Part shown: positions 1 through 64,000 of the stretch, piece after piece
How positions within the stretch are numbered: position 1 is the stretch's first letter
How the letters are laid out: each line of letters begins with the position of its first letter
IMG/VR virus record: IMGVR_UViG_3300032770_000001
Location: 310,001 to 374,000 of that record
Reading direction: 5' to 3' (one strand)
Length of the DNA: 64,000 nucleotides
Translations under genes and position numbers: made by a program
Notes under the pieces: generated by a model
What the model was told of the DNA's origin: nothing
Database searches by the model: none
The model's input: only the letters and a program-made list of their open reading frames with translations

Positions 1-34
1 TCAGGGCACCAGCTTCCGAATTCGCCGCAATGAA

Positions 35-271
35 GTGAAGTTGCTCAAGAACCAGAAAACCAAGACCGCTTTCGAACAACCACGTCTCGGTCAGAAGGTG
101 TATTTCAGCAGCATTGCGCACGGCAAGGGCGCACGCCGCGACACCATCTATGCATTGGTAAATGAGGCCGACACCGGGGAATTGACTTTGAGCGCCACGC
201 TGGACGATTGCCTGTTGAGAATCAATGAGCGTGGTTGGGTGATCGTAGATCGCCCGAAAAGTTTGTCGTAG
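35..271 (+). CDS. hypothetical protein (may extend beyond window start)
   Basis: ORF in the + strand gene run, followed by a hairpin. Confidence 0.55.
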   Translation: MKLLKNQKTKTAFEQPRLGQKVYFSSIAHGKGARRDTIYALVNEADTGELTLSATLDDCLLRINERGWVIVDRPKSLS

Positions 272-346
272 CGTTCTTGCCAAGAACGTTCCCTCCGAAC
301 CAATGTGATTTTGAGCGATAACGTTTCGCCACGTTGGACTACGACA

Positions 347-380
347 AGGGGCAGGTTGCCAAACCTGCCCCAACAGTTTA
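347..380 (+). terminator. GC-rich hairpin, possible intrinsic terminator
   Basis: GGGGCAGGTT-gcca-AACCTGCCCC 10-bp stem in an intergenic gap; weak T tail. Confidence 0.5.
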
Positions 381-390
381 GGATAAAGTC

Positions 391-666
391 ATGTTGAAGA
401 AGCTATCGGTAGCAGCGCAGGAATCGCAGTTCGAACAAACCCTCACCGACTACTGGAGGAAATTCGGTATCGGCACGGACACGATGGGCATTGGACATTG
501 CTCGTTTTGCGGCAACCGGGGCATCATCGATTCACGCAGCATCACGACACCAGCCGGACAAGTTTGCGGTCGTCTGAACTGGTGCATCTGCCCCAACGGA
601 CAGACCATGCGGCGTCAGACCAAGCAGATGTTCCCGGACGAAGCACAGTGGGATCGAGCGAGGTAG
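391..666 (+). CDS. Cys-rich hypothetical protein
   Basis: AGGA upstream; CxxC and CxC motifs; abuts next gene. Confidence 0.7.
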   Translation: MLKKLSVAAQESQFEQTLTDYWRKFGIGTDTMGIGHCSFCGNRGIIDSRSITTPAGQVCGRLNWCICPNGQTMRRQTKQMFPDEAQWDRAR

Positions 667-667
667 C

Positions 668-871
668 ATGGGTTGGCCTACAGGCTTTCAGTTTTCGATG
701 GCACCGTGGGGATACACGATCATCATCGACCGGGTGCCGGACACGTCAATGGGAAGTGTGCGATACAAGTGCCACTACGACCGCTGCACTCAGGATTTCA
801 TTTTCCCGTTGGATAGCTCTCAAGAGTCGGCGCAGCAAGTCATGCGGAAACACGTAGACGAGAAACACTGA
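668..871 (+). CDS. small hypothetical protein (possible C2H2-like Zn binding)
   Basis: C-x4-C...H-x4-H pattern; tight gene packing. Confidence 0.6.
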   Translation: MGWPTGFQFSMAPWGYTIIIDRVPDTSMGSVRYKCHYDRCTQDFIFPLDSSQESAQQVMRKHVDEKH

Positions 872-880
872 GGAGGCTCC

Positions 881-1393
881 ATGCAGGGTGAAGAGAAGCG
901 CATCTACGTAGTCGTAGCCAACACGGTCCAGCATCCCCTATTCGAGGGACGCCGAGGCGAGGACACGCGCACTATTGTGCAGGTTCCCGGTCGGCAGATT
1001 GCTCAGGCGTGCCACGCCGTTCGCCGCATGGGGCACTACATGGTCATCCGTGCGGTTCTCGGTCTGTTCGAGGATATTCGGGGCGGCAAGTTCCGCAACT
1101 TGAAGAATCGTCTTGACACCATCCGGGCGACCATCGCCCATGAATTGCATTACGAGCCCATCACGACTATCGTGCTCTCATGCCGCGACAGTTTCGAACT
1201 GGAGCACGTCTACGATCTGCTTCGGATCGCGGGTGTGGACGTTTTCATGTTCTTCGACACCAACCCGGCTGTTTACGGCGAGGGCGAGGTTCGCACCGCG
1301 TTCGCCACAGACCCGATTGATCCCTCCAAGACGGTGGGAGTCATCGATTATCTCCCTCTATGGAGCCCGGAAGTGACTGGAAACAAAGGGTAA
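881..1393 (+). CDS. peptidyl-tRNA hydrolase Pth2-like protein
   Basis: GAGGAGG RBS; 'IYVVV...PGRQIAQACHA' resembles the PTH2 'GKxAAQxxHA' motif; 'TIVL...D...TAFATDP' and C-terminal 'LPLW' fit the PTH2 layout. Confidence 0.65.
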   Translation: MQGEEKRIYVVVANTVQHPLFEGRRGEDTRTIVQVPGRQIAQACHAVRRMGHYMVIRAVLGLFEDIRGGKFRNLKNRLDTIRATIAHELHYEPITTIVLSCRDSFELEHVYDLLRIAGVDVFMFFDTNPAVYGEGEVRTAFATDPIDPSKTVGVIDYLPLWSPEVTGNKG

Positions 1394-1402
1394 ACAGGCT
1401 CA

Positions 1403-1445
1403 AAAATCCTACCTTTTTCGACTCGTTGACTGGTAGAATGTAGGC
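1403..1445 (+). promoter_or_regulatory. phage promoter (AAATCCTA...TGGTAGAAT extended -10), probably leaderless
   Basis: near-identical to 7679-7720; TAGAAT lies 6 nt before the ATG with no SD. Confidence 0.65.
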
Positions 1446-1766
1446 ATGGACAACAGCGTACCGCAAACGATTCTCCAGCAGTTAGGCGGCAGCCGCTTTC
1501 GCACCATGACCGGGGCGCACAGCTTCACCGCTGACGGCAACAGCTTGATCTTCAAACTGCCCCGCACGTCCAACAAAAAGCGCATCGCTGGCGTCAAGAT
1601 CACCCTGACGCCGCAAGACGAGTACGACATGGAGTTCTTCGCGTTCCGTGGTTCGCTGTCGAAGGGCAACTACCGCTGCGAGACAGTCGCCAAGCACGAT
1701 GGTATCTATTGCGACATGTTGCAGGACATCTTCACGCAGGAGACCGGGCTGGACACCCACCTATAA
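1446..1766 (+). CDS. conserved phage hypothetical protein
   Basis: 'TILQQLGGxRFxxMTGA' N-terminus recognisable from other phage ORFs. Confidence 0.75.
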   Translation: MDNSVPQTILQQLGGSRFRTMTGAHSFTADGNSLIFKLPRTSNKKRIAGVKITLTPQDEYDMEFFAFRGSLSKGNYRCETVAKHDGIYCDMLQDIFTQETGLDTHL

Positions 1767-1768
1767 AC

Positions 1769-2047
1769 ATGACTGGACGACTCCAACTCGAATTAGATCG
1801 CGAGACACAGCGGCACGAGAAAAAGGTCGCTGAACTGGCAAACCGTTGCCTGCAAGACTTCAAGGACGAATGGAAGCAGGGCAGCAAGGTGCGGCTGACC
1901 TTCGGCATGGGCGACGTGCTGGTCGAGGTCAACAACCTTCCGGTAGACGAAGAGGACTATCCGGAGATCGAGCAAGTCATCATGGACGTGTGCGAGATCA
2001 CGGATGATTTCCGTATCGCCTGCCCGGACAACTTGGAGATCAATTGA
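1769..2047 (+). CDS. hypothetical protein
   Basis: ATG directly after upstream stop; acidic protein. Confidence 0.65.
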   Translation: MTGRLQLELDRETQRHEKKVAELANRCLQDFKDEWKQGSKVRLTFGMGDVLVEVNNLPVDEEDYPEIEQVIMDVCEITDDFRIACPDNLEIN

Positions 2048-2307
2048 CGAGCAAAGAACTCAAGGCGGCGAAAGAGAGGCGGGAGCGCCCGAAGCGCAAG
2101 GCGGCTAAAAAGCTGCACGACGCCGGGTACTACCTGTACACCAGCACCGTCCCTGAGTCTACGCTGACGCCTGCCATGCGCATCCTGCGCATCTGCGAAC
2201 AGGCGGCACGCCGGGGCTGGATGTACCCGGAAGAGATCACGAAAATGGCGAAGCTGACTGGAAGGGAGCATAAGGATGCCGCAGCCGTACAAACTGGCGG
2301 AAGATAG
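2044..2307 (+). CDS. hypothetical protein
   Basis: TTGA overlap with upstream stop; GGAG RBS. Confidence 0.6.
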   Translation: MTSKELKAAKERRERPKRKAAKKLHDAGYYLYTSTVPESTLTPAMRILRICEQAARRGWMYPEEITKMAKLTGREHKDAAAVQTGGR

Positions 2308-2470
2308 ACAGGACGAACTGGCTCTGACCACGGAGTTCTTCATCGACGCCCCGGATGGGCGGATGTCGGTGCGACTGCCAAATTTCATCGCCCGGAAAGA
2401 ACAGGAACGCCTTGCTGCCGTGGTCGTGTCGGCATTGAATGTAGACGCTCGTTACAGGAAGGGACAATGA
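2276..2470 (+). CDS. hypothetical protein
   Basis: AAGGA upstream; couples to next gene by ATGA. Confidence 0.55.
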   Translation: MPQPYKLAEDRQDELALTTEFFIDAPDGRMSVRLPNFIARKEQERLAAVVVSALNVDARYRKGQ

Positions 2471-2826
2471 ATCATTTCGACGAGTTCTCCAATTTCATCG
2501 GCAATCTGGAGTGGGCATCCATAGAGTTCAAAACCGAACTCCTGCGCAAGTTGAATGCCGCCGCGTCCGAAGCATACGAACGAGGCAAACAGGCTGCTCT
2601 GGATACGCACGTCTGTCACATCGACGACCCGCTGACCAAGAAGTCGCTCAAGATGCAGAAAGGCGTCAAGGGCCTGACCACGGCTGAAAAAGCACGCATC
2701 CAGAAGATCGCACGCCGGGGCGAGATGATTAACGCGATCAAGCTATGCCGCGAATTGTGTTTCGTCGGATTGTTCGACGCTAAGAAGTTCGTGGAGAAGA
2801 TTCGAGATCAGAGGAAAACGTTTTGA
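2467..2826 (+). CDS. protein with ribosomal L7/L12 C-terminal-like domain
   Basis: 'INAIKLCRELCFVGLFDAKKFVE' matches the L7/L12 CTD pattern 'IxAIKxxRExTGxGLKEAKxxVE'. Confidence 0.65.
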   Translation: MNHFDEFSNFIGNLEWASIEFKTELLRKLNAAASEAYERGKQAALDTHVCHIDDPLTKKSLKMQKGVKGLTTAEKARIQKIARRGEMINAIKLCRELCFVGLFDAKKFVEKIRDQRKTF

Positions 2827-3002
2827 CAGATACAGCCGACCTCGTCTTTCGCCTGCGCAAACGCGCTGAGATCAGGCGGCAGATAACCACTCGTAAGAGT
2901 GTGCAGGAAGGTAAACCTGATCGCATCGCCGACCTTCTGGAAGAGGCGGCGAACGAGATTGTTCGGTTGCAAAAAGAATTGGAGACCCATGAAAAGAGGT
3001 AA
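2823..3002 (+). CDS. conserved small phage protein (59 aa, absent from ORF track)
   Basis: TTG start after GAGG RBS; MTDTADLVFRLRKRAEIRRQITTRKSVQEGKPDRIADLLEEAANEI...; fills the gap exactly. Confidence 0.7.
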   Translation: MTDTADLVFRLRKRAEIRRQITTRKSVQEGKPDRIADLLEEAANEIVRLQKELETHEKR

Positions 3003-3003
3003 C

Positions 3004-3213
3004 ATGGAACGCATTTACGACACCGTCATTCGCTCTATTCGAGCCTTCAAGCCGTACTTCATGGTCGGCAACCGTCACATCGGCTGCGGTCACCGTCACC
3101 GCACGGCTCAGGCGGCACGCAACTGCTTCAAACGGCACGGACTGAGCGCGGGACAATACCGCATCTACCGGGTCGCCACACGCCCGGACATCACCGCACT
3201 GGATCGCGTATGA
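3004..3213 (+). CDS. hypothetical protein
   Basis: GAGGT RBS; CGHxH motif. Confidence 0.6.
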   Translation: MERIYDTVIRSIRAFKPYFMVGNRHIGCGHRHRTAQAARNCFKRHGLSAGQYRIYRVATRPDITALDRV

Positions 3214-3530
3214 ACCACAAAGTCGCAATGATGGAAGTAGAAGTCAACAAGCTGACACGGCAACTCGCGCTGGCTAAGAGCGACCTCGAACAGGTGCGCC
3301 GAACGTGCCGTCACCAGTGGGGCAAGACTCAATACACCCCCGACATTCAGGAAGCTTACACGATTCCCGCCGACCCTCCGGGTACGATGGGCGTTGACTG
3401 GCGTCCGGAATGCCACGTTCCTCGCCAAGTCACGCCGAAGTGGACGCGCACCTGCGAAGAGTGTGGCTTGAAAGAAGAAACGCAGCAGACTGAGGACAAG
3501 ATCGAAAAAATTCTGGTATTCAGGAGATAG
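3210..3530 (+). CDS. hypothetical protein (CxH...CxxC)
   Basis: ATGA overlap; Zn-ligand pattern. Confidence 0.65.
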   Translation: MNHKVAMMEVEVNKLTRQLALAKSDLEQVRRTCRHQWGKTQYTPDIQEAYTIPADPPGTMGVDWRPECHVPRQVTPKWTRTCEECGLKEETQQTEDKIEKILVFRR

Positions 3531-3532
3531 TC

Positions 3533-3898
3533 ATGCTCGAAACCATCAACACTCTGGCGAACTCACTGGTCGAAAAGGCTCCGCAATATCTGCGGATCGC
3601 GTTCAACGAAGAAGACCGCACAAAAGACCCGCAGCCTGAGGCTGCTCACTTCCTCAAGTTCAATCTCGACGGCGACGAACGCCGCATGGGTCGCGACCTC
3701 GAACTCTACAATTTCATGTCGGAAGTTGCCGGGGAGCAGTCGGCTCTGGCTACGCTACTCGAAGAACTGGTACTGCCACTCAAGGGCTATTCCCGCGAGG
3801 CTTTTGATGCTGGTATCGCTTTCCTGCGGGAACGTGGTACGATCTATGGTGAATTGCAGGCGGATTGGAACAATCTGCTTGACTCGGTCAGCAAATAG
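3533..3898 (+). CDS. hypothetical protein
   Basis: AGGAG RBS; tight packing. Confidence 0.7.
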   Translation: MLETINTLANSLVEKAPQYLRIAFNEEDRTKDPQPEAAHFLKFNLDGDERRMGRDLELYNFMSEVAGEQSALATLLEELVLPLKGYSREAFDAGIAFLRERGTIYGELQADWNNLLDSVSK

Positions 3899-3905
3899 GA
3901 GACTC

Positions 3906-4517
3906 ATGAAAAAGCCAGTTATCACCCCCGCAGCCATCGCCGCACTTGCCGATGGCAATACGGCCAATTTTATCGCCGCCCTCACACCGGGCGGTATCGA
4001 AGCGCAGGAAGCCGCTGGACAGCGCGATATGGTCGCCAACACCCGCCTGCCCAAAGAGATCATCCACAGCACTGACGTGAACCCCATCGTCCTCGCATCG
4101 AAGGGCTTTGAGTTCCTCGGCGACTATGACGATCTGTTCTACAGCGTCAAGTTGCCTGCCGGGTGGAAGCTGGTTCCGACCGACCATTCCATGTGGAGCG
4201 ATCTGGTTGACGACAAGGGCCGCGTCCGTGCGAACATCTTCTACAAAGCGGCGTTCTACGACCGCTCTGCGCACATGAGTTTCAATCCCCGCTTCTACGT
4301 CAACAGCGAGTACGAGGGCGGCAGCTATGCCCCGGACGCTCGTAAACGATACTTTGTGACCGACCGCCTCAACCCCGACAATCCGCCGTTCCGTGGCGAG
4401 TTCTTCACACGTCAGCGCGACAACTGGGGTCAGGACACCGAGGAGAGCAACAAGGTCTACGCTTGGTTGAAAACGAACTACCCGGACTACGAAAAGTCGT
4501 TCGCATACTGGGACTGA
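3906..4517 (+). CDS. conserved phage hypothetical protein
   Basis: AGGAG RBS before MKKPV; 'GGIEAQEAAGQ...LPxGW...TDHSMWS...FYKAAFYDR' conserved-looking motifs. Confidence 0.75.
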   Translation: MKKPVITPAAIAALADGNTANFIAALTPGGIEAQEAAGQRDMVANTRLPKEIIHSTDVNPIVLASKGFEFLGDYDDLFYSVKLPAGWKLVPTDHSMWSDLVDDKGRVRANIFYKAAFYDRSAHMSFNPRFYVNSEYEGGSYAPDARKRYFVTDRLNPDNPPFRGEFFTRQRDNWGQDTEESNKVYAWLKTNYPDYEKSFAYWD

Positions 4518-4529
4518 ATCGGAGGGTTT

Positions 4530-4979
4530 ATGGCTTGCAAGATTACCGACTTTGACGAGAGTTTGCCTGTAGACTTCGTGTTCGGCAGCAACGAACTCGG
4601 ACAGCACGGCGGCGGTGCCGCTGGCGTGGCATGGCGCGAGTACGGCGCACGGTATGCGGGTCACGGCGGTGCCGGACAGGGCTTCGGTCCGCAGGGGAAT
4701 TGTTTCGGTATTCCGACTTGCTCCAAAACCTGCAACCAGCCGGATCACGACATCGAGTACGACAAGCTGAAATACTACATCCAGTGCTTCCTGCTGTGGG
4801 CTCGATTGCAGATGGGCAGACGACAATTCAAGGTCACGCAGATCGGATGCGGACTCGCCGGGTGGAAGTCGGAAGAAGTCGCACCCCTGTTCAACGACGC
4901 CCCGCCGAACTGCTTCTATGATACGGCATGGCACGAGTTCCTCGGCGATGAGAAGAAGTATTGGGGGCACGTCGGATAG
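4530..4979 (+). CDS. macrodomain-like protein (FVFGSN family)
   Basis: 'FVFGSNxxGxHGGGAA' and 'TQIGCGLAG' parallel the macrodomain N-x6-GGG and IGxGxxG loops. Confidence 0.65.
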   Translation: MACKITDFDESLPVDFVFGSNELGQHGGGAAGVAWREYGARYAGHGGAGQGFGPQGNCFGIPTCSKTCNQPDHDIEYDKLKYYIQCFLLWARLQMGRRQFKVTQIGCGLAGWKSEEVAPLFNDAPPNCFYDTAWHEFLGDEKKYWGHVG

Positions 4980-5011
4980 AATCAGGGAGTGATCGATCAT
5001 GGGAGGTCGTG

Positions 5012-5344
5012 ATGAAAACAATACTGCTGGCAGTTGGTTTGTTGCTTATGTCGTCCGTGTGTTGGGGTCAATCAGTCCTCGGCGGTGGTGGACTTCAAGG
5101 GCCGACAAGCAACACTTACGTGATGCCGGATCATCCGCAGCACGCTGATTATCATGCCATGTCTTCGGAGACGACGCTGGTCGGCGGCGGCTCGATTACC
5201 GTAGCTTCCGGCGAACAACCGCTGTGGCAGTTCGGCTCCGACAAGGTAGAAGAGCCCCTCGGCGATGTCGCCCGTCGTTACCGCCTATACGATGGACGCG
5301 AGAAAGCACGCATTCGTTGGGAAGCGCAGGGCGAGAAAAAGTAA
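5012..5344 (+). CDS. secreted/periplasmic hypothetical protein
   Basis: signal peptide MKTILLAVGLLLMSSVCWG; C-terminal 'PLGDVARRYR'. Confidence 0.7.
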   Translation: MKTILLAVGLLLMSSVCWGQSVLGGGGLQGPTSNTYVMPDHPQHADYHAMSSETTLVGGGSITVASGEQPLWQFGSDKVEEPLGDVARRYRLYDGREKARIRWEAQGEKK

Positions 5345-5550
5345 TGCATTTCTGGTTCCAACATTACGTGCTCTCGACCCTCGCGGTCTATTTGTTCTTC
5401 GCGGTGCTCTATGGGCGCAAATTCAACCAGATCAAGAAAGCACCAAACGTTTGCACTTTGATTGTCGGCGGCTTGCTCTGGTTCCCGATTGTGCTGGTGT
5501 GGGTGTACGGTGGGCTCTGGCGCGATATCAAATCTTGGAGAAAATCATGA
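5344..5550 (+). CDS. small membrane protein
   Basis: two hydrophobic segments; TAATG overlap. Confidence 0.6.
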   Translation: MHFWFQHYVLSTLAVYLFFAVLYGRKFNQIKKAPNVCTLIVGGLLWFPIVLVWVYGGLWRDIKSWRKS

Positions 5551-6380
5551 AGCCACACTTCATATTCCCCTGCGATCCACTCAACGACCGCCGTGTTGAT
5601 GCGGTGTTTGCCGATCAACATGATGCGCTGCTGGCGGCTGGCTTTAATTGCTCGGTTGTCGATCTGGACGATCCACGGATCACGTTCGGCAAAAACAAGC
5701 AGGCTGTGCTACGGGAGTTGTGTGTCTACCGTGGCTGGATGCTGGGCGAAAAAGAGTACGAGAGACTGTTGCACACCATCCAGACCTATGGCGGCTACCC
5801 TATCACCGACGAAAATTCGTATCTGGTCACGCATCACCTGCCGAACTGGTATCAGTATCTTCACGATGTGACGCCGGAGACGATGATACTGCCGAACGGA
5901 ACCTACAACATCGCCGATCTGCCGGAACTGGTACGAGGTCTCTTGCCGCAGTGGGGCGGCATCGTTGTGAAAGATTACGTGAAGTCCCTCAAGACCGGGT
6001 ACGGGCATATCATCAACGAGAACCCCGATATCCTGCCGAAGATCATTGAGCAGATGGTTCAATATCGCGGACGTATCGAAGGCGGATTGTGCTTGCGTCG
6101 ATTCGAACAGTTTATCCCGGACAGCGAGAAGCGGTTCTTTTGTGTCAACGGGCACGCCTACACTGCGGCTCTGGACTCGAACATCCGCGTCATGGCGGAA
6201 TCGACGTACCTTGCTCTGGCGGCGGAAGTCGCAACCCGCATCCCGTCCCATTTCTTCTCGGTGGATATCGCTCTCACCGAGAACCTGACTCCTCGCGTCG
6301 TCGAAATCGGGGATGGACAGGTGTCTGATCTGGTGGGCTGGACGCCGGAAGAATTTGCTGCTATGTGGATAGGACAATGA
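5547..6380 (+). CDS. ATP-grasp domain protein (R2K-like clade)
   Basis: 'YRGWML','HHLPNWY','VKDYVKSLK','EKRFF','FFSVDIA','VVEIGDGQVS'. Confidence 0.8.
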   Translation: MKPHFIFPCDPLNDRRVDAVFADQHDALLAAGFNCSVVDLDDPRITFGKNKQAVLRELCVYRGWMLGEKEYERLLHTIQTYGGYPITDENSYLVTHHLPNWYQYLHDVTPETMILPNGTYNIADLPELVRGLLPQWGGIVVKDYVKSLKTGYGHIINENPDILPKIIEQMVQYRGRIEGGLCLRRFEQFIPDSEKRFFCVNGHAYTAALDSNIRVMAESTYLALAAEVATRIPSHFFSVDIALTENLTPRVVEIGDGQVSDLVGWTPEEFAAMWIGQ

Positions 6381-6673
6381 CAGAAGAACTCTTTTGGTCT
6401 ACTCTCGACGCCTCCCCCATCGGAACTGTAATGCAGCACTCCAGTGGGAGGAAAATCAGAAAAACCAGCAATTCCAGTTACGAGATCGAGTTAACCCCTG
6501 AGCAAGCGGAAAGACTCCGGGAGCACATTCGATCAGGCAAGCCTACCAAGTATCCGTGCAAGAAATGCAGCACGCTCATGCATGAGATGGATGTCATGCC
6601 AGACGGAACCCGTACACTTCGTTGCTCTGGTTGTAACTGGTGGGTCCTCACGAGAGAATCTGACCCGGAATGA
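6377..6673 (+). CDS. Zn-ribbon hypothetical protein
   Basis: CxxC...CxxC at C-terminus. Confidence 0.6.
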   Translation: MTEELFWSTLDASPIGTVMQHSSGRKIRKTSNSSYEIELTPEQAERLREHIRSGKPTKYPCKKCSTLMHEMDVMPDGTRTLRCSGCNWWVLTRESDPE

Positions 6674-6846
6674 AATTTGATACAGACGGCATTTGCGATG
6701 TGTGCCGCATCATAGACAACGATACTTCCCAAAAGAAAGTCTACTGGTGTAATCTGTGTAGAGCATGGATTTGCAAGACCTGTGAGCCTAACGGCGTCCG
6801 GCGTGCAGAAGCCATGTGGCTTCGAGCAACTGGTCAGAAGAAATGA
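6670..6846 (+). CDS. small Cys-rich protein (58 aa, absent from ORF track)
   Basis: MKFDTDGICDVC...WCNLC...ICKTC; ATGA overlaps at both ends. Confidence 0.6.
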   Translation: MKFDTDGICDVCRIIDNDTSQKKVYWCNLCRAWICKTCEPNGVRRAEAMWLRATGQKK

Positions 6847-6995
6847 TAAATAGAATAGTATTTCGAGCCATTGCTTTTTTGATTCTTGTTGGCATCATAG
6901 TCGATGCGAGTAAGACGAACGGGCTCCAATGGGTGAGCATTCTCGGCGCGGTTATGGCGGCTTTCTTCTGGGAAATTGGTGAGCTATTCAAATGA
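6843..6995 (+). CDS. small membrane protein (50 aa, absent from ORF track)
   Basis: MINRIVFRAIAFLILVGIIV...; ATGA overlaps. Confidence 0.55.
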   Translation: MINRIVFRAIAFLILVGIIVDASKTNGLQWVSILGAVMAAFFWEIGELFK

Positions 6996-7300
6996 GTTTC
7001 TACGTGCACATCCCCACTCCTAAGGTCAAGACGTACTACATGACCTGCTCAGCCTGTCCCTCACAATGGGAAGGCACCCTCGAAGGCGGCGGACACCTGT
7101 ACATCCGATATCGTTGGGGCGGCATCAGCCTGTACGTCGGTAAAGACCTTCAGGATTGCTTCGAACAAGGGCCGATCTTCACCAACGATTTTGCCGACAG
7201 CTTGGACGGCGTCATGGATGATGAGACCATGAAATTTGCAACCGGGCACATCCTCGATTGGTCGGAAGCAGAACGCATCCCGGTGCCGGAGGAAGAGTGA
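6992..7300 (+). CDS. conserved phage hypothetical protein
   Basis: 'TCSACPSQWEG...YIRYRWG' motif. Confidence 0.7.
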   Translation: MSFYVHIPTPKVKTYYMTCSACPSQWEGTLEGGGHLYIRYRWGGISLYVGKDLQDCFEQGPIFTNDFADSLDGVMDDETMKFATGHILDWSEAERIPVPEEE

Positions 7301-7680
7301 TCCTCGATTTCGACAAGCCGAAGAAAGCACGATCCACCGAAGAGCACAACGAGATATACAGCGCCGACTGTCCGGCAGCAGGCACCTACGTCCCCAATAT
7401 GTCGGATGCCGACATGCTCAAATGGAAGGCGAAGGTGATCGGCGGCAAAGACCCCCGCGTCGAAATCCGTAAGAGTGTCCGGGGCGTTGACCCCACGTTG
7501 ATCCGGGAGGACAACTTCAGCATCTACAACGGGCACTGTTCGGCTCAGGTGCTCATAATCGTGCGACCGAACAAGGTCATCATGTCATCCAATGGCAGGA
7601 TGGTGTTTGACGGCAAGGTCTGGGAAGAGCTATCTAAAGCCGTCGAAGAAGCCCGTAAAGCACTGAAAACTAAGGCGTAA
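7297..7680 (+). CDS. hypothetical protein
   Basis: GTGA overlap, GGAGG RBS; 'GTYVPNMS...WKAK'. Confidence 0.7.
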   Translation: MILDFDKPKKARSTEEHNEIYSADCPAAGTYVPNMSDADMLKWKAKVIGGKDPRVEIRKSVRGVDPTLIREDNFSIYNGHCSAQVLIIVRPNKVIMSSNGRMVFDGKVWEELSKAVEEARKALKTKA

Positions 7681-7720
7681 ATCCTAACCAAAACCACTCC
7701 CGTACTGGTAGAATATAGGC
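7679..7720 (+). promoter_or_regulatory. phage promoter (AAATCCTA...TGGTAGAAT), probably leaderless
   Basis: shares ACTGGTAGAATrTAGGC-ATG with 1403-1445. Confidence 0.65.
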
Positions 7721-8527
7721 ATGGCGACTGGCATCAAGGCGCAGCTTCCTACCAACATCAGTCTCGATGGGTTGCAGCGTCTCGCCTCGGATTCGGATTG
7801 GGGCTGGCATTTCAAATACAATGGCGACCGCCGCACGGTCAAGAAAGAAGCCGGACACATTCAGGATTTCAACCGGGACGGCGCACCCGGCAAAGGTCTG
7901 CCGCAGCATATCGTTGACGCCCTCCTCAATCACCCTCTCCCGCAATTTCTGATCGACGTGGAGTTCGTTCATTTCGGGCGGCACGATACGATCTACGTGT
8001 TCGACTCGCTGATTCTCGGCGACGAGTTCGTTGCGGTCGAGCCGTTCGAGTATCGCGAAGCCCGGTACCATGCTGAATTCGACAATTATGCTTCCTGCAT
8101 AGTTCCGGTGTTCACCGCCCGGACGCCGGAAGAAAAAACCCGGATGTTCGTACAGACGGCTCAGGACGGCATCGAAGGCATCGTGGCGCACAAGATGAGT
8201 GCAGCTTACGAAGAGGGTCGTTCAACGAATGTTTTCAAGTTCAAATTCATCAAGCAACTCGACGCCGTATGCATGGGCGACGATCCCAAGGGCAAAGACA
8301 GCGTTCGCCTCGGCTGCTATGACGAGCACGGCAAGTTGCATGAGATTTGCGGAGCCCGGATTATTGGCATCCACCCGACAAAAGGTCAGGTGGTTGAGAT
8401 CAGATACAACAAGGGCACCAAGAAACGGCACGTGATGGAGATTCACATCGAACGCATCCGGGACGACAAGAAGCCCCGCGAATGTACTCTCGATCAAATC
8501 GTGGTCAACGCCGACTTTAGGAGATAA
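7721..8527 (+). CDS. minimal ATP-dependent DNA ligase
   Basis: motif I KYNGDR, III 'LIDVE', IIIa 'YVFD', IV 'EGIV', V 'KFK', OB-fold end 'RIRDDK'. Confidence 0.8.
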   Translation: MATGIKAQLPTNISLDGLQRLASDSDWGWHFKYNGDRRTVKKEAGHIQDFNRDGAPGKGLPQHIVDALLNHPLPQFLIDVEFVHFGRHDTIYVFDSLILGDEFVAVEPFEYREARYHAEFDNYASCIVPVFTARTPEEKTRMFVQTAQDGIEGIVAHKMSAAYEEGRSTNVFKFKFIKQLDAVCMGDDPKGKDSVRLGCYDEHGKLHEICGARIIGIHPTKGQVVEIRYNKGTKKRHVMEIHIERIRDDKKPRECTLDQIVVNADFRR

Positions 8528-8529
8528 CC

Positions 8530-8769
8530 GTGGACGAATTTAATGGGCACCAGAATCCGGAAACGTTCAACACTAACGGTCTGACCGAACATCAGTTACA
8601 GGTCGCCGCCCTTTGCGTCAACATGGCGGAAGGTGAACAGCGCCCGTGGGCAAGTGCGGAGAACCTGCAATTTTTCGTGAGGGATTTCGTTCGCGAATCC
8701 ATTCAGAGCGCCATTGACGGCAACAAGCTGACCGAAGCTGGCGTCGAAGTGGCGAGGAGCATCTTATGA
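8530..8769 (+). CDS. hypothetical protein
   Basis: AGGAG RBS. Confidence 0.6.
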   Translation: MDEFNGHQNPETFNTNGLTEHQLQVAALCVNMAEGEQRPWASAENLQFFVRDFVRESIQSAIDGNKLTEAGVEVARSIL

Positions 8770-8969
8770 ACAGCGCCGAACGTGCCGAACAATTCGAGAT
8801 TCTGTATACTGCTTACATCGCCAAGCTGCGTCGGCTGGATGAACTGCAAGCACAGGGTCGTTACGGTTTCCAACTGCGGATGCCGAAGAAGGCACTGGCG
8901 ATTGCGATGAAAAATTTGCGGGAGTTCGGTAAGAAACATGGTGTAGAAGTCGAGTCTCTGTTCTACTAA
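8766..8969 (+). CDS. hypothetical protein
   Basis: GAGGAG RBS, ATGA overlap. Confidence 0.6.
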   Translation: MNSAERAEQFEILYTAYIAKLRRLDELQAQGRYGFQLRMPKKALAIAMKNLREFGKKHGVEVESLFY

Positions 8970-9041
8970 GGCTATGGCAACGGCGAGATTGATTCTCTGG
9001 ATTCTTGTGGTTTTAGCGGTCATTCGACTAAGGGAGACTTT

Positions 9042-9404
9042 ATGAACATCGACATTCTGGATGACGAGATTTTCTCAGACATCGCCCGGAACTGCGGCTA
9101 TGATCTGGACAACGAGAATGAACTGGAGGCGGCAACCGCACAGATCGTGAAGATGTCGCCGGAAGAGGCATGGGAGCGATACTGCGTGTGGAACGGACTA
9201 CTAGGTAGCTTCCACTACTCGCTACGGGAAGCGTACCAGAACATTTTTGAAGCGTGCAATCCCGATGCCCTGACGGTCGAGGATTATGACACAATCATGG
9301 CTGCCCTGAGTCTGGCGCAGTCAGGCGCGAATCCGACAGCTTACCTTGCACTGGCAACCGTTCGCAGCAAAGTGAGCAAGATGCAGGAAAAGGTGATGGC
9401 ATGA
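9042..9404 (+). CDS. hypothetical protein
   Basis: AGGGAG RBS. Confidence 0.65.
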   Translation: MNIDILDDEIFSDIARNCGYDLDNENELEAATAQIVKMSPEEAWERYCVWNGLLGSFHYSLREAYQNIFEACNPDALTVEDYDTIMAALSLAQSGANPTAYLALATVRSKVSKMQEKVMA

Positions 9405-9658
9405 GCAGAGTGAAAAAACCAAAGCGCGTGAAGTGTCCGATCTGCAAAGCCCCCGGCATCGCAGCCGAGCGGGTGAGTACCGAGCCGATCAAGCATGTCG
9501 ATCTGCTCACGCCCCTGAAAGACCTCGTCCGCTGCATCCGGGACGGGCAACTCGGCGACTTCTCGCCGCTCATGGACGAGATTTTCGATGCGGAGCACGC
9601 GATCCGCATGGCGGAAGCCAGAATGAAGCTTTTGAAGGGCATCGACTATGGCGACTAA
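9401..9658 (+). CDS. hypothetical protein
   Basis: ATGA overlap; CPIC. Confidence 0.6.
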   Translation: MSRVKKPKRVKCPICKAPGIAAERVSTEPIKHVDLLTPLKDLVRCIRDGQLGDFSPLMDEIFDAEHAIRMAEARMKLLKGIDYGD

Positions 9659-9929
9659 GGCAATCTCATACCATTACGTGAAGGTGCTGCACCCAAGCAA
9701 CAAGGGGAAGGCGATTTACCTTGAGTTGCCGAAATTCATCGACAAGGGTGACATGCAATTCATCGCCGGGTATGAGTTCAAGTTGGACGCCAATGGAGAG
9801 CCGAAGCTGGCATCCAAGAAGGGTGATATCATGCACCTGATGCAGCTTGGCGAGGGCGTAAAGATTATCGGTCTGGAAGCGAACAAGTTCTACGGTAATC
9901 TTGAAGAGAAGGACAAGGTGGAATTCTAA
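9648..9929 (+). CDS. hypothetical protein
   Basis: gene packing. Confidence 0.6.
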   Translation: MATKAISYHYVKVLHPSNKGKAIYLELPKFIDKGDMQFIAGYEFKLDANGEPKLASKKGDIMHLMQLGEGVKIIGLEANKFYGNLEEKDKVEF

Positions 9930-10442
9930 ATGAAAAATCGAAAGTTCAGTGCGGATGAAATGAAGCAGGTACACGCCGAAGAACGGCGGATGCTGGCATT
10001 TATCGCCAAGCGGAACGAGGAGTTCATCAAGGCGAAGAAGGCTGGTGAGCCGGAAGTCGGCATCTTCTGGCTGCTCCCGAACGGCAAGGTGTGGATGGAT
10101 GGCACGCCTGTGTCGATGGCGGCAAGCTACGGCGATCTCAAGATTCACGAGGGTACTCACACGCAGTATTGGGACTCTCTCCAGCGCAACGGCATCGCCC
10201 CGGCTGATGTGGAATACGAAGAGTATCCGCGTGGTCGCGTGGCATACGACACCAAGAAGCGTCAGTTCTTCCTGTTCGCCGACGCCTGCATCCTCAAGGA
10301 CAAGGCTGCGGTGAGCCGCATCATGAACCAATTCCGTCTCCCATCGAACACGAAGAAAGAAAAAGACCCGCACTATCGTTGCCCGAAGTGCATGAGCAGC
10401 GGACGTTCAAAGAAACAGCAAGAAAAAGATTGGGACATCTAG
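9930..10442 (+). CDS. conserved hypothetical protein
   Basis: 'VGIFW...EYEEYPRGRV...DxHYRCxxC'. Confidence 0.75.
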   Translation: MKNRKFSADEMKQVHAEERRMLAFIAKRNEEFIKAKKAGEPEVGIFWLLPNGKVWMDGTPVSMAASYGDLKIHEGTHTQYWDSLQRNGIAPADVEYEEYPRGRVAYDTKKRQFFLFADACILKDKAAVSRIMNQFRLPSNTKKEKDPHYRCPKCMSSGRSKKQQEKDWDI

Positions 10443-10450
10443 GAGGGATT

Positions 10451-10915
10451 ATGAAGCTGATGCAAAGGAACCTCGGTATCTCGGCACAGATTTGGGCAGT
10501 GCTCGAAGTTCTCAGTGGGGGCGATTATGTGCTTCCCAAGATTCCTCACGAGTCAGAAGTGACGGCACAGTACGACATCGAAACCCGCCCGTTCTACAAC
10601 GTGCCGGGACGAGCGCACGGCTTCGTCACCAACGTGCATCACTTCAACAACAACGAGTTCACCCTGTTCTTCACCATCACCGAAGCTGGTGGTGGGGATA
10701 CGATCTGCGTTTGCGACTGGACCGGAAAGCGGCGGTACCTCCAGCCCGTGCTGACCAATGATGGTCGCCCGGAAAACTGCCGCATGGCGGAATTCCAGTA
10801 CGGCAACGTGGGCGCAGTTCTGGAGTATGTTCAGACTCTCATCGCCAATTTTATCCTCAAGGAACCGTCCGCTGAGATCGCTGTCCCCGGCATGTTGGGC
10901 GTGGGGGTGCGTTAA
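10451..10915 (+). CDS. hypothetical protein
   Basis: AGGAGG RBS. Confidence 0.65.
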   Translation: MKLMQRNLGISAQIWAVLEVLSGGDYVLPKIPHESEVTAQYDIETRPFYNVPGRAHGFVTNVHHFNNNEFTLFFTITEAGGGDTICVCDWTGKRRYLQPVLTNDGRPENCRMAEFQYGNVGAVLEYVQTLIANFILKEPSAEIAVPGMLGVGVR

Positions 10916-11754
10916 TGGCGAAGCGCATCAAAGTCAAGGCTCCTGAGACGTGGGATGAGTTTCTCGCGTATGAGTGGGATCAATTCAACTGCCACTATCG
11001 CGACTACCACCCGACGCCTGCGAACTACATCTTCAAGCCGGGGGAGGAAGTTGCCTTCGGGTCGATGGAGGAGTGCCGGGTCGAAGCTACGTTCCCGTTC
11101 AACGGCATGGAGCACTGCATCGTGCTCCTGAGCTACCATGATCGGGGATCGGTGTATGGCAAGCCGTTTGACAACAAGCGGCGGCTGCCGCGTCTGACGT
11201 TCTGGTTCAACGTAGACCCGGTCTCGACGGTCACCGACACCGATTTCGGTCGGGATCGTATCAACACCGACTATTCGCAGACGAGCCTCGACAGCCTGAT
11301 CCACATGGCGTACAGCCGGGGCTTGATCGACAGCCCGGAGTACCAGCGCGATTACGTGTGGACGCTGCAAGATAAGCAGCGGCTCATCAAGTCGATCTTC
11401 GACCGCATGGACATCGGCAAATTCATCCTGCTTGAACGCGAGTACCCGGAGAATCGTCTGGAGATCATCGACGGTAAGCAGCGGTTCAACGCGATACTCG
11501 GCTTCTACGAGGGGCGCTACGAATACGAAGGCAAGACGTGGTTCCAGCTTTCGTGGCGTGACAAACAGCGATTCACTGACATCATGGTGCACACCGCCAA
11601 GATTCAGGAGTCACGTGTAAAGAAGTCCGACATCCTGTGGCTCTTCCTCGCCATCAACCGTGGCGGCGTGCCTCAGACCGAGGAGCACATCGCCAAAGCG
11701 CGTCGGCTGTACGAAGAGGCGCTGAAAGAGGAAGCCAATGCCAAGAAAAAGTAA
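10915..11754 (+). CDS. DUF262 (ParB-like, GmrSD N-terminal) domain protein
   Basis: 'PEYQRDYVW...LIKSI...IIDGKQR...FLAINRGG'. Confidence 0.85.
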   Translation: MAKRIKVKAPETWDEFLAYEWDQFNCHYRDYHPTPANYIFKPGEEVAFGSMEECRVEATFPFNGMEHCIVLLSYHDRGSVYGKPFDNKRRLPRLTFWFNVDPVSTVTDTDFGRDRINTDYSQTSLDSLIHMAYSRGLIDSPEYQRDYVWTLQDKQRLIKSIFDRMDIGKFILLEREYPENRLEIIDGKQRFNAILGFYEGRYEYEGKTWFQLSWRDKQRFTDIMVHTAKIQESRVKKSDILWLFLAINRGGVPQTEEHIAKARRLYEEALKEEANAKKK

Positions 11755-12127
11755 GGCTCAGAAGCCGGAATTGAAGGTGCCGAAAGTCGAGGACGGCGAC
11801 TGGACACCCGGCTCGTTCGGCTGGTACATCCATCAAGCCAACGTGATCGCCTCATTGAACTGTGAACAGAACAGTCTTGGGGCGATCTATCTGGCGAAAG
11901 TAGTCGAAAGGGCAAAGGGGCTTGGCAAGACCAAAGCCCCGCAACGCAAGAAGCGATACCAGCACTTCGCCATCATCAGCCAGTACCCGGAGATTGGGCA
12001 GATGGGCTGTACGACGGCATCTTCGCTGGCTGAGGCGACAACGGACATCCATCAGGAGGAGCCCGGTGCGATCCTGAAACGCATTGCCAAGAAAGATTGC
12101 CGGGTGTGCAAGGAATTCGGAAGTTAA
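11738..12127 (+). CDS. hypothetical protein
   Basis: GAGG RBS; packing. Confidence 0.6.
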   Translation: MPRKSKAQKPELKVPKVEDGDWTPGSFGWYIHQANVIASLNCEQNSLGAIYLAKVVERAKGLGKTKAPQRKKRYQHFAIISQYPEIGQMGCTTASSLAEATTDIHQEEPGAILKRIAKKDCRVCKEFGS

Positions 12128-12411
12128 TGAACTGGACGAAGAGTGAGACAATTGGGGGAGTGAGATACACCCGGTCCGACGGCGCGGTCGTGAAGTGGGA
12201 CAACTCATCCCCGCATCCCAACCCGGCAGAGCCTACGGCACGGATGTGGACGGCATGGGAGCCTGATCCCTCCCAGAAAGCCCTTCTAATGCACCGAGGG
12301 CGCTGGCGTAGGGCTCAGGACGGCACTAGGGTACGGTTGGGCTTCCCCCGGCGTTGGAAAACAGCACAGGCGGCAATGGATGCCGTAGACAGGGAGTATC
12401 CACTTGGGTAG
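12127..12411 (+). CDS. hypothetical protein
   Basis: TAATG overlap. Confidence 0.6.
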   Translation: MNWTKSETIGGVRYTRSDGAVVKWDNSSPHPNPAEPTARMWTAWEPDPSQKALLMHRGRWRRAQDGTRVRLGFPRRWKTAQAAMDAVDREYPLG

Positions 12412-12991
12412 GATTATCTGCATCGGACGGCGTGCCACGGGAGTCGATGATGACACCCGTGCTGTCCATTACATCGGCGACTGGCTCCAGAGGATGGGGC
12501 GGCTGGCGGACGTAGGCAAGCGCATTCAGAGCGGCGACCTCGACCTGTATGACATGAGCACCCTGCCGGAAAAGGGTGACGGCATAGCCGCCATTGAACG
12601 GTATCGGGATATCGACATGGTACTGGCGATCCACCTGTTCGGGATCGATTTCGGAACTGGATTGAACAGTCCCGCTCTGTACCAGATGACCAACTATTAC
12701 TATAACCGTCGTAACTGGCAACTGCTGGACATCTGCCGGGAGCGCGGGGTAAGATTGATCGCTTGGGGAGATCAACCGAAATTTCACCCGGCCTGCTATC
12801 CCGACGTTCAGCAGACTCAATTGGTTGGCTCCTGCTATCTCTACGAACCGGAGGTCAAACATGCACGCCAAAGAAAGGGAACTGGAAAGGTTGCTGGAAG
12901 AGCACGGCTTCGAACTGCAAAGGGGACACAAGCATCTGGTGTACAGGAACCCCGCAGGGCTCGTGCTCACCATGTCCAACTCGCCAAGTGA
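12404..12991 (+). CDS. hypothetical protein
   Basis: TTG start after AGGGAG; C-terminus overlaps next gene by ~130 nt. Confidence 0.55.
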   Translation: MGRIICIGRRATGVDDDTRAVHYIGDWLQRMGRLADVGKRIQSGDLDLYDMSTLPEKGDGIAAIERYRDIDMVLAIHLFGIDFGTGLNSPALYQMTNYYYNRRNWQLLDICRERGVRLIAWGDQPKFHPACYPDVQQTQLVGSCYLYEPEVKHARQRKGTGKVAGRARLRTAKGTQASGVQEPRRARAHHVQLAK

Positions 12992-13424
12992 CATCAACGC
13001 CCGGAATCAAGCCCTGCGCGATCTGCAAAAGATGCTCGGTATGCGACCGGGTGTCGCAATCGTGGGTAGTCGCCGGGAGAAACGTAGGAAATCGTGCCCG
13101 ATAAAAATCGATTTCACCCGGATCGAGACGAATGTGATTTCGCATCGTCCGTCGCTTGCCGATCAACTGGAGAAAGTCCGGGCAGAGTTGAAACTGGAAG
13201 GCAAGACCGAAACCGGACGGACACCGACTCAACCAGAGTTGCAGATCAACCAACCGCATCAAGAGCGGAGATATTTCGCCGAGGTCACGGTCTGCCGAGA
13301 GATTTTCGATATCATCCTCCGGGCTGGCGATGAGGGTATGAGCATCATGCTCAAGGACGAATCCAGCCATCGGGTGCAATTCGTCCGACGCCCGACCGCA
13401 ACCCAGAAAAGGGGGAGTAAATAG
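12861..13424 (+). CDS. HicA-like (dsRBD-fold) domain protein with C-terminal extension
   Basis: GGAGG RBS; 'LERLLEEHGFELQRGHKHLVYRNP...SPSD' fits the HicA pattern. Confidence 0.65.
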   Translation: MHAKERELERLLEEHGFELQRGHKHLVYRNPAGLVLTMSNSPSDINARNQALRDLQKMLGMRPGVAIVGSRREKRRKSCPIKIDFTRIETNVISHRPSLADQLEKVRAELKLEGKTETGRTPTQPELQINQPHQERRYFAEVTVCREIFDIILRAGDEGMSIMLKDESSHRVQFVRRPTATQKRGSK

Positions 13425-13670
13425 ATGGCAAGCATTAACGTATCGGAAAAAGAGTTCCACGCGGTCGCTAGTGCGGCAAACGATGCGCTGGACAAAAACG
13501 AGGTTGAGGCCGCTTACACGCTGGACGATCTCGCCCGGAAGATAAACGCCGCTTTATCGAAGAACACGGCGCGACGAGCATTAGGTAACTATCCGGCAGT
13601 CGGCGGGAGCCTGCCAAAATTTGAGGTTGAATCGCCGCTGGAATCAAACGGTCGGCGACCGAAGAAATGA
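13425..13670 (+). CDS. hypothetical protein
   Basis: GGAG RBS; packing. Confidence 0.6.
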   Translation: MASINVSEKEFHAVASAANDALDKNEVEAAYTLDDLARKINAALSKNTARRALGNYPAVGGSLPKFEVESPLESNGRRPKK

Positions 13671-14713
13671 AAGATCAATACGACTTTTCGGGTGGTGAAC
13701 GCGGTAAGTATGTGCGTCAGGCGTTCAAAGACTTGGTGTTCCACCGAGATTACAACAAGTGTGTCAACTGCGGTCTTCCCGGCGTGGACGCGCATCACAT
13801 CATGGAGCGGAGGCTATTTCCCGATGGCGGATATTATATCGATAATGGGGTTACAGTCTGTTCGACCTGTCATCAAGCGGCAGAAGCTACACTCATCGGA
13901 TGCGATGTACTTCGTCAAAAGGCAGGCATCCACAACGTGGTTTTACCGCCCCATCTCGCGACCGATACCGACTACGACAAATGGGGAAACCCGATCCTTC
14001 CGAGCGGCTATCGGCTCCGTGGTGAACTTTTTGATGACGAAGCTGTTCAGAAAGTCCTCCGGCCTGTCCTCCACATGTTCATCAACCGGGTCAAATACCC
14101 CCGGACATACCACTTCCTGTGGTCACCGGGGCTCCAGAATGATGACCGCCAATTGCCAAGCACTGAAGGATGGCAGGGCCGACAGGTGGTCATAACCGAA
14201 AAGATGGACGGCGAGGGCACCACGTTCTACCATGACGGCCTGCACGCCCGGAGTGTGGACGACATGGAGCCGCACCCGTCCCGGACGTTCATTAAGGCGA
14301 TTCATGCCGCCTGCAAATTCGACATCCCGGACAACTATCGGGTCTGCGGTGAAAATCTGACCGCTGTGCACAGCATCAAATACACCGATCTCCCATCGTA
14401 TTTCATGGTGTTCTCGATTTGGAACGGACTCACCTGCCTGTCATGGGAAGAGACGATGGAATGGTCGGCTCTACTCGGCCTGCGTACCGTCCCCGTGCTC
14501 TATTGGGGAGAATACAGCGACGATGTCTGTAAGGCGATGTGCGATTTGCTAAACCCCACCACGCAAGAGGGTTTAGTGGTGCGTCCGGCTGCCCGTTTTC
14601 ACTATAGAGATTTTCCCAAAGTTGTGGGAAAATACGTAAGGAAGTCCCATGTGCAGACCGACGAGCACTGGATGCGGAAGGAAGTAGAATTCAATGGTCT
14701 CGCAAAATCCTAG
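13667..14713 (+). CDS. HNH endonuclease - RNA ligase (Rnl2-like) fusion
   Basis: 'RD..KCVNC..DAHHI..NGVTVCSTCH' HNH; 'KYPRTYH..TEKMDG..GEN..EGLVVR..KYVRKSH' ligase motifs. Confidence 0.85.
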   Translation: MKDQYDFSGGERGKYVRQAFKDLVFHRDYNKCVNCGLPGVDAHHIMERRLFPDGGYYIDNGVTVCSTCHQAAEATLIGCDVLRQKAGIHNVVLPPHLATDTDYDKWGNPILPSGYRLRGELFDDEAVQKVLRPVLHMFINRVKYPRTYHFLWSPGLQNDDRQLPSTEGWQGRQVVITEKMDGEGTTFYHDGLHARSVDDMEPHPSRTFIKAIHAACKFDIPDNYRVCGENLTAVHSIKYTDLPSYFMVFSIWNGLTCLSWEETMEWSALLGLRTVPVLYWGEYSDDVCKAMCDLLNPTTQEGLVVRPAARFHYRDFPKVVGKYVRKSHVQTDEHWMRKEVEFNGLAKS

Positions 14714-14942
14714 CGACATCCGGCATTATATGGCTCTGCGCAATACCGTAGCCGCCCGGTGCTGGAACATCCCGGCTTCGGAGAAGTACGGGACTCCGAC
14801 GACATTCATCGTCGAGGACGAACGCGGTCAGGTGACGCTGGACAACAGTGCCGAAGGTTACCACCCGACTACGCCCCGCGAATTGTTGCTGTTGACGGCA
14901 TTCAAAATTTGGCTGCACAAAACGGAGCAATGTGGATTATGA
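14694..14942 (+). CDS. hypothetical protein
   Basis: ORF in run; start uncertain. Confidence 0.45.
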   Translation: MVSQNPSDIRHYMALRNTVAARCWNIPASEKYGTPTTFIVEDERGQVTLDNSAEGYHPTTPRELLLLTAFKIWLHKTEQCGL

Positions 14943-15136
14943 GCCTCTGCGAACGAGATGATGACTACCGCACATTCCGGGAACTGACGCCTGCCGAAGA
15001 AGCCGCATGGCGTCTATACTGCGACGAAACCAAGGGCGACATGGACGTGCGTGACTTCTGGGACGATCTGTCGCCTCGCGTCAAGGCGCACTATCTGAAT
15101 AAGGTGCACAATGGGTACCAGCGGCAATTGCGGTGA
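14939..15136 (+). CDS. hypothetical protein
   Basis: ATGA overlap. Confidence 0.5.
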   Translation: MSLCERDDDYRTFRELTPAEEAAWRLYCDETKGDMDVRDFWDDLSPRVKAHYLNKVHNGYQRQLR

Positions 15137-15317
15137 AGACTGTCCCGGCTGCCAGTCGATTAAGCAGTTCGAGGAACGACCGAACGGATGCACCTGTCCA
15201 GCACCGCACGAATCCGCTTTGCGGTACTGTTCGATTCATTGCTGCTGCTGGATGAACGCTGAGATCAACCTGTACGGACTTTGCCGACGTTGTGGGAAGT
15301 ATCCGCTCTACCACTAA
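15111..15317 (+). CDS. Cys-rich small protein
   Basis: 11 Cys in 68 aa; TAATG coupling to SET gene. Confidence 0.5.
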   Translation: MGTSGNCGEDCPGCQSIKQFEERPNGCTCPAPHESALRYCSIHCCCWMNAEINLYGLCRRCGKYPLYH

Positions 15318-15844
15318 TGAAACCGAAGATCAACCCGGACTATTGCTACTACAAGCTGCGTCTCGTCAAGTCTCCCGTTCACGGCTGGGGCGTCGTCGCC
15401 GCCGAAACCATCCCCAAGGGCAGATTCGTGATCGAATACACCGGGGAAGTCATGAACCGGAAGCGGCACAAAGAAGTCTCCGCAAAGCGAAAGCGTTGCT
15501 ACATCTACACCCTTGACAAATACTGGTCACTGGACGGGTTGGTGGGGGGCAGCGGAGCGGAGCGAGTCAATCATTCCTGCGACCCTAATCTTCGAGCAGA
15601 CATCCGGGGGCACCGGGTTTTCTTCGTCTCCAGACGAAAGATCAAGAAGGGTGAAGAACTCTCAGTGGATTATTACTACAACTGGGATTTGAAAGACCTG
15701 AGCCTGTGCATGTGCAAAGCAAAGAACTGTCGTGGTACAATAAACTTCCCACCGCACGGGATCAGAAACACCCCGGCATATTTGGCATTGAGGGAACGAC
15801 TTGAATCGCAAAGGAAAAGGGTTGAGAAGCGTGCCATACTTTGA
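15317..15844 (+). CDS. SET-domain lysine methyltransferase with post-SET
   Basis: 'SPVHGWGV','IEYTGE','NHSCDPN','GEELSVDY','CMCKAKNCRG'. Confidence 0.9.
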   Translation: MKPKINPDYCYYKLRLVKSPVHGWGVVAAETIPKGRFVIEYTGEVMNRKRHKEVSAKRKRCYIYTLDKYWSLDGLVGGSGAERVNHSCDPNLRADIRGHRVFFVSRRKIKKGEELSVDYYYNWDLKDLSLCMCKAKNCRGTINFPPHGIRNTPAYLALRERLESQRKRVEKRAIL

Positions 15845-16331
15845 AGACATTACACTCTACGTAGACGTGGACGATACATGGATCGCTCACATGGTCGAAG
15901 GTTCCGGCTTCGATCTCAGACCGAACGCCATGACCCAGCTACGTGGGCTGACAATGTTGTACGATGTCCAATGGCTCACCTGTTGGCCTCCGGAACCGTT
16001 GCGAGAGCTTCTGCATGGATTGTACGCCCCCGATGTATGGATGTACTCAAACTACTGCGCGTGGCGGACTCGCATGGAACTCAACAAGGGCGACAAAGTC
16101 GATGCCGTATTGAATGGCAACCCAAACTGGTACTGGATCGAAGACCCGCTTCCAAAGGATGAGTTTACTAAATTGGTCGAGGCCGGGGTGCAGGATCGAT
16201 ACATTCGTGTCGAGCCGCATGGAACATGGGGATTTCTCGACGCAATTCACAAACTTTTTGCCCTCACAAGTGTTGATTCTAAAGTGCTTTGGGCTGCTGG
16301 AATCAACCCTAAATGGTTCGAAAAATTCTGA
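15831..16331 (+). CDS. HAD-like phosphatase (RNA-repair-associated type)
   Basis: 'LYVDVDDT' DxD motif, 'WLTCW', 'WIED'. Confidence 0.6.
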   Translation: MPYFEDITLYVDVDDTWIAHMVEGSGFDLRPNAMTQLRGLTMLYDVQWLTCWPPEPLRELLHGLYAPDVWMYSNYCAWRTRMELNKGDKVDAVLNGNPNWYWIEDPLPKDEFTKLVEAGVQDRYIRVEPHGTWGFLDAIHKLFALTSVDSKVLWAAGINPKWFEKF

Positions 16332-16353
16332 CGAAAAATCTCAGCGTTTTCTG

Positions 16354-16382
16354 TTGACTTCCTACGACACCCGTTATATACT
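16354..16382 (+). promoter_or_regulatory. sigma70-type promoter
   Basis: TTGACT-17 nt-TATACT in the intergenic region. Confidence 0.7.
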
Positions 16383-16432
16383 TTTCTTGGTGTTAAATCG
16401 GGCACAACTTGTGCCTCTTGTGGAGCTAGTCC

Positions 16433-17689
16433 ATGGCTAATGGAAATGGAACTGGTGCCAAGCTCAAGTTTGAGCCCAAGTTCCCGCTGTTGCGTTACCC
16501 GCTCGATGCTCAGTATCCCACCCTCAACCCCGACAATTACCCCTTGTGGAAGGAACCGAAGGATTTCAAGAACCTTCGCTCTGAATTCGTCGCCTGCACC
16601 GCAAAAGAAGCCCTCGAAATGCTCAAGCGTGCAAACCCGGCGAACATTGTCCGCCGCAAAGAAGGACAGGTCAATCAGATTCGCGGCTGGATCAACGAGC
16701 GCATTTTCGGCGTTCAGGATACCATCGAGTTCGACTGGAACGGCGTGTTGCAGAATGGTCATCACCGTCTGGAAGCCATCTCCAAATCAGACGGCATCGT
16801 CCTGCTGCACATCGTGTACGGCGTCAATCCGGAGAACTACTCCCGCTATGACGATGTGTACAAGCGCACCGCCGCCAACATTCTCGGCATCGGCTTGAAG
16901 CTGGAGAAGGGCGAAGCTGATGATTGCGCTGCCGCCTCCAAGTGGACGACCGTCTACTGGGATGGCACCGCGCTCGAATCCCGTCAGGGTGTTCATGGTC
17001 GTAAGCGCATCGGCTACCTCAAAGCGAAGCCGGACATGATCGAACACAACGCCGATCTCGATGCGCTGGTGAAGCGCACCAAGGCGGAACTACCTTGCCC
17101 GAAGAGCATCCTGCTTACGTTGCTCACTCTCGGCTGCGAGGTTGCCAACGGTAAGACTTTGACTCGCGACTTCATCAAGGGGGTTGTAACGGGTGAAACC
17201 GCACTCGGTACCCCGGCACGCGAATACCGCGAATTCCTGCTCCGCAACAAGGACACCAAGAAAAAGCGCGTGTACACGAGCCTGAAACTCGGTCTTGGAC
17301 TGATCGCTCTGCGTGCTCATCTGGAGGGAGAAGAGAACATGGAACCGCTGCGCATGAACTCGTACAACCCCAAAAAGGGTGTGCCGCGTTTGTCCGCACA
17401 GCAGGATTCGTTCTTCAAGGAATTGGCGGAAGAGGCACGTATCCGTGCCAAGAACAATCTTCTGACCAAGGTCAACCCGACGAACCGCAACTCGACCCCG
17501 TTGACTGACTTCGGGTTCTTCGGGAAGCGCGTTCTCAAGGCATTCGGCAAGTTCAACATCCACACTCTCGGCGATCTGGCACTCGTGAACAACGACGTGA
17601 CATTGCGCAAGATGGTGAACAAGAACGACTTCGATCAGGTGAAGGACTTCGTCACTTCGATGGAATTGCCGACCGTTCGCGTGAACTAA
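16433..17689 (+). CDS. ParB-like N-terminal domain protein with C-terminal RNAP alpha-CTD-like segment
   Basis: 'GVLQNGHHRLEAI' ParB-like motif; 'PLTDFGFFGKRVLKAFGKFNIHTLGDL' resembles alpha-CTD. Confidence 0.6.
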   Translation: MANGNGTGAKLKFEPKFPLLRYPLDAQYPTLNPDNYPLWKEPKDFKNLRSEFVACTAKEALEMLKRANPANIVRRKEGQVNQIRGWINERIFGVQDTIEFDWNGVLQNGHHRLEAISKSDGIVLLHIVYGVNPENYSRYDDVYKRTAANILGIGLKLEKGEADDCAAASKWTTVYWDGTALESRQGVHGRKRIGYLKAKPDMIEHNADLDALVKRTKAELPCPKSILLTLLTLGCEVANGKTLTRDFIKGVVTGETALGTPAREYREFLLRNKDTKKKRVYTSLKLGLGLIALRAHLEGEENMEPLRMNSYNPKKGVPRLSAQQDSFFKELAEEARIRAKNNLLTKVNPTNRNSTPLTDFGFFGKRVLKAFGKFNIHTLGDLALVNNDVTLRKMVNKNDFDQVKDFVTSMELPTVRVN

Positions 17690-17710
17690 CGCGGTCGATT
17701 AGAGACATAG

Positions 17711-17746
17711 ATGGGCTCGGCTAAACGGCTGAGCCCATTTTCTTTT
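17711..17746. terminator. intrinsic terminator between convergent genes
   Basis: ATGGGCTCGGC...GCTGAGCCCAT followed by TTTCTTTT. Confidence 0.7.
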
Positions 17747-18182
17747 GTACGGCACGAGCGTAAGTCACGCCGGGAAGAGTACCGCCCGACCAATTCACTT
17801 CGCCAACCACACGCATTCCGTTACGCTCATAGAAATCACGTGCCGTTCGATTATCGGCACGGACGCTGAGATATAAATCGCCCTGCGATGGTTCCACAAT
17901 CTCTTCGAAGAACTGCTGGAAGACCCGCCGTCCGGCTCCGTTGAATTGACCGCTGTTGAGAATTTGATGGAGCATGATCGAGCCAGCCGGAATTAACAGG
18001 TTGCCGACCCATGTGCGCTTCTTGTATTGCTGAAAGGTGATGACCACGCCGTCTTGATAGATGCATTGCTTCTTCTCGATGCGACGTTTTAGAGCGTCCT
18101 GCCGCACGTGCGGAAAGATATCTTTGAACTTCTGGAAGTGCCCGTAGATGTCTTTCAGGTCGTCGAGTGTTGCATATCGCAT
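17721..18182 (-). CDS. GNAT acetyltransferase
   Basis: 'MRYAT..D','LHQI..GAG','LSVRADN..ARDFYERNGM'; TAATG-coupled to the MTase. Confidence 0.8.
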   Translation of the reverse strand: MRYATLDDLKDIYGHFQKFKDIFPHVRQDALKRRIEKKQCIYQDGVVITFQQYKKRTWVGNLLIPAGSIMLHQILNSGQFNGAGRRVFQQFFEEIVEPSQGDLYLSVRADNRTARDFYERNGMRVVGEVNWSGGTLPGVTYARAVQKKMGSAV

Positions 18183-19459
18183 TAGCGTTTCTCCCACACG
18201 AACAATGGTTCGTATTTGTAGCCAGTCTTACCGCCTGTGGCCGTAGTCTGGCTGCCCATGATTTTGCTCAGCCCGTAATCCATGCGTCCGATCCAATGCC
18301 ATTCGTTGCTGAGATCACGGTCGATGTGCTTTACTAATTCATCAGTCAGTTCCGGGTAAGTCTTGACATCGGCGATGTTGATCGCGAGAAGTCCACCCGG
18401 TTTGAGGGCATAGTGACAGTTCGCCAAGGTATCAGTCATGAAACCGTACAACCAGCCGTTCTTTCCCTCGTACTTCATGTAGCTCTGCGTCGGCTCGTCG
18501 GAATACTTCTCGGTGTCGAAGTACGGTGGGCTGGTGAAGCAGAGATCGACCCCGCCCTGAGGCAGTTTGTCTCGCATCTCCAGCGTCTCGCTGCCGAGTT
18601 TGTAGATGTCGATCTGGAGATCGCGGTTTGGGTCAAGGGTCTTGAAATCCCGGACCATGCGCTCCAGTCCATCGAAGGTTTCCGATGCCGGATCACAGCC
18701 GATATATCGTTTCACTCGCTGGCAACGCATAGCTCCAAGCAAGCGACCGCCGAAACCACAGGACATATCCCACACGATGCTGCCGTTGACGTGCTCCAGC
18801 AGACGATCATAGATACCAGCCGCCGAGACCGGGCGGAAATTACTAACGCACTGCGTCCCGGTGAAAGTCTTGAGTTGCTTGCGAATGCCTGAGTTAGTGA
18901 TCCGGGCTCCATGCTCCAGACGCTTCTGAATCACTTTCATGAATATGGACTTGGTTCGAAAGGCTTTGTCCGGTGTCATCATCTTCCCGCACACCACTTT
19001 GGAATAGTGCGGGTGATACGTCCACGCCAACTCCAGAGCGTGCATCCCACCGGACTGCTCGAAGCAGAGGTTCGGCCATGTTCCGGTAATTTTGGTCGCA
19101 TAATCAAAAGCAAGGAACTCGTTGTAGCTTGCTTGCTTTTCCTCGTCAGTCAACTGGTAATCCATGACCGGATGACCCATCGTATCGAGTTTGTAGTAGT
19201 GAAGGCAGATCGCATTCTTGAAATCTTCCGTCCACTCATCGCCCGGAACGTCGTAGTCGTGTCCACGCCACGTGATGTCTTTCTGATGGGCTTGGCTCTT
19301 GTGAGGCTTGCGAGTGCCGCGCCAATATTTCATGTTGACGTGGATCGGCATGTGCCACTCGCCACATTCCTCACACAAAACGGTCCGGTGATCTAGGGTG
19401 CAGTCGGGGCAAACGGCTGGGTATTTTTCAACGACAGCCGGAGCGGGAGAAGAAGTCAT
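18182..19459 (-). CDS. DNA amino (N6-A/N4-C) methyltransferase
   Basis: SAM motif 'WDMSCGFGGRLLG', catalytic 'FTSPPYF', 'LKPGG'. Confidence 0.85.
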   Translation of the reverse strand: MTSSPAPAVVEKYPAVCPDCTLDHRTVLCEECGEWHMPIHVNMKYWRGTRKPHKSQAHQKDITWRGHDYDVPGDEWTEDFKNAICLHYYKLDTMGHPVMDYQLTDEEKQASYNEFLAFDYATKITGTWPNLCFEQSGGMHALELAWTYHPHYSKVVCGKMMTPDKAFRTKSIFMKVIQKRLEHGARITNSGIRKQLKTFTGTQCVSNFRPVSAAGIYDRLLEHVNGSIVWDMSCGFGGRLLGAMRCQRVKRYIGCDPASETFDGLERMVRDFKTLDPNRDLQIDIYKLGSETLEMRDKLPQGGVDLCFTSPPYFDTEKYSDEPTQSYMKYEGKNGWLYGFMTDTLANCHYALKPGGLLAINIADVKTYPELTDELVKHIDRDLSNEWHWIGRMDYGLSKIMGSQTTATGGKTGYKYEPLFVWEKR

Positions 19460-19507
19460 ATTAGGCTAATACCAGCTTTCCAACCCTTTTTATGAGGGTT
19501 GACCCGG

Positions 19508-22204
19508 ATGGCTGACGCATTCCAGATTCGTAAGATTACAGTTCCCGCTAACCTATTGACTAATCCGGACATCGCAGAGAATGCGGTGGGTGCCGTTTCA
19601 GTCTCAACTGGGTCTGCCGACGCTGGTAAAATCGTTCTCCTCGATGCTTCCGGTCAGATCGACCCTACAATGGGCGGCGGCGGTGGATCGACTACATGGG
19701 CATCGATCACCAGCGGCATCAACACCGGACAGAACCTTCAGGTTGGTAACGGTAGCGTCATCAACTACACGGGCACCGGGCTCATTAACGCCAACGAAGT
19801 CGGTGGTATACAGGTGGTCAACGGCAGCGTCCCTACGCACGCCGGAATGCTTTTGATCTCTCAGCCCGGAAACTCCACAATGGCATGGGCTGATCCTCAG
19901 GTCCAAGGTCTTTATGATGCCGGGTCTACGATCTCCCCGGCTCCGGCATACGTCGCCCCAACTAACATCCAACCTGTGATGATTGGTGGTTCGGATTATG
20001 CCGGAACCGCCAAACTTCAAACATGGAAGGTGGACTCCAGCGGTCTAGGCTACGTTAGCGTGACCGGATCGGTCACCGTGTCCGGATCGGTGTCCGTTTC
20101 GAACTTCCCGGCGACTCAGACTGTAGTCGGCAACCTGACTCATAACAACGCGGCACCGGGGGCAAACAACATCGGCGTCCTCCCGGCAGTGGCGTCCACT
20201 AGCGTGCCGACCTATAACAACGGCGATCAAGTCCTCCTATCGACCGACCTATCCGGTCAACTTCGCGTCACCAGTGCGGGTTCATTTACCCCGGCACTGA
20301 CCGCAGACCGTACCGCAACAGGCACGATCACTTCGAGCCAGAATGTCATGGTTTCGACGGCTGGCGGCGGTACCTGCGTCTTCAATATCACAGGTACATG
20401 GACTGGAACCATCGTCTTTGAGGGCAGCATCGATGGAACGAACTGGGTAACAGCCAATGTCTCCCCATTCCAGTTCGGTAACCTCGTCAGTTCCGCCACG
20501 GCAAACGGGCAGTGGTTGCTCAACGTTGGCGGTCTGAACTCATTCCGTGTACGCGGCAACACCGTCGCGACGGGTACCGCAAACGTCTGGATCGAGGTCG
20601 GCGCAGGCAACAATGCCCTCGTCATCAGCGACATCATTCAGGGCTCGGTCAGCATCAGCAACTTCCCGGCTACCCAAACTGTATCCGGCAACGTCACATC
20701 GGCACAAGGCTCCCCAAACACTGCCGCCAATTCATGGCCCGTAGAAGTCACTGATGGAACCAACATCTTGATGACTTCATCGCACCCCGGTTCCGTAAAC
20801 ATCCAGCAGATCGCAGGCTCGACCGTCGCAACAGCGACGAGCGGCATCATGAAAATCGGCGTCACGGACGCTACAGGCACGTCAATCAACAGTACCAGCG
20901 ACTCCGGAACTGCGGGTCTCAACGTACACGTCACCAACACTGGTGGATTGGGCGGCACCCAGTACGTTGAAGGCACCAACATCGGCGCAACTGGCACTGG
21001 CACATTGTCTATCGCCAAGAACCCATCCAATGCAGCGGAAGCAATCCACGTCGATGCCTCGAACAACCTGCTGACGAACATCAACGTAGCACTGCCTGCC
21101 GGAACCAACATCATCGGTAAGGTGGAAGTCACGGATGGCACCAACGTTCTGGGTACGACCTCGCACCCGGTTATTACGCAAGACATATCTGACGGCACGC
21201 CGGGTTCGACTGTCCCCGCAACCGCCATGTTTATGGCTGGCAAGGACAACGCCACGGGCTTCCTGCATGGATTGTCCACGGACTCCAGCGGCGTCCTGAA
21301 CGTAAACGCAAGCGTCAGCGGCTCGTTCACCCCAGCTTTGACGGCTGATCGCACCGCAAGCGGGACGCTCACCACAATCAACGGCGCTATTACACTCAGC
21401 ACTCAGGGTGTCAGCGGCGTCGTGTTCAACATTGTCAATGACACCACGGCATGGGCAGGCACCATTGTATTCGAGGCGTCACCTGATGGTGTCAACTGGT
21501 ATCCCGTCAACGCTTTTGCAAAATTCCCATCAGGAGCAGCAACCCAGACCACAACAACAAACGGTCAATGGTCGCTTCCCGCTGGTGGATTGAATTCTTT
21601 CCGTGTCCGTGCAAGTACGGCAATCACAGGCGGCACGGGAGCCAAGGTTTGGATCGAAGCTGGCGCAGGACCGCTGATCGTAGAAGTAGCACAAACCACG
21701 GCAGGCAACTTGAATGCTACGGTTACGCAGGGTACGGCAAATTCAGTCGCTAACGGTTGGCCTGTCAAGATCACAGACGGAACCAACGTCCTCGGCACGT
21801 CCGGCAATCCAGTGGTGGTCAACGTCAACAACTCACCGACCGTTACACTGGCGGCAGGCACCAACAACATCGGCTATACCAGCTTCCAGCTACCGACGCT
21901 TTCGCGTCTGACACGGGCAGCTATCAACTTCAGTTCATCTGGGAATAACACCTTGATCGCCGGGGTAGGCGGTCAGACGATCCGCGTTTTCCGCATTGCA
22001 TATAACTGCGGCGGCTCCACGCAGATCACATGGCTGGATGGCATTACAGCCATGAGCGGTCCACTTAGCTTCAGCAGCGGGGGCGGTGAGATTCTCGACT
22101 TCGACGGCGATCCGTGGTTCGTAACGAGCACCGGAAACGGTCTCGCCTTTAATTCGTCCAACGCTGTCCAAGTTGGCGGAACGGTGTGGTACACGCAAAG
22201 CTGA
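19508..22204 (+). CDS. putative virion fibre/decoration protein with internal repeats
   Basis: T/S/G/N-rich beta protein; duplicated ~115-aa unit; repeated VTDGTN motifs. Confidence 0.7.
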   Translation: MADAFQIRKITVPANLLTNPDIAENAVGAVSVSTGSADAGKIVLLDASGQIDPTMGGGGGSTTWASITSGINTGQNLQVGNGSVINYTGTGLINANEVGGIQVVNGSVPTHAGMLLISQPGNSTMAWADPQVQGLYDAGSTISPAPAYVAPTNIQPVMIGGSDYAGTAKLQTWKVDSSGLGYVSVTGSVTVSGSVSVSNFPATQTVVGNLTHNNAAPGANNIGVLPAVASTSVPTYNNGDQVLLSTDLSGQLRVTSAGSFTPALTADRTATGTITSSQNVMVSTAGGGTCVFNITGTWTGTIVFEGSIDGTNWVTANVSPFQFGNLVSSATANGQWLLNVGGLNSFRVRGNTVATGTANVWIEVGAGNNALVISDIIQGSVSISNFPATQTVSGNVTSAQGSPNTAANSWPVEVTDGTNILMTSSHPGSVNIQQIAGSTVATATSGIMKIGVTDATGTSINSTSDSGTAGLNVHVTNTGGLGGTQYVEGTNIGATGTGTLSIAKNPSNAAEAIHVDASNNLLTNINVALPAGTNIIGKVEVTDGTNVLGTTSHPVITQDISDGTPGSTVPATAMFMAGKDNATGFLHGLSTDSSGVLNVNASVSGSFTPALTADRTASGTLTTINGAITLSTQGVSGVVFNIVNDTTAWAGTIVFEASPDGVNWYPVNAFAKFPSGAATQTTTTNGQWSLPAGGLNSFRVRASTAITGGTGAKVWIEAGAGPLIVEVAQTTAGNLNATVTQGTANSVANGWPVKITDGTNVLGTSGNPVVVNVNNSPTVTLAAGTNNIGYTSFQLPTLSRLTRAAINFSSSGNNTLIAGVGGQTIRVFRIAYNCGGSTQITWLDGITAMSGPLSFSSGGGEILDFDGDPWFVTSTGNGLAFNSSNAVQVGGTVWYTQS
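20275..21670 (+). repeat. two copies of a ~115-aa domain (approx. 20275-20610 and 21316-21670)
   Basis: 'GSFTPALTADRTA..W.GTIVFE.S.DG.NW..NGQW...GGLNSFRVR..VWIE.GAG' occurs twice. Confidence 0.85.
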
Positions 22205-22205
22205 T

Positions 22206-23405
22206 ATGAGTCAAATTCTTGGTGGTAGCGGACAATCAGTAGCACTGGAAACCAATGGCGTGTTAAACGCCATCCAGACCTTGCTTAACCTGATCGCTGG
22301 CGGCAACATCACGTTGACACCAGACGGATTTGGCGGGGTGACCATTGCTGCGTCTGTATCGAACATTCCACAGATCGTCCAAAGCAACCAGAACAGCAGC
22401 GGTTCCGCGTCCAGTCTCACAAAAGCATTCACCAGCGGCAACGTTGCAACTAATGCGATCCTCGTCATCGCTCAATGGTCGGGCACCAGCAACACGCTGA
22501 GCGTGGCGGACACGAATCTGAACAACTACACCACACTGCGTGGTCCGGACAACAACGGTGCGGATGGGAGCGGCGGTTCACGTCAGCAGATTTTCTTGGC
22601 AACCAATATCGCGGCTGGCGCGAACTCGGTCACGATCACGCCTAGCTCCAGCACCCGCATGATGATGGTCATCATCGAAATCAGCAACTTGTCCGTTCTC
22701 TCCACGCTGGACACGAGCAACTGGAATGACAGTGTTTCAACCGTGACTTCGTTGAGCAGCGGCAACGTCACCACAACGCAAGCCGTGGACTTGCTGATTG
22801 GTTATGCTGGCACCCAGTCACAGGCGGCTGCCTTGACGGGTGAGGTTGGCTGGACGGTACTTGAAAATACGAGTGACGGTACAAACACAGAAGCCTTGCT
22901 CGTTCAAAGTCAAGTTCAAACTTCAACCGGGACTTATGACAGCACGGCGACAGCATCTCCGGCGACAACTTACGGTATGGGCATCGTCGCCCTCCGTGCC
23001 GCCATCAGCAGTACATCACCGAACGCCGCCATCGCCACATTTACCACGACCTCGCTCGCTAATGGGGCAACCGCAAACGGAACTGTCGCTATGGCGAAGA
23101 CCTGTGCGCTCCTGCATGTCACGGTGTCACAGGCTGCTCGCGTTCGGCTGTATATCAACTCAGCCGCAAGAACTGCTGATGCCAGCCGCAGCAATCAGAC
23201 ACCGCCGACACCGGGCACACAACATGGCGTGCTCGTGGATTTGTACCTCGATACTGGAGACAAATTCACATGGCAGATGTCGCCGATAGCTCTGGTGTAC
23301 AACTATGATGCCACTCAAAGTACGAATATCTACTACGCAGTGACTAATTTAGGGAGCACAGGCACGATCACGGTGAACCTAACCTACGTGCCGATGGAGT
23401 CGTAA
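22206..23405 (+). CDS. putative virion structural/fibre protein
   Basis: T/S-rich; shares a beta domain with the next gene. Confidence 0.65.
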   Translation: MSQILGGSGQSVALETNGVLNAIQTLLNLIAGGNITLTPDGFGGVTIAASVSNIPQIVQSNQNSSGSASSLTKAFTSGNVATNAILVIAQWSGTSNTLSVADTNLNNYTTLRGPDNNGADGSGGSRQQIFLATNIAAGANSVTITPSSSTRMMMVIIEISNLSVLSTLDTSNWNDSVSTVTSLSSGNVTTTQAVDLLIGYAGTQSQAAALTGEVGWTVLENTSDGTNTEALLVQSQVQTSTGTYDSTATASPATTYGMGIVALRAAISSTSPNAAIATFTTTSLANGATANGTVAMAKTCALLHVTVSQAARVRLYINSAARTADASRSNQTPPTPGTQHGVLVDLYLDTGDKFTWQMSPIALVYNYDATQSTNIYYAVTNLGSTGTITVNLTYVPMES

Positions 23406-23409
23406 GGTA

Positions 23410-25491
23410 ATGAAGGCAACAGCTTTAATGGTGTACGACAATACGACAGCAGCCAACTTCAAACAGTGGGCTTGGGGACAGGGAAGCTGGCCTTCGCCGA
23501 CCTCCTACGGTATTAGCACGTTCATCAGTGCAGCAGGGTTTATCCAGACTGGAAATACGAGCACCTTCGGCGGCACGCTGGAACGTAGCAATATCATCGG
23601 CGATGGTCAAACGGTGTGGAACAACGTCACTTTCAACGTGACTGCCACTCAATCCACGTCTTCAGTCGCGACCTACACTTTTTCCGGATTGACTGGCGGA
23701 CCAATCCGTGTCGGACAGTATCTTGCTTCGATCTCCGGCACGACCAACGATGGCGGGGCTTTCAACGTTACGATCCCAACGCAGGTGGTAGTAGTCACGG
23801 GCGTCACGTATACGTCTACAACCACTGGCACCTTCACCACGGCATGGACGAGCGGTGTGCAGAGCTTGCAAGCTGAGAGCGGCACCGGACAGATTACATC
23901 CAACGCCGGATCGTTCTTTATCACCAGCAGCACCACCAGTCCGGCAAACAACTCCGCTATCGGTACCACATCAAACGCTGCCTATCAGACGACGTTCAAA
24001 GGGTACTGGCAGAACGGTACTTCGTACAGTGTCGGGGATGTGGTGATCTGGGTCAGCACTGGGACGGGAACGGGTGCAACCATTGGAAACTTCGTTTGCA
24101 TTTCGGCAACGAGCAGCACATCACCACCGACAACCAACACCCCTAACGCCAACTGGCAGCAGTACAACTATGAAATCTGGCAGACCGCTGATAGTGCGCT
24201 GCCGACATTCGTGCAGGCGAATCAACTTGTCGCCTCAGTCGCTTTTACTCCGGTGCAGTATTCGGCACCGAACGTGTTGGGTAACACTCTGATCGCTTTT
24301 GGACGCTTCACCAGTGGCTCAGGTGCTCCGGCAATTACGGACACACTCGGCAACACGTGGGTTCAACTTTTCAGTGTCACCAACGGGGCGGACACCAACG
24401 TAGCGTGGGCAGCATACAACTGCAAAGCAGGAGCGAATTTCGTAACATTCTCCCAGCCAACGCAGGGCAGTTTGCAGGCAGTCATAGCTGAATATTCGGG
24501 CGTGACGACAGTGACACCGCTCGATCAGACGACCAATGCTACGGGCACGAGTGCTACCGCAAACTCAGGTAACGTAACAACGCTCGTCGCGAATGAGTTG
24601 ATTCTTGGTTTCATCTCGAACTCATCCACCAACGGCTTGACTATCACGCCGGGGTCTGGTTTCTCGGCTCGTCAAACAGTCAACGGCAACACCTATTTGG
24701 AAGACAAGACCGTGACGACCACAGGCACGTACAACGCTTCAGCGGGTCTGGGGTCATCTGTGCCATGGTTCGCCGCCGTTGTGACCCTAAAAGGCACACA
24801 ATTGCCGACATACTACTTCAAGTTTGAGTACGGCAACCGCGCTACCAGTTGTCCGGCTATCGTATTTCAGACTGGCACAGCAATCACGGCTACAGGATCG
24901 CTCAGCACGTCTGGTTTACGCGGATTCCGCGAAGTTATCAACTTCACTCAGACGACAGCGCAGGGCTCAACTCAATTCGAAACGGATTTCTATGCGGACA
25001 GTACCCCCGGTCTGACGGGCGGCAAATTTGCCATGCTCATGTGGCGCACAGCATCATCCGGCACGTCGCAATTCAATTTCGGCTGGGAGCGCAGCAAAGA
25101 CAACTTCGGTGTGGATACGGGACTGTACATGACGTACCTGTATTCAATTTCCACAGCGTCTTCGTGGGTTCAGTCTTCGGTGTTCGCGTCTGGCGGCACC
25201 AACTTCGGCACGCGGACAACGACGACACCATTCTCGATCTTCATGGGCAACAACACGAGCTTGCAGGTCGGCAACAACTTGCCTGTATCGCCATGTTTCC
25301 CCAATGTTGGTTATTTCGGGAATCCGTTAACAATTTTCCTTGGCTTGGCAAACCAAGATACGAACGAGGGTGTGGCTTTCGCCACGACGGTGTATGGAAC
25401 AACGCGCACGTACCTCATGACTAAAATTGCATCCGCCGCATCATATTTCGGTTCCGCTGGTCAATCCGGTATGGCGATGAGATGGGAGTAA
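23410..25491 (+). CDS. putative virion fibre protein (paralog A)
   Basis: T/S/G-rich; YNYEIW and terminal MRWE shared with the next gene. Confidence 0.65.
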   Translation: MKATALMVYDNTTAANFKQWAWGQGSWPSPTSYGISTFISAAGFIQTGNTSTFGGTLERSNIIGDGQTVWNNVTFNVTATQSTSSVATYTFSGLTGGPIRVGQYLASISGTTNDGGAFNVTIPTQVVVVTGVTYTSTTTGTFTTAWTSGVQSLQAESGTGQITSNAGSFFITSSTTSPANNSAIGTTSNAAYQTTFKGYWQNGTSYSVGDVVIWVSTGTGTGATIGNFVCISATSSTSPPTTNTPNANWQQYNYEIWQTADSALPTFVQANQLVASVAFTPVQYSAPNVLGNTLIAFGRFTSGSGAPAITDTLGNTWVQLFSVTNGADTNVAWAAYNCKAGANFVTFSQPTQGSLQAVIAEYSGVTTVTPLDQTTNATGTSATANSGNVTTLVANELILGFISNSSTNGLTITPGSGFSARQTVNGNTYLEDKTVTTTGTYNASAGLGSSVPWFAAVVTLKGTQLPTYYFKFEYGNRATSCPAIVFQTGTAITATGSLSTSGLRGFREVINFTQTTAQGSTQFETDFYADSTPGLTGGKFAMLMWRTASSGTSQFNFGWERSKDNFGVDTGLYMTYLYSISTASSWVQSSVFASGGTNFGTRTTTTPFSIFMGNNTSLQVGNNLPVSPCFPNVGYFGNPLTIFLGLANQDTNEGVAFATTVYGTTRTYLMTKIASAASYFGSAGQSGMAMRWE

Positions 25492-25496
25492 ATTAG

Positions 25497-27182
25497 ATGG
25501 CAACTGTACAATCATTCTTACCATACTCGAACGCAACCGTATCGAACTACACCACATGGGCACAAGGCGTGGGTTCTGCTCTCAGCACGCTCGGTTGGTC
25601 GAAAGTGGCCGATCCTGCTGGTGTGACATGGGCAAATGTTGTGTCCTTGACGAACGTTGCGCAGTACGGTCTTCCACTGGCAGGCACCGTTCTTTATGGA
25701 GGAGCATGGGCGGCGGGAACGAGCTACACTGGCGGGACTGTCACCCTTTCAACTACTTCTGCAAGCAGTTTCAGTGTGGTTACTGATTCCGGACTAACGT
25801 ATGCTTGCGTGCTCGGCACTCAGAGTGGCCCGGTCACTGGCTCAGGCGTGCAGGCACTACAAAACTCAGCCGCTACTCTCACGATTACGGCAGTCGCCGC
25901 TGCATCGAGCGGTATCGCTGTCTACACTGTGTCAAGCGGCGTCACTGCTTCAATGATCGGTCAACAGTTTGTAGCGAGCATAGGCGGAAGTAACCTCGCC
26001 GGGAACAACGCGGGTACTTTTGTTTGCACAGCCACTTCCGGCACCACATCCATCACGCTCGGCAACCCCAATGCCACGGCACAAGCCTCAGTTACAGGCG
26101 GTACCCCAACGCTCGTTTCTTCCACGTCAGTCATGAGCTTTATCAATTTGAACAACAGCACGGCGAACTGGGTAAACCTAACCAACAACAACTCTCCATC
26201 CAACGGATTCACGACTGTCAATGCTTTGGTGGGACATCTGCTCACAGTAGCGGGATACAGCGGAGGCGCAAGCGGCAACAATGGGACGTATACGGTCACA
26301 TCCAATGCCGCGATATCCGATATCTCAGCCAACTCTTGCTTCTGCTGCACATTTACGGGCACCAACGCTACCCAAACGAACATCACGGTTACCGAAGCCA
26401 CGCACCCGGCAAGTGACCCCATTCACTGGATGCCATACAACTATGAGATTTGGAAAAGTAACGGGCCGCTAAGTACAGCCGCTCCGATCTATATCAAAAT
26501 CGTTTATGCAGCAGCTATAGCTACGGCGTTAGCTTCGCAGGGTGCTACGTCCCAAACGCCTGCAATGATTTTTGACTTCGGCAGCGCAAACCCCACTACT
26601 GGACAGCTTGGAGGCAACCACGTCGGCGAGCAGGTTCACGGTTTCAACTCTGCGAGCGGCGTCGGGGCTTTTTATGAGTGTGATTTCTGCGCTCCAAATG
26701 GAGATGAGATCGCTTTTATCATGTGGCGCAACGCCGCCGCGACTAGCGTCAGCATCCCTACGGTTGTTTTCATAGATCGCACGAAAGATCAGAGTGGTAA
26801 TGCTCTCGGCACGTTCTTTACCGTTGGTTTTGTGACCGCCAATACGTCTCAACGAGAATACACCGTCTTCAATCAACAAACGGGTGGTGTGATAAATTAC
26901 CAACCGAACTTGGGCAACGCTCTGGGTTGGACATTTCCGATTTTTCCGGTCACGGGAGGAGCGTATCAAGGATTGACACCCGTGTTGCCGATTTTCCCGA
27001 TTCCGGGCTATGTCGCAAATCCTTGTCTGATGGCTGTAGCGATGAAACAAAACGACTTCACGGATGGGCAGCTAGTCAACGCTGTGTTCTATGGCGGGAG
27101 CCACACATTCTTAATGAGCAAGAGCAACACCGTGGATCAACCTCAGCTTAACGCCGCGTATCCCGGCATCCGGTGGGAGTGA
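25497..27182 (+). CDS. putative virion fibre protein (paralog B)
   Basis: same N-terminal, YNYEIW and C-terminal IRWE motifs as 23410..25491. Confidence 0.65.
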   Translation: MATVQSFLPYSNATVSNYTTWAQGVGSALSTLGWSKVADPAGVTWANVVSLTNVAQYGLPLAGTVLYGGAWAAGTSYTGGTVTLSTTSASSFSVVTDSGLTYACVLGTQSGPVTGSGVQALQNSAATLTITAVAAASSGIAVYTVSSGVTASMIGQQFVASIGGSNLAGNNAGTFVCTATSGTTSITLGNPNATAQASVTGGTPTLVSSTSVMSFINLNNSTANWVNLTNNNSPSNGFTTVNALVGHLLTVAGYSGGASGNNGTYTVTSNAAISDISANSCFCCTFTGTNATQTNITVTEATHPASDPIHWMPYNYEIWKSNGPLSTAAPIYIKIVYAAAIATALASQGATSQTPAMIFDFGSANPTTGQLGGNHVGEQVHGFNSASGVGAFYECDFCAPNGDEIAFIMWRNAAATSVSIPTVVFIDRTKDQSGNALGTFFTVGFVTANTSQREYTVFNQQTGGVINYQPNLGNALGWTFPIFPVTGGAYQGLTPVLPIFPIPGYVANPCLMAVAMKQNDFTDGQLVNAVFYGGSHTFLMSKSNTVDQPQLNAAYPGIRWE

Positions 27183-27183
27183 T

Positions 27184-28149
27184 ATGCCGTTATCTATTTC
27201 CAACAACGTTTCGGAAAACCTGCAATCATCGTTCAGCAACGTTCTGACCTACACAACGTCGGCTGTCACCATGACTGTGGGTGATGTGGTTTTCGCATTC
27301 ACATCGTGGGGAAACAACGTCGCCGGAACGAACAACACGGGGGACATAACGGCGTTCTCGGATTCACAAGGCAACACGTGGACACGTATCGGTTCGACGT
27401 TCTATACCTCCGGAACTACTGTTGGAAAAACCGGACTGGCGGTTTTCTATAGCCACATCACCAACGGAGGTTCATCGACTTTTTCCGTCACCATTAGTGC
27501 TGGTACGTGGAATGTTGGGTCGAGCACACTCCGATTCGGATGTGCCGGATACAGCAACGTTTTCACTCCATTTTTCGATGCGGCGTCCAGCGGAGCCACG
27601 GGGACTGGAACGACGCTCACTACAAACAGTGTCACCCCCACTTTCAATTACGACGCTTTACTCATGTTTGGTACGAATGGAGCGAACGAAGCTCAAAGTA
27701 TTGCAGCGCCGAATAGTGCGTGGACGCAACGGTTTTCCGGGTCGAGTGGTTTATTTCTTCAGGAGATGCCTTACGTAGGACTCGGTTACAGCGTAGGTGC
27801 GACTTCTGGATTTTACACGGGCTTTCTTTCTACATCATTTGCATTTCAGGGCACGATCTCCGGTTCTGTAGATTGGGCGGCGGTTATCATCGCCATTCCC
27901 TCTATACAAGTTGCAGGAATGGCGATGAGCGATACGGTTGAAGTTTCAGCAGGAGATGTTCAACCATTCAAACAACTTTATTTCCAAGGCGATATCTTCT
28001 TGGATGGATACACCGGGGTCAACTTCATGAAAAACGTTTTCGTACTGCCCCGCGATCACTGGGATACCGCTTTGAGCACACCATACAGCGGTCAGTTGTT
28101 CCCGACCGGAGCCGGACAGGGCACGCCGGGACAGGTCTATCCTTTCTAA
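27184..28149 (+). CDS. putative virion structural protein
   Basis: T/S/G-rich; 'SDSQGNTW' domain related to upstream genes. Confidence 0.6.
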   Translation: MPLSISNNVSENLQSSFSNVLTYTTSAVTMTVGDVVFAFTSWGNNVAGTNNTGDITAFSDSQGNTWTRIGSTFYTSGTTVGKTGLAVFYSHITNGGSSTFSVTISAGTWNVGSSTLRFGCAGYSNVFTPFFDAASSGATGTGTTLTTNSVTPTFNYDALLMFGTNGANEAQSIAAPNSAWTQRFSGSSGLFLQEMPYVGLGYSVGATSGFYTGFLSTSFAFQGTISGSVDWAAVIIAIPSIQVAGMAMSDTVEVSAGDVQPFKQLYFQGDIFLDGYTGVNFMKNVFVLPRDHWDTALSTPYSGQLFPTGAGQGTPGQVYPF

Positions 28150-28172
28150 AAATTCTGTGGTACTGTTTATTT

Positions 28173-28805
28173 GTGATCGATTTCCTAGACTTTCCGGATA
28201 AAACACCCATCATCCTGACGATGCCGAGCTATCAGGCGGAAGTCCGGCTATTGATGAAGTCTTTAATGGCCCGCTATCATGAGCCCCACCGCCACTACCA
28301 CACCTTCGCTCACATCCAATACGGGTTCCAGCGGTATGCTGAACTGGTGGGCGATGCCATGAGAGCGACTACGTTCATGGCGTGGTGCTACCACGACTCT
28401 GTCTATGATCCACACGCGGATGACAACGAGGATCGTAGCGCCAAGGTTTTCATGGAGGACAACAAAATCCTCGGCTTCGCCATGGAAGACACCGAGCGAA
28501 TCGTCGATCTGATCCTATCGACAACACACACCGGGGAAACCAACGTCGTCACCGATATTGATCTGTCCGGACTGGGTGCACCGCTCGAAGTTTATCAAGA
28601 AAACACCCGGCGAATCCGGATGGAGTACAGCTTTGCGACCGCAGAACAGTGGGCAGCGGGGCGCACGGCGTTCCTGAAGAGCTTCATCAAACGGGCTGAA
28701 GAAGGAACTCTCTACAACACGCGGGAATTCGCGGCGGCGTATACCGCACGGGCTCTCGACAACATGAAGGCTGAAGTCGAAAATAACGGGTATTTCTGCC
28801 TTTAG
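28173..28805 (+). CDS. HD-superfamily metal-dependent phosphohydrolase
   Basis: 'YHEPHRHYHTFAHI','YHDSVYDP','DNEDRSA','DIDLS','IRMEY'. Confidence 0.85.
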   Translation: MIDFLDFPDKTPIILTMPSYQAEVRLLMKSLMARYHEPHRHYHTFAHIQYGFQRYAELVGDAMRATTFMAWCYHDSVYDPHADDNEDRSAKVFMEDNKILGFAMEDTERIVDLILSTTHTGETNVVTDIDLSGLGAPLEVYQENTRRIRMEYSFATAEQWAAGRTAFLKSFIKRAEEGTLYNTREFAAAYTARALDNMKAEVENNGYFCL

Positions 28806-28826
28806 AATCAACACATTACGGGTTAG

Positions 28827-28853
28827 CTAAAATCCTGAAGACGAGGTAGAATA
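28827..28853 (+). promoter_or_regulatory. phage promoter (AAAATCCT...GGTAGAAT)
   Basis: third copy of the motif seen at 1403 and 7679. Confidence 0.55.
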
Positions 28854-28883
28854 AGGGTAGGAGGCGGACTATCCGCACTGACT

Positions 28884-29546
28884 ATGACACCTGATCTTCC
28901 GGTAATGTCGGTTCCAATCAACGTAACCAGTCTCCCTACGCGAGCCAAGAACGTTTTGAAACGTCTCGACGCGAAGACCGTGGGAGACATCACCAAACTG
29001 AAGCGTTCGGAGATTCTCCGAGCGAAATGGGCAGGCAAGAAAGTGCTTGCCTACATCGAAGAATTCTTATCCATGAGAGGACTCACCTTGACACCAGAAG
29101 AAAACGGCCCGGTTGTTGAAAAGGGCTTTCCATTGCTCAACGCATTCAACTCCATCGAAAAACAAATCTTCGACTACTTCGGCTATCGTGAAGACTGGGT
29201 CAAGATTCCGATGGAGGATCGCACCGAAATGTACTGGATGCTCCAACAGAACGACAACGGCGGCGGTTCCGTCACCTATTTCGAGGAGCCCATCACTGAA
29301 GAAATCCTCAATGACGGTAAGTGCTATCGCGACTCGATCTACACACAGCGTTTCCTGCCGAAGTGGGTTTATCCCGGCAAGGATTACACCATGATCGTCG
29401 TGGATACGCACACCGATGGCAACAAGTTCCTCGCGATCTTCGACAACAAAAAACAGGTCACCATGTCAGCCGGACTTGTATCGGCGAATCGCCGTTGGGA
29501 TTTATACGGCGACCACGGCGTCCCGTTGGATATGGTCGAAAAGTAA
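28884..29546 (+). CDS. RNA polymerase alpha-CTD-like domain fused to a phage domain
   Basis: 'PINVTSLPTRAKNVLKRLDAKTVGDI...GKKVLAYIEEFL..GLTL'. Confidence 0.75.
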   Translation: MTPDLPVMSVPINVTSLPTRAKNVLKRLDAKTVGDITKLKRSEILRAKWAGKKVLAYIEEFLSMRGLTLTPEENGPVVEKGFPLLNAFNSIEKQIFDYFGYREDWVKIPMEDRTEMYWMLQQNDNGGGSVTYFEEPITEEILNDGKCYRDSIYTQRFLPKWVYPGKDYTMIVVDTHTDGNKFLAIFDNKKQVTMSAGLVSANRRWDLYGDHGVPLDMVEK

Positions 29547-29980
29547 TGGTCTGGCTCAAGTACCCTCCCGACCCATTGCTTACGCAGGAGCAATGGTGCG
29601 AACTCGCCGAAAACGGTACGGACGATCAGTTGTGGGAAGCGATCTGTGCGGCAAGTTCACATGATCTGCTTCTCCACCACGTGTTTCAATCCGTGACGCG
29701 AATGGACGGTCGCGACGGGAGGATATACGAGTGCGTACCGCGACACCGCATCCTGATGATCGCGCTTTATCACATGATGCTGCGGAATCGGAAACTGGAA
29801 GAGCAGTACAAAGATTTGCTGGATCGCCAACCGCCTCCGATGTTGACGATGAAAGTGCTCAAGGCTAGGAAGAAAAATGAAAAAGGCGATGAGATCACTG
29901 TGCTTGAAGTTACGCCCGACAGGAGTAAAATTGTCGCTCCTGCTGGTGATGTTCGCACTGATGATCGTAGCGGGAGTTAA
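29546..29980 (+). CDS. hypothetical protein
   Basis: TAATG coupling (MVWLKYP). Confidence 0.6.
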   Translation: MVWLKYPPDPLLTQEQWCELAENGTDDQLWEAICAASSHDLLLHHVFQSVTRMDGRDGRIYECVPRHRILMIALYHMMLRNRKLEEQYKDLLDRQPPPMLTMKVLKARKKNEKGDEITVLEVTPDRSKIVAPAGDVRTDDRSGS

Positions 29981-30281
29981 AAATCGGATCGGTGTTTGTG
30001 TCGTGCTGACCGTCCTGATGATCGCGGTCGGAGCGAATGGGGAAACTTTTCCCGAAGTGCAGGAATCGAAAGAATTAGACATAAGTCGCGATGAACGTGA
30101 TCGTCTGGTGGGCGATTACAGCACCTACAACCCGGCTTTCCGCTACTACCGGGCGGGAAATAACAAATGCGATACCTGCAAATTAGAGTTTAGAGATCAC
30201 CCGGTGGTTCGTATGCCGGAGAAAAGATTTTACGGTTGTGAGCTATTCGTTCTTTGCAACACAGATCGCGTGAAATTGTAA
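29961..30281 (+). CDS. hypothetical protein, possible signal/TM segment
   Basis: hydrophobic N-terminus, CxxC; start uncertain. Confidence 0.45.
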   Translation: MIVAGVKNRIGVCVVLTVLMIAVGANGETFPEVQESKELDISRDERDRLVGDYSTYNPAFRYYRAGNNKCDTCKLEFRDHPVVRMPEKRFYGCELFVLCNTDRVKL

Positions 30282-30359
30282 GTCTGACAGGCTTTTCGAG
30301 GAGTCTAATTTAACTAAAGGAAGGAAGTCGGCTTTTCCTTTCTTAAGAAAGGTTCCAAG

Positions 30360-31571
30360 ATGTTCGGAGGCACTGGAGTGGGTAGACAACAACTCAACAC
30401 CAAACTTGACCCCAACAAACGGTCAAACGACGCAAAGGAATTCGAATCAGCTTTACGCCGCAGAATCGTTGGTCAAGATCAGGCGATTGAGAAGGTCGTC
30501 GAAATCTACCAAATGTTTCTGGCAGGTTTGAACCCTCCCGGTCGCCCGGTAGGAAACCTGCTCTTTCTTGGGCCGACAGGCTCCGGCAAGACTCGCGTAG
30601 TCGAGGCAATGGCTGAATCACTTTTCGGTGATGCGCGTGCTTGCATTAAGATCGACTGCGCAGAATTCCAACACTCACACGAAATCGCGAAGTTGATTGG
30701 TTCTCCTCCGGGATATCTCGGTCACCGTGAAACTCATCCTCTACTCACGCAGGAAGCCCTGAACCAATGGTTCACAGAGAAGCTGAAGCTTTCGATCCTG
30801 CTCTTCGACGAGATCGAGAAGGCGTCGGACTCGCTCTGGCAGTTGCTCCTCGGCATTCTCGACAAAGCAACCTTGACGCTCGGCGACAATCGTCGCGTAG
30901 ACCTGAGCCAGTGCATCATCGTCATGACCTCAAACCTTGGGGCTGGCGAGATGCAGGAAATGCTCTTGGGTGGTGTCGGGTTCCACATTAAAGACGGTGG
31001 AAACATCGTTGTGGATGAGCGTCTCGACGACAAGATTCAGCGCACGGCGGTTGAGGCGGCACGCCGCAAGTTCACGCCCGAATTCATGAACCGCATCGAC
31101 AAAACGGTCGTGTTCAAGACACTCCGCGAGGAGCACCTACGAGAGATTCTCCGTATCGAACTCGGCATGGTGCAACAGCGCATCCTGATGGCGGCTGGCA
31201 CGAACCAGTTCGTGTTTGAAGTCACGGATAAGGTTAAGGGCGATCTACTCAAGGAAGGCATGGACCCGAAGTACGGTGCCCGTCACCTGAAACGTGCCAT
31301 CGAACGTAAGATCGTTCATCCTCTTGCCAATTTGGTTGCGACTGGACAAACGAAGTTGGGCGACTTCATCAAGATCGACGTGGACAAAGATGGTGAATAC
31401 ACGTTCGTCAAAGAAGCCGAAAACGCGATGGTTCCAGTTCTGATGGAACGCTACGCCGCCACGGGCTCGACCGTGTCCGGCACGGTGGTACGTTCCGGCA
31501 TCCGCAAGGGCGACCCCGGCAGCAATCAAGGCGGTCCGCCCGTATCCGGCGTTCCCGGCTCCGGCTGGTAA
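30360..31571 (+). CDS. stand-alone ClpA/ClpB D2-type AAA+ ATPase
   Basis: 'IVGQ', Walker A GPTGSGKT, pore loop GSPPGYLG, Walker B LLFDEIEKA, 'MTSNLG', 'PEFMNRID', 'YGARHLKRAI'; no N-domain or D1. Confidence 0.9.
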   Translation: MFGGTGVGRQQLNTKLDPNKRSNDAKEFESALRRRIVGQDQAIEKVVEIYQMFLAGLNPPGRPVGNLLFLGPTGSGKTRVVEAMAESLFGDARACIKIDCAEFQHSHEIAKLIGSPPGYLGHRETHPLLTQEALNQWFTEKLKLSILLFDEIEKASDSLWQLLLGILDKATLTLGDNRRVDLSQCIIVMTSNLGAGEMQEMLLGGVGFHIKDGGNIVVDERLDDKIQRTAVEAARRKFTPEFMNRIDKTVVFKTLREEHLREILRIELGMVQQRILMAAGTNQFVFEVTDKVKGDLLKEGMDPKYGARHLKRAIERKIVHPLANLVATGQTKLGDFIKIDVDKDGEYTFVKEAENAMVPVLMERYAATGSTVSGTVVRSGIRKGDPGSNQGGPPVSGVPGSGW

Positions 31572-31590
31572 TTAGCTTCAAAAGCAGACT

Positions 31591-31627
31591 ATGCGGCTCT
31601 TCAATAGAGAGCCGCATTTCGCTTTTT
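31591..31627 (+). terminator. intrinsic terminator
   Basis: ATGCGGCTCT...AGAGCCGCAT followed by TTCGCTTTTT. Confidence 0.7.
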
Positions 31628-31637
31628 GGAGACTAAA

Positions 31638-32066
31638 ATGGCATTCAACCTCGCATGGGTACCGCTTCGCAATAGCAAAACTTGGGTCATGAAACAGATC
31701 GAGGACTGCAAGAACGTCCCGGAGGTCAACTCCCGGTTGATGTTCCTTGCCACGTCTATGGCGATCATCCTATGCATGATAATTCTCACCATCGGATTGT
31801 TTTACAGCGACCGCATCAAAGAGGTTTACGAGGGTGGTATGGCCGTCCTGCTCGGCGGACACGGTGTGTCGGCTTGGGGTCGCAGCAAGACCAAGGGCGA
31901 CGGCGGCGGTGACAATGGGAATGGGAACGGTGGGGGAGATCAACCTGACCCGAACGCTCAACCCGATCCAAACGCCCAGCAACCCGTCCCAGCGGCTCCG
32001 GCACCTGCACCAGCCCCGGCACCTGCACCCGCACCTGCGACCGGATCAGCGGGAGACAAGGGCTAA
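31638..32066 (+). CDS. holin-like membrane protein with G/N, PDPNAQ and PA-repeat tail
   Basis: GGAG RBS; one or two TM segments; low-complexity tail. Confidence 0.5.
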   Translation: MAFNLAWVPLRNSKTWVMKQIEDCKNVPEVNSRLMFLATSMAIILCMIILTIGLFYSDRIKEVYEGGMAVLLGGHGVSAWGRSKTKGDGGGDNGNGNGGGDQPDPNAQPDPNAQQPVPAAPAPAPAPAPAPAPATGSAGDKG

Positions 32067-32333
32067 TTTCTTGGCCTTCTTTTTCTCGGCACGCACACGG
32101 GCGACGTGCTGCTCGACCGCCCACATGTAGAGTCCATGAAAAGAGAACTCGTATTTCTGACGAGTTCCTTTCAGCCGCACGCTACCATGCCAGCCGTTGT
32201 CTACATCTACGATCACGCTGCGCATCAAAGGACGGCGACGTGGTTTCTTCTCTATCGTCACTGTGCCCCATGAACGAACTTCAGCATCAGTTTCGAAACT
32301 GAGCCGCGTCTTACGTGTTGAAACCTTAGTCAT
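32046..32333 (-). CDS. basic hypothetical protein
   Basis: GGAGGG RBS before MTKVST. Confidence 0.65.
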   Translation of the reverse strand: MTKVSTRKTRLSFETDAEVRSWGTVTIEKKPRRRPLMRSVIVDVDNGWHGSVRLKGTRQKYEFSFHGLYMWAVEQHVARVRAEKKKAKKLALVSR

Positions 32334-32437
32334 GTTTCCCTCCGACTTACACGTATAGAATATCATGCTCGATTTTCGAAACATGCGTTTTAGCCAGTGT
32401 TCATGCTGGTTTGCGTAAGATAAGTTATTTAGATTGA

Positions 32438-35400
32438 CTACGAAGATTTTTCGCTTGACAAAAATTCCGCTGAAGTCTTGGTATCTTCATCCCACTCAGG
32501 TTCCCACTTCTCGTACTTTATGAAAATGTGAACGCCTATCGTCTTCACACCCGCCTTCAAAGCAGCGAGCCAGCGGTGGTGCCCGTCCCGTATTTGGTAC
32601 TTGCCGTCCTTTTCAGGCCAAACTGCAATCGCCTTGAACTTGCTTCCGCCCTGTTTCATACGTCTCGCAAAGCGATTGACTTTCTCCGCGTAATGAGTCT
32701 GACCCTGACGTGACATCTGCTCCCCGCCTTCGATCTTCTCAATCGGAACCAACGTAACGTTCGGATCGTAATGGAAGTCCCGGTCATCATTGATGTCCGG
32801 ATCGGGCACCCATGTCACTTCGGGTGCTTTACCCGCAACCTTGGTACGCTTCAGAATCTTGATCTGCTGCGGAGAGAACACGCAGTAGCTCTTACCGCCG
32901 AACTCCGGACTGTTGCCTTCGTCGAGAATCGCGCCATCATACTTCAGGAACCGCAGGGCGTCCATCACGGGCTTGGAATCGATCAGCTTCCACTCCATGC
33001 CGGGATCGGTGACCTCTAGCATGTCGATGTTGATGCCCATCTCTTTCCAGTCCTGTTCGTTTAACTGACCCTCGGTGTACGCACGCAGGGCTTCAAGCAA
33101 TGTACGGGTAGCGTGCTCCGGAGGCGTGGTGCCCATCGGAAGCGGCTGAACATCGACATCCTCATCAATCCAGTTTGGGTTGGTGAAGTCCACCGGGTTG
33201 TTCATGGTGATCTGACAGGTCAGAACGTACTTGTCTCGTTTGTTGCCCGGATTTCCGGCACGGTTCTCAGCCCAATTGACGGCGGTCTGATAGTCCGGCG
33301 TGAAGAAGTAGGCATTGCTGCCGACCGTGACCTCAGCCAATCCCCAGAGTGTGCGCTTCCCAGTTGTAGGTGCGAACTCATTGAAGACGTGCGGAGTGCC
33401 GTGATACATAGTCATTGTCTTGGCAGTCTTTACGGAGCCCTCTTTATAATCTCTCTGCAACCGACGCTGTAGCTCCTGCTTGTGGTACTTGTTGGCGGTG
33501 TAGGGGCTGATCTCAGGCTCAACGATGCCCTTCACTTTGACCTGATTGGGTTTGAACACGATGTAGTCATCGTTGCCGAGAGTCTCATGATGGAGTTCAA
33601 TGACATTCTTGATAATCACCCCATCGTAGCCCCTTTCGTGGGCGAATGAGACGATGCTATCCGTATCGACCTCGTCTCCGTTGAACCAACCCTTCATTGC
33701 TTTTGGCGTCGGAATGGAATAATACCCGTTGTTTTTGGCGTCCACAACGAACGGCTTGTTGATCGTCAGATAGCATTCGTACACGAACGAACCGTATGCT
33801 TGCGCTACCAGTGGATCGGTGCAGAAAAATTTTCCCACCCGGTACTTGGGATCGTTGTGGATGTTATCTGACCACTTGTAGGTGCCGTGGTAAACAGGGC
33901 CGTACTGCTTCGCAACCTTGCCATGCGTGGGATCGAGTTTCAACTGCACACGATAAAGTCCACCATGAACTTTGTCGAGCAACACGGAGTGACCGCGTGA
34001 TTCCCACCACCGTTTGTACTTCAAAGCATCGCTCTTGTTCAGGAGTCCCTCGTCCGACCATCGCTGTTTCTTCGCAGCGGTATGTTCAGTCGGATGCCCC
34101 CAAACCTTCATCATCAGGTGTCCACCCGCAACCATGTCAATGTCTTCGAAATCGTTGTTTTCATACCACTGAATCAGGTTGAACCCCTTAGCTTGCTCCT
34201 CAGCAGTGTCGGCTACCAATAAGCAAAGTTTGGCTCCCCGCGACTCGGCCTCATCGAGAAATTTGTAAAGCAGATCATTTCCGTGTCCCTGACCCCGTGC
34301 GCTATCGTACACGTTGATATTGTTCAGGACAGCGAAATAATCGTATTGCCGTATGTCAGCGACTAACTCTTCGTTCGTGTAATTGAAACGGTCGAGCCAA
34401 TTTTGTAGTTGCTCAGCCGTCGTACTGGCAACGTATCCTTCAGCGGTGCCGAAATCCGTACTTACAACAATCTCCCGCACACCCGCCGCTGTCTTAGATG
34501 CCGTCTTGTTAAACTCATCCAGATCGAGAACCACAACCGCAGGAATGGACTTGGCTCCTAGAATCTTCAGAGCATCGTAGCGATGCGAACCTTCCACGAT
34601 GAACGGACCACCGGGGTCAACGCCAACGATCAGGGGCATCAATTCACCCGACTGTTTGATCTCTTCCGCCAGTTGTTTGGTACGCGGCGTCACATCGGGC
34701 GGCATATCGAACTCATCGAACGGCACTTCCCGGATGCCGTCGAGGATCAGGTAGTTCGGGAAAGTCGCGGCGATGGAACTCATGTTGTCCACCTGATCGA
34801 GAACCGTGCGACCATCTACAACCTGACCTGCCTCCGGGTATTTGACGTTGAACTGAGCTTCCAGATCGTCTTCACTGGAGCCCGTCGTCTCGGATGATCC
34901 CTTCCCGAACGGACGATTCTTCTGCTGCCACAATCCGAACCCAGCAGGGCTCCGGTCGCTGTGGGGGACGACATAATGTCCGACCACTTCCTCGGCGTAC
35001 ATATACATCGCCGTAGCCAAACCTTGACGCCGATACTCAGGTTCGACTTCGGTGTTCGCGGACTGGAGCTTATTGTTTCGCAGAACAAAATCAACGGAAC
35101 CTGCGTACTTTCCCTGCGCGGTCAGCCCTTTCTGAGTCGTATCAAAGGCGCGAACGGTGACTAAATTCCAATTGTTCTCATCGATTTCCAGATCAGGATC
35201 GGTTGGATCGCCATATTCATGGTAGCCGTACTCCAGTTCAAGTTTGAAGTTTTTGTACATGCCGCTACCGTAATCAACATCAACAGGTCCGGCTCCGGTC
35301 TTCTCACCGTCTTCCCAGCCACGCAGATCGATCAGGTACGCCTTAATCATCTGCCCCAGTTCTTTGGCGGCTGCGGTACGGTGATTGCCGTCGAACACAA

Positions 35401-38400
35401 ACAACCCCTCATCGGTATCGATGAATAGGGGGTGAGCCAGATGTTCCTCACTGGCATTCGCCTTCGGCTCGTTGATAAGCTCCGGGTTCTGAAGGAAGTA
35501 ATCGTAATCCGCAGTCACCAGTACGGATTGATCGGTCTTCACGATACTCGGATCGAACTCGTCCAATGGGGCATTGGCAATGTCCTGCTTGCGCTGCTCC
35601 CACGGCTTGCGAGCCCACTCGTCGATCACCAATGGACGTTCGCCGACATAGTCTAGCGTGGTCGGCATCTTGTCGTCGCCTTCCGGCGAAGATGCTCTTT
35701 TGGAATAGGTACGCTGACCACTTAGATTGTAGTTTTGTTTGTAGTCAGCATCGTTGATGTTACCGATTCGTATTTCGCGGACGATATCGTCTAAAGGCGC
35801 GGGTGTGCTTCCGTAGGGCTCGTAATCTTCAAATTGATCCGATGTGGCATCGATATAAGTGTTGTCGATAATTACCCAGCTATGTGGAATACCATTACTG
35901 TACCCATAAGCGATGGATGGACTGTATCCTGCATTTTCCAAGGCATCATAAACAGCGTCGGAAACTGGTTCACAATCTCCATTTTGAGCACGGCGACTAC
36001 CTATCACGCTTTCACGAGCATCCAAAACAATTTCTCGAATATCGGATAGGGACGCCTGTTTCTTTTGCCCGCCTGCGTGCTTTTCGATGATGTCCTTGGA
36101 GTTCTTAAACAGGGCGATGAGGCCGGGGTGGAAACTGCCGGAATCCTCTTCCATCATCTTGTTGATCTCATCCAGCGTGAACCACTCCAGTCCAGTGGTC
36201 TCCCAGTGGTGCTCACTCTGCGGGTGGAAGCTAAACTCGGTGCCCACCAGCCCAATGAAATTGTGGTAGCTGAAGCTGCCGGAACTGAACACGTAAGCCG
36301 GGATCATTGTGACGCCGCCGCCGTATCCCGTTTCCTCTTTCAGTTCGGCCTTGGCCGACTGCGCCAAACCCATACCCTCTTTGACTGCCCCGCCAATAGT
36401 GCCCCAACAGTCGCCGATGTGCACGTCCGGTGAACGCCACGCGAAACAGATACGCTTGGTGGTTGTGCAGATCGGCAGAACGCCTGATGCGGCGTTGCCC
36501 TCTCCAGCCCAAAAGCCCTCATCGTTAAAACCCTCGGCGAGCTTAATGCTAAAGTAGGGCAGCTTGTCTCGTTTATCCCGCTTCTTGGTCACGGGATAGC
36601 GTTGCGAGATGCGCTTCCACGCGGCCTTGGCTTCCGGCGTCTGATCGATACTCGAATTGAATTCTTTGTAGCCCCGCTTCTTGGCTTCAACGATAGCCAT
36701 ATCGTAGAGTTTCTGACCCAGACCTGTGCCACGGTAGGCATCCTCAACGTTGATATCGTAGACGTATGGACCTGCGATGACGGCTCCCTCGGTGCCGATG
36801 TCGATAAAACCGACCGGGCCTTCATACTGAGCGAAAGGACGAGGCATACGGTCTGGTGCCCATGCTCTAATCGTCCAACCACCGTACTCGTTATCGTTTT
36901 CTTCTGTTTCAAAGGTCAGTTTGGAGACATCGCCCTTCGGCACTTCCGATCCGGTCTTCGGGGTCGAGCCCAGCACGATGTAGTAGAGACCCCAGTCGTC
37001 GTCGAAATCGGTCTGGTAACGCTTCTTCAGTTTCTCCCAAACACTTGCCGCTTGCGGACTGTGGTCAATACCCTCATACAGGCGCTCATAACCAAGCTCG
37101 GCAGCTTTTGCAATCCCGGCCTGATAAATTCGCAGGCCGATACCTTGACCCTGAAGGTGTTGAGCGACAGAAGCGGCATCTACCATCAAGCTGTTCTTTG
37201 GAGCACGGGGATTGCCGGGTGCGTCTTCCATCAGTTGGAGGAACACAACACCAACACGTTGTCCCCCCAGTTTCGCGTAGGCTTCCACCCCTTTCGGAAT
37301 TTCCTCGGCGATAACCTCAACCCCATCGGCCAACGCAGCCGTCTTGACGCGACCGACAATACTACACGTGCGGAACGCCCGATCATTCACTTTATCCAAT
37401 TCGAATTTATCGACCTTGAATTGGTACCCACGCCCTAACACGATTTCCTTCTGATAGCCGCCGATGTCCAGATGCCCGGTGCCCTTTGGGACGTTGATGA
37501 TTAACACATCATACTTTTTAAGTCCGATATGCTTCGCAAGCTGATCGAGCCATGCTGGATCACCGTCTAGTGTGCAAGATACAAACCCACGATCAATGAA
37601 ACGGCTACCTTCGTTTGCCATCACAGCATTATCAGGAACAATGCGGTAGACTGTGGTAGCTTCAGGCAGAGGGTTGCTCTCAATGGCTTCATCCAAATCT
37701 AATACGGTCTGCCGATCATTCGTATCGAGATCGTCGTCCTTACGTTTACGTAGCGCCTCGTTGGTATCAACGAACATAACACCTGTGGAATAGTCTTTCT
37801 TCAGCCTATCCACATCATCCTTCACAGCGGAAGTCTTCGTCTGCTCAAGGTACGCCTTAGCTTCATCCGGACGATTCTGAAGACGCCACTTTGCACTGCG
37901 GAGATACGCCTTCTGTGTGCGTTCCGGCAGTTGCTCCCACGATGTTGCTTCGCCGCCACTCAACCAGTCTATGCTTGGAGAACCGAATAGAATCTTCGCC
38001 AGAGCCTCAACAACCTTGGGATCGTTCGGATCGTACTCTTTTGCCGGGGCTGCGGAAGCTTGAGTGGTTTCTTCCTGTCCGGCAACGGGTTTACCCTTGG
38101 CGTCAAGGAAGACAACGTCACGGTCGTAAACGTTGTAATCGGTGCCGCCTTTCTGCCACTTTACTTCAAGCAGACGAGTCGCACCACCGTAATATTGCTG
38201 ACCCACGTCCGGTGCCAAGTTGCGAATCTGCCGGATCACGCCTTTCATGCCATCGGCTTTACGCTGAACCTTAGAACCGATGTCACCCGGCTTCGTCATC
38301 GAAGGATCAACTTCATAGACGCGGGAAGGATCGAATACCACGATCTGATCGCCGTCGAGCAATTTGTGCAAGCCCTTACCCTTGAACCATACGGCATCAT

Positions 38401-41400
38401 ATTTCGACTTCAGGTTTTCGGTCAGCTTCTTGGTCGCCGCGACACGATCCTTCTTCGCCAGTTCAGGATCGTAACCTTGACTGATCCACCATTTCATCAT
38501 GGTCTTCGGGGCACCGAAATTGATGGTCTCCAGACGCGGCACATCGAGATAGTACATCTTCATTCCGCGAGTGGTGCCGCCTGCGAACGTCTTTGCGATA
38601 GACTTGACAGTCGTGAAATAGACGCCATAACCCAGATGGTGAACAGGTGCCGGAATGCCTTCGTGGTACGCCTGATTCTGATAACCGTGCTGGATGTCGC
38701 CGGAGCCTTCTTCGCCCTCGTAGACCACAAAACCCTGATCGCCAATAGCTTCGCGGCGGTCTTCGGTGGTGCCATGATACACCGGGCCGAATAGTTTGCG
38801 GTCGATAGCATCCTGCTGGCTGATGCGATTCATCTTCGCCATCTTGTCAAACACCACACTTGGAATCATCTTCTGAGCCGTAGCCTCTTTGTGTGACAGC
38901 TTAAAGCTCGCAGTCTGCGGTTGCTGTTCAGGCTGAACCTGTTCGACCTCGGTGGGCTCTACGGGCTCTTCCTTCTCCTCAGGCTTGACATACGTATTTG
39001 CGGGCTGTTGCTCACCCGGCTTGAGCCACATGATTTTGTACCCCATGCGCTCATCCCATTGCTTTTTGAAATCCTCAGGCACAGTGCCGTAGTGCACAAC
39101 GATGGGCATCATGCTGCCCTTTTCCTCACGGAAGGCTTCCGGGTCGTTGTAGTAGAACATGAGGTCGCGACCCTCGCGAATCTCCATCACGCATGTGATC
39201 TTGTTGCTGCCGCTATAACCAATGGGCTGCATCGAGCGAGCGTTCTGGAATGACCAGCCGCCTTTCTGCTGAATACGGAGCATGGAACGCAGGGTGCGAG
39301 TCAACTGCTCGGCGGCATTACGAAACACCGCTTCTCCCTGTTCGGTCGTCGGGATCACCGTATCTTTCGGTGGAACCTCAACATCATCGCCCATAACGCG
39401 GCGATAGGTGCGGGTGTAGTCGTAGTTACGGGCGTCGTACCCGTCCTTTTCGATTCGCTTTTGGTCAGACTTGAATGCGTGAGATGTGCGGCGAGTAATA
39501 GACGCCGTGAACACGCCCGGTAGAAGTTCACGAACACGTTTCTCAAGGTTTGCGTCCATCGTTAACTGCGACTCTTCGAGCCGACGCTTGATGGTCGCGA
39601 CGACGCGATCCACATACCGCTGTTGAGAATCAGCGTAAGCCTGCTTCATCGAGTCGGGCGCATTGGGCAGGGTCATCATGAAATGCTCGCCGATCAGGAA
39701 CTCAGAATCATTACCGTGCTCAAACGGAGCATCCAACCACGAAACGATGCTGTCCTCGTCGAGGAATAACGAGTTCGGCTGTCCTTCAACAACCACCATC
39801 ACCATACGATAATCGCCTGCGCTTCTGTTATGGCGAGGAGCGCCGAGAGCCGTCATCAGGTTGCGAGTCAAATAGATTCCGCCGTATGCCTGACGGCTGG
39901 GGCTCGTCATCCCGGCACTGGGATCATCCGCCCACTCTTTGCTCTTACCTTCGGGAACCAAACCTTCGCTCAAAATCGGGCGCAGGTTCTTGATGTCGGT
40001 GCCGTGGTAGTAAATCTGACGGTCAGCGGATTGTTTCTCACGTGGGGACGGAGAGATGTAATTGATGAATGTGTGCATCTCCATCAAAGCGTTCTCTTGG
40101 AACCGAAGCACTGACTGAATCGTGTGTTGTTCGCCGCCGAACTCGTTTTTATAGTCAGCGTACCACTCCTCAGCTTTCGTCAGATTTTCGGCTGCACTCG
40201 TCAACCGCTCCTGCAACATGTTCACATCTTTGCGCTTGGAGGTCTTGAGATACTGCTGGCAGTGGTTAAGCAATGTGAGTAGACGGGGCTGCTGCATCTC
40301 CACAACCGACTCGGCGACCGCAGGTTCGTTTGTGCGGAAGCGAGATGGGTGATGCAGGATAGTATCGTGCTCTGCAAGCAAGGAAGCATAACTCGTAACT
40401 GATCCACGTGGAGCAAATCCGTACCCCGGCTTCCAATCGACCTTGCGGTTTTTCGACGGACCTTTGCGATGAATGATCTTGATCTGCTGCTTGATAAGCG
40501 GTGCCAGACCTTCTGGCAGGCCGAACATGTTGCGCACCTGACCCTTATCATCGATCCAGAAAATCGCGTATTGACCTTCTTCGAACTGTCCGCCAGCCCA
40601 CTGGCTATCCAGAATTCGTTCGCTGAAGATATAGCTGTGATGCCAGTCCTTGCCGTCGCATTCGGCGAAGTCGTGGACTTCCTCGATCACGCCGTCCAGA
40701 ACTGAAGCGGCACCCATAACAAACGGCTTGCCTTTCCACGTGGCGTTATCCCCAGTGACGGCAGCCGCAGCCGCGTACTTCTTGAACGCCTTCGGCGTCC
40801 AGTAAATCTTGTAGTACCCGCCGTACTGATCTTTGGGGTCGTTGTTCGGCTCCTCAACCTTGGAGCAAACGCACTCAGCGACGGGCATCGCGTCGAAAGT
40901 AAAATAGACGGTTTCGCCAGCCAGCAAGATCGGGCGTCCCTTGTAAGCGTAGAACCGCTCCTGTGTCTCTGGGACCTCCCGGAAGAACCCCTCGCGGAAA
41001 TCGGACGGAACTTCGATGTACATCGCCTTCTTTAGCAGGCTGCCAGTCTTGGCATAGGGGTCTACAGTGCCCTGTAATTGCACAGCAAGGCCGCTGTACG
41101 TGCGCCATTCTCCCAAGGCGGACTCACGTGTGCCCAGAGCCCCCGGACGCGGCGTAAAGCTCAGAATCGCGATCTGATCGTCCGGCACTTGACCCAATGC
41201 CTCTACGTTCGAACTGAAAAAGAGAGGATTGAGCGGTCCACCCGCGTTCTCGCGAGCCGCGCACCATGTTTTGTAAAAGTCGAAGGATCGCTCCCGAAGT
41301 TCGGCTTCGGACATCGGCACCTTCCAGTACGACCAGCGGCGATTCCCCTCCGCATCCGTCCAACCATCACCCACGGGTTCGGCATTCGGCATCTCTTCCT

Positions 41401-43417
41401 GCGTCTTGCCCCGGTAGGATGAACTGCTCTCGATCTTTTTGCCCTCAATGAGTGCTTGTAGGTGGATGGGATAAGGTTTGCCGGGTCTCCAGTCCTTGTC
41501 CTGCGTCAAGTACGCCCCGCCCCACGTCACAGCTTCGTACAACCATGAACGCTGTGCTCCCACGCCCTTCTGTGCCATTTCAAGCATCTGAGGCACGGTA
41601 AGCTGCCCGGAGGCAACCTTCTTGCCCTCCACGACCGCAAGGTAAATTCCTTTGGCTATTTCGATGTCCTCAGTAAAGCTAATCGCCATACTGGTGCCGC
41701 CGCCCAACCCAGTACCTTCCGCCATCTGAAGTTGATAGCGAGTCTTCAGACCGCCCGACTGAACCGCAGATAGAGCGGTGGTCACATGGTAGAGAGTCTG
41801 TGGCAGGGGCTTGAATTGGCCCGGCATATAGAGCCCACGTTCCTTAGCGACCGTAGGATCAAGCCGTCCCTCGGAGATCGCCGCCAAAGCCGACTGCTCC
41901 CAATCCTGACGCCGCTTGTGACGTTCACGATTCTGTTCATCGGTCTCTTGCTCGAATATTTCTTGTCCCTTTTCGTCCTTGACGATCTTGGGATACGGGG
42001 CATACTCTTCCCGATTTTGTTCCCACGGCTCACCTGCCGCCGTAATCATCGTACCGGGTTGAACCTCATTTGGCTCTTCGTCATCCAGCTTGATAAGCTT
42101 CAACTGTGCTCCGTCACGCAGAGTGACTTCGTATTCATCGGGATTCTCAAAGTTCGCCACGAACGTCTGCCAAGGATCGACATCATTCTCGCTCTGAACT
42201 TCAGCGGTGATGGTCACCAGACGACCCTTCTTACCGCCCCCGCTCTGCCCCGACCAAAGCGAGGAGCCGCCCCAGTAAGCATCCGCCGCATCCGGGTTGG
42301 TCGTCCAGAATACTCCGGCACCATCCAGTTGGGGCTTTTGACCTTTTGGAACCTCAAGGGCTCGGTAGACGATCAGTGGAAATTCAAGGGTGTTAACCTG
42401 ACCGACCGCCTCGTCATACTTCCACTCCAGTTCCATGCGTTCGTCTTTGCTGCGAGGCAGCGGAAGCCCGTACTTCTGCTTGTAGAACTCTTTCAATGGT
42501 GGGGCATTGAATCTAATGCTGCCAGTCTTGGATGCGGTCGCAGGTTGGGCTTCGGCTTGAGGCTGTTGTTTGATAATCCCATTCTCGTCCCAAGGCAACT
42601 CCTGTTTCTGTTTCACCACAGGAGGCTTGTGCACTTTTGTATCGTAGTAGCTGCGAAGTGCCTGCTGGTATTGAGCCCAGTTGTTGACCACCCAACTTGT
42701 GACATCGCTCAGATCGTCGCTTTCGTAAATTGGGCGATCTTTGGCGTTCACAGGCAACTGCCACGTGCCGTAGTTGTTCATGATCGGCACGATGTCACGA
42801 GCCTCGGAGCCACGGAATATCACCTGAGGCTCATCGTCACCCGTGTGCCAGACCCGGATTCCGGACGCCCGGAAGAGAACTGCGTGCTTGCCGTACTTGG
42901 AACTGCCGCTGCGTGCGCCTGAGTAACGCATGAAATCGGAGAGTAAATAGGCGAAGTTGAAACCACCGGACTTTTTAGCGGCATCGCTGAACCATGTGGT
43001 TAAAGCGACACGATCCATATCGTCCATGCCGTACTTGAATCCGCTGGAAGCGATACCATCGGGATCATCGGTGAAGTGGATGAGCCACTGATTCTTGACC
43101 ATCCCCTCATAGCTCAACGTCAGATAGCTCGGTGCGTCGGCGGGGTTAGCGGATAGGATGGAGTTGGCTTCTTCCTCTTTGAAGCCCTGCATGAGTTTTT
43201 GGGAAAAGACGGACAAGTCCATGTCCATGACGGTATCGACGAGCGTCTCCGGATCATCTTCCTGCGGGAGCTTGTCCGCTTCATCGCTGTTTTGGACGTA
43301 GGCTACGAAATCCTGAGGGAACTTGAATACCATGTCCCGTGCGATGTCGGCATCGCTCATGGTCAGGTATTGTTTCAGCCAGTTAATCTCTTCGCCAAGA
43401 TAAGCCTGTTTTTCCAT
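32438..43417 (-). CDS. giant polyvalent protein (3659 aa): ~8 ART-like, 4 GNAT, 3 ParB-like, NUDIX, transglutaminase-like and unknown modules
   Basis: multiple YHGT/YHVT/VYR ART starts; GNAT RGxGxG loops; Nudix box GGAVKEGMGLAQSAKAELKEETG; DGxHR ParB motifs; C..H..D triad. Confidence 0.85.
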   Translation of the reverse strand: MEKQAYLGEEINWLKQYLTMSDADIARDMVFKFPQDFVAYVQNSDEADKLPQEDDPETLVDTVMDMDLSVFSQKLMQGFKEEEANSILSANPADAPSYLTLSYEGMVKNQWLIHFTDDPDGIASSGFKYGMDDMDRVALTTWFSDAAKKSGGFNFAYLLSDFMRYSGARSGSSKYGKHAVLFRASGIRVWHTGDDEPQVIFRGSEARDIVPIMNNYGTWQLPVNAKDRPIYESDDLSDVTSWVVNNWAQYQQALRSYYDTKVHKPPVVKQKQELPWDENGIIKQQPQAEAQPATASKTGSIRFNAPPLKEFYKQKYGLPLPRSKDERMELEWKYDEAVGQVNTLEFPLIVYRALEVPKGQKPQLDGAGVFWTTNPDAADAYWGGSSLWSGQSGGGKKGRLVTITAEVQSENDVDPWQTFVANFENPDEYEVTLRDGAQLKLIKLDDEEPNEVQPGTMITAAGEPWEQNREEYAPYPKIVKDEKGQEIFEQETDEQNRERHKRRQDWEQSALAAISEGRLDPTVAKERGLYMPGQFKPLPQTLYHVTTALSAVQSGGLKTRYQLQMAEGTGLGGGTSMAISFTEDIEIAKGIYLAVVEGKKVASGQLTVPQMLEMAQKGVGAQRSWLYEAVTWGGAYLTQDKDWRPGKPYPIHLQALIEGKKIESSSSYRGKTQEEMPNAEPVGDGWTDAEGNRRWSYWKVPMSEAELRERSFDFYKTWCAARENAGGPLNPLFFSSNVEALGQVPDDQIAILSFTPRPGALGTRESALGEWRTYSGLAVQLQGTVDPYAKTGSLLKKAMYIEVPSDFREGFFREVPETQERFYAYKGRPILLAGETVYFTFDAMPVAECVCSKVEEPNNDPKDQYGGYYKIYWTPKAFKKYAAAAAVTGDNATWKGKPFVMGAASVLDGVIEEVHDFAECDGKDWHHSYIFSERILDSQWAGGQFEEGQYAIFWIDDKGQVRNMFGLPEGLAPLIKQQIKIIHRKGPSKNRKVDWKPGYGFAPRGSVTSYASLLAEHDTILHHPSRFRTNEPAVAESVVEMQQPRLLTLLNHCQQYLKTSKRKDVNMLQERLTSAAENLTKAEEWYADYKNEFGGEQHTIQSVLRFQENALMEMHTFINYISPSPREKQSADRQIYYHGTDIKNLRPILSEGLVPEGKSKEWADDPSAGMTSPSRQAYGGIYLTRNLMTALGAPRHNRSAGDYRMVMVVVEGQPNSLFLDEDSIVSWLDAPFEHGNDSEFLIGEHFMMTLPNAPDSMKQAYADSQQRYVDRVVATIKRRLEESQLTMDANLEKRVRELLPGVFTASITRRTSHAFKSDQKRIEKDGYDARNYDYTRTYRRVMGDDVEVPPKDTVIPTTEQGEAVFRNAAEQLTRTLRSMLRIQQKGGWSFQNARSMQPIGYSGSNKITCVMEIREGRDLMFYYNDPEAFREEKGSMMPIVVHYGTVPEDFKKQWDERMGYKIMWLKPGEQQPANTYVKPEEKEEPVEPTEVEQVQPEQQPQTASFKLSHKEATAQKMIPSVVFDKMAKMNRISQQDAIDRKLFGPVYHGTTEDRREAIGDQGFVVYEGEEGSGDIQHGYQNQAYHEGIPAPVHHLGYGVYFTTVKSIAKTFAGGTTRGMKMYYLDVPRLETINFGAPKTMMKWWISQGYDPELAKKDRVAATKKLTENLKSKYDAVWFKGKGLHKLLDGDQIVVFDPSRVYEVDPSMTKPGDIGSKVQRKADGMKGVIRQIRNLAPDVGQQYYGGATRLLEVKWQKGGTDYNVYDRDVVFLDAKGKPVAGQEETTQASAAPAKEYDPNDPKVVEALAKILFGSPSIDWLSGGEATSWEQLPERTQKAYLRSAKWRLQNRPDEAKAYLEQTKTSAVKDDVDRLKKDYSTGVMFVDTNEALRKRKDDDLDTNDRQTVLDLDEAIESNPLPEATTVYRIVPDNAVMANEGSRFIDRGFVSCTLDGDPAWLDQLAKHIGLKKYDVLIINVPKGTGHLDIGGYQKEIVLGRGYQFKVDKFELDKVNDRAFRTCSIVGRVKTAALADGVEVIAEEIPKGVEAYAKLGGQRVGVVFLQLMEDAPGNPRAPKNSLMVDAASVAQHLQGQGIGLRIYQAGIAKAAELGYERLYEGIDHSPQAASVWEKLKKRYQTDFDDDWGLYYIVLGSTPKTGSEVPKGDVSKLTFETEENDNEYGGWTIRAWAPDRMPRPFAQYEGPVGFIDIGTEGAVIAGPYVYDINVEDAYRGTGLGQKLYDMAIVEAKKRGYKEFNSSIDQTPEAKAAWKRISQRYPVTKKRDKRDKLPYFSIKLAEGFNDEGFWAGEGNAASGVLPICTTTKRICFAWRSPDVHIGDCWGTIGGAVKEGMGLAQSAKAELKEETGYGGGVTMIPAYVFSSGSFSYHNFIGLVGTEFSFHPQSEHHWETTGLEWFTLDEINKMMEEDSGSFHPGLIALFKNSKDIIEKHAGGQKKQASLSDIREIVLDARESVIGSRRAQNGDCEPVSDAVYDALENAGYSPSIAYGYSNGIPHSWVIIDNTYIDATSDQFEDYEPYGSTPAPLDDIVREIRIGNINDADYKQNYNLSGQRTYSKRASSPEGDDKMPTTLDYVGERPLVIDEWARKPWEQRKQDIANAPLDEFDPSIVKTDQSVLVTADYDYFLQNPELINEPKANASEEHLAHPLFIDTDEGLFVFDGNHRTAAAKELGQMIKAYLIDLRGWEDGEKTGAGPVDVDYGSGMYKNFKLELEYGYHEYGDPTDPDLEIDENNWNLVTVRAFDTTQKGLTAQGKYAGSVDFVLRNNKLQSANTEVEPEYRRQGLATAMYMYAEEVVGHYVVPHSDRSPAGFGLWQQKNRPFGKGSSETTGSSEDDLEAQFNVKYPEAGQVVDGRTVLDQVDNMSSIAATFPNYLILDGIREVPFDEFDMPPDVTPRTKQLAEEIKQSGELMPLIVGVDPGGPFIVEGSHRYDALKILGAKSIPAVVVLDLDEFNKTASKTAAGVREIVVSTDFGTAEGYVASTTAEQLQNWLDRFNYTNEELVADIRQYDYFAVLNNINVYDSARGQGHGNDLLYKFLDEAESRGAKLCLLVADTAEEQAKGFNLIQWYENNDFEDIDMVAGGHLMMKVWGHPTEHTAAKKQRWSDEGLLNKSDALKYKRWWESRGHSVLLDKVHGGLYRVQLKLDPTHGKVAKQYGPVYHGTYKWSDNIHNDPKYRVGKFFCTDPLVAQAYGSFVYECYLTINKPFVVDAKNNGYYSIPTPKAMKGWFNGDEVDTDSIVSFAHERGYDGVIIKNVIELHHETLGNDDYIVFKPNQVKVKGIVEPEISPYTANKYHKQELQRRLQRDYKEGSVKTAKTMTMYHGTPHVFNEFAPTTGKRTLWGLAEVTVGSNAYFFTPDYQTAVNWAENRAGNPGNKRDKYVLTCQITMNNPVDFTNPNWIDEDVDVQPLPMGTTPPEHATRTLLEALRAYTEGQLNEQDWKEMGINIDMLEVTDPGMEWKLIDSKPVMDALRFLKYDGAILDEGNSPEFGGKSYCVFSPQQIKILKRTKVAGKAPEVTWVPDPDINDDRDFHYDPNVTLVPIEKIEGGEQMSRQGQTHYAEKVNRFARRMKQGGSKFKAIAVWPEKDGKYQIRDGHHRWLAALKAGVKTIGVHIFIKYEKWEPEWDEDTKTSAEFLSSEKSS

Positions 43418-43436
43418 CTTGAGTCCCTACAAAGGT

Positions 43437-46400
43437 TTAGGAAGGCTTCTTTTCGACTTTTTCCTGTTCAACAAAGTCCGGGCCTTCAGTTGGCTGAGCC
43501 GGAGCGACTTGCACATCCTGCAACTTTTTCTTTTTGTACACCGTATCCCGGTCGATGCCCAACTGCTTGCAGATCGGGCAGCTACGCGAGAGTCCGCCCT
43601 GATTCTTCAACCGCCGTTCGAAAGCACGGGTGACGGGCTTTTCTGGAGGGGCTCCCCAGATTTTGGCGACCGTGAATGTAAGCCCTTTTCCATGAAGAGC
43701 TTCTATCAGTTTTACGCCTGACGTGTTGTTGTAGTGTTCTTGGATGCGCGTTTGCGCGTCTTTAGCCCAGCCGAGATAGTGCCCAGCGTGGAACTTCCCG
43801 GTGGTAGCATCGGGACGGCTGGATGGAACCGTCTGACCCTGTCCGATGAGGAAGTGGAGGAGATACACCTGACCCGGCTCATTCATCTTGGCGGTCTTTG
43901 GCATAGTGTACGATTCTACATCCTTTTCGACTTCATCCAAAGAGTAGCCAATCGGACCGCCTTCCCAGTCCACGTAACCCTCTTCTTCGCTCAGGACGAC
44001 CTCCATATCTGACCATGAGCCTGCTTTGATCGGCTGCCACTGATCGTGCCAGTACATCTCGATCCGGCTCGGCGGAATGACTTCCTTGACCCATGCCTCA
44101 CGGAACTCTTCTTTTTCCTTAAGCTCATGGACGTTGTAAATCTCAGGTTCTCCAGTCTCCATTGCCATCTCTGGTGGAATGGTGACGCGGAGACAAATCG
44201 GAATAGACGCCTTGCCGTAAGCTTCCAGCGTATCGCGGAACACGATCTCGGCGTAGTACATTGCTCCACCGGGAGTCGGTGCGAAGAACGTCTTATCGTA
44301 ACTGAATTGACCCAACGATCCACCCCATTGCGGATTTTGTGATGGCTTGAGCCCGTTCTTGGCGATAGAGTTAATATTCTTGGCAGCCGTTGCGTGATAG
44401 AACACACGAGGCTCATTCGCTACTTTTGCCGTGACCATCTTGACGGGGGGCTCGATCCAGTTGTCGCCCTCGTACTGGATGCCTTCGAGTTCGAACTGCG
44501 TGCCCTCTTTCAATCGAACCTCTTTTTCCTCGTCCCCAGTGGACGGCATCATGTTGGCACTCAGCGTACCTTCCCAATCCACATCATTCTCGGTGATTAC
44601 GGCGTGCAGCGTGACGCTCGGTCCACCAGTACCCCAATGACATTCAGCGGCGTTCTCATCCCACGACCAGTACACGCCGACGCCTTTGTACTGGATCGAT
44701 TGGAGCCCTTGTTGGTATTCTTCCATCGGTGTGCCGGGAAACAGATGTTGTTGCGCCGGAGCCGGATATTCTCTGCCTCTGGTTTTTGAACCGACCTCCG
44801 GAACGGAAATGCAACGGTACACGTCCATCGGGAACACCCAGCGGTTGTAAGAAGCCACTAGCTCGTTGTACTTGTCTTCGTACTCATCTCTGGCACGTCT
44901 AATCATTTCCTGCTCACGCTGCCGCTGGTTTTTGATGTCCAGATCGTACCCGTATTGTTCTTCGAGTTGAACATCATAAGCGCCAAGAAGTCCCTTCATT
45001 CCGCCCTGCCGACGCAGCCACGTATTAAACGGGGCGAAACGTGCAGCCGAGGTTTTGCCCTGTCCGGACAAACGACTCAAAGTACGGCTGCCGCCCTCAA
45101 CAAACCAGCTTGCCAGATCGCTACGCTGATGCACCACGTTCAAAATTTTGTCAATGATCTGAAGCTTCTGTTCCGGCGATTGCGCCTTCTCCAGTTGGTC
45201 AGCCAGACCCCACAGCGGTTTCATGGCGTAATCGCTGATGCGCCAGTTGCCTTTTTCGTCATCGAAGAACGACGGCACCTGCTCCCAGTAGTCTTCCGGC
45301 AACTGAGCATCCAACATGTCCTGCGCATAAGCACGGGGATTTCCCGTCTCATGTCCAGTGAAGAATGTGTTGATTTGAAGTTTGTAGATGTTTTTGGTAA
45401 TCAACCACGCAATGTCATCAAGACCCTTCTCATCACGCACGTGCCCAGTTTTTGCCCAGTCATTCCAAATCTTGATGAGGCGACCAGCGGGGACAAGCTC
45501 CCACTTCATACGGTATTCCTTGTCGCCGAGATGATCGTTGTACTCGTTCAAAATCTGAAACTCAAGGTCGCTGTACAGTTCGGAATCAAACGCAACTTTG
45601 CGGGAGCCCGTCTTGCCGCTGAAATGTTTGATCGCCCAGCTAAGCGCCTTGGCTTCATCCTTGGCACCGAAGCTCTCCAGCTTTTGAACTTCTTCCTGAG
45701 TCTTCTGCTGTGGATACATCTCATCCCAATTCTCGACAATGTATCGAGCGAAGTAGTGCCACGGTTCATGGATCGCAATAAACTGGCTCGGCGGTACGTC
45801 GCCATTCATGATGACGTGGCGATACCCCTTTGCCCACTCATCCAATTCCTCTTGTGTAGGCTCAACATCATGAATCATGCGATTGCTGTTGGGGTCTTGA
45901 CGCCAGCCCTTATCCGGATAGTTGGCACGTTGACTGATCTGATCTGGTTTCGCCCAAAATTCGACGAATATGTTATTGTGCTCAGGCGGATAACTTGACG
46001 CCCAAACACCAGCCGATGGCTGCGGTCTGCCGGAACCGTCATCTCCGCGAGCCTTGGACGCGAGCAATCCCTGCGAGCGGATGCTTGCCAGATTCGCGTA
46101 ACTCTTAGTGTAATGGTACAGGCGAACGGTGCCCGGTGGTATTGGTGCGGTACCCGGCTCAGGTGCAAGCTCGGACTCACTGTTCACAGAAGCATGTTTG
46201 AGGGTGCCTTCATCCATCGGCTCTTCCCACCACAACTGCGTGCGACGAAGCTTGGGGAATGCTTGACCACCGATGCCCTCAAAGCCGTGCTGCGGCACCA
46301 TGTCATACTGATCGGCGTAAGCCAGCTTGGGTTTCTGGAGCCCCTCCTGAATATATCCTTCCTCATCCACCTGTGACATCGGATCGATGTTCGCACTGTA

Positions 46401-47225
46401 GATTGAAACCCAGCTAGAACCGTTCCAAACTTCAATATCATCCGGCATCAACGTGCCGTTATAGTAGAACGCTTCGGAGCCGGAATCATCAGTGCCGATG
46501 TCGTCCAACTTGAGCTTCCAGTCAGCCTGCTCACGCATACGCAGTACGCACGGAATCAAACCCTCTTCACCGGGTTCGTCAGAATTGTGGTAAGCGAACT
46601 CTTCGGCACGCATGACCCAAAACGAGACGCCTTTGGCGTCGGTCAGGAAGACTTTGCCAGCTTTGTGACCAGCGAGTGCCGGACCTCCGATACCGGATTC
46701 CGCACCGGGCGTTAATCCACCGGAGGCGATGCTATCCAGATTCTTCAAGTAGGTGACGTGGTAGATGTACTTGCCGGGGGAGGCGTATTCATAGCCCTGA
46801 TCGTCATAATCAAACGCGAATTTCTCGGTAAGTTGCCGACCAGCCGTGGGGATGTACTCGTATTTCCACATGCCTTCAATCTGCACTTCATTCAGTTTAT
46901 CGTTTGGAACGAAGAAACCGTCTTCCTTGTGCTCAGTGGTCTGTACGGCATCTTCCGGCACCCGCACTTTGATGATTGCCATCTCCGGCTTGCGGTTCTT
47001 GATTTCAGACCACGGCTTGCCGGAATCGGTCAGCTTCTTCCAGAATTTGCCTTCGGCGACCGAAGCATAAGCCTCGGAATACTTCAGATCGTCATAGAAG
47101 TAGATTCCATCACGTCCTTGCGGTGCGTAGTAGTTTCTCCAAAAACCCTGATCGATGGGCTTGAATCCTTCCGCTTTAATCTTCTCCGCAATTTCGACGG
47201 ACGTGACGTGGTAGAGGGTCAACAT
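43437..47225 (-). CDS. polyvalent protein (1262 aa): ~5 ART-like modules, an unknown module and a C-terminal GIY-YIG-like nuclease
   Basis: LYHVT, IYHVT, LYHYT, VYRC, FYHAT ART starts; 'VYLLHF..HYLGW..RIQEH..ERRLK..CPIC'. Confidence 0.8.
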   Translation of the reverse strand: MLTLYHVTSVEIAEKIKAEGFKPIDQGFWRNYYAPQGRDGIYFYDDLKYSEAYASVAEGKFWKKLTDSGKPWSEIKNRKPEMAIIKVRVPEDAVQTTEHKEDGFFVPNDKLNEVQIEGMWKYEYIPTAGRQLTEKFAFDYDDQGYEYASPGKYIYHVTYLKNLDSIASGGLTPGAESGIGGPALAGHKAGKVFLTDAKGVSFWVMRAEEFAYHNSDEPGEEGLIPCVLRMREQADWKLKLDDIGTDDSGSEAFYYNGTLMPDDIEVWNGSSWVSIYSANIDPMSQVDEEGYIQEGLQKPKLAYADQYDMVPQHGFEGIGGQAFPKLRRTQLWWEEPMDEGTLKHASVNSESELAPEPGTAPIPPGTVRLYHYTKSYANLASIRSQGLLASKARGDDGSGRPQPSAGVWASSYPPEHNNIFVEFWAKPDQISQRANYPDKGWRQDPNSNRMIHDVEPTQEELDEWAKGYRHVIMNGDVPPSQFIAIHEPWHYFARYIVENWDEMYPQQKTQEEVQKLESFGAKDEAKALSWAIKHFSGKTGSRKVAFDSELYSDLEFQILNEYNDHLGDKEYRMKWELVPAGRLIKIWNDWAKTGHVRDEKGLDDIAWLITKNIYKLQINTFFTGHETGNPRAYAQDMLDAQLPEDYWEQVPSFFDDEKGNWRISDYAMKPLWGLADQLEKAQSPEQKLQIIDKILNVVHQRSDLASWFVEGGSRTLSRLSGQGKTSAARFAPFNTWLRRQGGMKGLLGAYDVQLEEQYGYDLDIKNQRQREQEMIRRARDEYEDKYNELVASYNRWVFPMDVYRCISVPEVGSKTRGREYPAPAQQHLFPGTPMEEYQQGLQSIQYKGVGVYWSWDENAAECHWGTGGPSVTLHAVITENDVDWEGTLSANMMPSTGDEEKEVRLKEGTQFELEGIQYEGDNWIEPPVKMVTAKVANEPRVFYHATAAKNINSIAKNGLKPSQNPQWGGSLGQFSYDKTFFAPTPGGAMYYAEIVFRDTLEAYGKASIPICLRVTIPPEMAMETGEPEIYNVHELKEKEEFREAWVKEVIPPSRIEMYWHDQWQPIKAGSWSDMEVVLSEEEGYVDWEGGPIGYSLDEVEKDVESYTMPKTAKMNEPGQVYLLHFLIGQGQTVPSSRPDATTGKFHAGHYLGWAKDAQTRIQEHYNNTSGVKLIEALHGKGLTFTVAKIWGAPPEKPVTRAFERRLKNQGGLSRSCPICKQLGIDRDTVYKKKKLQDVQVAPAQPTEGPDFVEQEKVEKKPS

Positions 47226-50200
47226 TACTCAAACTCCTCCGGGATCAACGTTTCAAGTGCAGGCAATCCCTCGACACCATGCGTGCGCTCCGGGATGTTG
47301 GCGTAGCCATTGTTCTCCAGACCTTCACCGTAATCCCCGCTGTCGTAACGAGTGTCACTCAGAGGCGGCGTTTTATGGGACGAAGATTTGTCAAACGTCA
47401 TCAGGAACGGCCCTTGCTTCAACTTTTCCAAATCAGAGCCAACCAGCGTGCCGAGGTATTCCAAGTCTTCCGGCTTGCACAAGAAGTTGGTGTACTGCTG
47501 CCACGAGTGTTGAACCGCTTCTTCCTTCGTGTAAGAAAGATTAGTCACCTTGGATGGTTCCGACATCAACCGTTCCCAGCCTTTGATAACGTTCTCCACC
47601 TGTTCCTGATGGTGGGAACCTTGGAAGTTTTTAATGCGAGCCACGACCACGGCAGGCTCGCCAGAGATGCGGCTGTTCTTTACGTCACGAGTTGACCACT
47701 TGCCAGTGACGTATGCCTCGATCTGAGCCGCGACCTCACCACCTTGTCCGGCAAAACGGGTCGCAACCTCACCCGCAGGGGTGGTGCTGACCAAGTGGTG
47801 TTCCATCGAATAGCTACGCTCCAGCGACTCCAACGCCTTTTGACGCTTGCGTGGAATCTGATCGATAGTCTTGCCATACTTCGACAGAACCTCGTTGAGA
47901 ATCTCTATGAACTCCAGACCACGGAAGCCATCCTTGGCAATGATCCGGGCGATATCCACCGTGGTGCCGTGATAGACGATCCCCGCACGCCAGTCCTGCT
48001 TAAGCTGCTCCCATGCGTCTGCTGCGGCAGTTTTCTTCGAATTGACTCTACGCAAACTGAGTTGTTCCGGGGTCAGGTCTGGGATGGTCTGCGCCCACGT
48101 AGAGCCGTGGAATGTACCTAGTGGAACCCATGCCTCATAAAGCACGAGCCCACGAGCTTTCAATCCCCGGTCGCGTCCGGCTTGCTGCATTGCCGTGGCA
48201 CCATCCTGCGCCAAGAATGAGCCTTTGCGTAATCCTTCGCGGTCGATGATAGCGGCGGTCGCGGACGGTGTCGCGTGATACAGGCGGACGCGGTTGTTCT
48301 CGATGGGAAGTTTGTTGCGTTCTGCCCAATCACGATTCTTCTCTTCCTGCGTCCACTCCGCGTAGGGTTTGCTGTTTGCTTTCTTGTTCCAAGGATAGTT
48401 CGCCATGTAGTATGCGTATTCTTTCGTGGCAGCTTCTTCCTTTTGTTCACGGGTGAATGGCGCTTTTACTGGGTAGTTCGGGTCTTTCCACACCGCTTCC
48501 GGGATAACAATGGAGTGGTCTTCAGTAATCGGCAGCATTCCGATTCTTGAAAGGTCTGGGTCGTATCCTACAAACTTTTTTGGGTAATGCGTGACGTGAG
48601 CGTGCCCCTTCGAACCGTCCTGCATCTTCCCTTCTGTATCCCACAGCCGCACTTCGACGCTGAAGTTGTTCACGTCGGAGTCAGGCGTCACCTGAATCGT
48701 GACGGTGTCTTTGTAGAACAGCATCTTGCCGTTCTTGAACTCTTTCACCTTGTCCCACATTGCGCCTGCGATCTTGCTGCCGACTTTCTGGATGAAACTA
48801 CCATCCGGAACCACAGCGGAGATCGAGCCCTCATCTTCGCTCACATTCTTGTAGTAGACACCGCGACGAGCCTGACCACGGGTGATTTGACCTCGCATGA
48901 TGCTGTTGGCTTTGAAGTCCTGTCTCGGATCGTTGGGGGTGTTCACCATATCGCCCACAATCTTCACCGGAAAGATGTCCGGCTTCATTGTCGGAGCGAC
49001 CTGAGTACCATCGGAAAACTTTGCTTTATTCGCCCAATCGCCGGGATAGAAATCCTCATCCGGTAGGGGTGTACCCTGTCCCCCTGCGCTATAGCCAGTC
49101 GGGAAAATTCCGTGCTTAGCCAGAGACTTCTTGCCCATGAGTAAAGTCTTGCCGTACTCTCGCGTGCCGTCCCATTCACCCTGTGCCGGGTATCCGATAC
49201 GGGCCGTCAATGCATCCTTTGCGGCTTGGAATGTACCGATGTGCAGCCCATACGCCGCACCACGCAACTCGCCGGATGGCGAACCGTGGTAGTAGGTGGT
49301 GTTATCGACGAACTTCGCCCCAGTCTTTCCTTTCGGTGCGCCCTTGCTGGCTTCGGCAATCCACGCTTCCTGTCCGGCATCGATCATCGCTTTTAGCATA
49401 TTCAAAGTGCTGCGAGCACCATCGAAGTCCCAATTTCCCAACGAAACGGCGGCGTCACGAGCGAGAGTCTGTGGGCGGTTATAAACGCGAAGCGCAGCAT
49501 GAGCTTCAGCATACCGTTTGCTCACTGCCTTAAAATCAGCGATGGCCTCATCCAATGTCTTACCCTTGAGTTTGCCATCTTTCTGCACTCCATAGTTGCC
49601 ACGCATGTTACCTTGCATCTCACGTTCGAAGCCATACGCATTTTCGAGTACACGCAGAACTTTCTCGGTCTTCTCTTTCACGCTGCCGTAACCAAATGAG
49701 CCGTTGATGATGGCGACCCGCTCATTCATGCGGTGGGTGAGATCGCCACAGTGCTCCACCACGAAGCTGTATACTCCGGCTCCGAGTGGGTGGTGTTGGA
49801 TGCGGAGCATGGCGTGCTCCGGGGCCCCACGTTGTTCGTCTGCCAACTCGATAAATGCGGCATACTCTTTCACACGAGCCTCACGCATTTCAGTGTAAGT
49901 CTGGAAGTGTTGCTTCTCTTCAGGATCAGTGATTTCAGCACCGACCTTAGAGATGTCAGCGTTCGGAGCTTCAGCCCAGAGTTTAGCCAGTTTCTCTTCC
50001 ACGTCCTTACTGCGTGCCAAGTTCCAGCCGTTGAATTGTCCGATTTTCGCTTTGCCACGACCGAAGTCGGGATCGTCAGTCTGCACCAGACGATATTCAC
50101 CGCCCTCCCAATTGAGTTTGCTCAGATAATCCATCGCTTGACGACTGAGGTTAAACGCATACTGCCAGCCAAGGCGGACACCGCGAGGGCCGTACTTGAA

Positions 50201-51694
50201 TTCGTTGATGAGAACGTAAACGTTACGTCTCGGCTGAACGATCTCGTTCTTGTCGATCAGCATCTTCTCGGTCACGAAGTTGGCACCATACTTTGCGTTG
50301 AAACGACGGGCAATTGCACGCCATCCCGAACCGTGACCATAGCCACGATATTGGAGCATCTTGTAGGCATCGAGACCCATACGCAGCACCTTCGGACGCT
50401 CATTCAGAAGCAGGTCTTCGTGATGTGCAAGTTCGTGTGCAACCACACGAGGCAGGAGTTTGTCATTACCGACCATGTCGCTCTGAATTGAAATTGTAGT
50501 GTTCTCATCAGCGTAGACCTGACCGTTCGCATCCTGCCCATACCGCCAGTGACAGTCACCACCAGTGGGCTCAGCGGCACGATTGACAATCTTGATCGTT
50601 GGACGCGGTAGACCCGGCGATAGCACCGCCATCATCTCGGTGACAACGTTCTGCACTTTGCCATAGGGGTCTTCTTCGGCTGCCAATTTCGGTGACTTGG
50701 AAGCGTGCATTCCCATTGCACGTTCAAGCTGCACGACTTCCTGCGTCTCACTCTTACGAGACAAGGCGACTTCACGCACCATGAAACTGATGCCCTTCAA
50801 GCCGTCGAGACCTTCATATTTTTGCGAGACATCCGGCTTGACATACGCCAACGTGATGTGTGGTTGATAATCCGGGAAGTTATCCGGGCGATTGCCGATT
50901 TCGGCATCGATCTTTTCTTTGAGTGTTTTGAGTCCGGAACCTACAACCTCGATCACAATCGGGGCGGTACCTTCCGACGCTTCGGACGGAGTGAACACGT
51001 GGAGCTTGCCGAACGTGACTGGAAACGGAGTCACGCCCTGAACCGCACGACGGAGTCCTTCGGCGTCCTCATCCACACCGTACTTAAGTGTGATGTGCGC
51101 CTGCATCTCACGTCCCTTGCCTGCTAAGTCTTCATCTGGAATCAGAGCCTTGCTGAACTGCTCCAGCTTCCCGGCGATATTGTCCGGAACATTGACCTGT
51201 GTCGATGCGTTGGAATACGCAGCGAACTTCGGTGTGCGGAACGTCTTCGCCTGCGACATGGGCACCATCACCGATACGCGGGGGTAGCCCATGTCGCGAA
51301 GCACAGCAAAGCGGTGCCGACCATTGGTAAAGCTTACGCCGCCACGGTCATCGTAATCGTTATAGGAAATCAGCGGGGCTTCAATCGGAGTGCCGGGGTT
51401 GTCCTTGAGCCATTTCTGGAACCGCTCGTAACGTCCGTGGATGGCATTCTCGGTGCCGCCCGGTCCGACGTAGAATCCGGGCGGATCGCTTGCCTTCCAC
51501 TCCGCATCAAGTTTTGCGGTATCAACGTTGACTAGGACGTAGTCTTTACTGCCCCGCATGTGGGACGGGCGGGTGAACTTAATTGGCGGCAGGTCAGCGG
51601 GATTTCCGCTTGGCTTTGAGGGCTGCGATGGCGTAGCGTGATTTTCTTCCGGCGTATCTGACGCGGCGGTGATTTTTTGCAGAAGTGGATTCAT
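47225..51694 (-). CDS. polyvalent protein (~1489 aa): ParB-like, 2H phosphoesterase, SprT-like metalloprotease, 3 ART-like and unknown modules
   Basis: 'FTNGRHR'; HITL x2; 'HELAHH..GHG..W'; YYHGS, LYHAT, VYHGT; start chosen at MNPLLQKITA. Confidence 0.8.
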   Translation of the reverse strand: MNPLLQKITAASDTPEENHATPSQPSKPSGNPADLPPIKFTRPSHMRGSKDYVLVNVDTAKLDAEWKASDPPGFYVGPGGTENAIHGRYERFQKWLKDNPGTPIEAPLISYNDYDDRGGVSFTNGRHRFAVLRDMGYPRVSVMVPMSQAKTFRTPKFAAYSNASTQVNVPDNIAGKLEQFSKALIPDEDLAGKGREMQAHITLKYGVDEDAEGLRRAVQGVTPFPVTFGKLHVFTPSEASEGTAPIVIEVVGSGLKTLKEKIDAEIGNRPDNFPDYQPHITLAYVKPDVSQKYEGLDGLKGISFMVREVALSRKSETQEVVQLERAMGMHASKSPKLAAEEDPYGKVQNVVTEMMAVLSPGLPRPTIKIVNRAAEPTGGDCHWRYGQDANGQVYADENTTISIQSDMVGNDKLLPRVVAHELAHHEDLLLNERPKVLRMGLDAYKMLQYRGYGHGSGWRAIARRFNAKYGANFVTEKMLIDKNEIVQPRRNVYVLINEFKYGPRGVRLGWQYAFNLSRQAMDYLSKLNWEGGEYRLVQTDDPDFGRGKAKIGQFNGWNLARSKDVEEKLAKLWAEAPNADISKVGAEITDPEEKQHFQTYTEMREARVKEYAAFIELADEQRGAPEHAMLRIQHHPLGAGVYSFVVEHCGDLTHRMNERVAIINGSFGYGSVKEKTEKVLRVLENAYGFEREMQGNMRGNYGVQKDGKLKGKTLDEAIADFKAVSKRYAEAHAALRVYNRPQTLARDAAVSLGNWDFDGARSTLNMLKAMIDAGQEAWIAEASKGAPKGKTGAKFVDNTTYYHGSPSGELRGAAYGLHIGTFQAAKDALTARIGYPAQGEWDGTREYGKTLLMGKKSLAKHGIFPTGYSAGGQGTPLPDEDFYPGDWANKAKFSDGTQVAPTMKPDIFPVKIVGDMVNTPNDPRQDFKANSIMRGQITRGQARRGVYYKNVSEDEGSISAVVPDGSFIQKVGSKIAGAMWDKVKEFKNGKMLFYKDTVTIQVTPDSDVNNFSVEVRLWDTEGKMQDGSKGHAHVTHYPKKFVGYDPDLSRIGMLPITEDHSIVIPEAVWKDPNYPVKAPFTREQKEEAATKEYAYYMANYPWNKKANSKPYAEWTQEEKNRDWAERNKLPIENNRVRLYHATPSATAAIIDREGLRKGSFLAQDGATAMQQAGRDRGLKARGLVLYEAWVPLGTFHGSTWAQTIPDLTPEQLSLRRVNSKKTAAADAWEQLKQDWRAGIVYHGTTVDIARIIAKDGFRGLEFIEILNEVLSKYGKTIDQIPRKRQKALESLERSYSMEHHLVSTTPAGEVATRFAGQGGEVAAQIEAYVTGKWSTRDVKNSRISGEPAVVVARIKNFQGSHHQEQVENVIKGWERLMSEPSKVTNLSYTKEEAVQHSWQQYTNFLCKPEDLEYLGTLVGSDLEKLKQGPFLMTFDKSSSHKTPPLSDTRYDSGDYGEGLENNGYANIPERTHGVEGLPALETLIPEEFE

Positions 51695-52127
51695 CCCATT
51701 CCTTACGAACAACTTGCAGCGGTCTGACCGTAGGCCAATAGGCAATTCGGCAGACCTTCCGCTTGGTCTTTTTGCCCTCATTTAGGACTTCAATAGCACA
51801 GATACCCATGACCATCTCCTGACTGTCTTGGGAGTGTTCTAGGTCCGTGTCACCGAAGCGCGTGTCCTTACAATTCGGGTGCGTGTGAATCGTCCCTAAG
51901 AATGAATACCCGGCTTCTTTGGCGTCGTCCTCATGATCGTCAAGCTCCTGATCGTCGTAGGACAGCGTCTTCATGGACTGGGTAAAGTCCATAGGGATGA
52001 AAGCACAGATATATAGGGTATCACCGCGAATCTCGCCCCACAAGGCTTCCATGTGTTCCAGCGGGAAAGCGTAGAGGGAGCGGCGGCGAAACTTCGCCTC
52101 TTCCTTCTTGTCTACTACTATTTTCAT
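51594..52127 (-). CDS. JAB/MPN-like metallopeptidase
   Basis: 'PLEHMEALWG' and 'GTIHTHP..GDTD' approximate the JAMM E...HxH-x7-S-x2-D motif (Ser position is Gly). Confidence 0.7.
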   Translation of the reverse strand: MKIVVDKKEEAKFRRRSLYAFPLEHMEALWGEIRGDTLYICAFIPMDFTQSMKTLSYDDQELDDHEDDAKEAGYSFLGTIHTHPNCKDTRFGDTDLEHSQDSQEMVMGICAIEVLNEGKKTKRKVCRIAYWPTVRPLQVVRKEWDESTSAKNHRRVRYAGRKSRYAIAALKAKRKSR

Positions 52128-52159
52128 GAAGGGTGCGACCGACACGTTGTTTTCCCCGC

Positions 52160-53731
52160 TTACTTTTTGAGAGCTTCGACTTTGAGTTCCTGCGCTCGCT
52201 GATAAACCTTCGAGCGTACATCTGATGGAAGAACCGCTAAAGTATTGTACGGCTTTCCCGGCACGATCTCATCCATCGCCTGATGGACATACCCCATATC
52301 GCCTGTCGGTTGGTCCGGGAATTTGTAGCCTGCTCGCTCCCACATCTCACGGTAGTTATCGGCTTTCTTGGCGATAGCGCGAACTGCCTTGAAGAAGGGC
52401 TGAGACGAAGCGTACACGGGAACCCCACCAATGTCGAGCGGCGGTTTCCCCTGCATCACCGGATCAGCGATAGCTTCGGCTGCGCACTTGACATCGTCCA
52501 ATGTCAGTGAAGCTACCTTACCTGCGGAACGGTCTTTCAAATTATCGGCAAGGGCGGCGGCGATCTCGAAGCGGAGGTCCTCGGAGGTACGTCCCTCAAT
52601 GGCTTCCTGCAACTTCTCAAGCTGCTGCTCACCTGCCTGTACGATTTGGTTCAGGTCGTTGAGCAACTTCAACTCTTGGGGAGTAAGTTTGCCCTTTTCG
52701 GGCTTGTAGAGGAGATCATGCGTGACCTCAGCCCATGCGTGCATCAGCACGGAGGCGACTTGAATTTCAACCTGCGTGTCGGCATAACGAAGTTCTTTTT
52801 TGCGGAGAGTTTCAGGACGCAACCGGACGAGGTAGTGGGTTGCAACGTAACCCAGCGTATCGCCCTCTTCTGGTTGACTCGATTCAGGAAAGTGTTTGGG
52901 CTCCCGCACCGAGACGAACAATTGATTGATAATCGTCCCGACGTGGTCGCGGTCGGCAGGCATGTATAAAGCCACGCGACATCCGGCGAGATCGACGATG
53001 TCATCGTAAATTTCGCGGAAGCTCTGGTAGTGCTTTTTCTTATCCCGCTTGAACAGCTTCTTTTCAAGACGAGACGGACGCTTGGCACGCGAGGAAACGA
53101 CGGCTTTGATGCCTGCCTCCTGTAATGCCTGATCGAGCTTGTCCTGCACGAGGCTAGCGCACTCCTGATAGAAGTCAACCTCGTGCTCATAGTTCTTCAA
53201 AAATGCTTCGATCACCGTGTATTTACGATCCGCATTCTGATCGGCGGTTTTGCGGGACTTAGGGTTTTGTAACAGTTCCGCAACAATCGAGGAAGTTTTC
53301 TGCTCATCCTGTTCTTCCTGATGCTCTTTCACGATGTCGAACAGGTAGTCAAACTTGACCTCGGAGATATCCCCCAGATACTTTTCCGGTACATGCTCCA
53401 GATAGGTCTTTTCCGCCTCTTCGAGAGTGTCGAAACCGAGCAGAATTTTGTACTCGTCAAACTCGCCGGAATCATCGATTTGTTCGACAATATAGGCATA
53501 TTCGGCATCTTTGTCCGGACCGATATAGATATCAACTTTCTCCTGATCGCCAACTCCAGTGGTGTCCGGGATGTAGCCGTAATCTGCTTTCATCTCAGTT
53601 TTGAAGGTCTTACCTTCAGGCGTGGTGCCGACGCGGGTGCTTCCTGCGGGCCATTCAATGATGACCGGAAGTCCTTGAAATTCAGTGCTGTGCTCCTGCG
53701 GGAGCTTGTCGGCTGTGATCGATTTCATCAA
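52160..53731 (-). CDS. inorganic pyrophosphatase-like - RelA/SpoT synthetase fusion (polyvalent protein)
   Basis: 'IEWPAGSTR..DYGYI..GD..VDIYIG..FDEYKILLGF'; 'SRAK..DLAGCRV..GYVATHY..EIQV...HAWAEVTHDLLYK'. Confidence 0.85.
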   Translation of the reverse strand: MMKSITADKLPQEHSTEFQGLPVIIEWPAGSTRVGTTPEGKTFKTEMKADYGYIPDTTGVGDQEKVDIYIGPDKDAEYAYIVEQIDDSGEFDEYKILLGFDTLEEAEKTYLEHVPEKYLGDISEVKFDYLFDIVKEHQEEQDEQKTSSIVAELLQNPKSRKTADQNADRKYTVIEAFLKNYEHEVDFYQECASLVQDKLDQALQEAGIKAVVSSRAKRPSRLEKKLFKRDKKKHYQSFREIYDDIVDLAGCRVALYMPADRDHVGTIINQLFVSVREPKHFPESSQPEEGDTLGYVATHYLVRLRPETLRKKELRYADTQVEIQVASVLMHAWAEVTHDLLYKPEKGKLTPQELKLLNDLNQIVQAGEQQLEKLQEAIEGRTSEDLRFEIAAALADNLKDRSAGKVASLTLDDVKCAAEAIADPVMQGKPPLDIGGVPVYASSQPFFKAVRAIAKKADNYREMWERAGYKFPDQPTGDMGYVHQAMDEIVPGKPYNTLAVLPSDVRSKVYQRAQELKVEALKK

Positions 53732-54004
53732 AAATGCCTTATTTACTGGGGTTTTGTACGTTGGATGCTCGGAACTACTCCGAGGCTCCTACCTAAGGAT
53801 ACGAAAAGCGACCCGATTTCCTGCACCCTTTCTAAATAATTTCACGCGGGATTTCCACAGCAGGCGGTATTACTGATTGTGGTGAACTGCACTCCGAATG
53901 CAAAGGCCATTGCGCCACATTCGTCGAACTGCACAATTTCGGGGGCAGGCCACTTTAGCAACTACACGTTGCATTAGTAGTCCATCCATCTCGGAGGAAG
54001 CTTC

Positions 54005-55222
54005 TTGGCAAAGAAACAAGTTTCAAAGAAACCCTCGAAACAAACTCTCATCGCTGAAGCACAACGTTTAGCAACACAGACTGACGAACTCACACGAGAT
54101 TTTTTCCGCAACAAGAGTGAGTTCAAAGACCAGTGGAACATTTACTGGCCGACCTTCCAAGCATTTCTGGCCGAAGCGAAGGTAGTCTCGAAAGTGGCTA
54201 AACCGTCGCCCGATAAGCAGATTGATCTTGAGATCGAGAAAGTCCGTGATCGCAAGTCGAACCTGAAGGACAAGTACGCAGCCGCAATTCATCGCGCAGA
54301 AAAAGCCGAAGAGACATTAAATCTCTTGCAAGACCTCCGCAGCAAGACTTCCCAGAATCTCACCATACTGCCAAAAGTTTCCAGTGGCACTGGAGAATCT
54401 GTCGCTGTCATGTGCGCCTCGGACTGGCATACTGAAGAAAACGTCAGCGGCGGGGACGTGGCCTATCTTAACGAATACAATTTGGAGATCGCCGACAAGC
54501 GCATCACCAAGTTCTTCCAAGGTCAGGTCCGTCTAGCCGACATCATGCGTCGTGACCAGAACATTCTCACGACTGTCCTGTTCCTCGGCGGCGATTTCAT
54601 CACCAACACCATTCACGAAGATGCGGCAGAGAGCAACAACCTTTTGCCTGCCGACGCGATCTGGTGGGCTCAGGAACGCATTATCGCTGGCATCCGCTTC
54701 ATTCTGGAGAACATGCCGAAGCAGGGTGAACTCATCATCGTCTGTCACGGCGGAAACCACGGGCGCATGACTAAGAAACAGCGCCACGCAACGGAACTCG
54801 GCAACTCACTGGAGCAGTTGATGTACCGTGAAATCAAGCTGATTCTGGCTGACGAGAAACGCATTACGTGGCAGATCGCCGAGGGCTATCACACCTTTGT
54901 GAAGCTCTACGGCGGTGCTTACACGATTCGTTTCCACCATGGTCACAACATCAGCTACGGCGGCGGCATCGGCGGTATCACGATCCCGGTCAACAAAGCA
55001 ATCGCTGGCTGGAATCAAGGCCATACCGTCAATCTTGACGTGTTCGGCCACTTCCACCAATACATCGACGCTGGCAACTTCGTTGCGAACGGCTCTCTGA
55101 TTGGCTACAACGCATACGCTGTGGCGATCAAAGCGGCCTTCGAGAAGCCGACGCAAGCGTTCTTCCTCATCAACAAGAAATACAATTCGAAGACGATGGC
55201 TACGCCCATCTTCGTCGAATAA
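54005..55222 (+). CDS. calcineurin-like metallophosphoesterase
   Basis: GGAGG RBS, TTG start; 'SDWH','GGD','GNHGR','HHGH','GHFH'. Confidence 0.85.
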   Translation: MAKKQVSKKPSKQTLIAEAQRLATQTDELTRDFFRNKSEFKDQWNIYWPTFQAFLAEAKVVSKVAKPSPDKQIDLEIEKVRDRKSNLKDKYAAAIHRAEKAEETLNLLQDLRSKTSQNLTILPKVSSGTGESVAVMCASDWHTEENVSGGDVAYLNEYNLEIADKRITKFFQGQVRLADIMRRDQNILTTVLFLGGDFITNTIHEDAAESNNLLPADAIWWAQERIIAGIRFILENMPKQGELIIVCHGGNHGRMTKKQRHATELGNSLEQLMYREIKLILADEKRITWQIAEGYHTFVKLYGGAYTIRFHHGHNISYGGGIGGITIPVNKAIAGWNQGHTVNLDVFGHFHQYIDAGNFVANGSLIGYNAYAVAIKAAFEKPTQAFFLINKKYNSKTMATPIFVE

Positions 55223-55882
55223 TCACTCTTCGCGGGGTGCTGCCTTGGAAACGGTCAGGTCTTTCTTGGACTTGACCGTTTTCTTTTCGTCTTCTTCGCG
55301 ACGTTTCTTCATGTCAATGCACTCGCCGCAGGGACGCCCGCACTTCCAGTAGCCGTCCTTCGAGGGTTTGTAGTCTCCGTAATGTTTGCGCACGTTCTTG
55401 GCAAGATTGACGAGCGCCTCGTCAAAAGTGCTGCCGCCAGTATCCAGATCGATGTCGTGGGACGAAAGCTTAATCGTGGTCTTGTCCCAGTCCTTGTAGA
55501 ACTCCTGATAGTATTTTTCGGACGTGGATCGAGCACCTGAAGCTGCAAACCCGTAGTAGACGGGGCCGAACTCCAGCCAGCACTCGACGTATTTGTTCTT
55601 GCTGCGATCATCATCGATACGACCATGACCACCGGGCTTGTTGGTTTTGGTGTAGAAGATGTCCAGATTCTCTTCGATGGCGGCGACGGTGCAGTGACGC
55701 CAATAGCGATAACATTTACCGTCTGGATCACGCTGAATCAGGTAGTGTTTCGCTTCGAGTTCGTCGGCTTCTGCCGGGGTGATTTCGCTGCGCTCCATGC
55801 GCTGTAGCTTTGGGTGCTCACGTAGGAACCAGAACGCATCGTATGCGTTAGCGATTTTGTGCCATTGTTTCTTCTTTGCCAT
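55223..55882 (-). CDS. hypothetical protein
   Basis: GGAG RBS before MAKKKQW. Confidence 0.7.
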   Translation of the reverse strand: MAKKKQWHKIANAYDAFWFLREHPKLQRMERSEITPAEADELEAKHYLIQRDPDGKCYRYWRHCTVAAIEENLDIFYTKTNKPGGHGRIDDDRSKNKYVECWLEFGPVYYGFAASGARSTSEKYYQEFYKDWDKTTIKLSSHDIDLDTGGSTFDEALVNLAKNVRKHYGDYKPSKDGYWKCGRPCGECIDMKKRREEDEKKTVKSKKDLTVSKAAPREE

Positions 55883-56000
55883 GTTTGATCTCCAGTTTAA
55901 CATTGCGACGTTTGTTACGCCAGTATTGCTTTTTGCGGAATGGGCGAAGGTGCACCGCCCACTCCCCAGATTCTTTACGCTCAGGACGTTTGGCTGCCAT
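55848..56000 (-). CDS. small basic protein
   Basis: MAAKRPERK...; AAGGGA upstream. Confidence 0.45.
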   Translation of the reverse strand: MAAKRPERKESGEWAVHLRPFRKKQYWRNKRRNVKLEIKHGKEETMAQNR

Positions 56001-56175
56001 TTCCCTTGCCTTTTCCTTTCTTCTTTTTGATGCCACTGACTTTGCCCTTGCGAGCACGAGAGCCTTGACATGCGTTGCGGTAAACGTTCTTCTTGCGTGC
56101 CTCTTTGGGACGCATAGAACAGAAAATACAACCGGGCTGATGACCATGACGATTAGCGTGTGCGTTTCCGGCCAT
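55981..56175 (-). CDS. small basic protein
   Basis: starts 3 nt after upstream stop; CxxC. Confidence 0.5.
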   Translation of the reverse strand: MAGNAHANRHGHQPGCIFCSMRPKEARKKNVYRNACQGSRARKGKVSGIKKKKGKGKGNGSQTS

Positions 56176-56178
56176 GGC

Positions 56179-56652
56179 TTAATCCCAGAGGTTGAAGTAG
56201 TATTCGTGAAAGAGCTTCATGCCCTCGTCGAATACCTTCTGATCTTCGTCGCGGTTGTCCCAATTGGACATCTCGTTGAGGCGGTGTGCTGCCTCAAACC
56301 CGGCGATCATTTTGTTGATGATGGTGTCCCAGTTTTTCTCGGCAATTTCGTGAGCTTCTTTGGTGGGATTGCCACAGGGCTTGATGTACTCCGGCCCTTC
56401 AGGGAAGCAGGCGAATGGAGTACCGATCTTAGTGTCGCGGAGGCGACGGAGAGCATCGGGCATCCAAGTGTTGAGGTACCAGTCGAGAGACCAGACATCG
56501 CGGTCAGCCCAGCCGCGAGAGCCGCGCTGGATGAACCATTTGATCTCTTTGTAGATGCGACGGGGCGTGCTGAAGCGACCCCAGCGGAAAAAGCGATAGA
56601 TTGCCCAGTACGCAGACACGTACCAAGCGTCTTTGGGTGTAGATGTAGCCAT
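56179..56652 (-). CDS. conserved phage hypothetical protein
   Basis: GAGGAGG RBS; 'QRGSRGWADRDVWSLD...YFNLWD'. Confidence 0.75.
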   Translation of the reverse strand: MATSTPKDAWYVSAYWAIYRFFRWGRFSTPRRIYKEIKWFIQRGSRGWADRDVWSLDWYLNTWMPDALRRLRDTKIGTPFACFPEGPEYIKPCGNPTKEAHEIAEKNWDTIINKMIAGFEAAHRLNEMSNWDNRDEDQKVFDEGMKLFHEYYFNLWD

Positions 56653-56808
56653 GCAAGGAACCCTCCTCAGAGTTCACTAATGAAACTTTTGCATGGTTAC
56701 CCCCTTTGAATGAGTGAGTTAGAAATGGTGAGGCAGGTGTCTTAGCTCTGTAATCCGCCTCTTCTCTCTACAATACTACCAGCTAGTCAGAAAATTTGGT
56801 TAATCGGC

Positions 56809-56844
56809 GAAAATAAAGGGGGCTTAGTGGTGAGCAGCCCCCTC
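56809..56844 (-). terminator. intrinsic terminator
   Basis: minus strand AGGGGGCT..AGCCCCCT followed by TTATTTT. Confidence 0.7.
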
Positions 56845-56954
56845 GTTTAGGTGACGCATACCGTGCCAGCCGGGTCATCCCGGAACCGGGTAGCCCTTCT
56901 GATGGCTTGCGGTAGCCAATATGAATAGTCTGTTGTTAAAGGTTTCAGTAGTTG

Positions 56955-57854
56955 TTACGAGTGGTGGTCAAGCGGCTCTTCGCCATGCTGCACTTTACGC
57001 TCGCGGTACTCGTGAATGTGATCCTCGTACCATTTGAAGCCCTCATCGAGCAGCTTGCGCATGATCTGCGGCTTCCCGGTCGCCCAATAGTAGCGCCACG
57101 ACAAGCGGTTATTCACCGCCGAATCATTCTGCCCATCCCAGCGGCGATCCTTCCACACGAAATCCTGCACCCCGTTGTTGCCGATTTGGGGATGCCAAAT
57201 GTGTAAGATTTGACCGGGCATGGTTTTGTGCGGAGCCCAGAGCGTGTCCATCGCTCGCATGGCGGCGTGGTCTTCACCGCCCCAGCCACGAAAGCGCGGG
57301 TCCCAGCCGCCCACCGCGTCGAACGCTTCACGGGGCATGATCTGGCACATCGCTCCGTACCAGTGTCCTTTGTCAGGCTCCCCCTTGTAGTAATGATCCT
57401 CGTTCGGAGGAGTAGGAAACTCCACCGGATGCTGAGGATCGGATGCCAAAATAAGTTCCGACGCAGCTTGTGTCAGACGGTAGAATTTACGATAGGGCAC
57501 GAACCACAACTTGTGCCCCTTCTTACGTGCCAGACGAATCTCTTCAACGCAAGCGAGGAGATCGTTGATTGCCATGTAACCATCGGCATCGATCAGCACC
57601 AGCACATCGCCCTTGGATTTGGCGACACCGTTGTTGATCGCCACACATTTGGAGAAAGGCACATTAAGATCGGGGTCTTCTCCCATGATGATCTCGGCAC
57701 CGGGAAGCTGTGCCTTCCAATACTTTTTCAGCCAGATGACGTTGCGAGCACGCGGATGCGTCGGATTAGGGCAGCGGAACGGAATGATGATGCTAATCCC
57801 GCGACCCTTCCGGAATTTCCCGAAGAACTCCATAATTGCGGCTAACCAAGTCAT
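56955..57854 (-). CDS. GT-A fold glycosyltransferase (GT2/GT7C-like)
   Basis: 'ISIIIPFR','NNG','IDAD','GGWDPRFRGWGGED','HIWH'. Confidence 0.85.
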   Translation of the reverse strand: MTWLAAIMEFFGKFRKGRGISIIIPFRCPNPTHPRARNVIWLKKYWKAQLPGAEIIMGEDPDLNVPFSKCVAINNGVAKSKGDVLVLIDADGYMAINDLLACVEEIRLARKKGHKLWFVPYRKFYRLTQAASELILASDPQHPVEFPTPPNEDHYYKGEPDKGHWYGAMCQIMPREAFDAVGGWDPRFRGWGGEDHAAMRAMDTLWAPHKTMPGQILHIWHPQIGNNGVQDFVWKDRRWDGQNDSAVNNRLSWRYYWATGKPQIMRKLLDEGFKWYEDHIHEYRERKVQHGEEPLDHHS

Positions 57855-58615
57855 TGTAGCAGCTTTCCTAACTCTCGATAAGCGTCGTAGATGGCAAATT
57901 TCACGTCCTCGACATGGAAGCGGCTCGGTGATTCTACGACCCCAGTCTTAAACTCCATTTGAATTGACGCACTATAATCGCGAAACTTGAAGTCCCCGCC
58001 GTCTCTGTCCATCGTCTTGGGAACTTCCACACGACGGGGGATTCCAAATCCATCCGCAACGATCATGCCATGCAGTGACGATGTCACAATCTTTTTACAA
58101 GCACCAATCTGACGAATCACGTCCAAAGGTTTCTGCTGCGGGTCAATGATTTTGATCTTAGTGCCCTGCGGCATGTTCATAAATCGCGGCACCAATTCCT
58201 TGTCTGTCCAATGAGCCACAATCCCCAAATCCCACTGTTTCTCCTGAGCCCCAACCAATTCGTCCGCCAGAATTCCGGGGTCACCGATGGCTGGGTTGCC
58301 CGGTACGCCTTTAGCCGTAAGCGGGCCACGGACGGCGAGAATTTTGGCTGTGACTCCCGATCTGTACTGCACCAGATGGAGACGGGAGTTTTCCATCAAA
58401 CGACCTGACCCTAAAATGTACCCATCCCAGAGCGGTGGAATGTGCTCCAGAATTGATCCTATGGATGCGATTTTTGAATGACTGACCGTACCCCATTCAG
58501 TCTTGACGTAAGCGAAGCGTTCGAGCAACAGCGGAGCGAGTTGGTCACCGAAATTCGGAACCTCGTTCCACCAGTAAGCTTTAATTGCAGGCTGTTTCTT
58601 GAATGGATTTTTCAC
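57851..58615 (-). CDS. polysaccharide pyruvyltransferase family protein
   Basis: 'NFGDQL','IGSI','AVRGPLT','GDPG','TSSLHG..AD.FGIP','FKF.DY'. Confidence 0.85.
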   Translation of the reverse strand: MKNPFKKQPAIKAYWWNEVPNFGDQLAPLLLERFAYVKTEWGTVSHSKIASIGSILEHIPPLWDGYILGSGRLMENSRLHLVQYRSGVTAKILAVRGPLTAKGVPGNPAIGDPGILADELVGAQEKQWDLGIVAHWTDKELVPRFMNMPQGTKIKIIDPQQKPLDVIRQIGACKKIVTSSLHGMIVADGFGIPRRVEVPKTMDRDGGDFKFRDYSASIQMEFKTGVVESPSRFHVEDVKFAIYDAYRELGKLLQ

Positions 58616-58685
58616 TTCTTCCCCTCACTTACGAGAGGGGTAGCCCCGCAGAAAATTCACTGACAAAAAAATTTTGGAAAGTCCA

Positions 58686-58712
58686 ATAAAAACGGGGTTC
58701 CGAAGAACCCCG
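58686..58712 (-). terminator. intrinsic terminator
   Basis: minus strand CGGGGTTC-TTCG-GAACCCCG followed by TTTTTT. Confidence 0.8.
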
Positions 58713-58736
58713 CTAGGCCAGAAATTTTAGGGAGGA

Positions 58737-59408
58737 TTAGTCGCCTTCGCCGGGAGCAGCGAATCCGGTTTCGATGGCTTGTTCCTCGGCAGTGTAGCTG
58801 TCGCCATCCGACAGCGTGACTGTTGGCGGCTCGGTGAACTGAGCTTCAACTTCGTTGCCGTTGAGAGTCAGTTCGGCTTCGCCTTCAACAGTTGTGCCAT
58901 CCTCAGCGGTGAGCTTCACGTTGGCGACTGCATCAGGAACATCCTCAGGCTCGTCAGTGTGAACGTGCTTGAAGTCTTTCGGCAGCTTGCAATCTTCGCG
59001 TGTGCACTCAGGCGTCTCCGTTGGAGCAGGCTTGACCTGCTGTGCTTGGGGCACCTGTTGCGGGTCACTGATCTCATAAGTGAAGACAAACGCCTCGGTC
59101 TCTTCCGGCTTCGTGCAACCTTCCGGCAGTTCCCACTTGATGAGGATGCGCTTGCCCTCGTACTTGGTCATCGTGTCCTTGTGAAGTTCGACCTTGTCGC
59201 CCTGCTTGGCAATCAGTGCGGCACACAAAGTGGATAGACGGCTGTTCTGCGTGTACAGTTCACGGGCTTGCGTAATGACTTGTCCAAGGGTCGTGCTGGG
59301 GTCAGTCTTCAGTGCTTCGAGTTCTGCTTCAAGTTGCTGGCAGTATTTCTGAAGCGGCTTCAGGTACATCTTGGTGATAGCTTTGTTGCGCTTGTTGTTG
59401 CGTCCCAT
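58737..59408 (-). CDS. hypothetical protein (coiled-coil, acidic tail)
   Basis: AGGA RBS; terminator downstream. Confidence 0.7.
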   Translation of the reverse strand: MGRNNKRNKAITKMYLKPLQKYCQQLEAELEALKTDPSTTLGQVITQARELYTQNSRLSTLCAALIAKQGDKVELHKDTMTKYEGKRILIKWELPEGCTKPEETEAFVFTYEISDPQQVPQAQQVKPAPTETPECTREDCKLPKDFKHVHTDEPEDVPDAVANVKLTAEDGTTVEGEAELTLNGNEVEAQFTEPPTVTLSDGDSYTAEEQAIETGFAAPGEGD

Positions 59409-59420
59409 AGTTTTCCTATC

Positions 59421-59576
59421 TTACGCTGTTTTCTCGATTGCTTCCACGATCTGCATTGGGTCCATGTCATCGAAGGTGTGCCCCTCGTACCATTGCTGAG
59501 CCAGTTCGATGCCTTTGATGACCTGTTCTTGGGTGTAGGTTACAACCGGGTCGAGAGTGTCGTCGCCGAATGCCAT
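59421..59576 (-). CDS. small acidic protein (51 aa, absent from ORF track)
   Basis: GAGGA RBS; MAFGDDTLDPVVTY... Confidence 0.6.
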   Translation of the reverse strand: MAFGDDTLDPVVTYTQEQVIKGIELAQQWYEGHTFDDMDPMQIVEAIEKTA

Positions 59577-59577
59577 G

Positions 59578-59742
59578 TTATTCCTCTTCTGAATCGCTAC
59601 AGTGAGCGAAGAGTAGTTTCCAGTTGTGCGTCAGATCGCTCTGTGCCATCTGGATCGCCTGCTGGATAGCTTCTTCCTCAGTCTCCGCTTCAACCGAGTA
59701 GTAGCTTTGAGCTTCGAGTTCGATGTCGAAACTTTTCAGCAT
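59578..59742 (-). CDS. small protein (54 aa, absent from ORF track)
   Basis: TAATG coupling; 'VEAETEEEA' motif common in small phage proteins. Confidence 0.6.
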   Translation of the reverse strand: MLKSFDIELEAQSYYSVEAETEEEAIQQAIQMAQSDLTHNWKLLFAHCSDSEEE

Positions 59743-60059
59743 TACTTGGTTTCTGCTTTCTTGGTTTTCTTCGCACGCGGCTTTGGAACCTTCTTGCCGT
59801 ATTGCGGGTTCTTGCTCATGACGCGGGTGACCGGGTCAACGAGCCATTGACGGTTATCGATTTCGCCGGGTTGCGGCGGTGCATTCGGATCGACCGGGCC
59901 GCCCTTTTGTCCGAAAAGGCGAACCTTGCTGTCGAATAGTGGTTGATACTGGCATTCGATCCCCAGTGTGTCCTCGAAGGTGTCAATCCCGGTTTTCTTC
60001 ACCGGGTTGCCGTCGTAGAGGAAGCGTCCGCCGACCGGAATTTTTTCCCAATTGGACAT
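59742..60059 (-). CDS. hypothetical protein
   Basis: AGGAG RBS before MSNWEK. Confidence 0.7.
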   Translation of the reverse strand: MSNWEKIPVGGRFLYDGNPVKKTGIDTFEDTLGIECQYQPLFDSKVRLFGQKGGPVDPNAPPQPGEIDNRQWLVDPVTRVMSKNPQYGKKVPKPRAKKTKKAETK

Positions 60060-60070
60060 GGTGTCTCCTG

Positions 60071-60277
60071 TTAAACGCTGAGGGTAGTGTTCGTCGGGTC
60101 GAAGTTGATGTTGAAGCTGCAACTGCGAGTGACGCCGTCGTACAGACCCTTGGCGATGTCGCGGACGACGCGCTCGGTCTCACCCTTAGTAAGACCACGG
60201 CTGCCCGTGTTCACTTTGGCTTTGACTTCGAGGCTGATTTCGCCATCGCGACCTTTTATGATGATAGTGCGTTTCAT
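60071..60277 (-). CDS. hypothetical protein
   Basis: GAGGT RBS. Confidence 0.6.
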   Translation of the reverse strand: MKRTIIIKGRDGEISLEVKAKVNTGSRGLTKGETERVVRDIAKGLYDGVTRSCSFNINFDPTNTTLSV

Positions 60278-60309
60278 GATGAATACCTCTTTCCTACAAT
60301 ACCGAATTC

Positions 60310-62067
60310 CTACATCAATTCTTCCACAATATCTGAAGTTTCTTTAGGTTTCTCAGGCTCCGACTCAGGGATCGGGACGCCGTGGTCCGTCAGGAACTTC
60401 TTAGCCAACAGTTTGATGTGATCCGGGTCAATCTGAAGCTTAGTGACCAAATCCTGATTCGGGTCTCGTATACCCTCCACTTGTTGCTTCTTCAGCCCCA
60501 GCACGTCCACGATGACCGGATCGCTGCCTTGCTCGGCAATCAGATAGTAAACGACCACGGGCTCATCCTGTCCATCGCGGTGAATACGACCGATGCATTG
60601 CTCGTGCACGCCGGGGCTCCAATCCAGTTCGCCGAAAACGGCGATGTGGCAGACATCCTGCAAACCATCCATTCCGGCTCCAGCCCGAAGGCTGATGATG
60701 AGCACCTTGGCTTGGCCGTCAATGAAGGCTTGCTTGGACTTTTCCTTTTGGGTGGGGGATTCCGACCCAGTGAACATGACCGGGTTGAGGTCCTTGAGCT
60801 TCTCTTTCCAAATCTCGTAGACTTCCCGGTGCCAACCATACAGTACCACCTGCTCGCCCTCTTCCACAAGCATCCGGACGAAGTCGGCAACGAAGGGGGC
60901 TTTGGCGATGCCAGTCGCCTGCCGGGTGAGCATGTCGAATTCCCCGGCTGCCTGCATTTTCTGACCGATGAAGCTTTGACCGCTTTGCAAAATGATCTTG
61001 GCAAGCTCGATAGCCTGACCGCGCAACTTTTGGAAGACTTCGGGGTTGCAGTCGATCTCGTGCGGAACTACAGTGACCTCCGGCAGTTCACGCTTCACTT
61101 CCTTACGAGTACGCCGTAGCATGAGTCCGGTCTGTCGGGCGAAAGTGCCGAATGCTGCCGGGTCTTTGATCGTGACCTTGTTGTACTCGTAGTCGCACCA
61201 TTCGCGGCGGAACTCCTCCCATTCACCGAGGGCGTCCGGGCAGAGCACGCTCAGGACGTTATAGATTTCCCCGCCGTAATTGTAGATCGGGGTCGCCGAC
61301 AGTCCGAGGCGGTAATCGCAATGCTTGGCGATGTGCTTTGCTGCACGGTATTTCCCGGTGTCGTCATGGCGTAGTTCTTGCACTTCATCGAAAACCACTG
61401 ACCGGATCAGACTCTTCTCGCCGCATAGGGTTTCCGCCCACCCAGCCAGCTTGTGGTAGTTGGAGATGATGACATCGGGGAACTCGCCCTTGGTGAACTT
61501 CAGGAGATCGTAAGGTGTACCTTTTCTCAGGACATGGCACTTCAGATCAGTGAACTTCGCCAGTTCTTTCTTCCATTGCGGCGGCAGGTGCGGTAGGGTA
61601 ACCACCAGCGCGGGGAGTGTGACGGGGCGGGTGAATCCGCAGAACGATGTGGCGGTCTTGCCGAGTCCTACGTCATCCGCCAATAGGAGCCCGTGAGCCG
61701 CCAGCCACAGTTCGGCTGCGGTTGCCTGATATTCACGGGCAGGCAACTTCATCTTGAATTCCTGCCGTTCCTTCATCCCGGCAAGAATAGATTCTACGAG
61801 GCTCTGCCGCTCCCGGTGCTTGTCAGCCTGCTCGTGGAGGAACTCTGAGGGCCGAACCTCCATGGGATATCTAACAAGGAACGCTTCAAGATCGCGACAG
61901 TTCTCCGGAGTTGCGGTGATCCGGAGAAGATCGAACTGGTAGACATCAACCTTTGCGAACCATCGCTTAAAGCGTAGGGCAACGTGCGGCTCCGTTTTGA
62001 CTTCCCAGATACGGAGCGCCTTGTTGTACGTGCAGGTGCCATATAATTTAACTCCAGTCGTCGCCAT
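60310..62067 (-). CDS. SNF2-family (SF2) helicase/ATPase
   Basis: 'LADDVGLGKT','FDEVQ','LSATP','GMDGLQ','QCIGRIHRDGQ'. Confidence 0.9.
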   Translation of the reverse strand: MATTGVKLYGTCTYNKALRIWEVKTEPHVALRFKRWFAKVDVYQFDLLRITATPENCRDLEAFLVRYPMEVRPSEFLHEQADKHRERQSLVESILAGMKERQEFKMKLPAREYQATAAELWLAAHGLLLADDVGLGKTATSFCGFTRPVTLPALVVTLPHLPPQWKKELAKFTDLKCHVLRKGTPYDLLKFTKGEFPDVIISNYHKLAGWAETLCGEKSLIRSVVFDEVQELRHDDTGKYRAAKHIAKHCDYRLGLSATPIYNYGGEIYNVLSVLCPDALGEWEEFRREWCDYEYNKVTIKDPAAFGTFARQTGLMLRRTRKEVKRELPEVTVVPHEIDCNPEVFQKLRGQAIELAKIILQSGQSFIGQKMQAAGEFDMLTRQATGIAKAPFVADFVRMLVEEGEQVVLYGWHREVYEIWKEKLKDLNPVMFTGSESPTQKEKSKQAFIDGQAKVLIISLRAGAGMDGLQDVCHIAVFGELDWSPGVHEQCIGRIHRDGQDEPVVVYYLIAEQGSDPVIVDVLGLKKQQVEGIRDPNQDLVTKLQIDPDHIKLLAKKFLTDHGVPIPESEPEKPKETSDIVEELM

Positions 62068-62770
62068 AGTCTTGACGTTGAATCCACTGTCCCCACAGGC
62101 TTCGTTTGATGACCATCGCGTAGGTGAAAAGAGTGTCGTGGTTGGGGCTCCACATTTGCACATGCCCGTGGACGATCTGAACGTTCACGTCATAGTTCAA
62201 CTGCTTAAAGGTTTTCCACTCGCGTTTCGGTTCTCCGAAAGCTTTGTGAATCCCATGCGATGTGTTCCGGATATAGCCGCCGAACGAAAGCCGCAGGTCT
62301 GGATCGGTCAGGTAATTCTCAGGGTGTGACGCCGGGAAGCCGGGTGGGACATCGAATGCCACGCGAACCTCATCCATGTTGAACCCGCCTTTGGGCAAAG
62401 GCATCGTCCACGACACCGTGAACCAACCGTACTTGTGATCCGCCAGCGTGGTCAACAATTTACCGTCTTTGTCGTAGGCAACGGTGTCCGGGAATTTCGC
62501 ACGAAGCTGAGCCAACTGCTCGTCCATAGTGGGCGGCGGTGGAGGCGGAATATACTTCTTGCTGATCTTGAAGTCGTGTGTCTTGCTCAGGTTCTCCAGC
62601 GATTGGTTCGCTGCATCGTGCTCTTCGCAGCACGCCAGCCCCTCGCGGAAGGTGCCTTGGTCATCTGTCCAGAACGTCACGAAACAGCCGCAGGTGAACT
62701 CCAGTGTTCTGCCGAACGACGTTCCAGTGGTGCCATAGCCGTATTCGAGCTTACTGCACACGTTGTCCAT
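62048..62770 (-). CDS. Zn-binding N-domain + prokaryotic E2/UBC-like domain protein
   Basis: 'VAFDVPPGFPASHP..DPDLRL..WSPNHDTLFTY..IKRSL' resembles Prok-E2 family E; Pro linker. Confidence 0.55.
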   Translation of the reverse strand: MDNVCSKLEYGYGTTGTSFGRTLEFTCGCFVTFWTDDQGTFREGLACCEEHDAANQSLENLSKTHDFKISKKYIPPPPPPTMDEQLAQLRAKFPDTVAYDKDGKLLTTLADHKYGWFTVSWTMPLPKGGFNMDEVRVAFDVPPGFPASHPENYLTDPDLRLSFGGYIRNTSHGIHKAFGEPKREWKTFKQLNYDVNVQIVHGHVQMWSPNHDTLFTYAMVIKRSLWGQWIQRQDYGDDWS

Positions 62771-63681
62771 TAACTGCCTACCTTGGAGCCGTCCAGCCAC
62801 TCAAACTCGCCCTGTTCGCCAACTGGGAGATACTTGCTGCAACCACAACAAAACGTGGAGCCATAGAATTCAGGGTCGCGAGCATAAGTTTCAGCGATAG
62901 CCTGCCCCATACTGGTGATGGTGCCGCAGCCGGAGTTCAACTGTGCCTGTGTCCAGAAACGACCGACAAGATTGCTGTCTTCGCGCTCCGGATACTTTTC
63001 GTAAGCGACATAGTCCCACTTTGCGTACTGGATTTTCTCTTCGTCCGTCAAAGGACGAGTCGGATACTTGGGACGCACGCCGACGTGTTTGTAGGAGAGG
63101 CGCACCGGGCGAATAAACCCCTTCGAACGTTCAGTCTCGGATAGGACCCAATGATCTTTGTGCTGCCCGGTGACTGGGTCGATGGGTTGCGGGGCTGAGC
63201 CATATTTATCGACGTAGTCCGGATCAGCCGGACGCCCGGATGCGGTGACGCGACGGCTTTCGAAGCTCCCCTTGCCGGGATCGGCGGGACATTCTTCGGT
63301 CTTTTCCTTGGGGAAGATTTCGCCGTCCTCAAACAGAGCACGAATCTTCTCCTGCTCTTCATCAAGCTGCTTCTGGAGTTCCGGCGTCATGGCAACGTTG
63401 CCGCCCCAGCTATTTATGGATTCCATGCCACGGGCTTTTTCAGCGGGACAGGGGAGAAGCGGACGCCCGTCAGTTACAGTGTCGTTGCTGTGTCCGGTGA
63501 AGGCGATGCCCCACAGTTGACGAAGTTCTTGCCAGTCTGGATGACGATCACAGTATTCGCATTCGCCGGGGGCGTGCAGGACACGTTGATCGCAGTGTGG
63601 AACTTGACCGATATGTTCAAAGCGGCTCATACCAGTACAATACTCAAAGCCCTCTGAAATATTCTGCCATTTGTGGGGCAA
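62770..63681 (-). CDS. conserved phage hypothetical protein (two Zn-binding domains)
   Basis: 'PHCDQRVLHAPGECEYCD' and 'VLSE.ER.KGF.RPVR..CG..T.M...IAETYARDP.FYGSTFC..C'; start uncertain. Confidence 0.7.
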   Translation of the reverse strand: MPHKWQNISEGFEYCTGMSRFEHIGQVPHCDQRVLHAPGECEYCDRHPDWQELRQLWGIAFTGHSNDTVTDGRPLLPCPAEKARGMESINSWGGNVAMTPELQKQLDEEQEKIRALFEDGEIFPKEKTEECPADPGKGSFESRRVTASGRPADPDYVDKYGSAPQPIDPVTGQHKDHWVLSETERSKGFIRPVRLSYKHVGVRPKYPTRPLTDEEKIQYAKWDYVAYEKYPEREDSNLVGRFWTQAQLNSGCGTITSMGQAIAETYARDPEFYGSTFCCGCSKYLPVGEQGEFEWLDGSKVGS

Positions 63682-63940
63682 TGTCGATTACTTCTGTCCG
63701 GCAGCCGTTACAAACAAAACTCACGGTCGGACCGTTGCCAAGACCCGGCGACTCGTAGAGGAAGGTTGCGATCTTTGAACAGCGGTCGCTACCGTAAGCG
63801 CAGGGGATGTTCATATCCCGCGTTAGAGAAACGAATGCAAGAGATGGACATGGTAAATCGTCTTGCCGTTCATCTCCGCTGGCAGGCTTAGGTGTTTGCT
63901 GCGGGTCGTCACTAGGATCAAAGATTGAATTTCCGAACAC
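63644..63940 (-). CDS. hypothetical protein
   Basis: GGAG upstream of GTG; Cys motifs. Confidence 0.45.
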   Translation of the reverse strand: MFGNSIFDPSDDPQQTPKPASGDERQDDLPCPSLAFVSLTRDMNIPCAYGSDRCSKIATFLYESPGLGNGPTVSFVCNGCRTEVIDIAPQMAEYFRGL

Positions 63941-64000
63941 TTGCTATATCTCCAAAGCTGCCGCGTCACTAAAGACTGCGACGAATCCACCTTCACTTCA

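Follow-up and report, generated by a model that had tools for sequence, protein, structure and literature searches.

A shared junction motif suggests that the polyvalent effector polyproteins of a huge soil phage are cut by its head maturation protease

The stretch of DNA analyzed, hereafter the window, comprises 64,000 nucleotides and corresponds to positions 310,001–374,000 of a 455.7-kb contig of a soil "huge phage," whose major head protein has 70% identity with that of Tunturi 5, a cultured jumbo phage of Acidobacteriota. One cluster of polyvalent effector proteins, encoded by the genes D, E, C, B, and A, amounts to ~7,000 residues, in which ~40 small enzyme modules, ~12 of them ADP-ribosyltransferase (ART)-like, are connected through short linkers (Table 1). 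Their polyvalent identity is given by Pfam, with matches to ART-PolyVal, ADPrib_exo_Tox, GNAT, NUDIX, ParB_N, 2H, SprT-like, InPase, and RelA_SpoT, and 11 ART starts in the cluster have the pattern [hydrophobic]-Y-H-[GVA]-[TS]. A sequence-only reading had described four consecutive ORFs; A, B, C, and D are all present where it placed them, with 1489 aa for C if counted from Met30, but the cluster has five genes, as the Prok-JAB ORF E had been overlooked. The match of ORF E reaches 29.8 bits for a cut-off of 25 (PF14464), and the gene is conserved, with its position kept, in the relatives L007 and L009–L018. Orthologues of ORF D are found in L002, L006, L007, and L008 (59%–64% identity), the SprT-like module of ORF C, with its HExxH, is conserved in most relatives, and the NUDIX module of ORF A is 57% identical to gp273 of Tunturi 5. 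The Acb1 match of the 2H module of ORF C is weak. The start of ORF B overlaps the stop of ORF C (TAATG). The cluster lies outside the head module, and its neighbors in the window are exonuclease, ClpX-like ATPase, and tail-fibre-like genes, of which the ClpX-like one is conserved.

Table 1. Genes, enzyme modules, and junction sites of the cluster (window positions; all on the minus strand)
Feature	Location in ORF	Position	Support or remark
ORF D, InPase + RelA/SpoT-like polyvalent protein, first cluster gene	523 aa	52160..53731	
ORF E, Prok-JAB/MPN+ metallopeptidase, between D and C	up to 183 aa	51594..52145	Pfam PF14464, E 5.8e-7
ORF C	1489 aa from Met30	47225..51694	longest ORF 47225-51781 = 1518 aa
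ORF B	1262 aa	43437..47225	
ORF A, ~22 modules	3659 aa	32438..43417	
InPase (inorganic pyrophosphatase of polyvalent proteins)	D14-129	53345..53692	PF18823, E 1e-32
RelA_SpoT nucleotidyltransferase	D214-345	52697..53092	PF04607, E 7e-11
2H phosphoesterase (LigT / 2'-5' RNA ligase / Acb1-like)	C199-344	50750..51187	PF13563, E 6e-11
SprT-like zincin metallopeptidase with HELAHH	C389-498	50288..50617	PF10263, E 2.6e-4, below curated cut-off
ART-like module (LYHVT)	B from residue 4	47136..47225	
Tpt1/KptA-like ART core	B142-175	46701..46802	weak Pfam + NCBIfam; IYHVT at 154
Tpt1/PARP-like ART core	B934-976	44298..44426	PF01885, E 3.6e-5
PARP/Tpt1-like ART start	A1128-1160	39938..40036	YYHGT at 1136
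ART-PolyVal-like, weak	A1587-1700	38318..38659	Pfam E 0.029; VYHGT at 1546
ADPrib_exo_Tox ART	A1884-2012	37382..37768	PF03496, E 9e-10
GNAT acetyltransferase	A2172-2269	36611..36904	PF00583, E 2e-17
NUDIX	A2310-2429	36131..36490	PF00293, E 4e-7
GNAT-like	A2768-2811	34985..35116	PF14542
ParB_N-like	A2914-2965	34523..34678	PF02195, E 2e-8
ART-PolyVal	A3175-3294	33536..33895	PF18760, E 3.5e-26
Second ParB_N-like, weak	A3554-3629	32531..32758	Pfam E 1.2e-3
KTSS, candidate	D145	53288..53299	in linker; HSP end 134 before it, HSP start 166 after it
KTA(D)	D161	53243..53251	HSP starts at 166 and 167
KVA(S), candidate	D405	52511..52519	no breakpoint ≤8 residues away; nearby HSP ends 422-430
N-terminal leader MNPLLQ, then KITAA	C start	51662..51694	
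KFAA	C185	51218..51229	10 HSP starts at 182-191
KLAA, joins 2H and SprT-like modules	C365	50678..50689	13 HSP ends at 361-367
KVG	C612	49940..49948	10 HSP ends at 604-616
KTG(A), YYHGS 11 residues on	C819	49319..49327	HSP ends at 821 and 822
KIA, candidate	C1003	48767..48775	no homologues in set
KKA, candidate	C1133	48377..48385	no homologues in set
KTAAA, candidate, strong motif; VYHGT 19 residues on	C1250	48020..48034	no HSP breakpoint in set
KSS, absent from earlier list	C1465	47381..47389	HSP starts 1465/1466, five relatives
KFA	B135	46815..46823	HSP ends at 136 and 137
KLA	B300	46320..46328	HSP ends at 294 and 304
KHA(S)	B343	46191..46199	HSP starts at 343 and 349
KTG(S)	B538	45606..45614	HSP start exactly at K538
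KVA	B543	45591..45599	HSP end 545, start 547
KTS(A)	B724	45048..45056	15 HSP ends at 718-731
VTAKVA, FYHAT 6 residues on	B931-936	44418..44435	HSP ends at 933-943
KTA	B1110	43890..43898	HSP starts at 1110 and 1117
KQA	A3-5	43403..43411	L006, L007: K-N/K-A-A here, within one ORF
KTG	A297	42521..42529	HSP breakpoint at 300
ITAA, K-less variant	A458	42035..42046	13 HSP ends at 454-469
KTG	A790	41042..41050	HSP start exactly at K790
KKA	A796	41024..41032	HSP start at 796
KYA(A)	A880	40772..40780	10 HSP ends at 880-888
KQSA, YYHGT 8 residues on	A1128	40025..40036	HSP starts at 1124-1128
QTAS, K-less variant	A1501	38906..38917	HSP start at 1505
KMA, absent from earlier list	A1525	38837..38845	HSP start exactly at K1525
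TQAS, variant	A1785	38054..38065	HSP ends at 1787 and 1796
KTS(A), candidate; 23 residues before ADPrib_exo_Tox	A1861	37829..37837	no homologues in set
KTA(A)	A2025	37337..37345	HSP start at 2023; ART domain end 2012
KTG(S)	A2154	36950..36958	HSP ends at 2152-2161
KLA	A2292	36536..36544	11 HSP starts at 2289-2295
KQA(S)	A2453	36053..36061	11 HSP ends at 2446-2457
KRA(S)	A2573	35693..35701	HSP start exactly at K2573
KTG(A)	A2706	35294..35302	HSP start exactly at K2706; HSP end 2703
KGS	A2839	34895..34903	HSP ends at 2838 and 2842
Tandem KTAS-KTAA	A2971-2978	34484..34507	HSP starts at 2974-2978
HTAA, variant	A3112	34073..34084	HSP ends at 3109-3120
KVA, VYHGT 8 residues on	A3167	33911..33919	10 HSP starts at 3162-3172
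KTA, MYHGT 7 residues on	A3330	33422..33430	10 HSP ends at 3323-3341
KVA	A3526	32834..32842	HSP end at 3530
KTS(A), 13 residues from C-terminus	A3647	32471..32479	ORF A then closes ...KSS-stop

The boundaries between modules were taken from HSP ends produced by module shuffling among relatives, and are thus independent of any motif; HSP ends lying 10 residues or less from an ORF end were left out of the counts. The sequence-only reading had placed a K-x-(A/G/S) motif at nearly every junction. Each motif that it listed was found within a few bases of its coordinate. An HSP breakpoint is no more than 8 residues away for 33 of the 42 sites, as against 13.5±2.8 for random positions (500 trials, maximum 22); the sites without such support mostly have no homologues in the set or are ≤10 residues from an ORF end. 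The position of the motif therefore stood, but the pattern itself was too loose, since K-x-[AGS] occurs in the cluster ORFs at the frequency expected from composition (109 observed vs 105.7, one per 64 residues). About 70 copies are background inside modules, so that the loose motif alone has no predictive value and accessibility must be invoked for these copies staying uncut. Within the junction windows of the window ORFs, K.[AGS] is enriched 3.0-fold (P 2e-6), KT[AGS] 6.1-fold, and K.A[AS] 9.8-fold (8.7-fold in those of the relatives), and no enrichment was observed there for the control patterns [AGS].K, R/E/D/Q/P.[AGS], K.[DE], and K.[LIV]. HSPs also start exactly on the K of K-x-[AGS] in 40 of 268 unique cases, when ~4 would be expected, and when 1,200 residue-pair patterns were scanned without bias in 23 proteins, K.A came out on top (4.6-fold, P 3e-74). 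The consensus can accordingly be sharpened to K-(T)-A-(A/S), the sequence logo carrying information at four positions only; 8 of the 28 strong-motif sites are away from known breakpoints. The codons of the motif mirror ORF-wide usage (Lys AAG 24, AAA 13; Ala with all four codons), which places the signal at the protein level, as had been proposed. Block shuffles that keep local composition gave z 3.0 to 7.7. The 54 other ORFs of the window (K.A[AS] 6 observed vs 6.0 expected) and 19 large multidomain tail proteins showed no excess.

The same motif was found, as the sequence-only reading had suggested looking for, in the head module, which is on the window's own contig ~72 kb away and includes a head maturation protease and a major head protein (PHROG matches, E 2e-15 and 7e-42, respectively). 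In this locus (L045), K-x-A-[AS] is at the N-terminus of the major head protein (residues 19 and 26), copies are at both ends of the 298-residue protease (residues 33, 39, and 270), and others are repeated in the scaffold-like and ejection-protein homologues. The head set holds 20 copies of K.A[AS] for 5.4 expected (z 6.2 against local shuffles), and the 22 other ORFs of the locus hold 2 for 1.3. Part of the enrichment of the scaffold-like protein is in K/A-rich stretches, the head set still having z>6 by block shuffling. Among the protease homologues, the motif stands just before the conserved core in 26 of 28 and near the C-terminus in 25 of 28, and both terminal sites are indel-flanked and in low-pLDDT segments of a moderate model (pLDDT 59), for which comparison with the PDB gave no match by fold or by sequence. 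The pattern of the head module recurs in ten related genomes.

The ORF breaks of the cluster follow the junctions as well. They fall on junctions that in relatives lie inside one ORF, and both ORF A (K-S-S) and ORF B (K-P-S) stop exactly after the motif. The start of ORF C, MNPLLQ-KITAA, matches those of P0002, P0003, P0004, and P0006, and in relatives the leader MNPLLQ-K-x-A stands before differing modules. In the head module of the same genome, a mosaic ORF of 948 aa directly upstream of the protease gene begins with this leader too. We regard the leader and its KITAA as a candidate capsid-targeting peptide plus cleavage site. Within the cluster it is present in ORF C only, with no evident targeting signal in B and A, and it was not found in Tunturi 5.

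In Tunturi 5, the five most enriched ORFs genome-wide are the ejection protein, a DarB-like protein, gp348, the scaffold-like gp332, and the virion protein gp345. The motif occurs 25 times for 5.1 expected in head and ejection proteins (4.9-fold) and 30 times for 8.0 in polyvalent-like proteins (3.7-fold), whereas the tail, baseplate, and fibre proteins are not enriched (9 vs 7.2). An excess in head and ejection proteins with none in tail proteins argues for a protease confined to the prohead. The polyvalent genes of Tunturi 5 adjoin portal, connector, and head genes, and in relatives such genes are beside portal, connector, and protease genes, whereas the cluster described here is among replication and repair genes.

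Thus, in this genome and its relatives, the motif is at independently defined junctions and is restricted to head, ejection, and polyvalent proteins. Nearly all linkers have K-x-A-(A/S), often K-T-A/G/S, which the head maturation protease most likely recognizes as its site. Because the junctions carry the signal of the head protease, capsid, and scaffold proteins, it is very probable that the strings are cleaved into ~40 enzymes. Taken together, these patterns support the interpretation of the sequence-only reading, and we consider it probable that the polyproteins are diced by the phage's own head protease in the capsid, packaged, and ejected as enzymes.

There is next to no chance that the motif merely reflects coincidence or the composition of linkers, in which K, A, T, S, and G are common. 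The overall count of K-x-[AGS] at expectation and the 1.3-fold enrichment of both K and A in junction windows would suit this explanation, which is effectively refuted by the exact starts on K, the flat order-permuted and substituted controls, the top rank of K.A, and the block shuffles; the other ORFs of the window and the large tail proteins, free of excess, speak against it too. Self-processing at the junction motifs, by the SprT-like zincin of ORF C or by the neighboring JAB protein of ORF E, before packaging or after ejection, seems unlikely. MPTase domains have been proposed to process polyvalent proteins (Iyer et al. 2017, PMC5512222). The HELAHH of the zincin is intact, its module recurs in L006, L007, L009, L013, P0002, P0003, P0006, and P0011 close to the start of their first giant ORF, and the JAB ORF between D and C is conserved. 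However, the head protease, major head, scaffold-like, and ejection proteins, which there is no reason to regard as zincin substrates, share the motif; the clusters of L002 and L008 are without the SprT-like module, L002 having the strongest KT[AGS] excess (14 vs 2.9); and the SprT match is under its curated cut-off. JAB enzymes, for their part, are known as isopeptidases that act after Gly-Gly.

We give only a small probability to the proteins staying intact, with the motif as a linker, a structural cap, or a docking element, such as a short peptide to which a component of the capsid, the scaffold, or a chaperone, perhaps the ClpX-like ATPase, binds. Although giant proteins such as the N4 vRNAP and the P1 DarB (250 kDa) are packaged uncut (PMC5512222, PMC9024508) and the ClpX-like gene near the cluster is conserved, the motif sits at the classical targets of prohead proteases (the termini of the protease itself, the N-terminus of the major head protein, and many places in the scaffold-like protein), ORFs stop and start exactly at it, and its information is in four residues only, as in the sites of T4 and SPN3US; Tunturi 5, moreover, has the motif, and no ClpX-like homologue was found there. 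Slighter still is the probability that the proteins are cut but not packaged, as cytoplasmic precursors processed by the head protease outside proheads or by a host protease. This would agree with the location of the cluster outside the head module and with B and A being without a leader, but not with the gene neighborhoods of the relatives, the leader common to ORF C and the head-module ORF, or the enrichment, which is confined to head and ejection proteins, with none in tail proteins.

In the favored reading, cleavage by the head protease, the giant precursors would be made late and taken into the prohead, the first of them with its six-residue leader MNPLLQ right before the motif. There, junction motifs that are exposed would be cut by the protease, with the third residue probably the last before the cut (K-x-A | A/S, the scissile bond being a guess), and so would the scaffold-like protein, the N-terminus of the major head protein, and the protease's own two ends. 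The freed enzymes, of 5–40 kDa, would then be ejected along with the DNA, and in the host they would modify proteins, RNA, and nucleotide signals. With its information held in four residues, the motif resembles the sites of known prohead proteases, I/L-x-E in T4 and A-x-E in SPN3US (PMC10052503, PMC12991175).

The window spans positions 310,001-374,000 of the 455,708-bp IMG/VR contig 3300032770_000001. This contig represents a phage: it encodes a major head protein and a head protease, also has tail genes, and has a relative in culture. In the sequence-only reading of its polyvalent effector cluster, the 465 bases between ORFs D and C were taken as empty; a Prok-JAB ORF (ORF E; PF14464, E 5.8e-7) in fact lies there, its 3' end overlapping the Met30 start of ORF C by about 100 nt. 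ORF E could encode an anti-defence deconjugase or a processing enzyme. Pfam searches identified ART-PolyVal, ADPrib_exo_Tox, and PARP/Tpt1-like cores in ORFs A-D, together with three or four GNATs, a NUDIX, two ParB_N-like modules, and 2H phosphoesterase, InPase, and RelA_SpoT modules. A SprT-like zincin gave a weak Pfam match (E 2.6e-4) with its HELAHH intact, and the ART-type modules include, besides the exotoxin-type ART, 11 [hydrophobic]-Y-H-[GVA]-[TS] strands. The assignment to the polyvalent proteins sensu Iyer et al. 2017 (PMC5512222) was upheld, as several unrelated enzyme domains occur per polypeptide, the genes are phage-encoded, and two signature domains of the family are present, ART-PolyVal (PF18760, E 3.5e-26) and InPase (PF18823, E 1e-32).

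Coordinates of the features discussed, given in the numbering of the window, of the contig, of the head-module locus L045, or of the Tunturi 5 genome (PP885688)
Feature	Sequence	Coordinates	Strand	Length	Remarks
ORF D	window		minus	523 aa	
ORF E	window	51594-52145	minus		Prok-JAB/MPN+ metallopeptidase; same place in relatives
ORF C	window		minus	1518 aa as longest ORF, 1489 aa from Met30	
ORF B	window		minus	1262 aa	
ORF A	window		minus	3659 aa	
C/B boundary	window	47223-47227			
B/A boundary	window	43417-43439			
HNH/RNA ligase ORF	window	13667-14713	plus		phrog_24030, E 9e-111
Run of large ORFs	window	19499-28149	plus		
Alpha-CTD-like ORF	window	28884-29546	plus	220 aa	PF03118, E 2e-7
ClpX-like gene	window	30360-31571	plus		AAA_2 + ClpB_D2-small
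Head module (L045)	contig	420,643-441,563			
Cys-rich mosaic ORF	L045	2078-4924		948 aa	
Head maturation protease	L045	4952-5848		298 aa	phrog_18299, E 2e-15; shares 59% identity with Tunturi 5 gp331
gp348, hypothetical protein	Tunturi 5	302926-304518			
gp350, DarB-like antirestriction protein	Tunturi 5	305039-308281			

The stop codon of ORF C overlaps the start of ORF B (TAATG), and a gap of only 19 nt separates B from A. In relatives, a single ORF of up to 5,480 aa encodes the parts that are split here into C, B, and A, so these splits are recent; they coincide exactly with motif junctions. A 100% identical ORF A, with the ClpX-like gene, was found in a second metagenome sample (IMGVR_UViG_3300032954_000001, 105 kb), so the ORF structure is no assembly accident of one sample. 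Scans for promoters, terminators, and tRNAs were uninformative. Searches of GenBank phages returned no matches for the flank (megablast) or for ORF B (tblastn), and the relatives were taken from IMG/VR.

The sequence-only reading had placed K-x-[AGS] at nearly every module junction. The overall number of copies was at chance (109 vs 105.7 expected), and for this reason a copy can be found near almost any position when the nearest may be picked; what stood was the positioning, which is not random. Module boundaries were defined without reference to the motif, as the ends of BLAST HSPs among the IMG/VR relatives and 23 giant homologues, in which the modules occur in different orders. By this measure, 33 of the 42 sites that had been named had a breakpoint no more than 8 residues away, where random positions gave 13.5±2.8. 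Forty of 268 unique HSP starts were exactly on the K of K-x-[AGS], where about 4 were expected, and among the 51 starts on any K, 40 were followed by x-[AGS]. In junction windows, K.[AGS] was enriched 3.0-fold in the ORFs of the window (P 2e-6) and 2.6-fold in relatives (P 4e-16), and K.A[AS] 9.8-fold and 8.7-fold, respectively, while the control patterns [AGS].K, R/E/D/Q/P.[AGS], K.[DE], and K.[LIV] remained flat. When all 1,200 residue pairs with gaps of 0-2 were scanned without bias, K.A came out on top (4.6-fold, P 3e-74), followed by KT, TA, and AA. The resulting logo was informative at four positions only: K, then T (27%), then A (64%; G 24%, S 12%), and then A (32%) or S (15%). Sites with the strong motif were at breakpoints in 20 of 28 cases.

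The narrower form KT[AGS] was also enriched in the polyvalent ORFs (19 vs 5.45 expected, P 5e-6) and was at expectation in the 54 other ORFs of the window, used as a control (8 vs 7.8). As the sole motif it was rejected, being strong in the window and in the related loci L002 and L006 and weak in L007, L008, and L013; K-x-A-[AS] is the more general form. Codons at the motif mirrored ORF-wide usage, which shows that the constraint acts on the protein, as had been proposed, and rules out a signal at the DNA level. An origin as a relic of start codons (M-K-...) was discarded, since Met was not enriched at position -1. The four most distant giant homologues (P0021-P0024) had no excess of K-x-A-[AS] or KT[AGS], so the motif appears to be specific to this clade, as co-evolution with a single protease family would predict.

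The ends of the ORFs are also placed at the motif. ORF C stops exactly at the point where, in relatives, the ORF runs on through K-T-G or K-E-A into another module, and the end of ORF B and the start of ORF A (M-E-K-Q-A) correspond to a K-N/K-A-A site that is internal to a single ORF in L006 and L007. These arrangements hint that the junctions separate autonomous units. ORFs A and B terminate directly after K-S-S and K-P-S, the only clue to the position of the cut, which likely follows the third residue of the motif (K-x-A↓A/S). At the other end, MNPLLQ or MNPLFQ followed by K-x-A opens ORF C, the giant homologues P0002, P0003, P0004, and P0006, locus L009, and a 948-aa ORF of the head module. 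In several phages, MNPLLQ-K-x-A-(A/S) is at the start of the first giant ORF and different modules come next in different phages; the motif is therefore also present where no upstream domain needs linking. Two weak points of the reading given below are that, in the phage of the window, ORF C is the only polyvalent gene with the leader, and that some 72 kb lie between the cluster and the head module.

With a portion of ORF C as query, tblastn recovered Tunturi 5 (PP885688), a cultured jumbo phage of 308.7 kb whose host is Tunturiibacter, Acidobacteriota (PMC11924767). Its polyvalent homologue, gp321, is in the virion module and has K-A-A-A or K-S-A-A at junctions before ART strands; in relatives, too, polyvalent genes are syntenic with portal, connector, and protease genes, which, like the shared leader, is evidence from context for packaging in the virion. 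In Tunturi 5 the motif extends to the head itself. Two copies lie near the start of the major head protein (K-S-A-A, residue 19; K-L-A-A, residue 26) and two in the 287-residue head maturation protease, at positions 33 and 265. Six were counted in gp332, an acidic scaffold-like protein, and ten (1.7 expected) in gp328, the 'DNA ejection protein'. Of all 363 ORFs, the five most enriched were gp328, the DarB-like gp350, gp348, gp332, and the virion protein gp345. By class, head and ejection proteins had 25 copies vs 5.1 expected and polyvalent-like proteins 30 vs 8.0, while 19 tail, baseplate, and fibre proteins had 9 vs 7.2. When sequences were shuffled in 20-residue blocks, which keeps local composition, the respective z values were 7.7, 7.4, and 0.8, and order-permuted motifs were near null. 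The excess in gp350 (9 motifs vs 1.6, second genome-wide) and gp348 (8 vs 1.7, third) marks both as predicted head-packaged substrates of the protease.

With the Tunturi 5 major head protein as query, at least 80 loci were recovered, one of which (L045) is the head module of the window's own contig. In its major head protein, which shares 70% identity with the Tunturi 5 one and is supported by PHROG (E 7e-42), K-T-A is found at residue 19 and K-L-A-A at 26; the motif positions in its protease are 33, 39, and 270. The scaffold-like protein had 7 copies vs 2.7 expected and the ejection homologue 7 vs 1.7. The suggestion that the motif be sought in capsid and scaffold proteins was thus borne out, the five head proteins of L045 having 20 copies vs 5.4 (z 6.2) and the 22 other ORFs no marked excess (2 vs 1.3). 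This excess in the head set was repeated in ten genomes. Directly upstream of the protease gene is the 948-aa ORF, a Cys-rich mosaic that starts with MNPLFQ-KRA, so that a head-module protein and the polyvalent ORF C have this leader in common. It had no Pfam or PHROG match; its counterpart in L032 contains modules common to polyvalent proteins and 8 motifs vs 1.05 expected.

Among 28 distinct homologues of the protease, the motif was found at most 35 residues before the invariant core in 26 and within the last 50 residues in 25. The two sites hardly vary themselves, and indels and variable sequence lie on either side of each; in an AlphaFold model (pLDDT 59) they are in the low-confidence segments 28-44 and 223-298, which flank a better-predicted core. 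This layout resembles the self-trimming of the prohead protease gp245 of SPN3US (PMC10052503). In a comparison with characterised prohead proteases of the T4 gp21, HK97, and assemblin folds, the protease had no Pfam match and no PDB match by sequence profile search or Foldseek. Foldseek against BFVD returned phage G gp19 (E 5e-6) and a 'prohead serine protease' (E 2.7e-3), the best fold matches being uncharacterised jumbo-phage proteins, and tblastn returned proteins annotated as head maturation proteases in phages Motura and pEa_SNUABM_1. The family assignment rests on the PHROG match, these remote matches, and a moderate model (PMC12484599). Pfam searches of the head-module proteins and NCBIfam searches of the polyvalent pieces added almost nothing.

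The genes beside the cluster were also inspected. One with the PHROG label 'ATP-dependent protease' was considered as a Lon protease and processing enzyme, and was rejected because Pfam identified a ClpX-like AAA+ unfoldase with no peptidase domain. This gene is 76-79% identical near the polyvalent cluster in L002, L008, and L018 and is absent from Tunturi 5; phage G virions have been reported to hold ClpX and ClpP (PMC12484599). The run of large ORFs had no Pfam matches, and three of them resemble gp29-gp32 of the Tunturi 5 tail-fibre module, which would place a virion module about 4 kb from the cluster. A further ORF joins an HNH endonuclease-like N-terminus to an RNA ligase, and the N-terminal domain of the 220-aa ORF resembles the C-terminal domain of RNA polymerase's alpha subunit. 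The latter deserves attention beside an ART arsenal because T4 Alt and Mod target the alpha subunit of bacterial RNA polymerase.

These sequence data are best explained if the clade's head maturation protease cleaves at K-x-A-(A/S) and has the polyvalent proteins as its substrates. The precursors would be loaded into proheads and cut there at exposed junctions, and the released modules would be ejected as separate enzymes. Self-processing by the SprT-like zincin, as published, or by the JAB protein is an unlikely alternative: it leaves the motif in capsid, scaffold, and protease unexplained, and the L002 cluster has no SprT-like module, yet shows the strongest KT[AGS] excess of the relatives examined. 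We give still less weight to the motif being a docking element that is not cleaved, which is hard to square with where it lies in the protease and in the major head protein, and about as little to processing in the cytoplasm rather than the capsid, with which the contrast between head and tail proteins is difficult to reconcile.

Returning to cleavage by the head protease, we lean modestly towards its general form, in which widespread Tunturi-5-like soil jumbo/huge phages, a clade whose major head protein occurs on more than 80 contigs, would have a head maturation protease of undescribed K-x-A↓(A/S) specificity that both matures the capsid and dices multi-thousand-residue polyvalent precursors into dozens of enzymes in the head. 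If true, this would be a genuine polyprotein expression strategy in a dsDNA phage, in which a single leader of six residues (MNPLLQ) would bring in an entire set of anti-host enzymes at fixed stoichiometry. Already known are polyvalent proteins, the processing of injected proteins by head proteases, and capsid-targeting leaders. Our literature searches turned up no description of a polyvalent-protein junction motif, a head protease of K-x-A type, the processing of polyvalent proteins by a head protease, or a phage polyprotein that is cut into dozens of enzymes. To our knowledge, polyvalent proteins are known from comparative genomics only. The shared motif offers a concrete, testable answer to how strings of 400 kDa might be packaged, pass the tail, and be activated, namely as polyproteins cut in the capsid, and it lets mature enzyme boundaries be predicted for hundreds of uncharacterised anti-host modules; Tunturi 5 provides a cultured system for direct tests. 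Since prohead proteases have been reported to trigger CBASS defence via cut sensor loops (PMC12991175), their specificity also bears on phage-host conflict.

Polyvalent proteins of 2-15 domains were predicted by Iyer, Burroughs, Anand, de Souza, and Aravind 2017 (PMC5512222) to be head-packaged, injected, and possibly processed, for which embedded peptidases were proposed; that paper reports no junction motif, and the word 'linker' is absent from it. The proteins described here are likewise strings of unrelated effector domains, including ART-PolyVal, InPase, and a zincin peptidase, but they comprise about 40 modules in a five-gene cluster with a four-residue junction motif that the evidence links to a separate head maturation protease. 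As in the substrates of T4 gp21 (Alt, the internal proteins, gp22, and gp23), one motif of P3-x-P1 type runs across the major head protein, scaffold, protease, and the enzymes that are packaged in T4 and predicted to be packaged here. The T4 capsid targeting sequence is also a short N-terminal leader removed at the motif, for which the leader here is a candidate counterpart, and T4 delivers an ADP-ribosyltransferase from the head, a parallel to the ART modules known here from sequence. However, T4 cuts after Glu in I/L-x-E (PMC12991175) instead of at K-x-A-(A/S), its substrates are single enzymes that lose a propeptide rather than 40-module polyproteins, and no sequence or Pfam link was found between the protease and gp21.

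The jumbo myoviruses phiKZ, 201phi2-1, and SPN3US cleave many of their head and ejection proteins at a short motif, as is predicted here, and SPN3US gp245 removes its own C-terminal propeptide of 64 residues (PMC10052503). Their motif, however, is A/S/G-x-E, the cuts mostly take off N-terminal propeptides, some 80% of the head proteins of SPN3US stay uncleaved, and polyprotein dicing is undescribed for all three. The very large anti-defence enzymes DarB and DdrB of P1 are packaged into the head via an N-terminal signal of fewer than 30 residues (PMC9024508). DarB is packaged intact at 250 kDa, and it is the P1 capsid protein that is cut. The three myophage head proteases for which our literature searches gave a specificity all cut after Glu (T4, I/L-x-E; SPN3US, A-x-E; P1, E120/S121), from which the motif here differs, pointing to a new protease specificity. 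The herpesvirus assemblin cuts (V/L/I)-x-A↓S, with Ala at P1 and Ser at P1'. These two positions match the likely K-x-A↓A/S cut, while P3 is Lys here and aliphatic in assemblin. The release of many enzymes from one precursor is itself the polyprotein strategy of RNA viruses.

Follow-up and report, generated by a model that had tools for sequence, protein, structure and literature searches.

How many ADP-ribosyltransferases (ARTs) can a single phage locus hold, and how would the phage use them? The window, a 64,000-nucleotide stretch of a 455,708-bp IMG/VR phage record, contains three adjacent, co-directional minus-strand open reading frames (P0001, P0002 and P0003) with about 35 small enzyme domains, 13 to 16 of which look like NAD+-using ARTs. 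The locus is probably an operon of polyvalent effector proteins from a megaphage of ~456 kb, carrying at least 13, and perhaps 16, ART modules. Each giant ORF chains together modules, 100–300 residues long, that fold independently. The putative ARTs comprise three ART-PolyVal modules (H-Y-D), one VIP2/C3/Alt-type R-S-E module, several single H-x-T modules and two undescribed families represented by two modules each, a minimal R-[ST]-ExE type (FP..VYR) and a Tpt1-lobe-like H-[FY]-E type; interleaved with them are GNAT acetyltransferases, ParB-like, NUDIX and 2H phosphoesterase domains, and peptidases.

Table 1. Features of the locus, in window positions, with the support for each candidate ART module.
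Feature	Position	Strand	Protein coordinates and residues	Description or support
P0001	32438..43417	-	3659 aa	Polyvalent protein; 8 candidate ART modules
P0002	43437..47225	-	1262 aa	Polyvalent protein; 5 candidate ART modules
P0003	47225..51781	-	1518 aa	Polyvalent protein; 3 candidate ART modules
183-aa upstream ORF	51594..52145	-		Prok-JAB metallopeptidase, PF14464 29.8 bits; co-directional
523-aa upstream ORF	52160..53731	-		Polyvalent-type inorganic pyrophosphatase (InPase) + RelA/SpoT-type nucleotidyltransferase; co-directional
P0001 non-ART effector block	34073..37330	-		GNAT/NUDIX/Cys-His-Asp/ParB-like string
ART-PolyVal module	33428..33925	-	P0001 aa 3165-3330, H3177	PF18760 52.4 bits; strong
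ART-PolyVal module	32828..33430	-	P0001 aa 3330-3530, H3339	PF18760 37.6 bits; strong
Divergent ART-PolyVal	38138..38815	-	P0001 aa 1535-1760, H1548	Moderate
R-S-E module (ADPrib_exo_Tox)	37343..37810	-	P0001 aa 1870-2025	VIP2/C3/Alt type; strong
FP..VYR module 1	42008..42505	-	P0001 aa 305-470; R352, W371-T372-T373, E428-x-E430	
FP..VYR module 2	44406..44993	-	P0002 aa 745-940	Paralogue of module 1
B6	43926..44438	-	P0002 aa 930-1100, H944	Nearest fold Tpt1/KptA C-terminal lobe; strong
B2	46296..46808	-	P0002 aa 140-310, H156	B6 family; strong by homology
B3	45606..46178	-	P0002 aa 350-540, H371	Moderate
B1	46806..47225	-	P0002 aa 1-140, H6	Moderate
A6	39398..40045	-	P0001 aa 1125-1340, H1138	Moderate
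A3	41033..41920	-	P0001 aa 500-795; H544, S580-F-T582, E770	Moderate to weak
C7	48017..48319	-	P0003 aa 1155-1255, H1169	About 90 aa; moderate
Candidate A1	42623..43135	-	P0001 aa 95-265, H114	Weak
Candidate C5	48782..49324	-	P0003 aa 820-1000, H832	H-x-S form; weak
Candidate C8	47432..48019	-	P0003 aa 1255-1450, H1271	Motif only; weak

Domains in the giant ORFs and their neighbours were called with Pfam and PHROG. Amid the ARTs, the three ORFs carry five ParB-like and four GNAT domains with NUDIX, 2H, SprT-like and other domains. All four GNAT domains are in P0001, with the NUDIX, three ParB-like and one Cys/His/Asp module. Its non-ART block runs GNAT (aa 2030–2150), GNAT (2155–2290), NUDIX (2300–2450) and Cys/His/Asp (2455–2575) in the first half, and ParB-like (2580–2705), GNAT (2710–2845), ParB_N (2850–2970) and GNAT (2975–3115) in the second. 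P0002 has an unknown widespread domain at aa 550–725 and a weakly matched GIY-YIG-like C-terminus. P0003 has a ParB-like domain, a 2H/LigT phosphoesterase (aa 199–344) and an SprT-like zincin peptidase (aa 389–498), and ends in a conserved C-terminal peptide. The gene order is InPase-RelA/SpoT (PF18823, 113 bits; PF04607, 43 bits), JAB, P0003, P0002, P0001; the JAB ORF shares 188 nt, in a different frame, with the annotated 5′ end of P0003. Residues 1–1100 of P0002 match 2121 representative proteins at E ≤ 1e-3, many of them giants of up to 5678 aa with the same modules in other orders.

By analogy with known systems, these proteins would act right at the onset of infection, either delivered by the virion or made early. 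A rather unlikely alternative is that they are not injected, and are instead intracellular multi-enzyme proteins of early or middle expression, or a stock of spare modules that recombination maintains. It is favoured by the nearby helicase, exonuclease, ClpB-like ATPase and glycosyltransferase genes, by the completely different module order in the nearest relative (463 kb), and by the structural searches: neither a MuF nor a portal domain was detected by Pfam in the giant ORFs, whose adjoining genes are unannotated, and no capsid protein or prohead protease was located with PF05065, PF07068, PF03420 and PF04586. The absence of any virion-packaging sign from these domain and structural-gene searches was counted against the polyvalent-effector reading. 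However, minor head protein, virion structural protein and DarB-like families are among the PHROG matches of the upstream InPase ORF, proteins of phage head morphogenesis, portal proteins and cyanophage pre-ejectosome proteins contain weak fold neighbours of the FP..VYR modules, and virion delivery is the literature model for such architectures (PMC5512222).

Module junctions conserve the motif K-T-[AG]-[AS]. T[AG][AS] was observed 20 times, compared with 7.3 ± 2.5 in shuffled sequences. Across 63 related giant proteins, the junction motif occurs 241 times against 149 ± 12, and 24% of H-x-T sites, versus 4.8% of random positions, have it 4–24 aa upstream. Synonymous codons vary at the motif, and constraint therefore acts on the protein. 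Junction residues are of low confidence in both predicted models (B6 and FP..VYR). The junctions suggest polyprotein processing, and we infer a step in which a protease would most likely cut at K-T-[AG]-[AS], freeing single modules; SprT-like and JAB peptidases are present inside the locus. In PMC5512222, a text search on cleavage vocabulary turned up no such junction motif.

The sequence-only reading had proposed about 16 ART-fold modules of several subtypes. All 16 of its motif sites exist where it placed them, and its coordinates convert correctly to protein positions (38065–38900, P0001 aa 1507–1785; 33431–33910, aa 3170–3329; 32843–33420, aa 3333–3525; 37345–37825, aa 1865–2025; 49315, P0003 aa 823). 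Seven of the 16 candidates have strong ART support. Among the three ART-PolyVal modules that it had recognised, two pass the PF18760 cut-off of 31.2 bits, the module at aa 3330–3530 also scoring 36.3 bits in a genome scan. The H1548 module falls under that cut-off (21.4 and 19.8 bits) and is linked by hhalign to the module at aa 3110–3335 (90.5% over 127 columns); a custom ART-PolyVal HMM gave 9.7e-34, with the module itself included in the HMM's alignment. The proposed VIP2/Alt-like module was borne out by a PF03496 match at aa 1883–2012 (43.1 bits; cut-off 23.4) and by its catalytic residues, R1925, S1947-C-T1949 and Q1989-K-E1991.

The two FP..VYR modules, also named in that reading, are paralogous (BLASTP E 3e-11; hhalign 100%) and belong to an undescribed family that is absent from Pfam. 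Structure prediction (pLDDT 90.9) strongly supports a minimal fold of ART type, in which R/[ST]/E-x-E occupy the positions expected. When the model was compared with 48,161 chains in a Foldseek-independent scan, the top 50 were almost wholly ART-superfamily members, including TreX, diphtheria toxin, KptA, PltA, Arr, CARDS, Tne2, MbcT, PARPs, ParT, RES and DarT. Across 39 aligned copies, R48 never varies, and E124 and E126 are retained in 90% or more.

B2 and B6 form one family (hhalign 100%, E 2e-59 over 145 columns), likewise absent from Pfam, so at least two of the ART families here have no Pfam model. This is the only H-x-T family that was folded, and the model strongly supports a Tpt1/DarT-like ART fold. 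Many PARP/Tpt1-like H-x-T modules had been proposed; the fold held for these two, and six others match at profile level or through weak PDB hits. The third catalytic residue is not invariant in the B2/B6 family, and therefore some copies elsewhere may be inactive. This variability was also counted against the overall reading.

It is unlikely that most H-x-T and FP..VYR modules are binders of NAD+ or ADP-ribose derivatives, or NAD+ glycohydrolases, rather than transferases. Such modules would be sponges or destroyers of immune signals (e.g. cyclic ADPR isomers) or decoys for host sensors, and modification of macromolecules would be left to the Pfam-recognised modules. In the ESM Atlas, the nearest fold neighbours of FP..VYR that carry a name are indeed RES-domain NADases and DUF3990, with Tne2, MbcT and RES in the PDB list; no acidic residue is invariant in the B2/B6 family; 2H (with a sub-threshold Acb1-like match), NUDIX and InPase neighbours are of signal-degrading types; and an NAPRTase/NadV-like salvage gene lies elsewhere in the phage genome. 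Conversely, the near-invariant R, [ST] and E-x-E across 39 diverged FP..VYR copies constitute an active R-S-E signature, the two B2/B6 copies in the window retain H, E and an aromatic residue, and no partner that removes ADP-ribose, Macro included, was found.

The three ORFs contain thirteen [hydrophobic]-[YI]-H-x-[TS] sites (P0001 H114, H544, H1138, H1548, H3177 and H3339; P0002 H6, H156, H371 and H944; P0003 H832, H1169 and H1271). The stricter [YFLIVM]-Y-H-x-T occurs 11 times in their 6,439 aa and three times in 133,937 aa elsewhere, an approximately 85-fold enrichment over a genome background that is a rough ORF set. Every ART-PolyVal copy detected in the genome, and nearly every H-x-T motif, lies in this one 19-kb operon. 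Six modules have moderate support as ARTs, through profile–profile links or weak PDB or Pfam matches. B3 is linked to B6 by hhalign (96.7% over 54 columns) and jackhmmer (1.6e-8), and its sole PDB profile match is DarT1 (E 0.1); B1 is linked similarly (77% over 40 columns; 8.6e-6). A6, behind which a helical extension reaches about aa 1500, is linked to B6 by hhalign (93% over 57 columns) and jackhmmer, with weak PDB profile matches to KptA and PARP4 (E 0.6–1.2) and to Pfam PARP (E 0.045, motif only). C7 matches Tpt1 in the PDB (E 0.0064 over 52 positions), B3 (hhalign 90%) and ART-PolyVal (65%). A3 has a large insert and 18 stand-alone homologues, none of the 18 with a Pfam domain; hhalign links its β1-α1-β2 part to the B6 family (54.8%), and its PDB profile search gave no ART match.

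At least 13 of the proposed 16 folds are thus supported, and three (A1, C5 and C8) have no significant ART link, which was again counted against the preferred reading. What speaks for them is the motif and, in two cases, leads from a language model. The A1 family conserves H, G-G-Y-N-F-A and Q-V-I-F, and its ESM leads are DarT/PARP, Tox-ART-HYD1 and Arr; PDB, Pfam and hhalign searches gave no support. C5 has ESM leads to ART-PolyVal clusters (23 of 100 matches), PARP and Arr; hhalign against ART-PolyVal was not significant, and one homologue only was found. C8 reaches B1 at 63% over 19 columns, is not significant against the B6 family and has no Pfam match. That the count is inflated, with only the seven strong modules being ART folds in an ordinary polyvalent protein set and the other H-x-T sites being short NAD-unrelated β-α motifs, diverged remnants or unrelated folds, would agree with these three cases, with hhalign links that mostly cover the β1-α1-β2 part (19–57 columns around the motif) and with HMM cross-matches near decoy noise, but is improbable given the motif enrichment, the ART outcome for the folded family, the named language-model neighbours of A1, C5 and B6 (all ART families) and weak PDB/Pfam matches of B3, A6, C7 and the B6 family that, barring some noise, are all Tpt1, DarT or PARP.

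For an operon of polyvalent effectors, a mechanism can be drawn by analogy with T4 Alt, with the Dar proteins of P1 and with the polyvalent-protein model (PMC5512222), with further precedent in PMC9503650 and PMC7824862. Host NAD+ and acetyl-CoA would be spent on modifying many host targets simultaneously; candidates are proteins and, for Tpt1/DarT-like modules, possibly nucleic-acid ends. Host-defence nucleotide signals might also be destroyed or mimicked, and an arms race may have produced the diversity of ART families.

The classic example of a phage ART that is packaged in the head and injected is T4 Alt. The R-S-E module resembles Alt, ModA and ModB of T4, as well as VIP2/C3, in its R, S-x-T and Q-x-E; unlike Alt, it is single and embedded in a giant protein. 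What FP..VYR has in common with PF03496 ARTs is confined to the fold and the R/[ST]/ExE logic; sequence similarity is not detectable, and at about 110 aa the FP..VYR core is much smaller. B2 and B6 share the β1 H-x-T and α1 I...G-L signature of Tpt1/KptA and DarT, over about 30 residues; unlike Tpt1, they lack the N-terminal RNA-binding lobe, and they reach 13.5 on Pfam PF01885 (cut-off 26). Bacillus phage G encodes at least 10 ARTs, and phage G and other ART-rich jumbo phages share with this phage very large size, at least ten ART-superfamily domains and NadV-type NAD+ salvage (PMC9503650), whereas ART-PolyVal copies are here concentrated in one operon, with Macro not found.

The three ARTs of T4, against which the sequence-only reading had measured the locus, are the wrong benchmark; the proper comparison is with polyvalent proteins, found in conjugative elements as well as in phages, which phages deploy to take over or disarm hosts and in which ART is the commonest modifying domain, with 12 copies in one Pseudomonas prophage protein (PMC5512222). 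Such giants likewise mix ART, GNAT, ParB-like, zincin peptidase, 2H, InPase and nucleotide-signal enzymes. Here the architecture is spread over three adjacent ORFs, with K-T-[AG]-[AS] junctions and a MuF/portal anchor not found, and the ARTs appear to come from about ten unrelated-looking sequence families, rather than one family repeated. As an architecture with 12 ARTs in one protein is already on record, the locus represents a known kind in a rich and heterogeneous form, and is an unusually rich and varied example of polyvalent effectors.

The three giant open reading frames (ORFs) P0003, P0002 and P0001 abut on the minus strand of a window of approximately 54% G+C, which spans bases 310,001-374,000 of an IMG/VR virus record that is a single contig of 455,708 bp. 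They comprise approximately 8, 7 and 21 modules, respectively. The sequence-only reading placed about 16 ADP-ribosyltransferase (ART) modules here, and all 16 sites are present where it located them. This underlying observation is confirmed, and its interpretation as ARTs is partly supported: 7 of the 16 modules have strong support, 6 have moderate support and 3 are candidates only. Within the 6,439 residues of the three ORFs there are 11 occurrences of [YFLIVM]-Y-H-x-T, compared with 3 in the other 133,937 residues of a rough ORF set for the genome. The leads of most interest are two new families with a predicted ART fold and a testable hypothesis of protein processing.

Features of the locus, with related loci elsewhere (window positions unless an ORF or genome is named)
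Feature	Position	Strand	Evidence or remark
P0003	47225-51781	minus	open frame, 1518 aa
P0002	43437-47225	minus	open frame, 1262 aa
P0001	32438-43417	minus	open frame, 3659 aa
InPase + RelA_SpoT ORF	52160-53731	minus	directly upstream, co-directional; PF18823 113 bits
Prok-JAB peptidase ORF	51594-52145	minus	upstream, co-directional; Prok-JAB domain; H-T-H-P...D motif
ClpB/Hsp104-type AAA+ ATPase	30360-31571	plus	AAA_2 123 bits; ClpB_D2-small
ART-PolyVal	P0001 aa 3175-3294		PF18760 52.4 bits, above cut-off
ART-PolyVal	P0001 aa 3335-3521		PF18760 37.6 bits, above cut-off
Third ART-PolyVal copy	P0001 aa 1582-1700		21.4 and 19.8 bits, under cut-off
ADPrib_exo_Tox (VIP2/C3/Alt R-S-E clade)	P0001 aa 1883-2012		PF03496 43.1 bits
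P0001 aa 2455-2575	35693-36055	minus	weak YunG, E 0.005, sole Pfam match
P0002 aa 550-725	45051-45578	minus	no Pfam or PHROG family
P0002 aa 1100-1262, C-terminal module	43440-43928	minus	GIY-YIG weak, E 0.066
2H/LigT phosphoesterase	P0003		48 bits; extra Acb1-like match sub-threshold
SprT-like zincin	P0003		PF10263 24 bits, just under cut-off
P0003 aa ~1455-1518, C-terminal peptide	47228-47419	minus	
Junction motifs, examples	P0001 aa 297, 790, 2025, 2154, 2706, 2971/2975, 3526		
Junction motifs, examples	P0002 aa 538; P0003 aa 36-41, 819, 1250		
Stand-alone Y-H-x-T ORF (L011, outside window)	G000:C1:244454-245197		247 aa
NAPRTase/NadV-family enzyme (L012, outside window)	G000:C1:2541-3281		167 bits, 483-aa frame
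3348-aa polyvalent protein of the nearest relative (L007/L008)	G001:C1:127171-137214	minus	8 K-T-[AG]-[AGS] motifs

The first of the two families contains modules B6 (P0002 residues 930-1100) and B2 (P0002 residues 140-310), which are joined by hhalign at 100%. An alignment of 32 family members retains Y-H-x-T, I, G-L, P, L-R and W, and the derived profile matches Tpt1/KptA and DarT exclusively among PDB sequences (best E 0.0017). Pfam returns weak DUF7002, Tpt1, PARP, Tox-ART-HYE1 and DarT matches for family members. In a Foldseek search with the AlphaFold2 model of B6 (mean pLDDT 87.2), ART structures occupied 50 of the top 50 matches (best E 0.011), and the B2/B6 family is assigned to the ART fold. 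Only the C-terminal lobe of Tpt1/KptA (chain residues ~91-183) aligns, however, and PF01885 scores 13.5 bits over approximately 27 residues against a cut-off of 26 bits; the family is Tpt1-lobe-like and not a member of Tpt1.

The second family comprises the two FP..VYR modules (P0001 residues 305-470 and P0002 residues 745-940), both of which are present as first read and are paralogous by BLASTP (E 3e-11). Across 39 aligned copies, P, R, G and W are invariant, and D-W, T and E-x-E are kept in at least 90%. The model of P0001 residues 305-470 (pLDDT 90.9) places Arg352 on strand 1, Trp371-Thr372 on strand 2 and Glu428-x-Glu430 immediately before the strand that follows the helix; in this model, these residues adopt the R / S-T-S / E-x-E geometry. 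Foldseek matches to the PDB were weak (best E 0.09) and nearly all were ARTs. Similarly, in a Foldseek-independent VIA scan of 48,161 chains, the top 50 structures belonged almost wholly to the ART superfamily. Uncharacterised relatives of cellular and phage origin are present in the AlphaFold DB and BFVD, at E values as low as 4.9e-7 and 3.6e-5; those neighbours that have a name are Arg-specific ARTs, RES, PARP and ART-PolyVal-like proteins. The ESM Atlas gave unnamed clusters at TM ~0.6, followed by RES and DUF3990. At the sequence level, the modules in P0001 and P0002 have zero Pfam matches, none of the 39 copies matches any Pfam family (ART families included), the profile has no match among PDB sequences, and a word-indexed protein search with the stand-alone module found nothing. 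The comparison of modules with ART structures that had been suggested, run on P0002 930-1100 and P0001 305-470, thus recovered ARTs in both cases.

Four further modules had been read as known ART types. Two of the three ART-PolyVal assignments hold above the PF18760 gathering cut-off of 31.2 bits, and the third, at P0001 residues 1582-1700, falls below it; a genome-wide profile scan found ART-PolyVal only in this operon. The VIP2/Alt-like R-S-E assignment stands, with a score well clear of the PF03496 cut-off of 23.4 bits and with V-Y-R (1923-1925), Ser1947-C-Thr1949 and Gln1989-K-Glu1991 all in place, as in the R-S-E clade.

Many H-x-T modules were proposed to be PARP/Tpt1-like, and this description suits B2 and B6, given the model and Foldseek results. 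A1 (P0001 residues 95-265), C5 (P0003 residues 820-1000) and C8 (P0003 residues 1255-1450) have no significant link to any ART and are the three candidates. Pfam matches of the ten H-x-T modules other than the ART-PolyVal copies are sub-threshold and motif-length (Tpt1, PARP or DUF7002). When all three ORFs were searched against PDB chains by single-sequence phmmer, ParB and GNAT were matched and ARTs were not. Since these H-x-T modules, unlike the FP..VYR pair, have almost no pairwise similarity, deeper methods were needed. Profile-profile comparison and jackhmmer linked five modules: B3 (hhalign 96.7% to B6), A6 (93% to B6), B1 (77% to B6), C7 (90% to B3, with a PDB profile match to Tpt1 at E 0.0064) and A3 (54.8% to the B6 family over beta1-alpha1-beta2, using 18 stand-alone homologues). 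These links are graded moderate because most span just 20-57 columns. The PDB profile search with the A3 family gave one chance-level fumarate reductase match and nothing else. For the A1, C5 and C8 families, hhalign against the B6 family and ART-PolyVal gave 8%, 3%, 0.7% and 0.3%, none of which is significant; Pfam scans of A1 and C8 family members and the PDB profile search with the A1 family returned nothing relevant. Protein-language-model neighbours of P0001 95-265 and P0003 820-1000 that carry a family name are ARTs in every case (DarT/PARP, Tox-ART-HYD1, Arr and ART-PolyVal), and are treated as leads only. The P0001 95-265 family keeps H, G-G-Y-N-F-A and Q-V-I-F, which plausibly constitute an H-[YF]-Q pattern.

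Judged by their residues, catalytic motifs are intact in several modules. The expected residues were found in the R-S-QxE module, in the FP..VYR modules (R/T/E-x-E) and, for the strand-1 histidine, in 13 of 13 H-x-T modules, whereas the strand-5 catalytic residue, which alignment alone places, and in some modules only, varies within the B2/B6 family. Elsewhere in the genome, the ORF L011 contains Y-H-x-T and cross-matches H-x-T and ART-PolyVal HMMs repeatedly but weakly (E 0.9-10), with no PHROG match; it may be an additional stand-alone ART.

The remaining modules are diverse. By Pfam, P0001 also contains four GNAT, one NUDIX and three ParB_N-like domains. In P0001 residues 2455-2575, the arrangement Cys ... 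His ... Asp points to a papain- or transglutaminase-like peptidase. The C-terminal module of P0002 ends in a Cys-x2-Cys / HTH-like tail and might function as a nuclease or bind DNA. No module of the locus is as widespread as P0002 residues 550-725: approximately 100 of the best 150 representatives match it, many of them stand-alone proteins of approximately 200 aa, and by motif it is not ART-like. Counterparts of the C-terminal ~60 residues of P0003 (S-H-K-T-P-x-L-S-D-T ... N-x-Y-A-x-x-P-E ... E-G ... L) were found, mostly at internal positions, in 13 or more further giant polyvalent proteins, and this peptide might act as a signal for docking, targeting or packaging.

P0002 residues 1-1100 match 2121 proteins at E <= 1e-3 in an exhaustive HMMER search of 1.84 billion cluster representatives. 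Many of these proteins are giant (1,000-5,678 aa) and share the modules in other orders and numbers. Among the best 150 of the 2121, related proteins have 3-6 modules of these families, with a maximum of 6; FP..VYR is frequently in tandem. This recurrence in varied order and number indicates that the module families are real, widespread and shuffled. The locus and P0002 have no counterpart among 50,697 deposited phage records by DNA search and tblastn. In the nearest IMG/VR relative, a 463-kb record, the 3348-aa counterpart shares isolated modules only, has only 4 ART-type modules and is almost without collinearity with P0001, which implies that module content turns over very fast.

Almost all module boundaries of the three ORFs are marked by K-[TVI]-[AG]-[AGS]. 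T[AG][AS] occurs 20 times, compared with 7.3 +/- 2.5 in shuffles, and the density of K-T-[AG]-[AGS] is 8-fold that of the remaining proteome. In 63 related giant proteins, the junction motif was observed 241 times against 149 +/- 12, and it precedes 24% of H-x-T sites by 4-24 residues, compared with 4.8% of random positions. Furthermore, [VI]-T-A-[AS] or a near variant closes 39 of 39 FP..VYR copies, and the B6 and FP..VYR models show little order at their junction residues. PHROG annotation of other K-T-A-rich proteins in the genome was uninformative. A DNA-level recombination signal was considered and rejected, as synonymous codons vary at every site; the constraint therefore acts on the protein.

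The most economical reading is that the junction motif would be a protease recognition site. Candidates for the cleavage are the SprT-like zincin within P0003, the JAB peptidase encoded upstream and a putative prohead protease that would, like assemblin-type proteases, cut at A|S. A whole-genome search gave no match to prohead protease PF04586 or major capsid protein PF05065; PF03420 and PF07068 also had no match, but their controls were equally without match, such that these two are uninformative on absence. It is tentatively proposed, as a possibility we consider rather unlikely, that the three ORFs are true polyproteins in which a phage protease cuts K-T-[AG]-[AS] junctions to release approximately 35 single-domain effectors, including two undescribed ART families. 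The released set would include a minimal ~110-aa R-[ST]-ExE ART, found as tandem arrays in related megaphage proteins, and a Tpt1-lobe-like H-[FY]-E ART that might act on nucleic-acid ends. If the polyprotein reading is true, no NAD+-dependent effector battery known from a virus would match the density and diversity of this locus.

In the mechanism inferred for the locus as a whole, the proteins would be delivered at the onset of infection, would ADP-ribosylate and acetylate host targets in parallel, and would degrade nucleotide signals. Pfam detected no MuF or portal domain in these ORFs. Hints of a virion link are confined to the PHROG 'minor head protein' and 'DarB-like' labels of the ORF directly upstream, and weak fold neighbours. 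That ORF joins a polyvalent-type inorganic pyrophosphatase to a RelA/SpoT alarmone-synthetase-like domain, and among its PHROG matches are DarB-like antirestriction families as well as minor head and virion structural proteins. The JAB ORF shares 188 nt (51594-51781) with the annotated start of P0003 in a different frame, and a junction-type K-I-T-A-A-S is already present near the annotated N-terminus of P0003; the two may be joined by a frameshift fusion. On the opposite strand, approximately 0.9 kb beyond the operon's 3′ end, lies the ClpB/Hsp104-type ATPase gene, whose product might conceivably handle or unfold the giant proteins. Outside the window, the NAPRTase/NadV-family gene implies a putative NAD+ salvage function in a phage rich in domains that consume NAD+. 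A genome-wide search for Macro domains gave no match.

The discovery of ART families has repeatedly led to new chemistry, with DNA, RNA and RNAylation targets as examples. One operon here offers approximately 10 divergent ART families, each clonable as a 100-300-aa module; two have confident ART-fold models, lack a Pfam family and are widespread in metagenomic giant proteins. The junction motif also provides a testable handle on a question raised in 2017, namely whether polyvalent proteins function uncut or are cleaved into separate effectors.

Polyvalent proteins are large phage and plasmid proteins in which one polypeptide combines numerous effector domains (2-15 or more) unrelated to one another, and ART is the commonest modifying domain in them; a prophage protein with 12 ART copies is cited, and virion delivery with possible autoproteolytic release by an embedded metallopeptidase has been proposed (PMC5512222). 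For Bacillus phage G, at least 10 ARTs have been reported (PMC9503650). The present ORFs likewise combine many unrelated domains in one polypeptide and carry the signature set PF18760, PF02195, PF00583, PF10263 (just under its cut-off), PF13563 and, in the upstream ORF, PF18823. As in polyvalent proteins (PMC5512222), ART, GNAT, ParB-like, zincin peptidase, 2H, NUDIX, InPase and RelA/SpoT domains occur in giant phage proteins. Given this domain mix and the ARTs of phage G, the locus is of a kind already known, and, because the architecture has been described, the present case extends it in degree and by new family members without introducing a new principle. What stands out is that 13-16 modules from approximately 10 families, two of them without Pfam models, are packed into one operon. 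The locus is a rich, heterogeneous version of a known kind, with two new families of predicted ART fold.

Follow-up and report, generated by a model that had tools for sequence, protein, structure and literature searches.

The open reading frame P0001 of a soil and wetland jumbo phage probably encodes a polyvalent protein in which units of a module plus one linker are gained, lost and replaced in frame at the linkers. One such unit, a transglutaminase (TGase)-like cassette between a NUDIX and a ParB-like module, appears to have come from a source of lower GC3, and an ADP-ribosyltransferase (ART) module is likely to be part of a second lineage-specific block. Polyvalent proteins are regarded as the weapons that enter the cell first when a phage infects it, and to our knowledge changes in their repertoires are poorly documented. 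The slot between the NUDIX and ParB-like modules was found in three states among close relatives at one locus, and the P0001 locus combines a protein-level linker at every junction with what looks like a compositional trace of recent arrival. This may provide a testable rule for the build-up of effector arrays, and cutting at linkers could delimit unknown modules in giant phage proteins.

Domain content of the polyprotein genes

All coordinates refer to the window, the 64,000 nucleotides analyzed here, which cover positions 310,001 to 374,000 of the 455.7-kb virus record IMGVR_UViG_3300032770_000001. The window contains three polyprotein genes that use the same kind of linkers (Table 1). P0001 yielded Pfam matches above the cutoffs to ART-PolyVal (3.5e-26, 93.1 bits, cutoff 31.2), Acetyltransf_1/7/10/CG, ADPrib_exo_Tox, ParB_N (34.4 bits, cutoff 26.3) and NUDIX. 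It is phage-encoded and contains several unrelated catalytic or effector domains, including the signature domains of polyvalent proteins. We picture it as a string of modules that would fold independently: ARTs, GNATs, NUDIX, ParB-like nucleases and a papain/transglutaminase-like domain with a Cys-His-Asp triad. The SprT-like zincin in the third polyprotein was a sub-threshold match (18.5 bits, cutoff 25.6). A megablast search of 50,697 phage records with the P0001 ORF yielded nothing, and scans of ten neighboring ORFs against PHROGs and Pfam identified no structural genes.

Table 1. Positions of the polyprotein genes, modules and linkers in the window.
Feature	Position	Strand	Residues of P0001	Remarks
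Polyvalent protein ORF P0001	32438..43417	-		3659 aa, about 22 modules, K-x-[AG]-[AS]-type linkers between
Block A	36938..38098	-	1774-2160	small module + ART + GNAT1
C3/VIP2-type ART module with upstream KTSA linker	37346..37837	-	1861-2024	Pfam ADPrib_exo_Tox
KTSA linker, upstream of ART	37837-37826	-	1861-1864	
KTAA linker, after ART	37334..37345	-	2025-2028	
NUDIX module	36062..36553	-	2289-2452	conserved backbone; Pfam NUDIX; GC3 0.73
TGase/papain-like Cys-His-Asp cassette with upstream KQAS linker	35702..36061	-	2453-2572	lineage-specific, GC3-poor
KQAS linker, upstream of TGase cassette	36061-36050	-	2453-2456	
Core of GC3 trough in TGase cassette	35825..36043	-	2459-2531	GC3 0.288
KRAS linker closing TGase cassette	35690..35701	-	2573-2576	counterpart of the one KTA[AS] linker present in relatives
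ParB-like (DGNHR) module	35303..35701	-	2573-2705	GC3 0.677; directly after NUDIX in relatives
Second polyprotein, P0003	43437..47225	-		1262 aa; KTGS/KTSA/KTAK linkers; Tpt1/PARP-like ART signatures
Third polyprotein	47225..51781	-		1518 aa; 2H phosphoesterase/Acb1-like domain, weak SprT-like zincin; KTGA/KTAA/KLAA linkers

One slot in three states

The modules and the motifs KQA(S), KRA(S), KTS(A) and KTA(A) lie where a preliminary description of this DNA had placed them. That description had further proposed that modules are swapped at the linkers, and this agrees with the comparison to relatives. L004 and L012-L020 share the NUDIX module at 73-79% identity (alignment A1), and the ParB-like module could likewise be followed by BLAST, with query residues 2573-2703 corresponding to residues 3496-3626 of L004 and similar matches in L013, L014, L016 and L019. 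At six loci (L004, L013, L014/L015, L016, L019/L020) the slot between the two is empty, that is, NUDIX is followed by one KTA[AS] linker and the ParB-like module. In L012 the slot holds an unrelated cassette of about 95 aa (KTAS...KIAA), and in P0001 it holds the TGase-like cassette (KQAS...KRAS), as illustrated by the junction alignment of P0001 (...YSKRASSPEGDDKMP...) with L004 (...KPKTAAGDDGDMP...). Each cassette at this slot adds exactly one linker.

Breakpoints of homology to the relatives are concentrated at the linkers, the clusters of HSP ends adjoining them with p values from 0.008 to <0.0002. The NUDIX module itself occupies internal or C-terminal positions in polyproteins and also exists as a gene by itself, and at least 8 different modules were observed after NUDIX and the same linker. 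The identity of collinear modules to those of the relatives ranges from 35% to 79%, which could reflect differences in rate rather than exchange.

The L012 cassette is GC3-poor (0.505 versus 0.657, z -3.1), and the tree puts it inside the empty-slot sequences, which indicates a gain. For the TGase cassette, parsimony does not separate gain from loss since the P0001 sequence branches off as the sister of the entire empty-slot clade, and it is only the composition that argues for gain.

Composition and origin of the transglutaminase-like cassette

The preliminary description had judged the TGase and ART modules to be AT-richer than their flanks. In the TGase cassette this is pronounced. Total GC is 0.45-0.47 at 35700-36149 versus 0.53-0.58 in the flanks, and GC3 is 0.392 versus 0.601 expected from the amino acids of the module and the codon usage of the genome (z -4.75), the lowest value among 23 modules. 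Only 0.1-0.4% of windows of equal length in the other 446 genes of the genome are as low. The GC3 profile along the ORF, which had been suggested as a check, is not flat. Recursive binary segmentation produced no split, a short internal segment barely moving the two-part likelihood, and an interval scan statistic was used instead. The best low-GC3 segment (residues 2459-2531) had an LLR of 17.8 versus a maximum of 12.0 in 100 permutations, and none of the others among the genome's 22 genes with at least 900 aa reached as high a scan LLR.

The shift in composition was said to coincide with the motifs, which applies to the left edge of the trough, where GC3 falls sharply from 0.82 (residues 2381-2440) to 0.30 (residues 2461-2520), starting 6 codons past K2453. 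It does not apply to the right edge, since the right-hand third of the cassette (residues 2532-2572) has a near-normal GC3 of 0.54. Pooled over modules, GC3 is 0.542 in the lineage-specific blocks (z -4.3) and 0.658 in the collinear backbone (z +3.5). In the lineage-specific block at residues 2710-3108, GC3 is not clearly reduced (z -1.2), and low GC3 is thus no general mark of variable modules.

The borders of the TGase module were set independently by homology to P0005 and to stand-alone genes of 105-150 aa. A Cys-His-Asp triad (C30, H60, D71) is invariant in 20 homologues (alignment A2). Matches of this family to Pfam remained below threshold: the YunG model matched 12 of the 20 members (best E 0.003; 17.5 bits for the P0001 module, cutoff 27) and Transglut_core3 matched 3 (best E 4e-4). 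For an AF2 model of the module (pLDDT 86.7), the best Foldseek matches were NlpC/P60 (MepS), LapG and MOA papain-like domains with probabilities of 0.9-1.0 and TM scores of only 0.40-0.52. The nearest homologue, P0005, is 49% identical and resides in another jumbo-phage polyprotein in a different context; no donor was found, and an IMG/VR scan with the module matched the identical contig alone.

A scenario to be weighed against acquisition is that the cassette is ancestral and that an in-frame deletion from one linker to the next removed it in the sister clade (L004, L012-L020), the low GC3 having a cause other than foreign origin. One loss explains the tree as well as one gain, and TGase-like modules do occur in the polyproteins of the more distant relatives Tunturi_5, G003 and L043. 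An old resident with a GC3 of 0.29-0.39 right beside a NUDIX module at 0.73-0.82 is nevertheless difficult to account for. The TGase-like modules of Tunturi_5 and G003 match their own genomes in GC3, so the AT-rich signature is not intrinsic to the domain. Together with the clear gain at the same slot in L012 and the different polyprotein context of the nearest homologue, this makes loss of an ancestral cassette unlikely. We favor acquisition of the TGase cassette from a lower-GC3 source, after which the drift towards the codon usage of the genome would still be incomplete. The claim of an acquisition is backed by the composition, the tree being neutral on gain versus loss. It may have been recent, as the preliminary description had it, although the nearest homologue is no closer than 49%.

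The ADP-ribosyltransferase module and block A

The ART module matched ADPrib_exo_Tox at residues 1883-2012 (34.1 bits, cutoff 23.4), and its motifs VYRIV, FVSCTL and GGYQKEIVL align, if weakly (E 0.01-0.02), with those of Certhrax and Vip2 (YR, S-C-T, Q-K-E). The nearest ESM Atlas clusters are stand-alone viral ADPrib_exo_Tox proteins of about 170 aa. No homologue was found in the records of four relatives, and an IMG/VR scan with the module matched only the identical contig. Word-index searches with the piece alone and with the region of a 1201-aa query, and tblastn against phages, came up blank, which is weak evidence given the length and word limits of these searches.

The module does not appear to be a single cassette of the kind that the preliminary description had envisaged for both effectors, and which the TGase unit exemplifies. 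It rather appears as part of a block of three modules, block A, which is absent from all relatives compared; in L012 and L014, BLAST maps and junctions showed that it is missing between the homologues of residues 1525-1773 and GNAT2. The block has a GC3 of 0.543 (z -2.67) and overlaps the second low-GC3 scan segment. We therefore regard the ART as part of a second lineage-specific block that would carry a much weaker compositional trace.

Total GC is 0.46-0.48 at 37350-37799 versus 0.53-0.58 in the flanks, partly because of the amino acid composition (GC2 0.34). GC3 is only mildly low (0.512 versus 0.607 expected, z -2.5), a deviation that is no longer significant once the 23 modules are corrected for and that is equaled by 3.4% of genome windows. 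The dip is restricted to residues 1861-1960 (GC3 0.45), inside a wider low-GC3 zone at residues 1739-2126 (0.518, LLR 12.6) with edges that do not fall at KTS or KTA, and the suggested match between composition and motifs thus failed for this module.

Selection on translation or the mRNA, such as slow codons for co-translational folding or an internal signal, or else chance, could also produce AT-rich third positions with no bearing on history. GC3 swings both ways along the ORF (NUDIX +3.0, residues 3330-3525 +2.7), and the dips span just the N-terminal 60-65% of the TGase and ART modules each. For the ART, with values as common in the genome as noted above, this explanation stands. The TGase trough, on the other hand, scored above every permutation and every other large gene; a documented indel falls at the same place, and the homologous modules of two other genomes lack such a trough. 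We rejected an RNA or DNA signal within the cassettes as the cause of the dips, as promoter- and terminator-like sites are not in excess and no Rfam family matched under the cassettes. As an account of both dips, selection or chance is quite improbable.

Linkers and the probable mode of exchange

The linkers in P0001 take the form K-[TQRV]-[AG]-[ASE], and KT[AGS][AGS] occurs 2.5 times per 1000 aa versus 0.18 expected. Their codons vary synonymously (ACT/ACG/ACC/ACA; GGC/GGA/GCT/GCG/GCA), showing that the motif is kept at the protein level. DNA recombination sites were considered and rejected, because AAGAC alone is shared and the codons are synonymously variable. That the arrangement of NUDIX, TGase and ParB-like modules is an assembly chimera joining strains at short conserved linkers is extremely improbable. 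The contig is metagenomic, and a related strain in run X4 departs from the P0001 sequence five codons ahead of the linker, at 36076, which hints at a population variant whose slot is empty or differently filled. An independent contig in IMG/VR, however, shows no difference over 3390 aa, a 53.6-kb Logan contig (which may stem from the source sample) covers the stretch, a contig of 151 nt that comes from another sample crosses the NUDIX-TGase junction at 35945-36095 with zero mismatches, and the roughly 5 nt (AAGAC) that the linkers have in common are not enough to misdirect an assembler.

The changes in content would be explained if units of a module plus one linker are gained, lost or replaced in frame, with breakpoints in the linkers. 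The probable route is illegitimate or short-homology recombination between the polyprotein genes of related jumbo phages, in which junctions in linkers would survive because the frame and the folds stay intact.

Judged from the sequence, it is plausible that the linkers are protease sites at which the modules would be released. P0001 may also be packaged into the virion and injected, in keeping with the cargo role that the preliminary description had proposed. More speculatively, K-[TQRV]-[AG]|[AS] may be cut by a capsid-associated protease with an assemblin-like Ala|Ser specificity, in which case the polyproteins of these jumbo phages could act as an 'in-frame integron': a stand-alone effector gene landing between linkers would be co-expressed, packaged, cut free and injected. 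We put this forward tentatively; if true, it would explain why modules are found as stand-alone genes and why the slot turns over among near relatives.

Comparison with known systems

The polyvalent proteins of phages and conjugative elements (Iyer, Burroughs, Anand, de Souza and Aravind 2017, PMC5512222) resemble P0001 in that one phage-encoded polypeptide combines many unrelated effector domains (ART-PolyVal, GNAT, ParB-like, NUDIX, 2H phosphoesterase, with a zincin peptidase nearby) in variable architectures. Packaging, injection and proteolytic processing are predicted for such proteins. P0001 is larger, with its 3659 aa and about 22 modules, than the 2-15 domains given in the abstract of that paper. 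A term search of the paper retrieved no description of a conserved inter-module linker motif, nor of a slot that, among close relatives, is empty in some and holds one or the other of two cassettes in others, nor of compositional evidence of recent cassette gain.

Short conserved peptide motifs also mark the swap point of unrelated effector domains in polymorphic toxin systems. In CdiA, Rhs and MuF-toxins, it is the C-terminal toxin domain that is swapped behind a conserved demarcating motif (VENN, PxxxxDPxGL), the variation being confined to the C-terminal tip; an immunity gene co-travels, and new modules often differ in composition. The P0001 cassettes are instead internal, in many slots, in tandem and without immunity genes. 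Integron gene cassettes similarly accumulate as independent units in an expandable array that takes them up at defined junctions. Those are separate ORFs recombined at attC DNA sites by an integrase, whereas the units of P0001 are in frame within one ORF with junctions conserved at the protein level only.

Viral polyproteins and the head proteins of jumbo phages likewise have a repeated short motif between functional units. Processing sites in such systems are L/I-x-E for T4 gp21, S/A/G-x-E for phiKZ gp175 and V/L-x-A|S for herpesvirus assemblin, and K-x-A|S is similar to the Ala|Ser bonds that assemblin-fold proteases cleave. In the phage's own genome, the Pfam models Peptidase_S78, Phage_capsid, Peptidase_S77 and Gp23 recognized neither a prohead protease nor a capsid gene; the latter two models are uninformative, as they were silent in every control genome too. 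Among cultured phages, the nearest relative is the jumbo myovirus Tunturi 5, which grows on Tunturiibacter, has a second polyprotein at 165 kb besides gp273 and is suited to testing linker processing. In its genome, gp273 stands after a gene annotated as 'minor head protein'.

Base composition of the modules

The protein P0001 is a polyvalent protein that exchanges its modules as in-frame cassettes of one module plus linker. The preliminary description had singled out two modules as AT-rich between linker motifs, a transglutaminase (TGase)-like module and an ADP-ribosyltransferase (ART). Their coordinates and motifs were correct (KQAS at residue 2453 and KRAS at 2573; KTSA at 1861 and KTAA at 2025), and total GC was 0.45-0.48 across both modules compared with 0.53-0.58 alongside. 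For quantification we chose GC3, which is nearly independent of amino-acid effects, and derived the expected value for each module from its amino acids and from codon usage across the other 446 genes.

Features of the polyprotein cluster (window positions, or residues of P0001 marked res)
Feature	Position	Strand	Remarks
P0001 ORF	32438-43417	-	3659 aa
ART-PolyVal in P0001			Pfam, E 3.5e-26
GNAT acetyltransferases in P0001			several; Pfam
ADPrib_exo_Tox in P0001	res 1883-2012		Pfam
ParB_N-like regions in P0001			n=2; Pfam
NUDIX in P0001	res 2310-2429		Pfam
ART block	res 1774-2160		73-aa module + ART + GNAT1
Second polyprotein	43437-47225	-	1262 aa; precedes P0001; same linkers; Tpt1/PARP-like ART signatures
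Third polyprotein	47225-51781	-	1518 aa; precedes P0001; same linkers; 2H phosphoesterase/Acb1-like domain
InPase+RelA/SpoT gene	52160-53731	-	farther upstream, beyond both extra polyproteins
Slot, empty, one linker			L004, L013, L014/L015, L016, L019/L020; junction HPGLISLFKSDGKKIEQLLGKPKTAAGDDGDMPN, direct into homologue of ParB-like module res 2573-2705
Slot, unrelated ~95-aa cassette			L012; KTAS...KIAA
Slot, TGase-like cassette			P0001 (this phage); KQAS...KRAS

The TGase-like module had a GC3 of 0.392 versus 0.601 expected (z -4.75), the lowest among 23 modules; in the rest of the genome, just 0.1-0.4% of windows of the same length had a GC3 this low. The GC3 profile along the ORF was not flat: the top low-GC3 segment in an interval scan, residues 2459-2531 (GC3 0.288, LLR 17.8), exceeded all 100 permutations (maximum LLR 12.0), and troughs in every other gene of at least 900 aa had LLR values of 10.7 or less. 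The left edge was abrupt, with GC3 falling from 0.82 to 0.30 over about 40 codons, six codons past the linker lysine, while the right edge was soft (0.54 at residues 2532-2572). The homologous modules matched their surroundings in two other genomes, Tunturi_5 (0.731 versus 0.719) and G003 (0.956 versus 0.973), so AT-richness of this kind is not inherent to the domain family. Beneath the cassettes we found no antisense ORF and no Rfam family, and promoter- or terminator-like sites were not enriched. The TGase-like cassette is a well-supported case of a compositionally foreign, lineage-specific unit.

The preliminary observation was confirmed for the TGase-like module; for the ART it held in part only. 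The ART's GC3 of 0.512 versus 0.607 expected (z -2.5) lost significance when corrected for 23 modules. Values as low occurred in 3.4% of genome windows, and the low total GC of the ART was owed partly to amino-acid composition (GC2 0.34). The dip was limited to residues 1861-1960 and enclosed in a wider low-GC3 zone (residues 1739-2126, GC3 0.518, LLR 12.6) whose limits ignore the KTS and KTA motifs.

Exchange of cassettes after the NUDIX module

Searches with a NUDIX-module profile turned up 4 loci in IMG/VR and 38 in metagenomes. One was the phage's own contig, and one IMG/VR contig was identical to P0001 across 3390 aa. The closest set (NUDIX 73-79% identical) was collinear with P0001 over residues 454-2709, with block differences. 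As the preliminary description had anticipated, modules were present or absent with breakpoints at linkers: the slot between the NUDIX module and the next ParB-like module occurs in three states, from which it follows that each cassette comprises one module and one extra linker. It is unlikely that the NUDIX-TGase arrangement is an assembly error, since the identical IMG/VR contig provides a second copy of the locus, a Logan contig spans the arrangement, and a 151-nt contig from a different sample crosses the junction without mismatch.

In a tree built on the NUDIX and ParB-like modules, the related locus L012 was nested among empty-slot sequences, so its cassette is a gain. P0001 was sister to the whole empty-slot clade, which leaves the TGase event unpolarised by parsimony alone. 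The L012 cassette, with no homologue in this phage's genome or in other relatives, was also GC3-poor (0.505 versus 0.657 for its frame, z -3.1); the conserved slot flanks had GC3 values at or above their own frame mean in all relatives.

Identity to L012 and L004 was uneven among collinear modules, being 35% for residues 1128-1472, 43-45% for 454-888 and about 38% for the ParB-like module, but 72-79% for 1525-1773, GNAT2 and NUDIX; this suggests either that modules were replaced by homologous variants or that their rates were very unequal. In sequencing run X4, a contig of low depth, from a strain with 94% identity, departs from this phage at 36076, five codons before KQAS, possibly reflecting a different linker or cassette state. 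Run X2, from another sample, contained an in-frame 3-nt deletion at 37813, directly after the KTSA linker.

The ART lies in a block (residues 1774-2160) that is extra in P0001 relative to L012 and L014, between homologues of residues 1525-1773 and GNAT2. Its overlap with the second low-GC3 segment of the scan is about 90%, and its pooled GC3 is 0.543 (z -2.67). No ART homologue was detectable in the records of four relatives, IMG/VR, 50,697 phage records or two word-index searches; its closest ESM Atlas look-alikes were stand-alone viral ADPrib_exo_Tox proteins of about 170 aa. The ART is lineage-specific, and its AT-richness is only suggestive. A third lineage-specific block (residues 2710-3108) was not clearly GC3-deviant (z -1.2). 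Pooled, the lineage-specific blocks had a GC3 of 0.542 (z -4.3) versus 0.658 for the collinear backbone (z +3.5).

Identity of the TGase-like module

Only 25 matches at E<=0.001 were found among 1.84 billion representative proteins. They included P0005 (49% identity), where the module lies within a 2070-aa polyprotein encoded by a 338-kb contig, further polyproteins and a dozen stand-alone proteins of 105-150 aa. Cys30, His60 and Asp71 were invariant among the homologues. The AlphaFold model was confident (pLDDT 86.7), with NlpC/P60, LapG and other papain-like thiol enzymes as top Foldseek matches at modest TM scores (0.40-0.52), and Pfam gave sub-threshold matches only, to YunG and Transglut_core. 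The label 'transglutaminase-like' is therefore right at the superfamily level. The module may be a peptidase, deamidase or transglutaminase, and could possibly process its own polyprotein. Another match, P0004 (3202 aa), contains a tandem array of 14 repeats of 171 aa, all scoring the same and each with a Cys-His-Asp TGase-like domain, and P0006 (2278 aa) has a similar period of about 173 aa; these could be real giant repeat proteins or assembly artefacts.

Genomic context

The virus record is 455,708 bp long, the window being its bases 310001-374000, and comes from a wetland metagenome; at least three further wetland samples hold the same phage at low depth. The closest cultured relative is Tunturi 5, a 309-kb jumbo myovirus of Tunturiibacter (Acidobacteriota), whose gp273 has a NUDIX module 57% identical to that of P0001. 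The domain mix of P0001 is that of the 'polyvalent proteins' described by Iyer et al. 2017 (PMC5512222). The class is already known; new details are that its linker is conserved, that one slot exists in three states and that composition retains a trace.

An InPase-RelA/SpoT neighbour also adjoins P0005 on its unrelated contig. The third polyprotein gave a weak, sub-threshold match to a SprT-like zincin. Upstream of the cluster are genes for an RNA ligase (13667-14713, +; phrog_24030, E 9e-111), HNH-like in its N-terminal region, and for a ClpB/AAA_2-type ATPase (30360-31571, +).

The linkers

P0001 contained nine copies of KT[AGS][AGS], a density of 2.5 per 1000 aa versus 0.18 expected, and across the genome the motif was concentrated in large polyprotein-like genes. 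Beyond the window, genes of 1051, 1478, 648 and 1682 aa (genome 386235-396421 and 412346-417391) contained 2-3 copies each and may be more linker-joined polyproteins. Well-supported homology breakpoints sited at linkers were residues 787, 2159, 2292, 2450, 2573 and 2704, and clusters of HSP ends lay no more than 10 aa from a motif at a higher rate than randomly placed positions (p from 0.008 to <0.0002, depending on motif definition). At least eight different modules followed the same K-x-A linker, and the NUDIX module was seen within polyproteins, at a polyprotein C-terminus and as a stand-alone gene of 167-182 aa.

Linker DNA had only AAGAC in common, and the Thr, Ala and Gly codons varied synonymously. 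The motif is therefore kept at the protein level, and we rejected the linker as a DNA recombination site. The most economical reading would be a processing site. Assemblin-fold capsid proteases cut Ala|Ser bonds, to which the K-x-A|S linker may be comparable. No capsid or protease genes of this phage were recognised with Pfam models. We infer that P0001 is packaged in the virion and cleaved at its linkers.

A Cys-rich mini-module of about 20 aa (FFCVACDGGDCIEHESL, zinc-knuckle-like), flanked by KTAS and LTAAV/KQA linkers, was present in L012 (residues ~1850-1870), L014 (~287-305), L016, L018 and L044 and absent from L004, L019 and this phage; units this small are also exchanged at linkers. The related polyprotein frame L009 (G003:C1:46162-49407) had a GC3 of 0.97, so phages that differ greatly in base composition share this linker-joined architecture.
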